Shown here: positions 1 through 64,000 of the stretch, in pieces | Numbering within the stretch: the first letter of the stretch is position 1 | Layout: each line of letters opens with the position of its first letter | Assembly: GCA_951406725.2 (NCBI GenBank) | Contig: OX597819.1 | Coordinates: 48,174,001-48,238,000, forward strand | DNA from: Octopus vulgaris | Taxonomy: Eukaryota | Direction of reading: 5' to 3' | DNA: 64,000 bases | The notes under the pieces: model-generated | Seen by the model: the letters and a program-made list of their open reading frames with translations, nothing else | Told to the model about the DNA's origin: nothing | Databases searched by the model: none | Program-made: the position numbers and the translations under genes

Positions 1-499
1 TTATGTTGTGTGTGTGTTACCACCTCTGCCTCCACTTGACAACTGGTGTTTGTCCACATCCTGTAACAGAGTGGTTCAGTATAAGAAACCAATAGATGCA
101 CTGGATTTCATTTGCTCAATTAAACCCTTCAAAGTAGTGTCCCAGCATGGCCACAGTCCAATAATTGAAACAAGTAAAAAGTAACATATGGACATTCTTC
201 TCAGAAGTTTTAAAGAACTAAATTTCAGTGACTACAAGTCAAAATTATTACAAAGAATATAAAATACTAAAAAATAGAACAAAATATTCTTTTGTTCTTT
301 TTACTGGTCTCCGACACTGAACTGTGGTCATTCTGGAGGACCACTTTCATGTAGTAACTCAATCAATTTGAGCCTAGCACTTATCTCAAAATTTGGTACA
401 CATTGTGTCATGCCCTTTTTTACTAATCCACTAAGTTAAGGAAATGTAAACAAGACAACACTGGCTATCAAATGGTGAGAGAGAGATACACACATACAC

Positions 500-935
500 A
501 TCATCATCATCGTTTAACGTCCGTTTTCCATGCTAGCATGGGTTGGACAGTTTGACTGGGGTCTGGGAAGTCAGGAGGCTGCACCAGGCTCCAGTTTGAT
601 CAAGCAGTGTTTCTACAGCTGGATGCCCTTCCGAACGCCAACCACTCCGTGAGTGTAATGGGTGCCTTTTATGTGCCACCGGCACAGGTGCCAGGGGAGG
701 CTGGCAGCAGCCACGATCAGTTGGTGCTTTTTACATGCCACCGGCACAGAAGCCAGTCAAGGCGGCGGCGCTGGCATCGGCCACGTTTGGATAGTGCTTT
801 TTACATGCCACCGGTACAGGTATCATAACTACAATTTCGATTTGGTATTTATTTTGATGTACTTGACTCAATAGGTCTCCTCAAGCACAGCAGGTCACCC
901 TATGATCCAAGGTCGTTCTGCAATCCAAGGTACTT
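500..935 (-). mobile_element. SINE-like retroposon with (GAT)n tail and internal tandem subrepeats (other copies 45535-45830, 50251-50475, 62480-62948 plus)
   Basis: catcatcgtttaacgtccgttttccatgctagcatgggttggac end; repeated gtgctttttacatgccaccggcac units. Confidence 0.75.
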
Positions 936-2247
936 TGGATGGGCTATGCGAAATTGGTGCAGGACACATATATATTATAATGGATGTCTGTCCAGTTTCT
1001 GTTTATTAAAATTATTCAATACATTGGTTAGTCCAGATTACTCAGTAAGGAGCATATGACTAGTTTCCTGGTTTCTCTGGCATATATACCCCTTCCTAGA
1101 AAGGACAGGAAATGAAGCATTTTATTAAATAACACAATGCATCCCCCAGTTCGGGAATTGAAACCGTAATCTTATGATCATGAGTCAAACACCCTAATCA
1201 CTAAGCCATGTACCTCTTCTATACAATGTCTATGCCTCCATATAAATAAATGTTTTTCTTTAGAAGAGTGCTTGTTACTTTCAACTATTATTAAATACAT
1301 CTATTCAAGATGAAAGAAGAACCAACAAACCGTTTTAATTACGAAGAGACTGGTTAACAGACAGAACTGTTGTTTCAAACCACTGTTTTTCAACAGAAAA
1401 TGAATGCCAAATCTTAAAGTAGAATGAACCAATCTTCTTGGCTATGGTACAGAACTGTTTCTGGAAACTGATATCAAGTTCCAGAGGATTTATCAATTTG
1501 TAAATATTCTATTTGATCAGCTAGCTCTATGTCACTTTCTTCTTGGACAAGATAAATCAATCTCAAGAACTAACAAAAGAGTATAGGAGCAAAAACATTA
1601 AAAAAAAACCCAGGATGGTATATTCTTGTTGATTATATTTAGCTCCTCCTCAGTTCAAATAGAGAAGACTTATGAGACATTCCAGCTATGACCATCCTGT
1701 CTTTGTATGAATGCCATGTGAGTGAAATTTGGTAGATAGAGTCTGTACAAAAACCTGTCATGTGTATGTGTGGAGGGAAATATGTGTGCATGCATGTGCA
1801 CACACATGTGTGTGTGTGAGAGAGAAACTCCTACCCACCATTTTAAGCTTACTCATGTAAACTGGTGTGTTAAGCTCCATCCCTTTATATCAGAAAGGCA
1901 ATTCAGGCATTTGATAGAAAAAGATCAATAAAATATGTCTCAAGCCGAAGTACTAGTGTTGATACGATTGACTAAGATCCTTGAAAATGGCACCACAACA
2001 TAGCACCAGTCCAATGATTGCAAAAAGTAAAAGAATGCAATGTTCTTTACAATTATTTAATGCATTAGATAATTTGTAAGTTATCTCACACACACACAAT
2101 GAGCTGCATTTTAATCTTCTAATAATAGCCTTTTCTAAATCTATGTTTGAAGGCTGTAACACTTAAGAAATGTCCAAAAAAATAAGAGACAGACACAAAC
2201 ACACACTAACTCGCTTTCAAATTGCTAAGCTATAAGCTGTACTTTAC

Positions 2248-2269
2248 CTAAAACAATATCTAATAGCTT
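2248..2269 (-). CDS. Possible 22-nt microexon or alternative terminal exon (EAIRYCFR)
   Basis: Strong polypyrimidine acceptor ttttcttctcttctatttcag, upstream CTAAC branch-like motif, AG|gtaaag donor-like site; open in phase 1. Confidence 0.3.
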
Positions 2270-2610
2270 CTGAAATAGAAGAGAAGAAAACCACACTGCG
2301 AGTCACTAGACATGTTAGCTACAGAAAGTGAGAGATAAGGAGAGACAAGGCCAGGCCACATACAAGTCAAGAGTATTAATTAAGTCCAACTATAAAGCTA
2401 AACATGTTAATTCAAGGCTACCAGTAATTACTAATAAGCAGAAAGAAGAGTAAAGTACTATGATCAAACAATGGAAATGTAGCAATTTATCTTTTGATTT
2501 GGGATAACATTAAGCTTCAGAGAGTACTTAAAACAATGGGGAAGGGGTGAAGGTAACACATGCAACTAACATCACGGTGACAATGAATTGAGCTTTATTG
2601 GCAAAGAATA

Positions 2611-2833
2611 TCAACACCCAAATTTGCTAGTCTGAATTTCGAAAAAAAAAATAATGATGAAAAAAATTATATTATAATATCAAAAAAGAAAATATTCTTT
2701 ATGAATTTAATTTACAAAAAAAAAAAAAAAAAAATCAGAAAATTTATTTTTGACGGAAAACTAAAAATAATATTTGTTTCAGTTTTTTTTTTTTATTGAA
2801 ATAAAATCAAAATTATTGCCATTTGGGTGTTGA
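2611..2833. repeat. AT-rich inverted-repeat element
   Basis: tcaacacccaaat ... atttgggtgttga termini. Confidence 0.45.
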
Positions 2834-3331
2834 GTATGGCAAAATAATAACAGTATTTTAAAGCGAAATATAGACAAAATAAGCTTGCTCCAATATATAA
2901 ACAGTAAAATAATATCAGGTTATGTAGGAATTAGTGTTGAAACACACAAGTGCCAAAAAGGAAACAGAGGTCAACATTTAACTAAAGTAACCCCTTCATA
3001 GCCAAATTACCTCTTGTAAGACAGATCTTGTATAGAGATAGCAGTTAAAAAAGCAGGCCATGGTGTGGAGTAAAAATATAAAAAGGTTATTTAAACTGAA
3101 GTATTCATTTAATTGAGGTATTCTAGGATATGAAAGGGTTAAATACAGAACAGTGTTCAAAATATTTTGAATTTTTCTAAGTATTGGAAATTTCTTAACA
3201 GGTTTATTAAAGAGAAATATTTAGTTGATTTGTTATAATTCATATATGATGAAAGGGTTTATTGCAAGCTACAACTGTAATTATGTCACTGAAAGTTGGG
3301 TTATTGTTTCAGGTATTGTAGAGGCTACAGC

Positions 3332-3545
3332 TTACCCCGTTAGCATTTAAACAGGCCATATCTTGCCCATAATGTTTAATGTTCAAAAAGCGCAGATCTG
3401 GCCTCTCACACCTATCCTATAATGTCATTCTAAAATTAAACAATCACATAGTCAAAATCTCAAGCTACAAGATAACTTATGATTCAAAGCAATGTGAACA
3501 AATGAGCATTACATTTCAGAGAGTAACCTCAATGTTAAGGGTTAT
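3332..3545 (+). mobile_element. TTAA-type MITE family A (other copies ~30866-31093 minus, 44430-44580, 51482-51655 minus, 56101-56327)
   Basis: Shared core gatctggcctctcacacc..aatgtcattctaaaa and ttaaccc/gggttaa-like ends across the copies. Confidence 0.65.
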
Positions 3546-4359
3546 GGAAGATTCAATAGTTCAATCCATTTTAGAGGTGAATAACACATTTATATACCAC
3601 AGTTGGTAGCAAACAGATACCAAGTCCATGATTTAGCTTTACAAAACCAGTTGGAACTATTTCACTACTTAATGTTTTGGAAAGAACATGAATATCACAA
3701 CTTCCCTTTTAGTTCCTCTAAAAACCTTAGGCTTTATGCTAATATAAGACTGTTAGTATTAATACGAACAGTATAATTGTAAATTGATACCAACTTCATT
3801 TCATTTAGTGTCAATTTTTTTTCTTCTTCCAAACCTACTCAGACAAGGGTTTATTCTACCAAAACAGATGGCAACTGTGCAGAGTTGCAGATGATATAGA
3901 GGAGGTGCTGTAGCTAAATGTTACATGACAGCCCACATCCCAACATATAAGCTTACACTTTTACTAGCTGTTACCAGTGGGCTACAATCTATGCTGGTGC
4001 AGTGTAAAGAAAAATTATTTAACTCTCTTAGTTTAGAGAAAATGCTTTTTTTTTTTTTTATTCTCCATTATCAAACAAACAAACAAAACTGGACAGAATA
4101 GTGCATAAGATGCAGATAGGCGTAAACTGTGAGTTTTGATAAACTATTCAGTTTTATTTGCTTGTTTGATAGAGTTGTAATAACATAGAATGTTTGAAAT
4201 AAGAACTTGAACAAAGCCCTGTGTATTGCAAGTCAGCAATGTTAAACCATTCAATATTATTGCTCACCATAAGAAAACTCCCTCAAAATTAAACAGGATT
4301 ATTTAAATATTAAAAACGAAAGTGCATTGTTGAAAACAAGAAGAAATGGTATCTGTTAC

Positions 4360-4534
4360 CCTGAGCAGCTTGATCTGGTCGTCGTTGTTCCATAAAATCC
4401 CGGGTTTGTTTGATACCCTTATAGCTGATCTCACTCTGAATCTGAGTATTCTGCTTGATGCGTTGCAATTCTGGATCATCAGCAATGGTGATGAGTTTTC
4501 CTTTCTGTTTCTCAAAATCTTCATGATATTTAAT
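4360..4534 (-). CDS. Lasp: Lasp exon: canonical last nebulin repeat plus start of linker (IKYHEDFEKQKGKLITIADDPELQRIKQNTQIQSEISYKGIKQTRDFMEQRRPDQAAQG)
   Basis: tttcag acceptor, gtaaca donor, 175 nt, phase 0 to 1; within ORF 4310-4561. ADDPELQRIK resembles the LASP1/Drosophila Lasp second repeat. Confidence 0.92.
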
Positions 4535-4934
4535 CTGAAAGGTAAATAAGGAAGAACTCAATAAAATACAGAATATGGTTTACAATAAAGCTATGTAGAT
4601 GGGCAGAATTGGTGATAGAGTGAGTTACTTCAGCTATGAAAGTTCAGGAATACCTGTAATAAAGATTTAAACTGATTACATGGCTTGTTCAATTTTAGTG
4701 TCCATTTTTCCATGCTAACATGACCTTGACACGACTCGATCTTAACACAGGATTTTACAACCAGATGCTCTTCCTGTTACCAACCCTCACCTATTTTTTG
4801 GGTAAGGGATTTTTATACTCCACAGGTCTTTAAAAGCATAGAGTAATCGATAATAGTGTCAACAAGAAATGTCAATATCAACACTGCTTTGCTCATATGC
4901 TTAACAAATATCAACACTCTCTCTCTCTCTCTCG

Positions 4935-4966
<32 letters not shown>

Positions 4967-7208
4967 ATGGAATCAATACAGTTTTCATCAGTGAAATTCA
5001 CTCACAAGACATTGACCAGCCCAAGGCAATTGAAGAAGGCACCACCCCAAGATGTTGCAGAGTGAGACAGAACCCACTCTTAGCCACACAGCAATGCCTC
5101 TGTCTAAGCCATGGCTAAGTGGAGTATCAAATAAAACAGACAGGATTTGCAATGAGATATACAGATAGGCAGAGTCATTAAAAGAATTATTTTAACTACA
5201 GAGTTCTTCAGGAATACCTGTAACAAAAATGTTTATTACATTATGAAAACAAAATATAAAATGTCTCTACACTAGAATCTATGAGCCAATGAGGTAAGCA
5301 CTACGAGTCATTCAATCTGCAAGTAATAACAGCTAAATTCCCTTAAATATCACTCTAGAATATCAAAAATAGGACACATGGAACAATGTAGTTCTGGAGA
5401 TAAATATATATATATTTATACACATACACAAGTCACAGTTGGAATATTTTTGATTGTAGTTCTACTTAATCAGAGCTGACCAAAGACTAATTAACAACAC
5501 TTGAATCTAATTCCAATAAATATATTACAAAAAATGAACTGAATTAAGTAAAGCTAATGCATGTATTTGGTTCTAAAACCCCATTTTACACTTCTCTAGT
5601 AATCAGATACTGTCAATAAATATTAATAATAACCATAAGAAAAAACAACCAACAAAAATTAACTCATTACAAATTCAAGTTTTAAACTTAATATAAACCA
5701 GAAGACCAATTATCTAAGATGCCACAATTTATTTCAATAAAATCTGTTACCATATATCATATTCAACTAACCACAAACACAAGTTTACTTTCTTCTAACA
5801 TTTTTAATGGAAAATTGAATCGGCTTGAATTTGCACTTTGACTTCCCATCTGCAAAAATTCAGCCACAAAAATAAAATCCCAGCTCTCAAGAAATTAAGA
5901 TATATAAAAATAGTAACTGCTATGTCATTCTTTTCTGATAAGATTAGAAATTGCATTATTTAGAATCTTTACCGAGTTTTTAGTTTATAATACCACCAGC
6001 TGTGTATTTTCCATTTTACCTTGATATTGGACAAATTAGATATCCATGAAAACGTTCTTGAGTTTTATTTATTGTTAAAGTCTTGTACCAATAATGGTTT
6101 GTTTGTATGCTGTTGTTTTTATGGTAGCTTTAGAGTCTAGAGTTATTTGTACATCACAAATGGTTGGATTGAATAATCTGAGTGCCAAATGAGCACAAAG
6201 TCATAAGCTTAGCCTTGCTACAGACTCCAAACTCAAACATTAAGTAATTAAGCACCTTTATAAATAAAAATCAGTAGGATTCAAGAATTGAGCCACTATA
6301 AATACAGAAATATTTCAATAATGAGGGAAAAATACAATTTACTATCAAACATACATACACATACTGATATCCAGTAGTTGGCAGATTAGCAAAGACTCAT
6401 TGCTCCTATCTGCAAGATGATGATGCTACAACATATGCAGGGCCATACCCCACCTTAAAGGTAATCTGATTGACTGGCAATAAACTAGAACTGTTTACCT
6501 ATCACACATACACTAGAACTAGGTTAGACATGTCCTCAGACAAGATAAAGAAAGTGATTGCATCGTGGCACCAAAGTGACATCCTGTGGGGAAAAGAGCA
6601 ACAGAGTGCCCTAAAACCACATGGCAAAGGACCACTGACAAAGAAAGGAGACAAGCAGGGTGAAGAAGCTGGAATGAGACCAGAACAATGGCAGAAAACA
6701 GAGCTGGTTAGCGAGATTTTGGTGCAACTTCATGGCACAGAGATAAATAACTATCTACTACTACAATAACCTCTACTTCTCTGAGCTAACATTCTCCATA
6801 TTACCACTACTCAAATCTACCTCAAGTAGATGCCTTTTCACTTCTTATCATCCCTACTGTCTCATACCTAAAAATCCTTCACTCGATATCTCCAAATAAC
6901 AGAAATTCAAACCAAAACTTACCCATGTCAACCCCAGCAGGCCAGGGCAGGTTCTGCAATGGTCTTGAATGACACCCTTTTCCCTCCATCTAAACCAATA
7001 ACATTCACTTCTAACATTAGCACAAACCCCAAATTTGAAGGTGTCTTTAAATTTAATCAAATGAATTTTTATTTGACTGCCCTTAGAAGGGTGTCGGGTA
7101 AAAATCAACCCAGATAGGATTTGGACTTACAACATACAAGAGCTTATCTAAACAACACCAGCATTCAATTAATTATTTGGTGGCGGAGAAGCAATGTGGT
7201 TTCTGAAA

Positions 7209-7434
7209 TTAACCCTTCTATAACAACCCGCCTGAAACTGCCTCTGGTTCTGTAGTACAAATGTCTTGTTTTCAAAAGTTTTGAATTAAAATCTTCCACC
7301 AAACTTTAGTCCCAATTTATGTTCCTAACACTAGCTTAATAACTAAGTTATTTTACTAAATTCTTTGTTATATTTAAAATTTATTGAAAGAAACACAGAG
7401 CATCTCAACAGAAATATGGTATCAAAAGGCTTAA
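7209..7434 (+). mobile_element. TTAA-type MITE family B (other copies ~24267-24421 minus, 28207-28429, 37790-38010)
   Basis: ttaaccctt..gcctctggttctgtagtacaaatgtc..gaaatatggt..aaaaggcttaa shared between copies. Confidence 0.65.
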
Positions 7435-9218
7435 TCCCATACTGAAACAAGTAATTAATTTAACACTTCCAAGTTCCTAAAACTACTAATAAGCTTTTTG
7501 AAATGAGAGAATAGAACAATAATCCAGTTATTCTTAAAAACTATGGTTATAATTTGAGATACATAAATAAGAAAAGTATATAAACACTGGAGATATATAG
7601 CTGACTGGCTTACATGTAGACGATACCCAACAGATTTTTAATGAGAACTGGGAAATATCCCCCACCAACCACAATACATAAATGGCAATCAAGATACTCT
7701 TCATCAAAAATCTGTGATGGTTTTCTTAAAATGACTTCATCTTAATAGAAAATGTAATTCTTTTGAAATAGATATTAATTAAATTAAATTAAATATAGTC
7801 TAAAGCGATTTTAAATTGAACAAAGATAATGCTTCTAAATCTGAACATTAAAATAAATACTTGTCTATTTAATTCACAGAGATTAATCAAATGAAATAGT
7901 TAAAATAGGATTAACTCTTTGGAGTCAAAGCCACATACTGTTTCACAGTAAAGGAAACAAAACCATCTTAATAAGGAACAAAAATAACAAGGGGGTTATT
8001 ATTTAAAATACTATTTAAAAAGGGAAGCCTGAATTTTAAAAACAAAGCAAGACACCATATCATATCATATACAAAGTGCTACCAATATCTAACATGCAGA
8101 TCTTTCAACTGGTTGTGTCTGCAAATTATATATATATCTTGAAGTATGATCTTCTTTCCAGTACAAAAATGGCAAATTGATGGAGTAAATATGTACATAA
8201 AATAAACAAGATATGAACTGCCACTAAGGAACAAAGAAGAAAAAAAACAAAACAATATTTCTCATCAACTGTGCTATTATTGGTAGATACCTAACCGTCT
8301 CCCACCTACTCTCCTTTTCCAGAAATATACAAAATACTTGGATATTAGCACTATACCTGTATACATATGTGTCTGATGTGTATTATTATCACTTGGAGAG
8401 ATATTATCAGTTGCATAATATAAGATTCTCTCTCTCTCTCTCCCACTCTCTCCTATCAAAAGGTTTCACTTAAGTAGAAAACCTCATCAGTTATGTCATG
8501 GAAATGCTGACCTTACGGTCATAACTGACTCCAGTTATGTCAGTTTCAGCTCTTAAAACATACTTAGTGACAATCTAATGATCTTAAATGAAACCAGACA
8601 CTGTTTGCAGCCATTGAGTTTAGCTTTTCCAATACATTATTGGTCCTATAATATAATAAGGAATGAAATCTAGAAGAAATTGTTTTCCCCACTAACTTAT
8701 TTTTCTTTCATTTTTATTGCAATAATTTTTCAAAAATTTTCAGAGAGTTTTTACAAAAGAATGATGACTAAAACAAAAAAAAAAAAAAATGAACATGTAG
8801 TCTAACAACAGGAGCTGTTTATTTTTTTTTATTAGTTTTGGTGACTGAACTGCAGTTGTACTATGGTACCACTTTCAAGAGTTTTAATTTCTAATATTTT
8901 ATCTGGTGCTTATTTTTAGTGACCTTGTAGAGAATCAAAAGACAAACTGACCTTGGCATGAAGGGGCATAACTTGAGAGCAACTAATATTCCTTTTTACT
9001 ATAGGCACAAGGCCTTAAGTTTTAGGGGATGGAGATAGTCAATTACTCAACCCTAGTGCTCAACTGGTACTTATTTTATCAACCCTGAAAGAATGAAAGG
9101 CAAAACTGACATCAACAGAATTTAAACTCAGAATGTGAAAATAGCCAAAATACTTCTAAGCATTTTGCCAGATCAACTAACAATTCTGCCAGCTCAGTGC
9201 CTTAAAAAGTTGCCAGCA

Positions 9219-9295
9219 GGTGGCTATAGCGAATCAAACCCTGTCACCTCTCAGATAACAGCTGAGTGCTCTGTACTATTAAGCTAAGTGGATCC
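9219..9295 (-). pseudogene. tRNA-like (Asn GTT anticodon arm) pseudogene or SINE head
   Basis: tagcttaatagta A-box, ctcag-ctGTTat-ctgag arm, ggtttgattc B-box; the acceptor stem does not pair. Confidence 0.35.
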
Positions 9296-9858
9296 TGACA
9301 GGGTGGAACTAATATGGTGAAGTATTTTCATTTGATGTACTAAATTTGACCATCTCACATGCACACACAGAAACCTAGTAGGCTTCACAGTTTCTCACTA
9401 CCAAACTTACTTCATATGGTTTTGATCAACTTAATGTTATGGTAGAAGATACTTTGCTCAAAGTATCACACAACGGAGAGAGGAGGGGGTCACAACTACA
9501 AAGTCACAACTTCTCAATCACATGGTCAAATTTATGAAATCATAAACCTAAGAATCAAGTTATAAAAGATTTAAAATAATCCAAATAGCATTAAATAAGA
9601 TCATAAAATTATTAGATAATCCCTGTTAGTTTTGAAGAAAATGATTCCTAAAATAAAAATAAATTATGCAAGTAGACACTTTGAAAGGGGGGGGGGACAT
9701 CAAACTTCAAAATGAGAAGGGCTAAATTACTATATTTGAAAATTAGAAGGGAATTTAGAAGTCTAAACTTAGCTCCTGTTGTATGTATGCTAAATTAAGA
9801 TGGAAATGATGATGAATGGACAGTAATGAAGCTGAGTGAGCAAGACAACACTCAGTAC

Positions 9859-9966
9859 CATGCTGGCATTCTTGGCATTTTCCAGATGTCTCTTCATCTC
9901 GATAGAATCTGCTGTCATTTTCGCTGCAGACCCTTTCTGCTTTTCAAAGTCACTGTGATACTGAAT
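9859..9966 (-). CDS. Lasp: Lasp nebulin-repeat exon (IQYHSDFEKQKGSAAKMTADSIEMKRHLENAKNASM)
   Basis: tgcag/gtactg boundaries, 108 nt, phase 0-0, open frame. Confidence 0.9.
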
Positions 9967-12811
9967 CTGCAGAAGTCAATAAATTTAACTTTAACCCTAT
10001 CCCAAGATTCAAAACATTTAGGCAATTTTAATTTTGAAATTACAAGGTTTTTTTTTTTTAAATGAGCACTTTTGCTTTTGTATTTATTTTTCATTTTATA
10101 AAAAATTGTAAAACTCTGTATAAGGAAATTCTGATCCATTAAAATTACATTCTTTAAGAGGAATTTTTAAAAAGAAAATTAGTTTTTATTTTTAAAAAAC
10201 ATATATTAATATATTTATATTTGTAACGAAAACTTTCATACAAGAATATTTTAATTATATAAAGAAATTTAATATAAATAGTGCATTTGTTTGGTTATTG
10301 TGCAAATGACATGAGTTTTGCAACTGCAAGGAAATAAGTGCAGATCTCTGCTAGCACTGGTAATACTTCAACCAAACATTCAAAGTTTGCAAAAGCTTTT
10401 AAAACATTTAAGGAATCAAGCAACTCTGGGATAACAAATCAACAACAACTTACCATTTAACACTTTAGCCATGGGAATTTTTCTACCTGAAAATTTTCCA
10501 GGTGTTATTTATTGTTGCTAATACTAGTGGTTGTTGAAAACAGCTACTCTCTATGTGGGGGTGACCATTTTAATGTGATACAGGATATTTGATGAATCAA
10601 GAGCACATCCTAGATTGGATTTCTATTTGGAATCATTTCAAATATGTAGCCAATGCCCTTGAAATATAGTTCACTTGCTCCCCTCTAGAATTTTAATGCC
10701 TAATATAAAAAAAATTATTACTAACTACTGATGAATGGATCTAATTTTTGAAGGCTTTGATTTAACAGTTCATGTATATTCCTAATATCCTCTGGAAATT
10801 AACAAACTTCTATCCCAGATTGAAATCATTTACTACTACACATTATATTCTGTTCTCTTCTATGAAACAAGTTGATTGTTTGATAGTGGACTTAAATGTA
10901 ATTTGCTTCCCAGCACAACACAGTCATGCAGAGATTGAGAAAAGAGATGGAAAATTTTTGTTTAAATTCTAGTATAAGCTCACACAGCAACAAAATAAAG
11001 AACAAACAACTATTAATTTAGCAATTAAACAAAACTCAAGTATCTGCATTCAAGATGGTAGGAAGGTACTCTAATACTGCCAATTTGTGTACAGATGATA
11101 GATTTTTGAACATTCTAGTAACTGTATGTACCTCATTAAATTGAGACCAGCGGGTAATAACTTTTGAAACAATGAAATATGTTAAGGTCTGCCTATTTTC
11201 CCAGATGATACCAATCATCAAATGCTAAAATTAAGGATGTGTACTCTAAATAAAACTAAAAAGTGAAAACAAATGCTTGAAAAAAAGCTAAACCAGTCAA
11301 AAAACAGAAGTTAAACTAAACATTGAGACATGTGAAGCTGCTGTTTTAAGACCAATTTCTACAAATAGAACATGATTCTAGGTGGATAGATGTCCAGCTC
11401 AGTTGCTGCAGTTTCTAATTGATGCTAAAATAGATTTCAAACATCTTTTTAACACGGCAACCTATGTGTTTTCTGCAGATTCGTTTTATCACATAAAACT
11501 TTGGTATGTTTGAAAAATGAGCTTAAAGGGGAAAAAATACACTAGATTTCAGGAGATACTAAGTTACTACAACACCATATAGTATGTAATAAAGTGAAAG
11601 CCTTTTAAAAATGTTACAAATGATATTTACTTGATAAAATTCAAATTGATCTTTTTCAGTCTACAGCATTTAAAATTTGTCCTGATAAGCTATTTCTCAA
11701 AAAATACTTCATCAGATGATTACAAGAACTGTACTAAGAGCATCTCAATCTCTCTCGAAATTCCAAAATTTTTATAGCAGTTCAGCCTCCCTTGATACCA
11801 TAGCAACAAAGCTACACTGATATCAGCTTAGTAAATGAAATTGTAGTAATGGTACATTTACTTTACTCCAGTTAGAAGATAAGTTTAACATCAGTACTAA
11901 AAATATTCAGATACTTCAGTTCCTTCTTTTTTTAACACTTACGTCAATGTTTTCCTTGTTTTAAAGAGAGTTTATGGTTTCATCAATATGTATGTAAATG
12001 GCTATTTATCCAAACTTGCCTAGATCAAACTGGCCTACTTGCCTATAACTCATCACACTGTAAGTAAAGGCTATGCTTTTGTAAAGCCTTTATAATGTTA
12101 TATATCCACACATAAACATCCTACAAAAATATTCAGTAGGAGGAACATTTTCAATTAGAAAAAATGACTGATGCTTCAAAAGATAAAATAGTTAGTACTG
12201 GACATGAATGACTTTGAAAACTTATTCATGTCTTCACTAAATGAGTATAGTTAGATTGAAGAAATGCATTCAAATGGAAATGAACTATGAATCTCTTGAT
12301 AGAGCCTCACCATGTGAACAATCAAAGATGACAGTAGTTAACTGACCCATTCTGATAATGAAAGGGCTTCAATGAATTATACAGTCAATCTTACCAGCAA
12401 TCTGTAAAGAGTCGGTAAACAATGAACTGTGCAGCCAATCTTACCAGCAATCTATAGAGACCCAGAAAACCTTTAGATTCTACCAATAACTTAATTTCGT
12501 TAATAACCCTAGAGAACTGTACAGTTTCCGTTATCTGATACATTTCAAAGTACTGTGCCAAAAATAGATTTATTGTTGAAGAAAAGGTTTGTAATAGTTT
12601 TCTTTTTTTTTTTTTTCATTTTGAAATCAAGTGTATTTTTAAGGAAAGCTAATGTATTAAAAAATTAGTCAAGTTTCTAGATAATTTAATTCAAGTAATC
12701 AATTTAATTTAAGTAATCAATATTTAGCATCTTGATAAACCAGAAAGGTAGGGATAAAAAAAAAAAAGGCGACTAACTGGAGCAACCAAGCCAAACTAAG
12801 TGAGTTAGTAC

Positions 12812-12919
12812 CGCACTGAGGTTCTTGGCATTTTCAGCATGTCTTTTCATTTCAAGAGACTCCACAGTCACTTGAGTGGCTGTCCCTTTCAGTTTAGTAA
12901 AATCACTTCGATAATGCAT
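12812..12919 (-). CDS. Lasp: Lasp nebulin-repeat exon (MHYRSDFTKLKGTATQVTVESLEMKRHAENAKNLSA)
   Basis: cacag/gtacta boundaries, 108 nt, phase 0-0, open frame. Confidence 0.88.
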
Positions 12920-14770
12920 CTGTGAATGTTAATAGTAATTTCCACAGACATGAAACTAATCAGTTTCTTTGGTAAATAGAATACAGAAAAAAATATATAT
13001 ACTAGGACAAGGAAGACTAAAATAATTTATTTTCATTAAATAAGTCAGAAGCACAACAACAAATACAGAGAACCACATTTCAAACAATTCAACTTTACAT
13101 TGTATTGACATTTGGAGAAGTATATTTAGAGAAATTATTTACCTCTCCTGGATTTAGAAAACTGTGTTCAATGCAAAAGTTTTTTTTAAGTACCAAACAG
13201 AAAGACAATGAAATTTAAATAATTTTTTACAATAGATACTGGCTAAAACCTAGAATCAATAATAAATCACAGGTGAATATTAAAAAAATAATAAAGGAAT
13301 AGAAATGTTTAAAAATTCTGTCATCAAATATCAAAACTGTTTTGGCCTAAAAAACAGAAAAAGAAATGTTATATAAGTAATGATCTTTATAAAGGGAAAA
13401 AACAGCATATATGTGCTTGAGTGTGCATATATATTTATAAATATACATTCAATGTACATTACTTTAAAAACTTTCTGTATAAAAAAAAATTTTATGTCAA
13501 GTGCAATTCATACCATTTTTTATAAATAATATGTGCAAAAATAGGCGTGCACTCGCACATATATGCAAACAGCAGATATTTAGTCTGAGATAAAAGGTAG
13601 AATATTTATTAGAATAAAAATCATATATATATAATGGCTGTAAATGTTTCAGACATTATAGCTCATTAACAATATCAAATTAGAGGTTATCTGAAATCTC
13701 TGTATCTAATCTCTACAGAGATAGATATAGTCTCGTATACAATAAACTATGCTCAAACGACATAGTTACATGCTCAGACAAGAAGAATCCAATGAACAAT
13801 TCAAATATCCCTTTATTTTCTGTACATTCACTAGTGTAACAATTTAAAGTAAACAAACTGACTGAAGGATAAATATCAATAGACAAACCTGCATCTACTT
13901 CTTACAATCTGGGTTTTGTCATGTAGCACTATAGAAAACATTTCATCTAAAACATTGTATAAAGAGATCTAGCCAAAAGCTAGGTATCAAATATTGTCCA
14001 CAGACATGAAAGAGAGAATAATGGAGATACACACACACCCACTAGAAACCCATACAATTGGTTCAATAGAACTGTATCATAAAACTGTACTGGTTTCAGA
14101 AACCAGAAAAAATAAAAGCCTAGTCTGATTTCACTGACTAGCTTCAGTTGTAGAATGAATAAAAGAGTAAATGAATAGAAGTGGCTAAAATGGAAAATGA
14201 GCATTTCATTCTTCTGTTGAAAAACTGACCAAATTGTATGTAGATACTAAATATTATTAGAAACAACAAACATGGAAGGTTATATTAAACTGGAAGTAGA
14301 AACTTTGATACATGCTAAAGTGATAAAAATTGAACATGTTTAATACTTTAAAAAAAACAACACACACCAAAATAATAATTTTTTTTAACACTTAAATGTT
14401 ACTAGATATTGAAGGATTTGAAGGAGTTTTATTACAATTATACTTACCTCTAAGTATGTATATGTATCAATAGTATATCTAGTTTCACAAACTAAAACTA
14501 GATTAGCTAAATAAAAGGAAGTGATATAAGAAGTGGCGGAGCAAAAGCTGGTTGAGTATCAAAGTGAGTTATAAATAACACAATACTCAGTGTGTGCCTT
14601 TTCAACAAGACATGCTGTATTGATTGAAGGGAAGTCAATCATTCTAAACAACAGAAAAGTGATCAGGGGTAAAGGATAAAACTGGATGGAGAAGATGGTT
14701 AGTAGCACAAAATTGTAATGCCAACAGGCAATTGATAATTTCATGCTATACAGATATATATAATTTGTAC

Positions 14771-14875
14771 CGAACTAATGTTCCTTGCATTTTCTGTGTG
14801 ACGCTTCATTTCCAAAGTGTCAGCAACGGGTGTGACGTTACCTTTCTGCTTTTCGAAGTCACTGTGGTACTGAAT
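14771..14875 (-). CDS. Lasp: Lasp nebulin-repeat exon (IQYHSDFEKQKGNVTPVADTLEMKRHTENARNISS)
   Basis: gacag/gtacaa boundaries, 105 nt, phase 0-0, open frame. Confidence 0.9.
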
Positions 14876-15006
14876 CTGTCATAGGTAATTTCACAGCAAA
14901 TAAATTATCATCATCATTAAGAAAGGAATACAGAGACATAGCCAATCTGATTAAGAAGTGTTTCTAAAATTTACATGTAGAGAGCATCAAACAAAATCAT
15001 TTCAAG

Positions 15007-15007
<1 letters not shown>

Positions 15008-15045
<38 letters not shown>
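15008..15045. repeat. (AT)n microsatellite
   Basis: Direct observation. Confidence 0.95.
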
Positions 15046-15048
<3 letters not shown>

Positions 15049-17624
15049 TTTGATAGAATTTGAAATAGATAAAGTTATAAATAGTAATGTGTAAAATATT
15101 AGGTTTAAAAAAACCTTGGAATGGAAACAGTCATAGGCTGCCTGTGGGACTTGAACTCACATCTTTTGTAAACATGACAGATGTTCTACAACTTTTTCCA
15201 TCCAAGGTTTTTTTAAGCCAATATTCCACAGGCCAGGATATCATTTATAGCTTTATCTACTTCAAGTTCCACCATCTAAAGCAGTTGGTTTCATATCTCT
15301 CAAAAATTCTAAACTCTTATGATGTAAGAAATATATATTGTAACATGACCTTTAAATTTCTATGTATGAAGTGTATCAGTTAAATTACTAAGAAGAAATA
15401 CAAACAACTTTCTATATAAATTCTATAAACACAATCCTTCCTACTTAGTATTTTAATTTAAAAATTAATAATTAATCTGTAGAAATTGTCACTTATTCTA
15501 TTACATTAAAAAGAAAATATTCTTTTTAATGACTTTCTTTTTCTTTTTTATTAAGAAACAGAAAAAAAACAACAAAAAAATGCAACTCTAAAATTCTGTT
15601 TTCTCAAAGTTGCTGCCTAACATTTTTAAAATGTTTTACATGATGGTAATGAATCAAACAAATTGGTACTGAATTAATTTTTCAGTTCATGACAAATAAA
15701 AAAAAATACAATATTAAAAACATGGGAGAAAGGAATAAGTCTTTATTAATAATTTCACAAAAAAAAAAAAAAGTGCTGAAACTACTACTATATATAAATG
15801 CATATACATACATGTGTATATGTTAAATATATGTTTGTGTATATACATGTATATATATTTGTTTATATGTATATACATGTGTGTATATATTCATACATAC
15901 ACACATGTAAGTAGGTTGTGCATTTATTTGTAAGAATAATTTTTTTTAGAAGTAAGCTATTAAAAAAAGGGGAAAAGAAAACCTATTTCTACATTTAGTG
16001 AGATTAGTAAAACTAATGTAAGACAAAACTTTACAGAAAAACAGATAATCATAGATTTCATAGCTGTCTTAATGTCACTGAACTAGAGTGGAAGTTCCTT
16101 ATTATGGTTCTGTGCAGTTAAGAGAATAAATATTTTATTTATTGCATTAATCTTGGAACACTAATCATTTTCTATGTCCAATTTTGAGACATTAATCAGT
16201 TCCTGTGTCCTTTGGATAAATACAAGAGTAATTCCTGGTCAAAATACAACCTATAACTACATTGTCCTACATCCACATAATCAATATATTGGAGCACTAA
16301 TTGAGTCAACAGTCGATATACTTGGCTACAAATTGAGCTTACAGGATTGCCTGACATGTTAAAAATAACAGCTAAATCTCACTCAAATCATGCCTTACTG
16401 TCAAAGAAAGAACACATTAAATAATGTGGTTTTAGATATACTATAAATGAAAAAAGAAAGAATTGACATGGTTTGCTCAATCAAACTGGCCTAGAGCACT
16501 AGTACAATATCATCCTAAAATTATATTCACTTCTTCAGTCATATGAATAATACAAACAAAAATAAGCTGGTACTGAGTCATATTTTTTAAAAGCATCTAA
16601 CATCATCAACAGATAATGTAAAATAGCAATGTTTAAAAATGTTGAGCTAGGAGTTAATTTATAGCAATATTCTTATAAAATGTTGGTGTGCAAAAGAAAT
16701 TGCTCAAAGATTATGAAAAGTGGTGACTGAAAATAAAAATATTTCTATAAAATGAAAGGTAAGCACCACAGAAGTGATTTTGATTCCCAGTTTCAATTTC
16801 TGGTGTGGAAACTTCATGTTAAGATCTTTCAAAAAATGAGAACATCATAATTCATTGTAGTACATGGTGTTGAAGGCACCTGTTTATGGATCCCTCCCTA
16901 ATTACAAAATATCACACTATTGTTTATCATAAATAGATGAAGTATTAAATATCTATAATTAAATTCTCTTTTCATTTGTTTTTTTAATATAACTAGCAAC
17001 TCAAATTTCAGCCCTTAAATTTTGAGAAATTTCTTTTTTTCTCAATAAGTGAGAAAACTTTTCAGATTTTACACTAATAAAAATAAATGAACAGTAATGA
17101 CTAGCTATTTTTCAAAAATATTAGTTAATTTAGAGAAGAAAACAGAAACAGGCACACTTATGATTTTTTTTAAAAATTGGGCTCAGAAAACACATTATTT
17201 TAAAGAGTAAAATATTTTTGAAATGAAGTGTTACAAAAAAAAAATTGAAAATGTTTTTTTCTAAAATTTCCATTGTGTCTTGATTAAACTATATATTCTT
17301 AAAATTGACTCTACATCACCTAACATCACATGAGGAATATAAATCTTTGTTACTAATAGAGCCAAACTCAAGAATATTATTGAAAATTTTAATATCTGAA
17401 TATTTAACTATCCAAATATTAAAAGTTGAAACTAAATATGCTACAATCATGTCAAATATATAATGCTCTTATTAATTTCACAATACAAAAATGATATCAC
17501 CAAAAAAAAAAAAAAGGATTAATATTTTCATTATTTGTAGTGCAGCAGAATCAATGGATCTCAGAAAACTAGTCAACACCAAATGGCAACAAACAACCCT
17601 TCCATGCATCATAACTTTATATAC

Positions 17625-17729
17625 CAGACTGATATTTTTGGTGTTTTCCAAATGTTGTTTTATATCCATAGGTTCTGCTACCATTGTATAGCAACCTTTC
17701 TGTTTCTCAAAATCACTGTGGTAGTTTAC
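17625..17729 (-). CDS. Lasp: Lasp nebulin-repeat exon (VNYHSDFEKQKGCYTMVAEPMDIKQHLENTKNISL)
   Basis: gatag/gtatat boundaries, 105 nt, phase 0-0; overlaps ORF-track ORF 17478-17684. Confidence 0.9.
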
Positions 17730-18678
17730 CTATCAATGGATCAAAAAAACTTTTATTTCTTATACTTACAAATATGATCGATATAGTGAGTTGTCAAACA
17801 AATTATTTCTCTGCTGAACTTTTGGTTTATGTACCACATTAGATACAAGATGCATTAGAGCATAAGCTTTTAGTGAGCCATGTCAAGTTTGTGATTCTCA
17901 GTTGGAACCATTAGATAACTTGCCCTTGATGTGGTAGATCAATTCTTGAAGAGTGTTCTAATGGATCGGAGGAGCCCTTTTAGTTTATTATACTCAAACA
18001 GATTTCATTCCCCCACAATTAAAATTATCTACATGTATAAGAAATATAATTTATATTCCTCATGTCAGAACAATTTTAGTGTGGAACCTGTTCCAGATCT
18101 TAAAATATGAGTAGTCAAGCACCATATACATCTTAGTACTGATTACTCTAACACAAACATCATGGTTTCCAGAATACCTGGAGATCTCATTTGATCCCCA
18201 CCTTAGACAAACTGATAAAAATAAAGATTTTTAAACAGTAGATAGTGAGCTCACAATCTTTTGAATTAAAGCTTAAAATATAGTCAACGTTCCATCCCCA
18301 CCCCATGCCAATAACATCTAAGATGCTTTACAGGAATATGTCATGCTCCAATATTTTTGTAAGTCTATACAAAAAAAATTTCATTACTGAATATGGAAAG
18401 TTATTCATTACAATACTATAACATTATCATTTGCAACTATAATTATGAATCTATAAATGTAACTTATTTTCCCTAATTTACATTAAGGCCTTAATATAAA
18501 TAAATAAAAATTTAATGCAGGTTTAAAACTGGCCATTACTTCAATAATGCCTAAATTTAGAGAAAATCTCATCTTAAAAAATATATTGATAAATAACTCC
18601 CATGTCATAATAGGGGGGAAAAATAGAGTAGACACACGTGGGATAATTATCTTAATCATGCATCATAATTTAATATAC

Positions 18679-18783
18679 CAGGCTGATGTTTTTTGTGTTT
18701 TCCAAGTGTCGCTTTACATCCATAGGTTCTGCAACAGCAGTATAGGAACCCTTCTGTTTCTCAAAATCACTGTGGTAGTTTAC
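18679..18783 (-). CDS. Lasp: Lasp nebulin-repeat exon (VNYHSDFEKQKGSYTAVAEPMDVKRHLENTKNISL)
   Basis: aacag/gtatat boundaries, 105 nt, phase 0-0, open frame. Confidence 0.9.
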
Positions 18784-19201
18784 CTGTTAATGGATCAAGG
18801 AGGACTTAATAATGTTGTTTTTTCTCTACCACTATTATTGTGTGTGTGTGTGTGTGTGTTTGTGTGTGTGTATGTGTATGTATATTTGTGAGTGTGTGTA
18901 ACATATGGAAGCTTATTGACTAAAAATACAGATTACTGATTATTTGAAGAAAAAAACTTTTAAATAGTTAAATAGAAATTGTAATCGATATTAAAATGTC
19001 AATTATAAAAACTAGATCTTAATAAAATCTCTGCACATAATTCAAAAGCTTTCATGACTTCACAATTATTCATAAATCCAATTGCAGATATACTTTACAA
19101 AGTTATTTTCAAAATTAACAAAATAAATGTTAAAATTATCTCTCTTACAATAAAGTTAAAAAAAAAAAAAAAAATAGGGTATCAATTTTCACAATTTATA
19201 C

Positions 19202-19306
19202 CAAACTCATGTTCTTTGTGTTTTCCAAATGTTGTTTCAATTCAATAGGTTCAGCTACAGCAGTGTAAGAACCCTTTTGTTTTTCAAAGTCACTGTGGTA
19301 GTTGAC
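19202..19306 (-). CDS. Lasp: Lasp nebulin-repeat exon (VNYHSDFEKQKGSYTAVAEPIELKQHLENTKNMSL)
   Basis: attag/gtataa boundaries, 105 nt, phase 0-0, open frame. Confidence 0.9.
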
Positions 19307-20235
19307 CTAATCAAGTACAAATATAAGCAGCTGTACAAAAACCAAAAAGGAAAAAAGTACCACATACCATAACACTGTTGGTAGTAAAGATGAAAGTGTA
19401 AAACTTTAATAATATAAACTTATAAATTCACCAAAAATAATTAATTGCTAATACAGCAATTTAAAATAAAAGAAAATAAGAAAGCCAAAGAATTATATTT
19501 AAAAAAAAAAAACTATTTTATATTTTTGAAGTTAAATATATGTATACAAGGTAAAATTACGCTAGAACATCCCCAGAAGTAAAGAAAATTTTCAAAATAT
19601 TTTAATTATAAATATTAATATAAGACAATTTTTTCACTCAAAACATAAACACTATCTTGATGTGAGGTATACATCACTACATCATAATAATTTGATAAGT
19701 AAATTATTTGAAAATTTACTTATCAAATAATTTACTAAGTAAATTTAAACAAACATTTTGTTATTTCATTCTTGCTTATATTTTTTTTTACATATAATCT
19801 CATGAAACAAGAATGGAAACATAACAGGTTCAAACAGTTTTGTTCATTTTTCTTATTTTTTGCAAAATGTGCAAACATTTACAGGTGAAGAAATTTTAAA
19901 TTAAGGAAATGCTTTGGAACAAAACTAAAAGAATAATTGATTAGTTATAAACAATTGCAATGTTAAGTAAGTAAATGGTTATTGAAAACAGAAAAATCAA
20001 AACAAAGACTGATTTGAAAATTACTATTTTTAAATCTCACAACGTGAGATATTCGGCAACAGTACTTTGTAGTAAAGATTGTTTGCCAACATAACATGGC
20101 AGTCCTGGTTTAAGATGGATGTTGCTGTAATTTAGCCTCAGGAGACATCGTCTCCAGCTGGCTATACGACACGATCTGTGTCCTTATATTTTCGAACAAG
20201 GGAATCTAGCACCCCCACTCAGCTCAAAACAATAC

Positions 20236-20278
20236 CTGTGTATCGCGATTTCCAGGTTATTTCCCTTCATCAGCACAG
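20236..20278 (-). ncRNA. Minimal type I hammerhead ribozyme motif (most intact copy)
   Basis: CUGUG-CUGAUGA-AGG(GAAAUAA)CCU-G-GAAA-UCGCGA-UA/CACAG: stem I CUGUG/CACAG, both core boxes and palindromic helix III AUCGCGAU. There is one extra nucleotide at the stem II/core junction. Confidence 0.72.
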
Positions 20279-20774
20279 AATAATTGTTTGGCTAGAGGTG
20301 GCGCTACCAGATTCCCGTTCAAAATATATAGTTTCCAAAGTGACAACTAGTCACTGATCTATAAATTAGAAAATTATTATTTTTAAATCTCACAATGTGA
20401 GATAAATTTCGAACGAGAATTTGGCAGTGCCACCTCTAGCTGATGAAGGGAAATAACGATACACAGATATTGTTTTGAGCTGAGTGAGGGTGCTAGATTC
20501 CCTTGTTCAAAAATATAAGGACACAGATTGTGTCATATAGCCAGCTGGAGACAATGTCTCCTGGGGCTAAATTACAGCAACGTTAGTCCTAAACCGGGAC
20601 TGCCATGCTATGTTGGCAAATAATCTTTACTACAAAGTACTGTAGCTGAATTTCTCACGTTGTGTGATTTAAAAGTAGTAATTTTCTAATTTATAGATCA
20701 GTGACTAGTTGTCACTTTGAAAACTATATATTTCAAACGGGAACTTGACAGCGCCACCTCTAGCCAAAGAGTTA

Positions 20775-20817
20775 TTGTGCTGATGAAGGGAAATAACCAG
20801 GAAATCGCAATATGCAG
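20775..20817 (+). ncRNA. Degenerate hammerhead ribozyme motif (copy 3)
   Basis: ttgtg-ctgatga-agggaaataaccag-gaaa-tcgcaa-ta-tgcag: cores intact, stems I and III mutated. Confidence 0.55.
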
Positions 20818-23568
20818 ATATTGTTTTGAGTTGAGTGGTGGCTGCTAGATTCCCTTGTTTGAAAATATAAGGACACAGATCGCGTCATATAACCAGCTGG
20901 AGATGATGTCTCCTGGGGCTAAATTACAGCAACATTCATCCTAAACTTGGACTGCCATGTTATGTTGGCAAACAATCTTTACTACAAAGACTGATTCATC
21001 AGAAGACCTATTTCTACTAATAATAAAACAATAGAATCTAAAGAAACTAGTGTTGGGTGGCAACATTAGCATAATCTTATAACTATTTTAAATGTCATAA
21101 GCAAACCAAAAATTAAGTTCAACTGTGTGTCCTTTAGACAGTTATTTAAATTTTTTGTTTCATAGAATGCTTAATTAGCTAAGAAAACTATTAACACAAA
21201 TTATATTCCCTGCTATAGTAGAAAACATTTTCCCAAGGTGTTATACAGTGGGACTGAACCTAGAACTATGTGGTTGGGAAGCAAACTTCTTACCACAAAG
21301 CCATGCCTGCACTCACACACACACACAGACTCACTCGTCTTGAAATTTAGCAAAATTGCTCCATTTTGTTTAAGAGTGGAAGCATCTGTAGGTTTCATCC
21401 TAAATAGTATGAAATGAAGATGAATAGCTTTCATATACTCTAAATTTATCTTCTTTTTTTTTTTTTTGAAGTATTTAAATGTCATCAACAAGAGAAATAA
21501 GAATCTTAGGGTTTATGGCATTAGGCAATAAAAGAACAGTACCTAAAATACTACTAAAACTTTAGAGTAAACACACTATTATCAGCTTAAGACCTCCTAA
21601 GAAAATATATTTTCCACATTGGTCATACTAAGAATAAGAAATTTTATATATCAAGAAAACACACCAGAAGACAAGAGCAATAACATGCCATACTGTAATA
21701 AAATAGTAACATGCCTTATCAACTATTCCAACTGTTTAACTAATAATGTATGGTGTTTTATTTCTCTCCAGGCAATTCACTATAAATTTTAGTCAAGCTA
21801 ACATTAATGAATCATAAAATGGTCTTCTGTCTATAAATTGTACACTTAATATAACCAATATATTTCTTTTATTAATGACGCTAGCCTAATAAATCCATCA
21901 TGAAATATAGTATCAGAAGTTACACCAGCCGTTTTATCAATCAAATACCTCTGTGCCATAGTTACTGTCAAGCATATGCTTTAAACAAAAAACAACCACT
22001 ATCTCATTCTAGGTTGAAGTGAAGTGAATGAATTCAACAAATTCAGTGTAAAACACATAATAAAGGACGATAAACTGTTACAGTAACAACATTGTTTATT
22101 GTAAGCCAATTTAAAATCCAAGAAGTAAGAAATATCTTGCAGCAGTATGTGTGATTGTATATGTGAGTGAAAAGAAAGAAGTGGTTAAAAGTGTAAAAGT
22201 ATATGGAGGCTTAAAGTTACTTTTCTAGTGTACTGATGTGGAAGGGGAAGGGTGTACACAGCTTTCATCCAATTCAAACATTTGACCCACCCTCCTTTAT
22301 GCAACTTACACCATCTACATACATCACATAGCATAGCAATGACTTCTCTCTTGCACATGACATTTGAGTCCTCTTATACCAGCTTATTTACATAGTTCAT
22401 TTGTACTTCATCAAACACGTTAACATTATATAATAGAAAAAAAAATAACATTAATCTATCCACAAAACCAGCATCATTGAGAAGCTATCATTATTTTGCT
22501 TCAAATTAGATTAGGTACAGAAAGTAGCAACATTAAATCTTTTAGTTAACTCAAATTTTTAGATGCTACTAAGACAGACAAGAATGCTACAAAAATGCCA
22601 CAACATCAATCAATCATTTAGATTGAATTCTGGTTAGGAAAAGTCAAAAACATTGGATCTCTTTGTTACAGTATTGTGAGGTAAATATTGATTGAATAAG
22701 TTCTGTTGAAATCATTGTATAATATTATGGATCGTATTTAGTCATAATGTAATCTTATCCCTGAAACAAGGGTATCTTTAAATTGCTTATTTATTTATCT
22801 GATTTCAACAACCATTAAACGAAAAATGAACATAAAATGAAACAAGGCAATGAAAATATAAAATTCAATTCTTCTAAAATTGAATACCACCACGTTAAAG
22901 TCTTTTCAATCATTGTTTCTATTTCTAAAATATGGAATACATATAATACAGTGTATGTGTTGATACACACACACACCATTTATTTTATTACCCTCCATCT
23001 AGAGTCATCACAGTCTAAGTGCATGTCTATTTGGAGTTACTGCCCACCTAAATGGAACAGAGGGCCACATTTCATTTATACAGTCCATTGGATGCCCTTC
23101 CTAATGCCAACTACTTTACAGAATGTACTGAGTGTATTTTATAATAGCACTAACACTAGAGTCTTCTCACTTCTAATTGCCTTCATCTGTTCAAAGCAAA
23201 TATGACCAAGAGAATGGCTGAAAAGATAGTATGAGCATCATAAAGGAAACAGAGTGACAGAACTGAGAGGGAGTAATGGAAAAGACACAGTGATAGGCAG
23301 TTACATGTTAATCATTGGTAAGGAGACTGAATAAAAAACAGCATGAGCAATGTGATAGGGGAAGAAATGATAAGAAGGAAACAGGGTTATGAAAGGGGAG
23401 AATAATGGTAATGAGGGAAAGTGATTATAAACTAAAACCATATCGGTTACTACTTAGGTGCTTGAGTTCCATGTATAGTATCAAACTCTGGTACCTGAGT
23501 AACTGCGGCAATGTTTTCAGATTCAAAGCTATACAATACACTCTAATGGGTATTCATTTCATCTGATT

Positions 23569-23614
23569 TGAATGAATGAATGAATGAATGAATGAATGAA
23601 TGAATGAATGAATG
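23569..23614. repeat. (GAAT)n microsatellite
   Basis: Direct observation. Confidence 0.95.
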
Positions 23615-25227
23615 AGAAAGAGAGTAATTCAATCTTATATATGCATGTTAAGAGATTTGATGAAAGTAGAAACTTATATACTTCAGTTGGTGGTGGGGAG
23701 TAAAGTGGAGTAAAATATCAGAAAACAGATCATAAGTGTTCAATGATATGCTATGTATTATTAACAATGAAAAGGAATGACGGAAAGATAAACACGTGTG
23801 GACATTCAATAATTACCCAATATAATCCTATCTGTATAAGAAATATTTACACAGAAAAGAGCTTCAAAGAAATTAAATTACCCTTATGGTAAGTAGATAT
23901 TTTTCTTTAAAATAACTGTTCTTTTAGACATGAATGAGTGACAATATAAAAGAGTTTGAAGGCAATGAGAGGTTGCTCTGTAGGAAAACTTCTCTGAAAA
24001 ATCTGTTTTATTATTATGTTAGTGAATCCTGGTGGCTAAAGAATACTGTTCAATAAATGACAAATAAAATCTAGATCAGACGTAAAGGTGATCTTGAAAG
24101 ATAGGTTAAATGAATGTCAAAGAAATTTAGGATACTTTAATGAAACAAATATAAACACAGTATTATCATTTGGAATTTAACAGTATTTGCTTGAACTATA
24201 GTAAAAGTATCAAGAATAAAATTTTAGATAAATGCTAATTCTAACAGTATGAAGCATAAAAAATATTAACCCTTTTGTTACCTTTTTATTAAGCTAGTGT
24301 TAGGATCATAAATTGTGACTGAGGTTTGGTGGAAATATTTTAATTCAAAACTTTTGAAAACAAGACATTTGTACTACAGAGCCAGAGGCAGTTTCAGCTG
24401 GGTTGGTATCAAAAGGGTTAAGACAATGTTAGATAAACGTCAATTCTTACGCCTTCAGTTTTAATTGAAGTCGAAATTACCAAGAAAATATTTTCATCAC
24501 ATAAAGAAATAAAGAATTTATTAATCAAAAGTATCTGAATATAATGCAAGATTAGCAAGATTAGCTAACAGAATACAACAAACAAAAAGCCTGTTGCAAA
24601 CAATGAACAATATCTTCACCAAACAGTCTAAAACAAACACTTCAGATACTTATATAGCTTTCTGATTTGTATACTCAAAACATAACCACTTTAATTATGT
24701 AGCACTAAATTTAAATATTAGCTTTGGCGAAGATAAATGTTTACCTTAAGTTCATAGATCATTTATAAAGTGATATTTAGTTCAGATAAGATTGAAAATA
24801 TAAATTTACAAATAATCAGATCAAAAGATTACAAACTGATCTTTGATCTTTGAACCACGAAGAAGTTAAAACATACACGTTTGAAAGCAAACATAAAGCA
24901 GGTTATGGGGTGTCTAACAAATCTTATTACTGAAATAATGACATAACCTTAAACTGAACATAGCAAATTATTCCATGGATAATTTATAGTCCAGGATCTT
25001 CACTATTATTTTTTTTTTCTTTCACTTCACCTAAATTAGCATCAACTGATCTGTATTATTGACACTTCCTGTTATATAAATACATGTCCACCTCCCACCA
25101 CTCAGTAGTGAAAATGTTAGTAGTGTATAGGATAATCTAAATTTGATAGTTAACTAAATACAGAACCAATTATTTCTTTATGGTGAAGCTTAAACATGTA
25201 ATAGTACAAACTACAAGATGTTTCACT

Positions 25228-26060
25228 CATCATCATCCTCATGTACCATTCTGTTGTATTCTCAACCTCTTTTTCCATTGTAATCTATTGGCAGTGAAAC
25301 CTCTTGTAGCTCTGGCAATGTTGCTGATCCACATCTTAATGTTGTTAATCCAGGTTGTCCTTTGTTTACTCTAGCTGTGGCTTCTTTCTACTCAGCCTTT
25401 AAGCACAGCATGTTCTAGTACATCATTAGTTCTTGTGGTGTACAGGCAGCAAAATTTCCATTGGATAATGATTTCCAGAAATATTCATTTCATACCAATC
25501 TTTTCTAGGACTAAATTGTCAAATTTATTTCAAATGTACAATACTCTGAGTCCATCTGTCTTTCAAATGCCCTAAATTTCTTGTCAGCTACTATAAAGGT
25601 TCATATTTCACAGCTATATAAAGACACAGGATGGACAAGACCCTTAAGAAGGTGCATTAGCATTTAAAGCTAACAAGTCTATCTTCCCAAATGTTTCAGA
25701 GATTGGTAATGCTTCTACATGCCATTACTAGCCAGCCTTTGCCTTATTTCTTTGTTGCATTCATCTGCATCAGGACACATACAATCTCAATGCTTCTAGT
25801 ATAGATGTCAGCTTGAATTGTAATTTTCTTTATCATCCCACTCTTTTATCAGCCAACTAAATTCAGCACAAGACTTCTGTAACTTGAAATAGGGCTTGTA
25901 ATTTTTTGTGTAGTGGCTAGCAGATCTGTGTCAACTGCATGTCTCAAGTTACTGCTGTCTCTTCTATTTTAATATCAGTCTCATTATCATCTCAGGGTAG
26001 ATGTTGAAAAGGTGTGGAGAAAGGATGCAGCATTGGCAAACTGCTTCCCCAGGTTGAAGA
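25228..26060 (-). mobile_element. RTE-like LINE remnant (RT C-terminal part)
   Basis: VCQCCILSPHLFNIYPEMIMR (degenerate VRQGCILSPxLFN) with decayed downstream RT/C-terminal sequence and a (GAT)n tail. Confidence 0.7.
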
Positions 26061-26149
26061 ATTATACCCAAAAAATATTTCTCATAGGCTTTTAAATTTT
26101 TGATGATAAAGTTATTACAGTACATGCATCTATAACACAAATATGCATG

Positions 26150-26152
<3 letters not shown>

Positions 26153-26217
<65 letters not shown>
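26153..26217. repeat. (GT)n microsatellite
   Basis: Direct observation. Confidence 0.95.
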
Positions 26218-26221
<4 letters not shown>

Positions 26222-27939
26222 AAAATCTAAGTAATCTGAGGAATACATGTGTTACTCTTTCTTAACATAAGTTGAGATAGAAAATGTGACTAAATGCAGG
26301 GTAGTGTTTAAAAATTTCTTCTTTCAGCTTCAACACTGCAATTTCACATTAAAAAATGTACATGGTTTGAGTTAACTTGTGTCTATAAAATCTATAATCT
26401 ATTACATAAGGAACTTTGAATTTATATTCAAAACAGCGTCTGATCTAAGTATATAAACACTCTGTATAACCATCAGTAACTCACAAAATATTTATCCATA
26501 ACTGGTTTGGTACAGACGTCAAAACTGCCAGACTTATAATGTGGACATTATGAAAATTTACACGGCAAAAACATTTTTTTTTTAAATATAAAAAAAAAGC
26601 CACTGTTACCCAAAAAGCTATGCATTGTAATCTACTTAAATACCAAACAGATATTTAGAGACGGTGGTCATAATTTCCCTGATGACAATGATTGGACTGC
26701 TGGAGTTATACTGTGTTAGAGAGAGATATTGATTACAAGCAGTTTGGTTAAAACCAATTGCAACTAGCTGACAAAACATTGTTGTAGAGATGTTATAGAA
26801 ATTTTGTTATTTTTATTAATGCCAAAAATCAATAAAAGATGATTTGGGAGGGGTAGGCATAGGGGGAAATGACAGAGAAGAGAATAATAATAATAATAAT
26901 AACTGCTGGGATGAATTCATACATTACATATTTGGTTATTGAAGTAGATAGATAATTTTCAATGAGAGCAGCATTTTAGCAAAATTAACCATTCACAAAT
27001 CAATAGAAACACTTTGATCTGGACAAATATATCAATTTTCTGGAAAAGGATAGTATTTCAATTGAGAAGATCAACTCCTGCTCAATATCACTATTATTTC
27101 TATTCAGTTAAGAGAATTCAGAGTGATCACACAGACTTTCCATGGTTGACTTTAAATAATAGTAGTACAACAATTATGAATCATTCCATCAAGAGAGGCT
27201 ATTTTATAGGCAAATACAGATTGTCTGACAATTCTTAACAGTGCAGTTAAAGAACAGCAGTAAATAATTGTGCAAGAAGTAAAAAGGATATTGGAGAAAA
27301 ACAGAAATTCTTGTGGAATCCGAAAATCTTCTATACAAGTATTCATTTACTTGTTTCAGTTTTTAAACTGCAAAGATGTTGATGCACTTTTTTAAAGAGA
27401 CCAGAACTTATTTTATCAATTCCTATTTACCAAATGGCTAAGTTCACCTTAGCATCAAAGAACATAATTGATGGATTAAATGCCACAAGGTACTTTTTTT
27501 GATGCACCAATTTATTGGCAAATCCTCTGATGCACACATACATACAAACATGCATGCACGCGCACACACACACACAAACTAATGTAGTACATATCAAAAA
27601 TGATAGTGTTTGAGTATGGAATGAATTAAGCAAACACTATGTGAAAGATTAAGAGAGAGCCAATAATAGTGGTTTCTATAAACTGATATAGATAGAGCTA
27701 TGCTGGTGGTAGAACAGTAAATCAATATTGAAAGGATGGTTGGATGGGGAACATACCAGTTAATGTGTGAGTTAGTTTAATGACTTCTTCAACTAATTAC
27801 TCAATCACACATGCACTCTCCGTCTACCTCTATCACACATCTACACTTTGTCCATGCGCTCTATTTCCAAAATCCCTAGAAATGATAATGACCCTTTGTT
27901 TAGATCAGTTTGAGGAAAATGTAACAAGACACTGCAGAG

Positions 27940-28075
27940 TTAACCTTTAGCATGTTGAAAGCAATTTGATATTGCCACATGAGTCTTCTCTGTATCTGCA
28001 GGCACAATGTGTTGCATTGAGAGGGTAGAAAACTTATACGGCAACATGATTTGCCTTCAGCATGCTAAAGGTTAA
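27940..28075. mobile_element. piggyBac-like MITE
   Basis: TTAA at both ends; ~40-bp TIR ttaacctttagcatg..gaa.gcaa. Confidence 0.75.
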
Positions 28076-28617
28076 GAGAATTAGGAAACAACTTGATATC
28101 TATGTTTAGAATTGATGCTGTTAATTTTAAAACTTTGTGAAAAGCATTATTTGTCTAAGGAGATTGAGCTAAGTTTGTAGCAGTTATTTTGTTAAGTGTT
28201 GAAGATTTAACCTTTCTGATACCGACATGCCTAGACCACAACTGGTTCTGTAAGACAAACTTTCTGTTTAAAATTAACTTAAAAAACTTCCCATAAAAAT
28301 TTCATGTTAATTTATATTTCAAACACTATCTTAATAATGAAGTTATTTCATTAAATTCTCCATTATTTTCAAAATTAATTGAAACAAACGTAATGTATTT
28401 TAATAGAAATATGGTAACAAAAGTGTTAATGCTTCAAGTTAAACATTCATATTGTATTTTCTTTTGTAAAGATATGGCTAAGACTTGAATGTACTTATAG
28501 TTGGTGGTGGTGGTGGCAATTAGACATTTTGAAATATAGCATGGCATTTACAAAATAAATTTTAATGCTGAAAAGAAGTCAGCAGATATTGAGGTTACTA
28601 ACAAATACAGTTAAATA

Positions 28618-29840
28618 TTGGGTCATCCCATAAATAATGCAGTTTTTTCATTTGCATGAATTAAAAGTCAGATGGAGATGGGATAAACTACCTGCATCAA
28701 CTTGCTATAAAAACAGGTAGTAATTTTACCTTGTACTTATTTTTAGTGCGAGTTTTGAAGACTGTAGTTCGATTTTAACAGTTATTTTTTTAAAGCTATA
28801 ATGGAAGTGGCAAAGGAGAATGTTCAGCATATTTTGCTTTATGAGTTCAATAAAGGCAACAATGCAACAGAAAGTGTGAGGAATATTAATGCAGTATATG
28901 GAGATTGGACAATAAGTGTAAGACAGTATCAACAGTGGCTTCAGAAATTCCAAGCCAGAAACTACAGCCTAGAAGATGAGCCTCATCCTGGAAGATCTAT
29001 AGAGCTTGATGAGGATGTCCTGCAAACCTTGGTATAACAAAATCCAATCGTAACTGTTGAGGAACTAGCAGAGAAGCTTGGATTTGGTCATTCAACCATT
29101 CGTCAACAACTGCGTGCCATCAGAAAAGTCAGCAAATTGGGTCATTGGGTTCCTCACAAACTTTCTGAGTCTAATCGCACATAGAGTGCGAATGCATGCT
29201 CTTCTTGGCTGTCATGTCTCATGAATGAACCTTTTTTGAACTGAATAGCAACTGGTGATGAGAAATGGGTTCTCTATAAAAAAAAGTCAAGTGCCAAAGA
29301 CAGTGGTTAGGGAAAGAAAAAAACACCAGCACCCCAGGATAAAGAAGGGCTTCACCCACATAAGGTGTTGTTATCTGTTTGATGGAATATGAAAGGTTTA
29401 GTCCACTTTGAACTCTTAAACTCAAACCAAGGAATAACAAAGGAGATCTACTGTGAGCAGCTTGAACAGTTTAAGTCAGTGCTAGAAAAAAAGAGACCAT
29501 ATCTGGTTTCAAGACAAAAGGTGTTCTTCCATCAGGATAATGCTCGGCCACATACAGTGAGGATGACATTCCAAAGGATGGAGCAGTTTGAATGGGAAAC
29601 AATGCCCCACCCACCATATTCAGCAGACATTGCCCCCATCTGATTATCATTTATTCCACAGTCTTCAAAATCATTTGAATGGAAAAAAATATGAATTCTG
29701 TAGACAAGGTCAGAACAGTACTGGAGGAGTATTTTTCATCACAGACAAGTGAATTTTGGAAGAGGGTCCTTACAAGTCTACAAGATAGATGGAAAAGCAT
29801 TGTAGAAAATGAAAGAAGCATTACTTATGGGATGACCCAA
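28618..29840 (+). mobile_element. Mariner (DD34D-type) DNA transposon, near full length, inactive
   Basis: TIRs TTGGGTCATCCCATAAATAATGC / GCATTACTTATGGGATGACCCAA with TA TSDs at 28616-17 and 29841-42. Confidence 0.95.
28801..29815 (+). pseudogene. Mariner transposase pseudogene
   Basis: HTH N-terminus (ILLYEFNKG), WVPHKL, TGDEKW, HQDNARPH and HPPYSADIAP motifs, broken by stops and frameshifts. Confidence 0.92.
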
Positions 29841-32800
29841 TATTTTATGATCTGGTTTAAAAAAACAGGATTTTGTTGTTTGTCAAGATTGAGTTATAAT
29901 AAATAAACCACCATATTTCATAATTCAGAAATACCCAGATCCCAAGTGTGTTGTATTAATGGAAGTACTGAGTTCCCCCAAAACCAATTTAAATTCAAAA
30001 TGCTAATTCTTCTAAGCTACACATTTTTTTTTTTCAGTTTATTTGCATCTCCATGGGATTACAATGCTCACAATATATACTCATGAGAATATATTATATT
30101 GCTCATAGTTATACACTCTATTACAGGTTTCAGCCACTCAGCTGTGACCATGCTGGAGCAAAGCCATGAATACAGCAGTCTAATAGAATCTAAACCATGC
30201 CTATTGCTTGCTAGACGGCCAGGTTACCAATTACACTACCTAGCACTTAAGTGACACTAAATCACAATGAATACTGAACATTTAATTTTACTTAATGTTT
30301 TGTTATTAAGTTGTAAAATAACAGGAAATGCTCTTTGAAAAATAGTTCAAAATTGGTAATTGCCAACAGTTCACTTAGCTTCATGTCACATGATTGCTGA
30401 ACAAAAAGCTAATCATGCCCACAAGAAAGATCTTTAAAAAATTGTTTAATCTGCTAATAATGGTGAAATCTGTTAATTATATTAATATTACAAAAACTGG
30501 ATGTAATATCTCTTGTCAGTATATTTTACATAGTTGATGGTGGTAAGCTGGCAGAATCATTAGCCTGTCGTGGTTGACTTCACTTTCCATGCTTGATAAA
30601 ATACCAGTTAAGCACTGATATTGATGTTATCAACTAGTTTTATACCCACAAATTTCAGGCATTGTGCCTATAATGGAAAGAATTATACTTTACATAGTTG
30701 ACATAAACAGACTGATTACAGCTAAAATTTTAATGAGCCTATCAACCAACTGAACAATAGAATTCATGAGCTGTTTGATAGCTTAGTTCTGAGAATCCAA
30801 CCTAATAATGACATTAACTTTTATGGAATTCATAATCATACAAACCATGCTAAATGTTCTGTGATTTAACACTTTAGCCTTCAGGTTACTCTGTCAAATG
30901 TAAGATTTAAGTATTCACATTGCTATGAATTAATCATGCATTATGTTTGTAGCTTTGAGATTCTGATGATGTGTGTGCTTATTCTTAGAATGACATTATA
31001 GGGTAGGTGTGAGAAGACTGATCTGGCAAGTTTGAACATAAAATAGGTAGACTATTTGGGTCAGATATGGCCAGTTTAAATGCTAAAGGGTGAAGAATAA
31101 ATCAAATTATTAACTGAGTTTTTTTTATATTACATCAGTTGCACTTAAACCACCTCAACACCAGCAACCAAAACTGAGTAAAACTAATGTCACTACCACC
31201 CACCCACTCACCCCATGCAATTATTTGTAAATAAAATTATTCCTCAAACAAACTGAAGGCTTCAGCTAAGTTTCTTGTACTTTCACACTATGATTTTACA
31301 AATTATTTATTCAGGATTAATTTTTGTTTGTCATGGAAATCTTGCACTTCTACAGACACACACATATGTATGCATAAACTTTTACAATGCATTTCTTAGA
31401 TTAACTAAAAAAAAAAAATTTTTTTAATGAAATGCATGCTTAGTCATTAATAGAGCAGTCGAAACTCATACTAAAAGTATAGTGAATGTTATATGACATC
31501 ACATTTTTACTATTTAAATGAATTTAAGGCAAAAACAAAGAATACTTTTTTACTAAAATATATAAAAATCTCTATTTTCCTAGATAAAGGTACAACAGTT
31601 TTAAGACAGAAAGTTGTCAGCATTAAAATACTTTTTAATAATTGTAGAAAAAGCATTTTCAATTAAAAGATATCAACATATTTGTCCCACAAGTTAGATT
31701 GCAAAAATTTGCTATAAATCACCAATTTCTTTAGAACAGACTCAGTTTCCTAACACCACATTACAAGTTATGCAGGGTTTACTATATTGCCTTGGTTCTC
31801 ATTACTTCCATGAATAACAATCTGATAAAATGATAGTTTGTTGGTGAAATGGTTAAGGAAAACTAAATAACCACCAAGTAAATTTAACTCAATGCAAAAT
31901 AATGAAGAGATCACCTAGTTTTACTTCTATACAAGAAATAGCAAAAACGTGAACATGACCCAATTGAAGTTTCAAATTGAAAGCTTGTGTATTTTAGAAA
32001 GAAAGAAAACATTGTTTCACAAGGTTTCAGACACCATACATGTACTGAAACTGCTTAATTAGCAGGAAGGGTTGAAACAATACCAGTTATCTAGTTGAAA
32101 TAGTTTTACATAAGGCATATGTAAATGAAACCAGTTACAAAATCCTGCAGAACAAAAGTTACTAATGAGTTCACAATGACATCTAATAAGGTCAACAAAA
32201 ATCTGGCAGCTATTTCCTCTTGACATAATGTGAAAGTCTGTCATTGTCTCCACCTGCCTACCCATCCCTTCAAATAGGCAAAAGCATTTGTGAGCTTGTG
32301 TGTACGAGAAAAGAGAATGGAGAATATAATTCTGGCTATTTCAAGAAAAGTAAAGAACCCTAAACTTATTCATAACTATAATACATTTTGAGTTCTTTAC
32401 CCATAAGAAATAGAACTTTTTAGAACTGATTTCTCAAACAAACACACAGAAATGGCTATGTACACATAACTTGATGTGTGTGTGGGGGGGGGGGAGACAA
32501 CTATGAAGCTAAAAGACCTAGTTATTAAATAGAAAAATAAAAAAGCCAGCAAGCAATCTGAATTCAGATATCTCCTATATTTGTGTTGTTGAAAATCTTA
32601 ATACAATATGGAATTCTATAACTTATTTCCCCACTGATTTCATTTTGCAAGTCAAGTGGAAAATAGGTTTTGTATTATGGAATTCTACATCATGGCAAGA
32701 TTTTCAGAAACAATGCTTCCATAATATGAGTATTCCTGTATTGTAACACTGACTTTTGTTTAACCCTATCACATTTAAACTGACCATAACCAACCCAAAT

Positions 32801-35800
32801 ATTCAAATATATTCCCTTTCACACCTATGCTAAAATGGAAAGACAGACATTAAATGAGTGAGTGAGTGTCTCTTTTACTTTTTTCTTTTTTTTTTTTTTT
32901 TTTTTTTTGTAAAGGAAGTAAATTTTAGAAAATCTGATGCAGGTCCAGAAGGAACAGAAATAGAGTAATTCAGAACTAAGTTATATAAATATGGAATTGG
33001 AAAACAAAACATACAAACACTCTAAAATAGACTGTTTGTACATATTGTACCAATTACAACAAATGAAACTTAGAAAGTTCTACATTTTTTAACCACTGTC
33101 ATCATCAAGCTAACATCTGTTTCCCAAATGAAATCATTCATTCATTCATTCATTTGAGCCAATGAGGAAATGAATGAGGAAGCCAAAGCTCCTTCAAATC
33201 ATACTCAGTGGTCTTGGGAAAGGAAGGGACACACTGCATTAAAATGAGTCTTATAGGCCCCTAAAACGACAGCTGAGCAACTTCACTAGGGTAGACCAAG
33301 GGTAAAACAAAAGCAGTAACTTATTAAGTGAATAAATGTGTTTTGATCAACTTAAAAGCATCAAGCTATATTTGACTACAAATGTGGCCCATAGCTAACA
33401 AGATATAAGATATGGAGCAATATAAGAAACCCCTAGAGTTAATGAAGAGCAACACTTGTTTAAGAACTAGAAATTAAATTGCAAATTTTAGCCTTTCAAA
33501 GAGAAATATATCATGAAATTATGTGAGGGCTTTCTTTTTATTTTCTTCTTTTTTTTTTTTTTTTTGCCGATAAGGTATAAAGAAATTTACAAATGTAAAA
33601 CCTGTTTTTACAGAAATACATCAAGACTAAGTGATAACTTCTGCATAATCCATTCATGATTTTAATTAACACTAAACATTTCCTCTGTAATCATCTTTAG
33701 GCCATGAAATTCAAAAAACAAAAGCAAAAAAAAGTTACGAATTTCAAAGCTCCTTAATATTCATTCTTTTCTTGATAGTTACCATAAACAATAGCAATTG
33801 CATTAACTCTACATGGTCACTCAACCTGCTTGAAACAACAGCCAAAATCTGTCAAGCTTCACCCTATCATCTTAAAAAGGAAACATTAGATAATATAGTC
33901 TGAGGTACACTCAGACTATATTATCTTGAAAAGAAGAAAAAAAAAAAAAAAAGACAAGCTGGTTATAGCTGGAATGCCTTTGATGATAGGCCTGCTTGAT
34001 CAGCACTGATCTTGGGCTAAACAACAACATCCTCAGAGATGAAGGGATAATTCAATTCAGAACAGAGGCATGTATCTCAATATCACAAAGCCTACGATCT
34101 AACATTCCATCAATGTTGCCAACCCACTGATCAAAGTAAATGTTAAAAAAAAAATATTAGTAGGAGAGTCTCCTCCTCCCATCAAAATGCAGGCACCAAT
34201 GGGTAATTGCATTTGAAAATAAAATTCAGAAGCTAAAAAAGTTATAAAATATAAACAATATAAAAGCAAAAAGTAAACAAGTACTAAATAAAGGAGAGAG
34301 AAGATATCTTTAATTGGTAAGCAAGACTGTTTAAATCTAGTTCAAATGCGGTGCAAAGCTTTCCATAGAATATTGCTGATAAGACATTTCTGATGAGATA
34401 TTGCCGGCATTTATAGATCCTTGGAATCTTTCCATGTATTTCCTGATGAGGATAAATTTGTCAGTTCTCTTCCTGATACAATTCAGGTAGCTATGTTTCA
34501 TTATCATCATCATCATCATCATCATCAATATCATCACCCCTATGCAATATGCACATGTCTGTCTGATATTGATGGAGTTTCACAAAGTATTAGAAGGAAT
34601 ATAGGACAAGTCAATATTATATACTTCTAACTATTTGTGCAAGATAGAAAAGTAGGACACAGAAATCTAAAATGAGAGATTATTTGAGCCCTTTTCTAAC
34701 AGAATTAGTTAAGGAGATAACTGAATGATTTTTACAATTCAACGGTATTAATAAAATAAAAAGAAAGATAAAACAATAATAAAAGATAGTTATGCTCATA
34801 ATAAGGCTGCTGAAGATATTGGAAGAATTGACTTCAATAAACAAAGAAATCTCTTACAAGATTTCACATACTTATAAGAATATATTTTTGTCACAGAGAT
34901 AAGTTTGGGCAAGATCAAGAGTTTTGGGTAAAAATGGGCAAGAGATTTAATAAAATACATTACTGTTAAGTATATAATCTTATTCTTTATTATTTAATTT
35001 TTTTTTTTACTGGTTTAGCTAAAGTATTTTTCATAATTTCACACATTTTCTTAAGAAAAAGGAGAAAAAAAGAAAAACAGACATTAGCACTACATTAGGC
35101 ATTAAATGACAGTTGATAACTAATTCTATGTTTTCTTTCCACATAAAAGTTTTCCTGTATTGCTTCAAAGAACTGATAAAATATATTTTACAGACCTACT
35201 CAACTTACTTTAACAAAGGTGAAGTTAAAAATCAGTATATTAAAAAACGCTATTCTTTACAAAAACTATATTTTTTATATATTTTTTTCTTCGTGCTGGC
35301 ATTGGTTGGAATGTTTATATTAAATTTGCAAGTGCAGCAATTCACACAAAAACCAAACCTTTAAGTGATGTAATTCCACACTATATTGTAGCATTCCATA
35401 TTGTTAGTTATCAACATTCCAGATATATTTTAACAAAAAACATTCTATTACAGTCACACCTTCTGTGAAATGCTTTAAATAACTATCATCATAATATTTT
35501 ACCTTTAAAATTAACCAAAACTTTTTTTTTTAAATTTATTAGTGTGAGGTGGTGTGGCAGTAATCATAACCAGGATAACAAGGTTGGGTACATGGATAGA
35601 ATATGTGAATGGAAAAGGGGTTCCAGAGGGGTAGAGAGTAACACTAAAGAACTGAAAAATGTTTAGTAACAGGGTCTAGGAGAAAAGAAACAGTGTAGGT
35701 CATAGAAAGAACAGAAGCATGTGCACTGAATATGTTTGGGGTGAACTTGATATGCAATCAACGTGTTCAACAGAATGGAAACCATAGTAAAAGAAATATT

Positions 35801-37493
35801 AAGAAACAACAAAAAAACACAACTCAGAATGGGAACAATAGCCCCATACTAACCAAAGCCTTGAAGTGAAATGTGTGTGGACATAACAGTGGGGTTAAGA
35901 AGTTCACTTGCAATTATGTAGTTTTGGACAAGCTTTGTAAATGAAATTTGCTACATGGAAACTGTGCGAAATCCTGCTGGAGAAACCATTCCTGTTGAGT
36001 GATAAACTTAATCTGTCATCCAGTTTAATATCACTTCTTGGCTCCCAGCTGCCTTTAGCATACATTCTTGGCAAGTGTTGAGCCCAGGTCTCCAATCAAG
36101 GATAACTTCCTCCTACCAGTCATGGGTGCTGACTTTTTCTCGACTAAATTCTACCCCCACCGCAAAAAAAAAAAGTATTAAGCTTACTGGCCTTGTTTCT
36201 TTATATCTGATGTTGTGTGTGTGTGTGTTCATGTGTGTCCATTCCACCTATTACAATGTCTGAATAATACATGAATGAAGGGCATAGTTTTAAAACTTTA
36301 CTTTGTAAAGTCATAGAAAGTTTTTTTTTTTTGTTTTTTTTTTCAGTCAGGAGAGAAGGCAATGCCCACAGTCCTTTATAGACTCCATGACTGGTGGGGA
36401 GATAGAAGGCATCTTCGAACCAAAGACCTAGCCTGAACCTTTGCAACAGAATAGACTCTGCTAAAGCCAGGGTTCCAGGTGGTGGTGTTAGACTGGAAAT
36501 GGGTTAAGTCTACAACCTAAGTAGACCACGGCAGGTTTTGAACTCAGAATGCAAAAAGCCAGAACAAATATGGCAAGGCAACTTGTCCAACAGTCTTATG
36601 GTTCCACCACTTTGTCATCTTGAATTGGTACTCCAAAAGGATTAAAGAAAAGTTGACCTAAGAGGGATTTGAACTAAGAGCCCACAGAGTCAGAAAAAAT
36701 ACCACAAGGTATCCAACATTCAAATGACTGCCAATTTTATAGCCTATGCCGATTCATCACCTCAAATATGAAAGACAGGGAGAAATATTCTCATAAAGAT
36801 AATCAGAGATTGTTACTAGGTGTCTCAGAATCTAATGTTTGAAGAAGAGGCACTAGTAACTAATTAGAGGCACTAGTAACCTCTGTATTAAGGATGAGAT
36901 ATACAGTGTGTGGAGGTTTGAATAAAACTAAATTGTTGTATCACCAGTTGTAAGATGCTTTGGAGATGGTTGTTCATGAAAGGTCCATCAAAAACATCTG
37001 AATAAAGCCTATGTATACAAAGTGAGAATGAAGTGGATGGTAATGTCAGCAACTTAAAAATTAAATTTAGTTTTGGAAGTTTTCAGCAAGAAGATAGCTG
37101 TTGTTTCCATTAGTAAGCAAATTTGTCAAAAAGGTCTGTTGATGTTAAAGGCAACCACTTCATTGTCAAATTTCTTAAGTAGAGACTGTACAAATGTCTG
37201 ACATTAGGATAGAGTCATTTGTTGAAAACCAATTTACATTTCAAAGAGGTCCATTTGATAATTTGTTTTCTCATTCATTAATTGTATTTTCAGTATATGG
37301 TGTGTGTGTGTGAGGGAGAGACTGAACATGAGAGAGAGACAGACAGGGAGAGAGAAAGAGCATTATTTTGTGCATGTAAACAGTATGCACACTTTGATAA
37401 AACTGAACTGGTCTGTTCCCATGGTAAGTAATCTCTAAACCATGCAAAACAATAACTTGGGGCATCAAGAACAGATAGGTAGGCATCTCATAC

Positions 37494-37598
37494 CAAACTT
37501 GCATTCTTTGTAGCCATCAAACACCGTTGCATATCAGGGTTGTCTGCTACAACTGTGTACTTGTCCTTGTTTTTCTCAAAGTCCATGTGGTATTGTAC
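37494..37598 (-). CDS. Lasp: Lasp nebulin-repeat exon (VQYHMDFEKNKDKYTVVADNPDMQRCLMATKNASL)
   Basis: ttccag/gtatga boundaries, 105 nt, phase 0-0, open frame, YHxDFEK nebulin motif. Confidence 0.9.
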
Positions 37599-37715
37599 CT
37601 GGAAGCCAGGTGTAATGACCGTAAAACATCAATAAGGAAAGTACTTGTATATTTTAAGAAGTATTCAAGCCATGAAGAACTTCAACACAGAAAAAGTATT
37701 CTAAAGCAAGAAGAG

Positions 37716-37752
<37 letters not shown>

Positions 37753-39199
37753 CCGCACCACCCCACTCCAGACAATCTCTTGTCTAAGATACAAAACTTG
37801 TTTTATATTTTAAAGTCTTCTTTGCCTTTAAATTAAAACATTCCTTTATGGTTTTATGTCAGAATTTTAAGTTATGCTTCAAACACAAGCTTAACACTGG
37901 AGAAGTTAGTTATTTTATTATATCCATCCAAAATTTTTTATTATATTCAAAATTAATTAAAACGTGTAGACAGTATATTCAGTTAGAAATATGGTTTACA
38001 AAAAGGTTAATCTAATCGTTTAATTTTTAAACCAAATATAGAAAGAAAAATAAATAGGGAACATTTTACTGAATTAGCAATTAGCTATAATTTGTAGAAT
38101 ATTGCTATCATAATATTAAGGTTTAGGTTAATAAACAGTTTAATTCATTAAAAAAATGTTTGTGTTAAGTTGTTGTTAAACATAAGTTCTTAGCTTAGAA
38201 GAAGAACAAGATCAAATTATATAAAACATTATCATATGTTGATTTCTTTTAAGGCATAACTTAAATACCAAAATATAGGAGATTGGATTAAATATCATAA
38301 ACCTAGTTAGCCAGGAAATAGCATGAACCTTATCAATGGGACAAATTCAAGATCACAATCTACTAGCTAAGGTCATGTGTCAATTTGATATTCTGTTAGC
38401 TGGATAATCAATAGTTTTATTGTCACAAACTGAAGTAACACTAGTAGCTAATTTGTCGAAGCCAACTTAGTCTAATGCCATTATCTGCTTTGGTTCAATG
38501 TGTACTGAGAATAAATATAATTAAAAATAAAACAAATAAAAAGGCTGAACAGTAAGCAGCTACAATACAGCTACAATAAAATAAGTATAAATTATTAAGC
38601 TATCGAAATAATTCCCTCAATGCCAAGGATAAAAATAAATCTGGAAAAAAAATACTATCTTTATACAAATGAGAAATAAAGTGTAATACAATAGCAATAC
38701 AAAAGAGGGAAAGATAACTCTGGGGAGCATTTTACACACTGAATGCAGAAGGATTTCATACTGCTATTTTAAAATAGCTGGTTGGAAAATTTCAATTAAC
38801 TGACATTATCCAAGTAATTTGGAGACTAAAATCAATAAGGTAGATAACTCCAATAAGATCAGTTGATTGAAATTTTTGGACAATGAACACAATATACAAG
38901 GGAGTGGATCTTTAGCACACCTCCTACAGGAAAAGTAAATAAAGTCAATAAATAAACAAACATAAAAAATAATATTAAATAATGAATTTGTAAGGGAGAG
39001 GAATTCAGAAGCTGAGGCATTCAACCCCCCTCTGCCACACACACACTTTCACTACCACCTTTAAAAAAGAAAAGAGAATTCAAAATAGTTTTTTTTGTGG
39101 ATTCTACTCATCTTATCAAACAGCATTATTTACAATATAATGTAATATACTGATGGGTCATTATATTACACTATAGTATAATGTATATATAATAATATA

Positions 39200-39610
39200 T
39201 CTGTCATGCCTGGCCCTTGTTCATACTTCACCAAGTTGGAGCACCTCTTCAAATTCTTGTGGAAGGGACAAGTTCCGTTGGTGAGGCGGTCCATCTGCTG
39301 CCAGCACCCTCTACATGGAGGGTTGGGCATGCCATGGCTAATGATGCATAGACATGCAATGAGGCCATGGCATCTCCAGATATTCTGTCTAAACAGTGAA
39401 GAGGTGTGGTTGGCATTTGTCAAACAGGCCTTTCTCCAGCTCATCTCCTTCACTGAGCTGCAGTCCTGTGTCAAGAAGAGACCCAGACAGGGTGAGTGGC
39501 ATCTTGAATGCTGCCAGGCACTCACTGTCCTCTATGTGGTGGGAAAGTTCTATGGAGGGTTAGTGGTGGGAAAGTGCGATGACACACTCAAAGAGATGCT
39601 AGGTGTCAAC
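39200..39610 (+). mobile_element. L1/Tx1-like LINE fragment
   Basis: LFKFLWKGQVPLVRRSICCQHPLHGGLGMP, typical of the post-RT region of L1/Tx1 ORF2; GC-richer island. Confidence 0.65.
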
Positions 39611-40296
39611 AAAATCAAACAGACCAATCAAACTTTGAAAACTTTAATAAGTAAACAAAGATAGAATTTATTAATTTAAACCAGTAATAATCAGATTTGT
39701 GTTGTATATCTGAAAGGGCATTATTATTGCCAAATATATTTTTTTATATCTTTTTTTTTTATATATTAAGTGAAAACTTCCCAGAAGCCAACACGTCTCC
39801 TACCTGCTGATTGTCTTGGAAATATTTAGTACTTTTCTAGCACAAGATATTTTAAAGACAATCTCCAAGTATTTGTTTTTACAATAAAAAAAAATGGCAT
39901 TAAAAGTGTATATACTCTAGACAAAAATATTTTCTCAATATAATAAAAATAAAAAACAAAATGACCAAGAAAAATGTATGTGTTAGATAGTATTTGGTAA
40001 TGAAACATAGGCAAGAATATTAAATAATCAAAAGTTGAACTGCATTTTGATCCACTTGTTGCACAGCATAAATTCTATAAAGGTGTAGAGCAAAGTAGCC
40101 ATATAAGGAGTTAGCAAAAACAAAAAAACAGAATTTAAACTCCAATTCAGTAACTTAAAAACTCATGATTCAACAAAACAACAATCTTGTGCAAATATAA
40201 TAAATCCCGTTAAGAAAATAAAAGTTACTCTTTTTGACAAGGGGGAGTGAGAGAGAAAAAAAACATTACATTGGGCGAAGCTATGCTAACACAAAC

Positions 40297-40335
<39 letters not shown>

Positions 40336-40918
40336 GAAACACTTTAATAAAAAATAGTTATACAATATTTATAGAAATTTTAAAATATAATAGTAGCAAA
40401 AATATTAAATTTTGTAAAATCTAAAATTAAAGTCACAGAAATGTCCTCCTCCAGAGTGCTTAAATCTGCTATGACTTCCTAATCTACAATAATGAAGCTT
40501 ATGCGTTTAAGTGAGATGTCGCCAATAACTGAAATACTTTCAAAAGCAAAGGAAAAAACTATATTTACAATAATTCTGCAGCATTACCATTCTTAGCTTA
40601 TCATCTTGATCAAATAATGAGAAAAACAATTATATAAACAATTTGAGAGGAAATAACATGTTAAATGCTTTTCATTCTTCATATACAATATATATATATA
40701 AAAGAGAGAGAAAGGGGTTTAAAATGTTTTTCTAACACTATCTAATAATAAAAATTAAAAAAACAATTCTGCAGACAGTTTCAGAAAATTAATTTTATCA
40801 TTAGTTTATATATAATCTCAATCAGTATATTACAAATGATGTGTAATGCAAACACAAAAATTAAAGAGTACTCAATAGAACAAATAGAGTAAATATCACC
40901 ATTAAATGACTGCTTAAA

Positions 40919-41075
40919 TTGACTATTTTCCTCCATCACTTCAAGTTTCACACTGAACAGCAATCTTCAGATAGTGTATCAGCTGAGGAGTATCTTGAGA
41001 TATTCGTCAAGTGATATGCTATTCAGAGATGATTGTCACCTAGCATGAAACTTGAAGTTATGAGAAAATAGTCAA
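40919..41075. repeat. ~157-bp imperfect palindrome (hairpin/MITE)
   Basis: ttgactattttc..cttcaagtttca ... tgaaacttgaag..gaaaatagtcaa. Confidence 0.7.
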
Positions 41076-41289
41076 CTGAAACAAATATATATATATATAT
41101 ACACACACAAACATAATAATAATGATATTAGGGAATATTATTCCAAACTTACAGAGAAAAATTCTATCTAGTAATACTAAATCAAATTTCACAATATATA
41201 ATATGTATATAAATTAGAAAAAAAATCACCTTTTATCAATTCATTGTTGAATTGATAAAAAGTGGGTTTTTTCTAATTTATATATTTTA

Positions 41290-41691
41290 TATCTTTATCT
41301 TTCTTTATCTTTTACTTGTTTCAGTCATTTGACTGCGGCCATGCTGGAGCACCGCCTTTAGTTGAGCAAATCGACCCCGGGACTTATTCTTTGTAAGCCC
41401 AGTACTTATTCTATCGGTCTCTTTTGCCGAACCGCTAAGTGACGGGGACGTAAACACACCAGCATCGGTTGTCAAGCAATGCTAGGGGGACAAACACACC
41501 CACACATATATATATATATACATATATACGACAGGCTTCTTTCAGTTTCCGTCTACCAAATCCACTCACAAGGCATTGGTTGGCCCGGGGCTATAGCAGA
41601 AGACACTTGCCCAAGATGCCACGCAGTGGGACTGAACCCAGAGCCATGTGGTTGGTTAGCAAGCTACTTACCACACAGCCACTCCTGCGCC
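41290..41691 (-). mobile_element. tRNA-derived SINE (Octopus-type), well-preserved CpG-rich copy
   Basis: A-box TGGCTGTGTGGT and B-box GGTTCAGTCCC head, central microsatellite, tail gactgaaacaagtaaaagataaa. Related copies at 1-180, 300-480, 21213-21310, 49750-50127 and 54685-55045. Confidence 0.8.
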
Positions 41692-41723
<32 letters not shown>

Positions 41724-42485
41724 CATAATCTTGTTTGCATGTAAGGGACTAAAAATATAAAATATCACAGTATATGCAAGGAAGGATTTAAGTAATGAAC
41801 AATAGCTATTTTCCAAAACTTAAAAAACAAACTATATCTTGACTTTTTGTCTGTCTTTGTTTGCCTGTCTCCCTCTCACACACACACACACACACAGACA
41901 TTGCATAACAATACAACTTTAATGACTTGGCATGAGCACAAAAAAAAACCAATGATGTCCACCATATTAGCTTACTTCAATTAGATGCAATCAAATTAAT
42001 AGCATTTAGTCTTTACCAACTCACTTGGCTCACTAAACAAACAAACACATTGAAAAGCAAACAAATACATGACATCATTTTGTAGCAAAAACAAATTTAT
42101 TCTTTGCATCTTCTACTACCCAAATAAAATGCATTTTATTTCACACTGTATAAGAGGCAAGAAACTACTGTAAAATGATGAAACAAAAGTAATAGTGACC
42201 AATATGCGATCAGCTTGAAATTGTATCTAATTGTTAAATAGTTAGGTTAAAATCACGATTGAAATGACTCATTAACATAATAGACAGCAAACATTGAAGG
42301 ACATAACCTTGTACTAGGAAGACTGTCTTTTTGCAAACAAAATGCCATGCTAATACAGATAATTAGATAAGTGTTATTAGATGTACATAATAGGTTCTAT
42401 CTACATTGTATCCTCACTAATTTCTTTCAACCTACAGTAGTATTGGTAGACATGTCACTAGACCATTTTAGAAACCTACTTATAT

Positions 42486-42845
42486 AGGTTCAGGAGTGGC
42501 TCTGTGGTAAGTAGCTTGCTTACCAACCACATGGTTCTGGACTCAGTCTCACTGTGTGACACCTTGGGCAAGTGTCTTCTACTATAGCCTTAGACCTACC
42601 AAAACCCTGTGAGTGGATTTGGTAAATGGAAACCGAAAGAAGCCTGTTGTGTGTGTATGTGTGTGTCCACCATTGATTGACAACTGATGTTGGTGTGTTT
42701 ACATCCCAGTAACTTAGCAGTTCGGCAAAAGAGACTGATAAAATAAGTACTAGGCTTACAAAGAATAAATCCTAGGGTCAATTTCTTCAACTAAAGGTAG
42801 TGCTCCAGCATGGCCACAGTCAAATGGCTGAGACAAAGGAATAAA
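42486..42845 (+). mobile_element. tRNA-derived SINE, same family as 41290-41691, opposite orientation
   Basis: caggagtggctctgtggtaagtagcttgc head, ggcaagtgtcttct core and the same tail. Confidence 0.8.
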
Positions 42846-42934
42846 AGAATATTACAAGACATGATTTAGTTAAATTACAGATATCAAATACATGAAATGG
42901 TTTTTTTTTAGTACTATCATTATTATTATTATTT

Positions 42935-43480
42935 ATTCTTTCTATCTCAGGTTTTGTTGTAACTCATGGAGTTTTGCATGCATAGTGGGCTTGCTGCCTG
43001 CAGCCAAGGGTACCATGCTATCTGTTCTTTGCAACTATCTAATAGTTTCCTGATTATTCTAGCCGTGCCAAGCAGACAAACCTTTTGTAACAGTTCTACT
43101 GGGCACTCTATTCTGATTTCCTTTATATTCCTCGATGCCTTCTGATACTGTCCCAAGGAACGAATAATAATTGGCACTATCTTCACCCTCTTCATTTTCC
43201 ATAGCCTTGCTCTTTTGTACTTAAGAGGATTGTATATATCTATTTTTCGCCTGCCTGCTTGACTATTCGTGGATCCAAGGGGAATGCAACATCAACTATA
43301 TGGCACAGTCTGTTATACTCTAGCACCTGATCTGTTTGGATTGGAAAATCAGAGATGATTTTGCAGGTCTTTGACTGTCACTCTCTGTAGTTTGTGCTCA
43401 TACTATGTCTTGCTTCTCTCTAGCCCCACTTTGTGCACAGTTTCCAATATAGCATTTTGCTACCTCATCATGTCACCACA

Positions 43481-43484
<4 letters not shown>
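42935..43484 (-). mobile_element. R4/Dong-like 3' fragment
   Basis: ORF 42947-43195 VKIVPIII..LQKVCLLGTARIIRKLL; (TTA)n on both flanks. Confidence 0.78.
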
Positions 43485-43512
<28 letters not shown>

Positions 43513-43513
43513 A

Positions 43514-43740
43514 AGTGGCTAGCTAACAGATTTGTTAACATGTTAGACAAAATACTTAGCAGGATCTCTTCCTGCACCTTAAGTTACGAGTTCAAATCCT
43601 GCTATGGTCAACTTTACATTTCATCATTTTGGGGTCTATAAAATAAAGTACCAGTCAAGTACTGCAGTTGGTGTAACTGACTTCTACTTCCCTCGAAATT
43701 GCTGGCCTTATACAAAAATTAGAATTATTATTATTATTAT
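43514..43740 (+). mobile_element. SINE family with gagttcaaat..ggtcaacttt..tttcatc core (other copies 8990-9203, 57720-57930, 59930-60133, all minus)
   Basis: Mutual similarity across copies; often adjacent to (TAA)n/(TTA)n. Confidence 0.65.
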
Positions 43741-46177
43741 TTGATTTGCTTTATAGCCAGAAAGTTTTTTTGACTTCAGTTTCATCAGAAAGAGCATTGA
43801 AAATTAGAAACATTAAAGAGAAAATTAGTATTGATTTCATTTAAATACAATTCAACTATTTGATTGATTTAATGATCTAATTTTCATGCATATATAACAA
43901 AGTTGTATAAAATATGCGACCAAAATATCAATGATAAGACAGTACCACTTTAAAAAAAAATTAGAGTATTAATAGGTTGATCAGATAGATTATAAACCTC
44001 TCTACTGAAAGTATATTTTAGTCATCTTTTAGTCTATGAGCAAACACACTTTGGGTTATATGTAGAGTTTGGTCCCTAAAAATGATTGAAGAATAGAGCA
44101 AGTGAAGCTTGGTGTAGATAGAAATAGAAAATTGACAATAATGTGATGAACCTATATTGTTTCAGTAATAATTCATCTCAAAAACAAAGGCATAAAAGAA
44201 TGGTGCAATCAGCCTCAATGGGATTTGAAATCTTAATGTAAAGGCATATTTTCAGCACTGTACCTATCCTACCATTCACATGTAATAAATAACATAAAAT
44301 CACACATACATACAAAAGAGATGGGATGTCCAGGTAATTAAAGTAGTACACAAGAACTCAATGTTAAAAACAGAATATTGCATATGAATGAATTATTAGA
44401 TTCATTCATAATATCTGTATTCACAAGACTGTGTTGGCCTCTCACACCCACCCTACAATGTCATTCTGAAAACAATCACATCATCAAAATCTCTGAGTTA
44501 CATGATACAGCATGATTAATTCAAAACAATATGAACAATTGAACATTATATTTGACAGTGTAATCTGAATACTAAAGGATACAACAATACTTTGTGGAGG
44601 TTGCAGTTACCATACAATAATGCCTTTCAACAAATATTACCACAATCAGTTGTTCAGTATCATCAATGAGTAATTAAAACAGTGAACATACTTAGAGTTA
44701 AGATTTCTGCTGTCACATATGGAACTAAACCATGAATTATGTCTTTTTATGAAGTTTTTATAACACTGAGAATTCAAATAGTTGCATTTATATAATACAA
44801 AAAATATGCAGTAGCCAAATAAAAAAAATATTTATTCCATTTAGTTTTATTTTGATGCATATATACATCTAGAAATTTACATAATATTGAGGTCTGTTTC
44901 TTTCTTTTGTTCTCTTACCGTTTTTACCAATATATATATATATATACATATATAGACATTATTTCATTACAAGGTTAATTCTAACATCATATACTTTAAA
45001 CATTCATTCTATATAGAACAGATTTCTTATAAAAGGTAAGAAAGAATCAACTCCCATTTTAATTCTGTATATATTTTCTGTTTGTATTGATAAGATTCTC
45101 AATGACAAAAATCTTTTCAGTACTCTGTTTATAGATTCAAACATTTTGAGGTAAAAATATCTTTTAAAAAAACCCACAAAAATGTAGGTTTTAGGTAATC
45201 TAAGATGGATATCTCTCATCAAGATAATTTTTGCAGACACCTAAATATTTGATAATCTATAAAAGCAAATGATATCAAACTTTCCCTTAAAAAAATCTTT
45301 TCAGCATTTGCAGAAGCATCACAACTGCATTAGAATTTTGTATGAGTAAAATTAATTTATTTTTGTTTGCTTCTTTCTTATTTTTTTTTACACAGTTCAA
45401 TCATGCTAATTGTTACTTAATTCTAGTGGCAGTTATCAAACAAAAATATGCATCACCAACTTTAAAAGCAAAAACTTATTAGGATGAATAGGGATTTGCT
45501 TTCAGCTGAGTTGTAGCAAAAGCATTTACTATTCATCATCATCATCGTCGTTTAACATCTGCTTTCCATGCTGGCATGGGTAGGACGGTTTGACTGAGGA
45601 CTGGTGAGCCAGAAGGCTGCACCAGGCTCTTATCTGATCTGGCAAAGTTTCTACAGCTAGATGCCCTTTCTAACACCAACCACTCCAAGAGTGTAGTGAG
45701 TGCTTTTATGTGCCACCGGCACAAGGGTCAGTCAGGAGGTTCTAGCAACGACCACGCTCAAAAGGTATTTTTTTTACATGCTACCTGCATGGGAGACAGT
45801 CCAGCAGCACTGGCAACGACCATGTTTGAACATTGTTCTTTTATTTAATGCTATCTACTGGTTGAAAGCTAGCTTAAAACTGAAGAATTAAAAACTTTAA
45901 ATGTTTATACAACTTCCTAAATTGAGTGAACCTTCATGAGCCCTACTTTTCTTAATTTAGACATTATTGTAAAAATGCATGTGAACTGTGCATGAAAATA
46001 GAGTTCATGAACCAACCAATTCTTCAAAAGTGATAGAACAATCCTCAGAACCCCTAAACAATTTGTTCATTTTGTTTTTTCTTATTCAAATCCATCTTTG
46101 ACATTTTCTAACACACAAAATGTTGTCATATGTAGATTTCATACAAAACACTGTTGATGTCTTGCATATATTACTGA

Positions 46178-46251
46178 TACACAGTAGCCCAAAAGTCATG
46201 CTATCATTCAATCTATATTAATAGGTAGCACAAGTTTTGGGCCACCCTGTA
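46178..46251. mobile_element. Tc1-like miniature inverted-repeat element
   Basis: Imperfect TIRs related to TACAGGGTGGCCCAAAA. Confidence 0.45.
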
Positions 46252-47147
46252 TTATAAATATTGATGTTAGAACACTGAAACAAGTGAATGTAACCTTCAG
46301 AAAACGTAGGATTTAAGACTGGGTTTATCTTAAATCATACTCTGGAAAATGATACCATGAGATCACACATACAATTGTGTAGTGGCGCTAATAAATATAT
46401 TCCTAAAGCTCTAATAGGTCATGATACCACAATGTCACTTTGGTATAAACATTTGCATAAACTCAGGAAGGATGCAGACTGCAAATAATTTTGGGGCTGT
46501 AAAAAATGATTATTCTACTCCCTATTATGGCTCTCAACTAAACTGTGGGAATCAAGGACCTGATGAAACTGGAGTTGATTGTATCAGCTGCACGAAAAAT
46601 TTAGGTTTTAAGCACAAATATTACTAAAAACACAAATATCATGTTTCCATTGAAACAAAAATGACTTTCTGTGAAGACAAATGTATTAATGTTTATACTC
46701 TAAAATCAGAAAAAGAGATATTTGAGACAACAAAATTGCAAATACATAATAAAAATGATAAAGTAAATAAATATAACTTTTTCTTTCAAATCTAAAGAAT
46801 AATCATGGTAATGTTAGAAACAAATGTATGAAACTATTGTGTATTTCCAACAGTGTGTAAACAAATGAAATCTTGAAAGTTTCCTGCCACTGTTCCCACT
46901 CTAAAATAATCAATGGATTTTAAAATGGAGGAATTGTGATTCAATAAATACATAGCAAATTTGAATAAGTTCAAATGTAGAGAATTTTTGTAAAATTTGA
47001 AAATTTTATGAACTGATTTTAACTAAATCAGACTGCCATTTGTTACCTCGGATTCTAGTTTTTATTTACAAATTATATCTCTTCTGATTAAATAGCAACC
47101 CCTGACATTTAAAAAAAAATTTAAATAATGATTTATTTGTTCATCTA

Positions 47148-48019
47148 CTGTTATACTTGGAGGAGATGGTCATATTTTGCCAATTAAAGATAATAAGCAT
47201 TATATGTTTCGTCTTTATTTCAGCTTTATTATTATTTTTGTTTCTTTGTCAAATTTGTGTCACACATCCTATGACTCTTTATTCCATGTGTGTCCTCTTG
47301 TTCTGCTTATCCCATTTTCCGCTCTTTCATCACACATTCTGTGACCTCTTCAGTGATTCTTTATCCTACTTATCCAGCTTAGTTCATTTTTTATTGAAAA
47401 TGGACTGAGTAGGACAAGAGGAGACATATGGGATAAAGAGTTGCTGCTGAAGAAGTCGCAGGGTGTGTGACAAAAGAGCTTTGACAAAGAAACAAAAATA
47501 ATAAAGCTGCAGTAAAGATCTTATACAAGGCACAAAGAAGCCAGTACCATTTTCAAACAGCAAGATTTCGCCTGCAACCATTACCATACACGAGACAAAA
47601 ACGAGATCTTGCCTGCAACCATTTTTTAGGGAAAAGACAACATTTTCCCTCTCATTCTTTTCACACTGATGCCGAGCAAGACTTCGAAGCCAGGAGCTCA
47701 CAGTGGACTTTTGTCCCACTGTGATACCATATGCATTGTCTCCAGAGGTTATTGAATCTCGTGTGTATGGGAGAGAAGGCTAACTACACACAGCTGTGAA
47801 GATGGTTACTGAAAGCAAACCCCTTGTATGAAGCACCTCTGAATAAACAGTTATTGAATTTACTCCGCTCGTATTTCCTACTCCTTGAATCAACAGAATA
47901 ATTATAATGGAAGGAGATATCACCAAAGTATCATAAAAACCTTCCTTCCATTGTAGATCAAATATATAGCATGTGTGTGTGTTTAATTGGCAAAATATTA
48001 CCATCTCCATGTATAGCAA
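47148..48019. mobile_element. ~870-bp non-autonomous TIR element with TA flanks
   Basis: ~40-bp imperfect TIRs (ctgttatacttggaggagatggtcatattttgccaattaaa versus the reverse complement at ~47979-48019); TA at 47146-47 and 48020-21; no transposase ORF. Confidence 0.7.
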
Positions 48020-49938
48020 TATCTGTTTCAACACACGATTTCACATCAAGAACCATGTGAAACAAATACATAAATGTAATATTAAATAAGTTGGTCATCA
48101 GCCATTTATTAATCACAAAAACAAAACTAATATAAAAAGAAAATTAATAAATAAATTGATAATACATTAAAATTAAAAACATTAAACATATACTTAAATT
48201 AACATATTAGAATGTTAAGTAGTGTAAGTAAATCCTGCATGCAAAGCATGTGATCCAACACTGCTATGTCTGCTCTCACTAAACAAAACAAAAAAATAAT
48301 AATAATAATCCTTTTTAATGATGATTTTTATCTTGGACGTAGGGTTAGATTTTTATGGGGCAGGTGTGGTCAATTTTATTGATCCCTGTATTTTGGCTGA
48401 TATTTGGTTTATCTGCTCCAAAGGATAAAAAGTGTAGTTGGCTTCAGTATTAAGCTCAGTATATAACAGCATTGGTTTTTTTTTCTCTCCTCACTAGACT
48501 ATTAGCTGTGAGTTAGTTATAATCACAGACTTACAGCTGTTATCAATTTCCTTTTTATCCCTGATAAAAGCAAAAAAATGCCCAGATAATTAGAGAATAA
48601 AATCTACCTCCTATAAATGTTTTAGAAGCAAAAACTTCCTCTACTTTTATAAAAAGTTACATTGTACATAAAGAATATTACATAAAATTTATGAATCCCT
48701 AAAGAATAAAATAAAATAAAGTTGTTAAGTTAAGAAAAAAAATGGGAAAAAGCAAGACACGTGGAATGAATATTTAACTCTAAGTTTTATAAAGACAGTG
48801 TTTCACACGCAGACTATATATAAGGCAAAAATAACATAGTGGGGGTCAATTACTAGTGTCTTCTGGGACATTTGAAGGACCTAATTAATAAAAGGATCTA
48901 TTCAAGAGGAAATTACTAAATTACTTCCACTTGCAATTTGATGCAGTTGGCATTTCGAGGATGGATCCAATCAGACTGGTTGTAAAAAGATAGAGATACT
49001 CATGGGACAATTCTTAAAAATATTATACTGAAATGAAGAGATAAAAATTCCTCTGAAAATATAGATTTAGAAATATATCAAAAGAAATCATTAATTCAGA
49101 ATGAGAAACAGATGAATAAAGAAGTCTCACATATGCAAAAATAATAATGTGCTCCCCAATAAATTTCATTCTTTAAAACCAAGAAAACAATAATAAAGAA
49201 AAAAAAAATATCATAGAAGAACAAGACATTAGCAAAAAAATATTAATCTACATAAATTATATGAATAATAAATAGAACAAAGTATTTATATCAGAAGTCC
49301 TTTAATTTTGATTAAGATTTAATTACTTTCATTCATGGAGACAGAATCAACAAAAAATAGAACTTAGAAAAAGAAAAAGAACATTTCAACAAATAACTTG
49401 GGAGGTTTTACTTGGAGAGATTGTTAAATATATGCAATTACATTTAGTTATGTAGTCATATTTAACATATTCTTATGCAGCTGGTCATGGAAAGACAATA
49501 TGCTGTACAAGTTATCTTGAAAGAAGAAATAAACTCCATGTCCAAATTTACATGAACATGTTAAATATAACTATATAAACTATATTTCATTCAACACTGC
49601 TTAATGCTCATCTAATTAGTATGCAATCATATTTAAATGAACATGCTTACACAGCTGGTAATGAATTTAGGAATGTAGGTTCAATTTTTACATGATTTTT
49701 AGCAAATTTCTTTTCTTTTCCATCCTTTTCTCTGTGTGTGTGATCTTTTACAGGGCATCACCATGAATTCTTTTTAGTCAAATAAATTGACCCCAGTATT
49801 TATTTTTTGTTAAGCCTGATACTTATTCTAGCAGTCTCTTTTGCCGAACCACTAAGCCATAGGATGTTAAGATAGCAGCACCAGCTGTCAAGCAGTGATG
49901 GGGGACAAATACAAACACACACACACACACAGATACAT

Positions 49939-49998
<60 letters not shown>

Positions 49999-51285
49999 TA
50001 CATATATGATGGACTTCTTTCAGTTTCTCTCAACCAAATCCACTCACAAGGCTTTGGTCAGCCTGGAACTATAGTAGAAAACTCAGAACCATGTGGTTGG
50101 GAAGCAAGCTTTTTACCACAAAGCCACAAATATGTTGTTTTAAAACATTCTCACTCTTTAATAAAGGACAGTAAAATTAATTTCTCACTATTGTAAGGAC
50201 TTAGGAGGTATTCGCTACACTGAGATTCATATATATATCTATATACCTATATCATCATCATCCGCTTTCCATGCTAGCATGGGTTGGACGGTTCAACTGG
50301 GGTCTGGGAGCCAGAAGGCTGCACCAGGCCCAGTTTGATCTGGCAATGTTTCTACGGCTGGATGCCCTTCCTAACGCCAACTACTCCATGAGTGTAGTGG
50401 GTGCTTTTTACATGCCAGACGAGTCTGGCAAACGGCCACGAACGGATGGTGCTTTTTACGTGCCACCGGCATGAGGCCAATATATGAAAGATATATAACA
50501 TCCAGAGAGCTAGGTGGTATTCAAGAAAGTTGAAAACTAACTTTCATTTAATATATTCAGCTTTTAGTAGCTCAATCATCTACTTATATGTACACAAACT
50601 TCCAAGTAAAATATAATAATTCTAACATCTTAAATCAATTTAACTGCATATATTTAAAATGCATGTGTGTGTGTGTGTGCGCGCGCGCGCTTTGAATTTA
50701 ACAACAAAAATTTTTTTTTATTTCCTATGAAACACAATTAGAGAATCTTTTTTATACATTATTATAACAGGAAAAAACACCCTGAAATAGTGAAATATAA
50801 ATTAATTCAAGTTGATAACATGCCAACAAGTTATTTATTATTTTCTGAGTACTCATTTCCATTTTATTTTTTTTTTCATTTAATTAATATATGTCATGAC
50901 CATAAATTTACACAAGAACCATTGGAGACAAATTTCATGTATCTAAAGTATTCTAGAATTCAAAATATAAACAATAAAAAGAAAATTCAGGTATAGCAAA
51001 AAAGCAATGCAGATACTAAATGATACTATACATTTTATGACCTAAATAAACTATATTAAGAAAGCATAATTTAAAATAGGTTGTTTTTTTTTTTCAATAA
51101 GAAAAAATTACAAATTTAGACAAATCAATTAATTCTATAACTAAAAGTTAAGTTGTGTGTTTAAAAATAAAAAAAACATGGCTGAAAAAGATGCTTTAAT
51201 ATTACATAGATAAGTTTCTTATTAAAAAAAAAATGTTATTTGAAATTAAGATAAATAATTACAAACAATAACTGAACCAACTTAC

Positions 51286-51370
51286 ACTGCTTTGAATTTT
51301 AGTGTTTGTAGCTATCCTCCTGTTTTCGGGAGTATCGGCAACTGAAGTAAATTTCGTAGTAGGATAGTGC
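51286..51370 (-). CDS. Lasp: Lasp exon: end of LIM domain plus first nebulin repeat (HYPTTKFTSVADTPENRRIATNTKIQSS)
   Basis: ctcag acceptor, gtaagt donor; 85 nt, phase 2 to 0. The translation resembles the LASP1 segment [28 protein letters not shown]. Confidence 0.92.
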
Positions 51371-54300
51371 CTGAGGGAAGAAAGAAAAGCATAAAAATTA
51401 TCTGAGAAACATTAAGTTTCCAAAGAAAGCTATGATCTTCAAATCTACAAATTATTCACCTGTTTCAGGCGTGAAAATATATTAACCCTCAAACATTCAC
51501 ATCATTCTGTCAAATGTCATGTTTATTTATTCACATTGTTTTGAATAATTAATTACATATTATCTCACAGCTTTGTGATTTTGAAGATGTGATCATTTAT
51601 TTTATAGCATGGTGTTGTAGCATGTGTGTGAGAGGCCAGATCTGGCCAGTTTAAATTACAATAAAATACCTGCCATGCCGCCATTTATCTCGAAGCTTCT
51701 GCTTGGAAGTTGCTTGTTCTATGCCAACCTACAAGTGGCCATCATATTTTGATTCTGTTTTATAGTCAAATAAAGCTCTCTGTTTGCAGATTTCTGTACT
51801 TTGTTAAACCCTGCATGCTTCTTAAAATCCCACAAAACACACATTTTCATATTTCCTAATCTACAAAAATTCAAACAAAACGTCTAAGTGGCTGAGACCA
51901 AAGTGCATTTCACCAAGTTTCTTTGGTCCCTCATTAGTATCAGTAGATACTCCTACTATTGTTGCTCAACATAGGGTTGGCTTTACTGGCCACTGTTATT
52001 GTAATGAACACAGGCCTTATCAATTATATTTTGAAAACTTTTGCAATCTAATAGAGAATGAAGACCACTTAACTACACTGTTGTTACTGGCTAACAAAAA
52101 CTCCCTAAACATACCATGCACCTAATTCCCCTGAGTATCACACCTTTCTAGATTAATTAGAGGAACTGCATGGCATCATAACTGCCAGTCCTTCCTTTCC
52201 ATAAGAAAAAGAAGAAAAAAACAGCATGCATAAAATCTATGTAAAATTTATTTAGTAGGCCAGACTTTCTAATTCTATTTAATGTTTGTCTGATTGCTTA
52301 GATCAGAGCAAAGCCACTTACTATTGTTGAGCATCTTCACCTCATTATAACAATTGAATAGAGATATTTAAATTATTACATTTACTTTGGCTAGACATAG
52401 ATAATTGAACTAACCTCCTGTTTTGTTTAGTAACTGTATGAAGCTGTAAAATAACACTCAACACAGTATAGTAAACTCACAAATAATAGCAACCTTGGGG
52501 ATTTTAAATGCCATTATTCTGAATTTCCTGTTGTCGAGTAAGCTTTGTTAGTCTATTTATTATGCAAATAAAAATGGGTACAGTAAATAAGAGTTACAAT
52601 ATAACGAATACTACTTTATTACTTGTTAAATACAAAGTTGCGGGTTGGTGAGGTGAAACTTTAAAAAACTGCAAGTGTAAAGAAATCAGCAAATAGCAGT
52701 TTTCTTCATTCTCTGACAATGTTTGAAAGGTGATGTTAGGCTTTGGTGGGGTTTTTTTTTTACCATTATTCAGGATATTATTTTGCCCTGACTGGTTGAT
52801 GATGATGATGATGATGAATGTATATGATAATTTTATTCTCTGCAATACCCACCATCATCATCATCATCATTTTTATGGCCATTTTTGAATTTACTTTAAA
52901 TCTTATAACTTAGCAAGAATGATAACAGCAACACACACACACATTTAAAGGGGGTTCCATGTAGTCTCCATTGACCAGATTCCACTCACTGGTTCATGGT
53001 CAAATTCTGGTATAGTGGAAAACATTTATCCAAGATGCTCTACAGTGGAATTAAACCCCAAACCATGTGGTTGTAAATCAAATTTCTTAACCATACATCC
53101 ATATTTGTGCCCAACTGTTGCAGATAGGTTTCTCAGAAAATGTACAACCTATTGTCAAATAAAGAAAATAAATCTATGTATACAATCAACCTGGAGCAAA
53201 ATTAACTCACAACCTATGAAATGAGAGCTTGATTGGAAGAATTTCGCCATCACTTGATCTCATTCAATTTCTTGTTTTCTTGCTTTCCTTTTACCTGACT
53301 CTTTTCATTATCAAACTCGTGAGATATTTGCATTTTATGTTCTTGCTCTCCTGTATACAGCGCTTTTCATGCTCAAGAACTGGTTTATTATTGTAAATTA
53401 CACTGCATATCATACACATTCACAAATTTCAAAACAAATTTTGAATGCTGAATTGAGGTCTTTACTCTCTGTGTTGTGTATGTGTGGGGTGTGGCAATGT
53501 GGAGCATGTGTGTAAAGATTGTTGGTAAACAAGGAATTTCTGGTATTAATGTTACTTTCTGAATAAAAATGGAAACTGTAAACATTGTTGTCATACTAGT
53601 TAGATATTTTGAAGAGAAAAATTTTTCTTTTTAAATAAGGAAGAATAAACTCTCCACCCCACCACTACCCCAAATAAAACACATTGTAAAAAAAACTATA
53701 GACTCTCAACAGAATATCTTAACATTTCATAAGAGGATGTATGATTGTAATTTTCTATAGAAACCCAATGACCAGATATTACAAGGAGTAACTACATGCA
53801 TACACACGAACATAGTGTTAAAGTTTGTTCCACCATGAAAATAGTTATAAACTAAATTAGAATGGCAGCAAAGCCTGAAAGTCCAAAGAATTGGCTGTTT
53901 ATTTGAAAGGAAACCACTAAAACTAGAAGTAGAAATGTAACCTATTAAATACTGCTCAGATATTTCTCATGACAAACATCATTTTAAATGCAATGTAAGT
54001 GGTCCTTAGCTACAAAGGTTCTAATACAGTTTAGACATCATTAGTGTGAAAACACTTATTTTAGACAGGAGGAGAGGGTCAATGAGTGAAATAATTTATC
54101 AAAGACAACCATTTCAATGGCATAATCTCTTAAAAATACACCGGATAGTCATTTCAAAATTATTTTTACATTTCAAATGTTATTCTATCTGGAGCTATTG
54201 ACTCAGCATACATGATAGGAGTTGTTAAACTCGATGTTTTACTAACTTTTATTTAAGCTGTAAAAAATTAAAAAATTTAAAAAGCGTCTATGCTTCTATT

Positions 54301-54684
54301 AAAATATATTTGCCAATGTGTTTCAATTAATCTTGAAAATAACCAACAATTTATCAGGACTTAGTAAAATAATTTTGTCACTATTAGGCTGATGTTTCTT
54401 GCATTATTAGGTCAGGTGTTTCTAGCTAAATATGACATTATTATGCACAATTCTTAAAACCAGATTTTGTATGTTAGAAGCAGTAGCAGTCCATGTCAAA
54501 AAGGTTAAGCCTATCTTCACAATACTTATTTGAGCAGGTGTATATTTGCTGGAGCAACTGATTTTTCAGTTAAATGTCTTCCCTGTTGTTAATAACCATT
54601 CAACTGTGAAACAGATGTAAACTGTTTTTGTTCAGTGCTTTACTCAGGGTACAATACAATGAAGTTATGATCTCATCGGTAACC

Positions 54685-54822
54685 ATATGGCTGTGTGGTA
54701 AAGAAGATCCCTTTGCAACCATATAGATTCAGGCTCAGTCTGCACAACACCTTGGGCAACTGTCTTCTACTATGGCCCCAAGTCTTGTGAGTGAATTTGG
54801 TAGATAGAAACTGTATGGAAGT

Positions 54823-54869
<47 letters not shown>

Positions 54870-55045
54870 GTGGGTGGATGGGGGGGTTCTCCCAACCACC
54901 ATTTAACAACCAGTGCTAGTTTATGTTCTTGTAACTTAGATTGACAAACAAGAATACTTGGATCAATTTGTTTGAATAAACCCTTTAAGTTGGTGCCCCA
55001 GCATAGCTGCAGTCCAATAGCCAGAACAAATAAAAAGGTAAAGAA
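54685..55045 (+). mobile_element. tRNA-derived SINE copy with internal (AT)n
   Basis: tggctgtgtggtaaag head, cttgggcaactgtcttctactat core. Confidence 0.7.
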
Positions 55046-56100
55046 GATAAAATGGTCATGTGCACGGTTTATCAAGTGCTGATATAGGCAACCAGACACT
55101 GGCATTTATTTTATTTTATTGAACACCTATACAATATATGGAGGCAGAGTTTCAAGACATTGAAATACTAATGAGTTTAATCCCAAAGCAAACTCAGTTC
55201 CCAGTGAAGCAACTTCTAGTTCTTTTCTTAAGACTCAAGTCAAAACTACAGCCAGCAATAGACAGGAGTTATTTTCCCTAATCATTATTGATTGTTGACT
55301 ATGAAATAAGTATTTATTATTTCAAGGTAGTAGAAACAAAATCTTCCTTCGTTGTTTAGTGTTTTTGATCTCTATTTTAGTGACATAAATCAACCTTCAC
55401 TGTCATCCTTCCTGGGTCTCTAAAATAAGTAGCAGTAATAAACAAGAAAACAAAGCTAAAAAAATAATTTCATATCTAAGCAAAAAGCATTTTATAGTCT
55501 ATGCTGTTGAACACTGCTGTTCTCAGTTAATCAAGTCTACCAGAAAAAAGTTTCAATATACTTAATAGGGGAGAAGTCATGACAATCACAACTTCCCATT
55601 ATTCTTCTCTAAAAATCTGAAACATTGTAAAAAGTGGGGAAATAAATAAATACTACCAAAACTTGCAGGACCAGTAATTCTCAAACATTTTAAGTTCATT
55701 TCATCTTTTACACTTTCTTCCAATGACACCTCCCCTCCACCTCAATATTCTTGCATTAATCCATTCATTGTCAGCTGATTTAATCAATTACTTGAGATTT
55801 CATAATGAAAGAAATTTATAAATGAAGGACCAGTCCTATTTACCTTCAGAAGAAACAAGTGCAATCCAGCTCTAACAAACAACAGTAGCAAGCTATTTCT
55901 AGCCCTCAATACCTACTTTCAGCTATTTGAGAGTTTTCTTAGTCACAGATATAACTCAATGCCAGTAACAGGATAGACCCAACAATCTTTGCTATTCATT
56001 ATTGTACTAACTCAGCTAGTCACATTCTCTGCAGAAGATTTGAAAGGAGTACCAAAACATCTAATGCCTATTTGGGAACACCTTCACTTGTAATTCCTCC

Positions 56101-56327
56101 TTAACACTTTAGCAGTTAAACAGGCTATAATCTGGCCAAAAACTTTGACCAGTTTTACGTTCAAACTAACAAAATCCAACTCACACCTGCCTTACAATGT
56201 CATGCTAAAAATTTATCACATCATTGAAATCTCAAAACTATTAGATAATGTGAGATTAATTCAAAACAATGTGAATAAATAAATAAGCATTACATTTGAC
56301 AGAGTAATCTGAATTGTAAAGGGTTAA
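56101..56327 (+). mobile_element. TTAA-type MITE family A, complete copy
   Basis: ttaacactttagc...gtaaagggttaa termini. Confidence 0.65.
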
Positions 56328-57949
56328 TCAGTCCCAAGTCCCACTTAGGGAGATCACTTTTAAACTTCATAAAAAAAAAATACACATTATAAAGCTGATT
56401 GACATCTTACCACAAATCACTATAGCATTTCAACCACTACCAAATAATCTTCTCTCTCTCTCTTTTACTGCTACTACAACAGTCTCTGCTGCATTTTTTT
56501 TTTTACTTTATACCACCATCACTACCACCAAGACTTCACTTGATACATTTTGCCTCTTCTCTACCATACATCATCTCTACTAATTTTCTGTTTAAAATCC
56601 GCACCACCATATTAAACAGTTCCCCCAATTCCCTTTTCCCATAAGCTTCCCTTTTATAACATCCATTCACATCCTCATTTTCCCACCAATCACAACATTG
56701 CATCAGTTCAAACTCAATAGTCACCTCATCCAATTAGCCTTCTCCCACCAACGCCTCCACTTTAGAAAAGAAAAGAAAGAAAAAAAGATCAAACCAACAC
56801 AAAAAAATTTAAACTAAACTACATGTAAGTGTGTATCCACCAGTCCATTCAAACCTAAACTAAATATGGATATTACTGAGACATGTTACCAAAATATGTT
56901 TTCAATTTTTACTTTTCCACAATTTTCTTACCATATATACAATGGAAATTAGAACAGTAATGTTTATATCTTATTATTTTAATCTTAGCTCGCTCTCTCT
57001 CTCTCATGCAAAGAAAGAGAGAGTGCTTTTCAAACAACTTCCTACATAACTGCTCACATCTTGACCTGTGACATACAAACATACTTTTGTCACAAAAACT
57101 GAAGGGGAAAGGACAGAATAAAAGTTTGTAAAACACCTCATATTTAGTTGAGGTTTTTTATTTTTTGTTTTGTTTCTTTCTTTTTACTCCACATTAGCAG
57201 CTAAAAGATAAAATAGGAATTTGAAATCTGATGAAGGACTTCTACTATACTAAGGACTTAATACATTCTTCCAGTCCAATACAAAAAAGTTTACATTTGC
57301 AAATAAAAAGATAAGTGAAAATTGCTTTAAAGAAAAGTGAAACAAAATAAAATGAACCGCATATGTCTACCAGCTTAAAAATACATTAAAACTAAACTCT
57401 GTCTCATTAATATACATCAGCTGTGGCAAGCAGAGCAGATCAAGAGGTAAAATCTTGGCGAGTTGAATATACAATCTAGTTTCAATTCCCAGTTGAGGGC
57501 CATTTCTCATCACTTATATTGCTCATAAGCTTCAGAATGATATAAGCTTGACAGCACTCCATTTTTTCCCTTGCTTATCAGTATAGGATTTAATATCTGA
57601 TTCACAGCAACCAATACCATGCATGAGATGCCAAATATTAATTGGTACCATATATTATTAATATTAGTAGGCAACCATAACTAGATTCTGTTAGAAGAAC
57701 AACAACAAAAACAGTGGCTTCAAATTTTGGTACAGAACCAGAAGATTTTGAAGGGATGGGAAGTCAATTACATCAACGCAGCACTTGACTGGTACTTATT
57801 TTATTGACTCTGGAAGAGATGAAAGACAAAGTCAACCTTGGTAGAAATTGAACTCAAAACGCAAAGGCAGACTAAATGCTGCTAAGCATTTTATTTGACA
57901 TGCTAATGTTTCTGCCAGCTCACTGCCTTCAATAATGATGATGATGATG

Positions 57950-58202
57950 GACCCTTTGAAGATAACGTATAAGCGTTCAACTTTTTGCCGAATGACCTGC
58001 ACAAATGATTTGTTTATAGTGATCAAATGTTCAGGCTCACTCTCTCCATCACAGTGTACAACACGTCAGGTGTCAAAGTGATCGCAGAGAGCAATGTGAG
58101 TTGAAGCATTTTTCTGAAGAACACAATGCACCACCGAGTCTAGGAATTGAAATCATGATCACTAAATCATGAATGCAATACCCTAACCATTAGGCCATGT
58201 GC
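57950..58202 (-). mobile_element. tRNA-headed SINE (related copy ~1040-1215)
   Basis: tggcctaatggttagggtattgcattc..tttcaattcc head on the minus strand. Confidence 0.55.
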
Positions 58203-58872
58203 CCTGACGCCAAACAAATACAAAATCACCACGATAGAGTAAAACAGTATTTATATTGGAAAATATGCAAACACTACAAAATCAGCACTCCCGCTTACTG
58301 GTATGAACATCATCCTGAGCCAGTCATTGAAGGCAAAAATTTCAATCCTCTGAGATTTTCCAGTCGACACTGACAGAACGATTCAATCATAAAAGACAGG
58401 GAAGAAAAGACTTGTACACTAATAGATATAAGTGTTCCCACTAGTAAAAATATATCTGAAAAAGGATTTGACAAACTAAGTAAATATAAGGGCCTGGAAA
58501 TTGAAATACAAAAGATATAGCATCTTAAAACGAGAACTGTTCCTGTTATTGTGGGTGCCCTTGGTATGATAAGAAAGGGATGTCAGAAACATCTAGATAA
58601 TATCCCAGGAGAACCATGTCTCAGAGAAATCCAAAAGATTGTGCTGACAAATACTACCCACATCCTTAGAAGAACCCTATCAATTTTAATGTATGTGTTG
58701 TATTACATGAAGATATTTTGCTACTGCCCCTGCCACTTGTCCTCCCCAAGCTTTCAATCATACTGTAACATTTTTTATCCTTCATTCGCTCTAGAATGCT
58801 GGTTGTGTCTCAGCAAGTGATTGTAACAAACATGCAGATTAAAAGTAAATAATAATAATAATAATAATAAAA
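58203..58872 (+). mobile_element. Second, more decayed R4/Dong-like 3' fragment
   Basis: HHDRV..YLYWKIC, LIDISVP, KYKGLEIEI and VGALGMI..EIQKIVL motifs; ends in (TAA)n. Confidence 0.82.
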
Positions 58873-59925
58873 TACAACAAATCCAAGAATTAGACGTACT
58901 GGAAACAAGCACAGAAAAAGCTAAGAGTATGAAAACCCATGCTAAAACTGCTGCCTTAGATATTCTTACTGATAAATGGCAAGAAAAACCTCTTAATGGA
59001 AAATACACAAAGAAAGCTAATAAAGATGATGTTGACAAAGCCCTTACCCATCAATGGTTAGTGTCCTCTGACTTAAAATTAGAAACAGAAGGATTAATCA
59101 TAGCAGCCCAAGATCAATGCCTACCTACAAGGAGCTACCAGGCCAACATATTAAAGAATGGCAGTAGCCCAACTTGTCTTGTATGTAAACAACAAAATGA
59201 AACCATTGATCATGTCTCCATATGCAGTCTTCTTGCACCTACAGAGTTTCTCAACAGGCATGATAGAGCAGCACAATATATTCACTGGGTAAATTGCAAA
59301 AACCTGGACCTGCCCCATGATAAAAACTGGTGGGAATACAAACAACCTCCAGTGCTTGAAAATGATCACATCTCAATCCTTTGGAACTTCAGCATTCAAA
59401 CTGACAGAAAGATAGATGCAAATAGGTCAGACATCATATTGAAAGAATTCAGACAAAAATCATGCCTCTTCATTGATATGACTGTCCCTAACGATATAAA
59501 CACATCTGTCAAGACCTACCAAAAACTGAGAAAGTATAAAGATCTTGAAATAGAAATTGGCAAAATGTGGAACCTCAAGACTAAAACAATGCCTGTTGTT
59601 ATAGGTGCCCTAGGAATGATACCAAAAGGAGCTGATCCCTACCTAGCTCAGATACAAAGAAACCCCAAAATGGCAGAAATTCAAAAGATAGTGCTCATGG
59701 GAACTGCCCATATCCTACGTAAAATACTGCCTATGTAACCTCAAATTTGAAAACAAACTTATAATTTTCTTAGGTTTTCTTAAACATTCTCCAGAACAAT
59801 ACTATGAGCAAAACCAAATATATGACACCTTTGGCATAACACAAACTTGAAGTCTCTGGGTGAAATTTGGCGTCAACTTGTACAAATAAAAAGCAAAAGT
59901 TAAAAAAATAAAATAATAATAATAA
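58873..59925 (+). mobile_element. 5'-truncated R4/Dong-like non-LTR retrotransposon (CCHC plus restriction-like endonuclease)
   Basis: ORF 58929-59738 has CLVC..ETIDHVSIC, DRKIDANRSDII..IDMTVP..K..KYKDL and PVVIGALG; flanked by (TAA)n. Confidence 0.88.
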
Positions 59926-62479
59926 TTTTTTCTATTATAGGTGCAAGGTCTGAAATTTTAGAGGAAGTGATTAGCCAATTGCATCAACACCAGTGCTCAA
60001 CTGGTACTTCTTTTATTCACCCCAAAAGGGATGAAAGGCAAAGTTGATCTCAGCAGAATCTGAACTCAGAACATCAAAACACAAAATACTGCTGAGCATT
60101 TTGTCCAATGTGCTAATAATTCTGCTAGCTCACCACCATACTACTACTACCACCACCACCATCAACAATAACCCCTTAAAAATTTCTGCCAAAAATCACT
60201 GCTCAAGAATCCTTTTCATCATCATCTAGTTCATTTAATATATTTCTAGATATCTTATAATAAAAAATGATTTGTGATTGCTTCAATATGTAACTAAGAG
60301 GTTACATATTGAAGCTATCATAAATCAAGTTTTTTTTTTTTATTGGATACAAAAATAAAAAGAGCAGTCCAAATAACTTTACCAAGTATAAAACTTGGCT
60401 GAATGCACTGAACATTTATGTACAGTACATTGTAAACACTGTACATTTACTGTACAGTGTTTTTACAATGTTATAACCTCAGTTCAATTTATGGCAGAGT
60501 TCTTAAACAATTTACGACGAAAAAATAACTGACGGTGTGACATCTCCAACATCACCCTTCCCTTTCACCTACACTCTGCTCGTCTCTCTCTCTCATCCTC
60601 ATTATTCTATCTCTCTTGGTTTTGAGGTACATACTTAAGTGTCCACACCAGAACTGCATGTACCTCATGTACTCTAGCTATATTCCTACTGGCCATTTGG
60701 TATTAACATCCATCATTCACTCACACTATAAATCCACCTCTTGCTATCCATCACTCTCTCAACCTTATTCTCTGGTGCCACAATAAAATGCACCCAGTTT
60801 ACTCTGCTGAGGGATGTGAAAACCCTTTTGTCTTGTTGAAGACATAACAACCTTTGTTACAATGGTGCCACAAAAAAAAATGCACCCAGTGCACTCTGTA
60901 AAGAGATTAACACTAGAAAAGGCATCTAGCCATAGAAACCAGACCAAAAATGAAACTTATGAGTTAGATGCAGTCCCTTGGCCTGTATTGGAGAACAGAA
61001 ATGACCGGCCCAATCCATGACAGCAAGGAAAGCAAACATAATGATAAGAACGATGATTTATAAACCTAACATTCCAAGTAGTTGCTCTTTGATTTTACAC
61101 TAACAGTGTCTCTCTCTTCCTCACTCTCGGACAAAGAACATGGGTCCAAAAACTAAGTTCCACTACAGTGCAGAGGGAAGACTAATTATTACTGGCACAA
61201 ACCATTTCTAATTTCCTAGGACTACATTTGTATTTATGTCTTTTTTTTAAAGGCAATGAAGGATAAGGAAGACATTTTAATCTTGTAGGAGACAACCTCT
61301 TTAGTGGCAGTAGTATGATAAAATGAACGTGGCCCATGCAGTAAAAAAAACTGTGGCAAGAAGGAAGACACAAACAAAGCATAGAAGAGACTCTTTGGCT
61401 CAGTTGCAGACAACTGCTCAAGTGCAACAAAGATGTGCAGTTTTCTCTTACCATGTGTGGTAGATGATGAAGGATGAGCAATAAGATACTGTAAGATCTG
61501 TCCAATCCCTGCCAGCATGGAAAAGGGGGTTCTCGTTCACCAGGTTTTTCAAATAACTTTATGAAAATATTAGTTTTATCAGAACTGGGTATTTTATCAG
61601 TCCCCAAAGGAATGCAAGTCCTATGTGGCACTGTAGCTCATTGAAGTGTAAATGAAAAAAGCCTGCTCTACAAACAAAGCTCTTTTTATGTAATACACAA
61701 GATAGAGTTGATGTTTGATAAGACAGGCTATGGATTCTGAGTCATGCAGTAGAAATTAGTTAAGAAACAAAAAGTAAACAAATCATTCAATATAGCCTTC
61801 TACCATCTGTATAAACTTAATGATAAGTTAATAAAAGAAACTCCTTTCAGCTACTTGTCTAGAAGTAGTGACCAAATCCCCATGAAATTACATCCTATCA
61901 TTTTAAAAAAAAGGAAGTATATATCAGATATTGTAATCCTAAATACGCTATGGATGAAATATGTGAAAGTCATGGATGGAATGTCTTTGATCACTGGTCT
62001 CCTCTGTTAGGCTACCCTGCAGCTAATCAAAAACAACATTTCTAAGTAAACTTCAAAGTGTTAAAAAGGAACAGATGAAGAATTACCCAATTAAATTGGT
62101 AATAATTTCATTCATGTAAATTTTCTGGAATGATTCACTTTAAAGTTGGAGTCGATTACACACAATAAATCATACAAATAACAAAAGATACATAACTATG
62201 TAACTATATAACGTAACAAATAGAAACTAGTTTCTCTTTTATCTCTGCTACATTCTGAAACTCAAATTATATATCTTCCATGACCATGCTAATCCATATT
62301 TGTAAGAAACCCAATTAAGTAAACATGGTGATTTATAATAGTTTCTTTCATCTATAGAATGGTTCTCAAGTTTTAGAAGAGACTTACTTGAGTGTTTAAC
62401 CTGGTATACACACACACACACTATGTAATATACTGTAACCTAGATCAATGAAATATCTCATTACAATACTATTTACAAA

Positions 62480-62948
62480 TGGTACCCTTGAATCGTCAGG
62501 TGATATGCTGTGCATGAGAAGACCTACTGAGTCAAGTAAAATCAAAATCATAGTTGTGGCTAATACCATACTGGTGGCACATAATAAGCACCATTCAAGT
62601 GTAGGTCAGTGCCAGTGCCACCTGACTGGCTCTCCATGCCGGTGGCACGTAAAAAGCATCATCCAAACGTGGTCGATGCCAGTGCCCCCCAGCTAACTCC
62701 TGTGCCGCTGGCACATAAAAAGCACCATCCAAACATCATCAATGCCAGTGCTGCTTGACTGGCTTCCGTGCCAGTGGCACATTAAAAGCACCCACTACAC
62801 TCAGAGTGGTTGGAATTAGGAAGGGTATCCAGCTGTAGAAACCATGCCAAATCAGAATGGAGCCTACTGGCTTGCCACTCCTCAGTCAAACCGTCCAACC
62901 CATGCCAGCATGGAAAACGGACGTTAAACAGTGATGATGATGATGATT
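62480..62948 (+). mobile_element. (GAT)n-tailed SINE-like retroposon
   Basis: Reverse-complement homolog of 500-935, with three ggcac..aaaagcacc subrepeats. Confidence 0.75.
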
Positions 62949-64000
62949 CATGGATTCTGAACTGCTAAGTTATATCAGGACAAACTACCTACAAAATGAA
63001 TCTGTTTAATACAAATTGAGCAAAATGCAGAACTTGGACTGAGATAAAGGTGAGTAACTACATGTTTGAACTCTCAGTGTCCTTCTCTACTCTCTAACTA
63101 GGCAAAGAAATGTTTTATTAATTTAGTAATTGTATAACCTTGCTTCAGGAAATTTCAAAACTAGAATAAAATTAAATCTTAATTTGTTTGTTGAAATCTA
63201 TAATTTAAAGTGAAGTATTTTTTCTGCTTTAATTTCATAAAATAGGTTTAATTAAAGCAATGTTTGCAATTTAGTTAATATAAGAAGTCAAAAAGTAAAA
63301 TCAGCTTTGTTCTGAAATACCTTCAGCCAGTAGAAAAAAATCATTAAAAATAAAGACCTCGTAAATTGCGCACTGTCATTTAACTAATTAAGCACAATTT
63401 TGGTTCCGAATACTTCCAATGATTCAGAAATTCCATAAGAAGTACAATACACACCAATTCTGAATTTCTGATAATTGCAATTTTAATAGATAACTAAACC
63501 AACAATTAAAACCAGTGATAATTTGGGAATAGCTGTGTTAGGAAGAGCATCCATAGAAACCATACTTAATTTAAAAACATACACGCAAGATGTGGTAGCC
63601 CTATTCATGAAGACACTAATGCTGAATAAAAACTGGCTTTGACTGCGGTGACCTGTCCAACCCATGCCAGCATGGAAAACAGACATAAAATGACAATGAA
63701 ACGAGTAGTAATCATCTACATTCTGCAAAGTTGTTTTCTTTTATAATAAATAAATAACTAAAACTAGTAGCATAGGTTGTTTCATGAAGCCTAAAAGCCA
63801 TAAAAGATAATTTCATCTCAGACAATTGGCTCCTGAGGTGTTTACCATACATTAATAATTATGCTATAATTTGATCAAAATAGCAGCATAAGTTGCCTTA
63901 CTGAAAAGAAGTGATGAGCCATTTAAAATGCCAAATAATTATACACGATAAATTCTTAACGAAGCAAGTTAAATAAACAGCATTAGATATCTACCTATAA

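What the first reader, a model, noticed from the sequence alone, without database searches (positions are those of the whole stretch)
4360..51370. Lasp gene with seven extra single-repeat symmetric exons: a spliceable 2-to-9 nebulin-repeat 'mini-nebulin'
Seen: joining 51286-51370 directly to 4360-4534 gives an in-frame, canonical two-repeat Lasp. Between them lie seven phase 0-0 exons of 105/108 nt, each exactly one nebulin repeat, so any subset keeps the frame and rebuilds the SxxxY motif across each junction (9 motifs in total). Known: vertebrate LASP1 and Drosophila Lasp have two repeats; each repeat binds one actin; nebulin super-repeats contain seven repeats, matching one tropomyosin/troponin unit. 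Inference: an independent molluscan expansion producing a muscle nebulette-like isoform; the count of seven may or may not be coincidental. The WLKGIGW super-repeat motif is absent.
Basis: partly seen in the sequence, partly recalled or inferred. Interest (0 to 1): 0.78.

Follow-up and report, generated by a model that had tools for sequence, protein, structure and literature searches.

The report
Octopus Lasp with optional nebulin repeats
The octopus Lasp gene carries seven extra one-repeat exons that are spliced in or out to give a protein with two to eight repeats, which likely grips actin filaments over a tunable length, and similar arrays of different size occur in other molluscs, so the number seven is likely a coincidence.

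Summary
Seven phase 0-0 exons of 105/108 nt, one nebulin repeat each, lie between two constant exons of an Octopus Lasp gene on the minus strand. They are alternatively spliced. RNA contigs join E5-E7 in two runs and E6-E7 in another. Public isoform records carry 2 to 8 repeats; none of 37 joins E5 to E6, so the nine-repeat form is unsupported. Seven is not a super-repeat: other molluscs have 1, 3, 4 or 8 extra units, E2-E4 are recent single-exon copies, and the troponin motif is absent. The extra units mostly group together, apart from vertebrate nebulin repeats. Their 3' halves resemble the first repeat, so the founder exon likely arose by duplication of repeat 1 across its intron. The closest analogue is nebulin's alternatively spliced Z-repeats. 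A muscle role is inferred, not shown. Unnamed invertebrates also have three-repeat Lasps, so the first extra repeat may predate molluscs. The isoforms are already annotated, but nine paper searches found no description. Verdict: new variant of a known kind, moderate interest.

The parts
51286..51370 (-). Constant 85-nt exon: end of LIM linker and first half of nebulin repeat 1; strong splice sites (GTAAGT donor, pyrimidine tract 0.90)
37494..37598 (-). Cassette E1, 105 nt, phase 0-0, one repeat; counterpart in a squid/cuttlefish-like record
19202..19306 (-). Cassette E2, 105 nt; recent copy of E3/E4 (86 and 83 of 105 nt identical)
18679..18783 (-). Cassette E3, 105 nt; TGCATG 17 nt into the downstream intron
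17625..17729 (-). Cassette E4, 105 nt; 91 of 105 nt identical to E3, homology runs a few bases into the flanks
14771..14875 (-). Cassette E5, 105 nt; spliced directly to E7 in RNA contigs of runs X2 and X4
12812..12919 (-). Cassette E6, 108 nt; spliced to E7 in run X1; in records it follows the 85-nt exon directly, not E5
9859..9966 (-). Cassette E7, 108 nt; spliced to the core exon in 4 of 4 runs laid
4360..4534 (-). Constant 175-nt core exon: second half of repeat 1, the terminal repeat and start of the linker; no intron at its internal SxxxY motif

Best explanation
This is an octopus Lasp gene whose seven optional one-repeat exons are spliced in different combinations to give two to eight nebulin repeats, which likely lengthens the stretch of actin filament the protein grips, probably in muscle. 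Shown: exon anatomy, alternative junctions in RNA, and two usage patterns (E1-E5 plus E7; E6 plus E7), with a no-cassette form in records. Shown by comparison: arrays of 1 to 8 such units in bivalves, gastropods and cephalopods. Inferred origin: a tandem duplication running from the middle of the 85-nt exon, across the intron, to the middle of the core exon would make a 105-nt symmetric exon with both splice sites ready-made; single-exon copying then grew the array separately in each lineage. Inferred function: each repeat would lie on one actin subunit, so the eight-repeat form would span about 44 nm of filament, with the SH3 end held at the Z-body or dense body, like nebulin's optional Z-repeats.
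For: Splicing: joints 4534/9859 in 4 of 4 runs, 9966/14771 in X2 and X4, 9966/12812 in X1, all with CT..AC ends at the exon borders; 11 different junctions in 36 records scored exactly. Regulated-looking sites: all seven donors are GTAT or GTAC and the tracts are 0.50-0.65 pyrimidine, against 0.85-0.90 for the constant exons. Selection: E2/E3/E4 differ at 13, 12, 8 silent against 5, 6, 4 replacement codons. Actin contacts named in 10.1101/2021.10.06.463400 (passages): S18, Y22, K30 and D/E3 kept in 7 of 7 octopus units. Origin: cassette 3' halves score closer to the 85-nt-exon half than to the core half in 44 of 48 (BLOSUM) and 36 of 48 (profile); at position 4 the first repeat has T in 15 of 15, the core D in 20 of 20, and the commonest cassette residues are T 21, P 10, S 10, N 5 of 48. 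Tree: all 52 mollusc cassette units on one side of a branch, SH-aLRT 81. Muscle role by analogy: fly Lasp sets thin-filament length (PMC4137052, passages and section 9).
Against: No tissue labels, so muscle use is untested; vertebrate lasp-2 is mainly a brain protein. The cassettes lack three other contact residues: K11 in 0 of 7, D19 in 0 of 7, K23 in 0 of 7 (H in 6, R in 1). S18 and Y22 were required by my segmenting rule, so their conservation is partly built in. In lasp-2, actin binding needs the LIM domain together with repeat 1 (PMC2761545, abstract), so extra copies far from the LIM domain may add little. The chimera signal is absent at DNA level (23-27 vs 25-30 of 57 nt), and 11 of 19 nebulette repeats also lean to the first repeat by BLOSUM. 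Trees rest on 35 columns; in a second tree 3 of 36 cassette units fell outside the group. In flies it is repeat 2, not repeat 1, that is needed for filament length.
Confidence: 0.6

Rival explanations
1. The first extra repeat is older than molluscs: an ancestral three-repeat Lasp had a symmetric middle exon, which molluscs made optional and multiplied and which arthropods and brachiopods lost.
For: Vertebrate lasp-2 has three repeats. Six unnamed non-vertebrate-like proteins among the best 150 HMMER hits have three units (P0231, P0233, P0247, P0257, P0294, P0297). One unit of P0257 is cassette-like in its 3' half.
Against: Fly, ctenophore, sponge and sea anemone Lasps have two repeats (PMC3305314, passages). 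Ten named non-mollusc records and five Lingula isoforms have two motifs. The extra units of the unnamed proteins that entered the tree fall with core-type repeats, not with the mollusc cassettes.
Confidence: 0.3
2. The seven cassettes form one nebulin-like super-repeat that matches one tropomyosin/troponin period, and a nine-repeat isoform is the functional product.
For: The count is seven, and all seven join in frame. A squid/cuttlefish-like assembled record joins E5-, E6- and E7-like units (P0006).
Against: E5-E6 in 0 of 37 Octopus records; the longest annotated form has six cassettes. X2 and X4 skip E6. Counts differ between molluscs. E2-E4 are near copies. No tryptophan or WLKGIGW in any cassette. 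The one record with E4-E5-E6 joined (P0279) ends in an intronic frame seen and looks like an ab initio model.
Confidence: 0.05
3. The cassettes are spacers or tolerated duplicates: they change the distance between LIM and SH3 but add no actin binding.
For: Loss of K11, D19 and K23; counts vary freely between lineages and several mollusc records have none.
Against: Silent changes outnumber replacements; units are near-identical between Octopus species and kept in Argonauta and decapodiform-like records; K/R30 is kept in 52 of 52 and D/E3 in 50 of 52 mollusc units. The non-basic position 11 is also the normal state of repeat 1.
Confidence: 0.12
4. The long forms serve non-muscle actin, such as neuronal filopodia or adhesion sites, as vertebrate lasp-2 does.
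For: lasp-2 is brain-enriched; different runs use different cassette sets; the downstream motifs seen (TGCATG) are recalled to act in neurons as well as muscle.
Against: Every well-studied protein with more than three nebulin repeats is a muscle protein; fly Lasp works in sarcomeres.
Confidence: 0.2

Closest known systems
Lasp family (vertebrate LASP1, Drosophila Lasp, C. elegans F42H10.3)
   Same: LIM, nebulin repeats, variable linker, SH3; the no-cassette isoform is the canonical two-repeat protein (Pfam 2 stretches).
   Different: Repeat number varies by splicing (Pfam 2, 4 and 8 stretches); fly isoforms differ only in the linker (PMC4137052).
Vertebrate nebulin Z-repeats
   Same: Single-repeat units that are alternatively spliced, sit just before constant terminal repeats and an SH3, and vary in number between species (5-18; PMC7754682, passages).
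   Different: Z-repeats are 31 aa with an SSVLYK motif in a giant protein; here 35-36 aa behind a LIM domain, and they group apart in the tree.
LASP2/nebulette (NEBL)
   Same: One gene gives short and long repeat arrays ending in the same terminal DDP-type repeat and SH3; the newt nebulette terminal repeat groups with the mollusc core repeats (SH-aLRT 88).
   Different: Nebulette has over 20 repeats and no LIM domain (PMC3305314); here the LIM is kept and the range is 2-8 by cassette choice.
Nebulin and N-RAP super-repeats
   Same: Same repeat family (PF00880).
   Different: No seven-unit period and no WLKGIGW troponin-contact motif.

Membership tests
Lasp (LIM and SH3 protein) | N-terminal LIM domain | tested here: met
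   PF00412 at residues 5-58; exons mapped upstream of the window
Lasp (LIM and SH3 protein) | Nebulin repeats directly after the LIM domain | tested here: met
   PF00880, first stretch 67-94 in the two-repeat form
Lasp (LIM and SH3 protein) | C-terminal SH3 of LASP/nebulin type | tested here: met
   PF00018; best solved matches are LASP1, nebulin and nebulette SH3 domains
Lasp (LIM and SH3 protein) | F-actin binding | not testable with these tools
   Contact residues partly kept; no binding assay
Nebulin super-repeat | Tandem seven-repeat period | tested here: not met
   One set only, at most six used together in records; 1-8 extra units in other molluscs
Nebulin super-repeat | WLKGIGW troponin-T contact motif | tested here: not met
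   No Trp in any of 7 cassettes
Nebulette | More than 20 simple repeats, no LIM domain | tested here: not met
   At most 8 repeats; LIM present in full-length records
Nebulette | Cardiac or striated-muscle Z-disc expression | not testable with these tools
   Runs carry no tissue label
Nebulin Z-repeats | Alternatively spliced single-repeat units before the terminal repeats | tested here: met
Nebulin Z-repeats | 31-residue length with SSVLYK motif | tested here: not met
   Units are 35-36 aa with S[LMSA]xxY[HR]

The most novel reading that the evidence does not exclude
Molluscs independently evolved a splice-tunable mini-nebulin from Lasp, by duplicating repeat 1 across its intron and then copying the new exon. 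Fibre types pick 2, 4 or 8 repeats to set thin-filament anchoring or Z-body width, converging on nebulin's Z-repeats. The series from clams (1 extra) to abalone (8 extra) would be a living record of the first steps from Lasp to nebulin.
Probability: 0.3. Interest if true: 0.7.

Novelty: new variant of a known kind. Interest (0 to 1): 0.45.

Why it matters
Invertebrate Lasp is usually described as a two-repeat protein, and long repeat arrays as a chordate feature. A mollusc-wide, optional array shows the expansion also occurs in protostomes. It gives small natural proteins (2, 3, 4, 6, 7 and 8 repeats from one gene) for testing an open question: how repeat number changes actin-filament stability and Z-disc width. 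It also offers a concrete route by which a symmetric repeat exon is born.

Tried and rejected
Pfam Nebulin search of the genome found nothing, and nothing in its controls, because the model spans exon junctions. Only the stretch 3500-15700 was laid with reads, so junctions of E1-E4 and the direct 85-nt-to-core join were not seen in RNA here and rest on public records. No listed run is on record as RNA; the spliced joints show that those laid are. AlphaFold2 on one sequence gave mean pLDDT 38 and was discarded. Atlas searches returned only nebulin-family clusters. An inverted-repeat scan of 9000-20000 for a pairing that could explain E5/E6 exclusion gave only low-complexity AT-rich pairs among the 25 of 226 shown. 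Intron flanks of the cassettes show little homology beyond E2-E4. TGCATG lies within 100 nt downstream of 3 of 7 cassettes (nominal p 0.002), but three window sizes were tried and E3/E4 are recent copies, so it is only a lead. AU tests rejected neither one clade of all cassettes (p 0.64) nor one clade of cephalopod cassettes (p 0.18); the grouping of E1 with abalone and Gigantopelta first units (93) was not recovered. Earlier-findings look-ups were empty. Three key papers were not held. No complex was predicted, because the partner is a filament.
Full report
Observation. On the minus strand, an 85-nt exon (51370-51286) and a 175-nt exon (4534-4360) join in frame, and seven phase 0-0 exons of 105 or 108 nt lie between them. 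A strict scan finds 7 such exons on the minus strand and 0 on the plus strand; 30 shuffles gave a mean of 0.03. A repeat HMM over 264 kb finds no missed exon.

The gene. Mapping the longest O. sinensis isoform places the LIM exons about 90 kb and 21 kb upstream of the 85-nt exon, and six linker exons and the SH3 exon up to 29 kb downstream, about 167 kb in all. A genome search with the core exon matched only this locus, 4 matches among 9 candidates. Pfam gives LIM, SH3 and 2, 4 or 8 nebulin stretches depending on the isoform.

Splicing. I laid 4 of 24 listed runs on 3500-15700. E7 joins the core exon in 4 of 4. X2 and X4 join E5 to E7, skipping E6, in one unbroken contig. X1 joins E6 to E7 and shows no E5-E7 joint. 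The table showed 15 of 34 joint rows, so rarer joints may be hidden. Among 37 Octopus isoform records retrieved, 21 have E1-E5+E7 (one of them O. bimaculoides, scored by similarity), 7 have no cassette, 1 has E6+E7, and 8 have other subsets; none joins E5 to E6. Not every annotated isoform was retrieved (15 of 20 members of one cluster were listed), and such records combine junctions computationally. Argonauta also has E6+E7 alone; a squid/cuttlefish-like record joins E5-, E6- and E7-like units. So the supported range in octopus is 2 to 8 repeats. All seven donors are GTAT or GTAC with weak pyrimidine tracts, unlike the constant exons. TGCATG follows E1, E3 and E4, and ACTAAY follows E5, E6 and E7; their reading as RBFOX and QKI sites is recalled, not tested.

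Spread. Extra units at the same slot occur in Haliotis rufescens (8), Gigantopelta (3), Aplysia (1), oysters (up to 4), mussels (3), scallops (3) and clams (1), and an unnamed gastropod-like protein has at least 9 units. Records from Lottia, Biomphalaria, Littorina, Dreissena, Potamilus and three other abalones have none, which may reflect annotation depth. Only the best 120 of 622 hits were listed. Ten named non-mollusc records and five Lingula isoforms have two motifs. Against a clean molluscan origin, six unnamed non-vertebrate-like proteins in the best 150 of a full HMMER search have three units, and two long unnamed nebulin-like proteins could not be placed. Seven is therefore a lineage-specific count, not a period.

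Origin. In a tree of 153 repeat units, all 52 mollusc cassette units form one side of a branch (SH-aLRT 81), apart from core, nebulette, nebulin and N-RAP units (quick tree, 35 columns). A smaller tree kept 33 of 36 together and placed the unnamed proteins' extra units with core-type repeats. E5-E7 form a coleoid group (91 in both trees), and E2-E4 are recent copies under purifying selection. The core exon has no intron at its internal motif, so simple copying of it would not give a 105-nt exon. The cassette 3' halves resemble the 85-nt exon's 3' half instead: 44 of 48 by BLOSUM, 36 of 48 by profile, with matching residues at positions 4, 12 and 15. I infer a duplication of repeat 1 across its intron. 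Against this: no signal at DNA level, and 11 of 19 nebulette units lean the same way by BLOSUM, 6 of 19 by profile.

How it likely works. In native thin filaments each repeat spans one actin subunit, through D3, K11, S18, D19, Y22, K23 and K30 (10.1101/2021.10.06.463400, passages). The octopus cassettes keep D/E3, S18, Y22 and K30 in 7 of 7 but lack K11, D19 and K23. At 5.5 nm per repeat (PMC7754682, passages) eight repeats would cover about 44 nm. Fly Lasp sets thin-filament length, and its SH3 aids Z-disc localisation (PMC4137052, passages and section 9). I therefore favour a muscle role in which cassette choice tunes filament grip near Z-bodies, at about 0.6. Binding and tissue are both untested.

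Comparison and novelty. It is a Lasp by every sequence feature tested. It is not nebulette and has no super-repeat. It works most like nebulin's alternatively spliced Z-repeats, without being one. The isoforms are already in RefSeq under automatic names. Nine searches of the held library found no paper describing molluscan extra repeats; two searches returned 0 papers. I saw passages of PMC3305314, PMC12198301, PMC7109182 and PMC11070823, the abstract of PMC2761545, and passages plus the introduction of 10.64898/2026.10.05.756842. Fujita 2021, Bjorklund 2010 and Pappas 2011 were not held; I saw nothing of them, and they or their supplements may already note this.

Verdict. Real, spliced, mollusc-wide, and a new variant of a known kind. 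The super-repeat idea and the nine-repeat form are not supported. Interest 0.45.

Noticed in passing
window 3500-15700, run X1: Unspliced (intronic) cover is mostly about 25-55 downstream of E6 but 5-15 upstream of it, and E6 begins with ATG (also in Argonauta). This could be intron retention or an internal start giving a LIM-less form; contig depths cannot decide.
   Followed up: no
window 58827-59738 (+): A 303-codon open frame in the intron, on the opposite strand to Lasp, with a weak zf-RVT match (E 0.009); it looks like the 3' end of a non-LTR retrotransposon.
   Followed up: partly
downstream flank, about 1-23 kb beyond the window's low end (L001-L003): Six small linker exons (12, 16 and about 4 codons among them) are also alternatively spliced, giving a second layer of isoform variety between the repeats and the SH3.
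   Followed up: partly
about 73 kb beyond the window's low end, + strand (L018): An exon-like frame resembling Enhancer of polycomb (recalled resemblance) marks a likely neighbouring gene.
   Followed up: no
protein P0227 (unnamed): A gastropod-like Lasp fragment with at least 9 repeat units, six of them near copies of a type different from the octopus cassettes: a separate recent burst.
   Followed up: partly
window 7250-7420 and 8980-9205: Two short high-copy repeats in the intron before the core exon collect very deep RNA contig cover, likely SINE-like elements.
   Followed up: no
window 62573-62792: A 66-nt tandem repeat of 3.3 copies.
   Followed up: no
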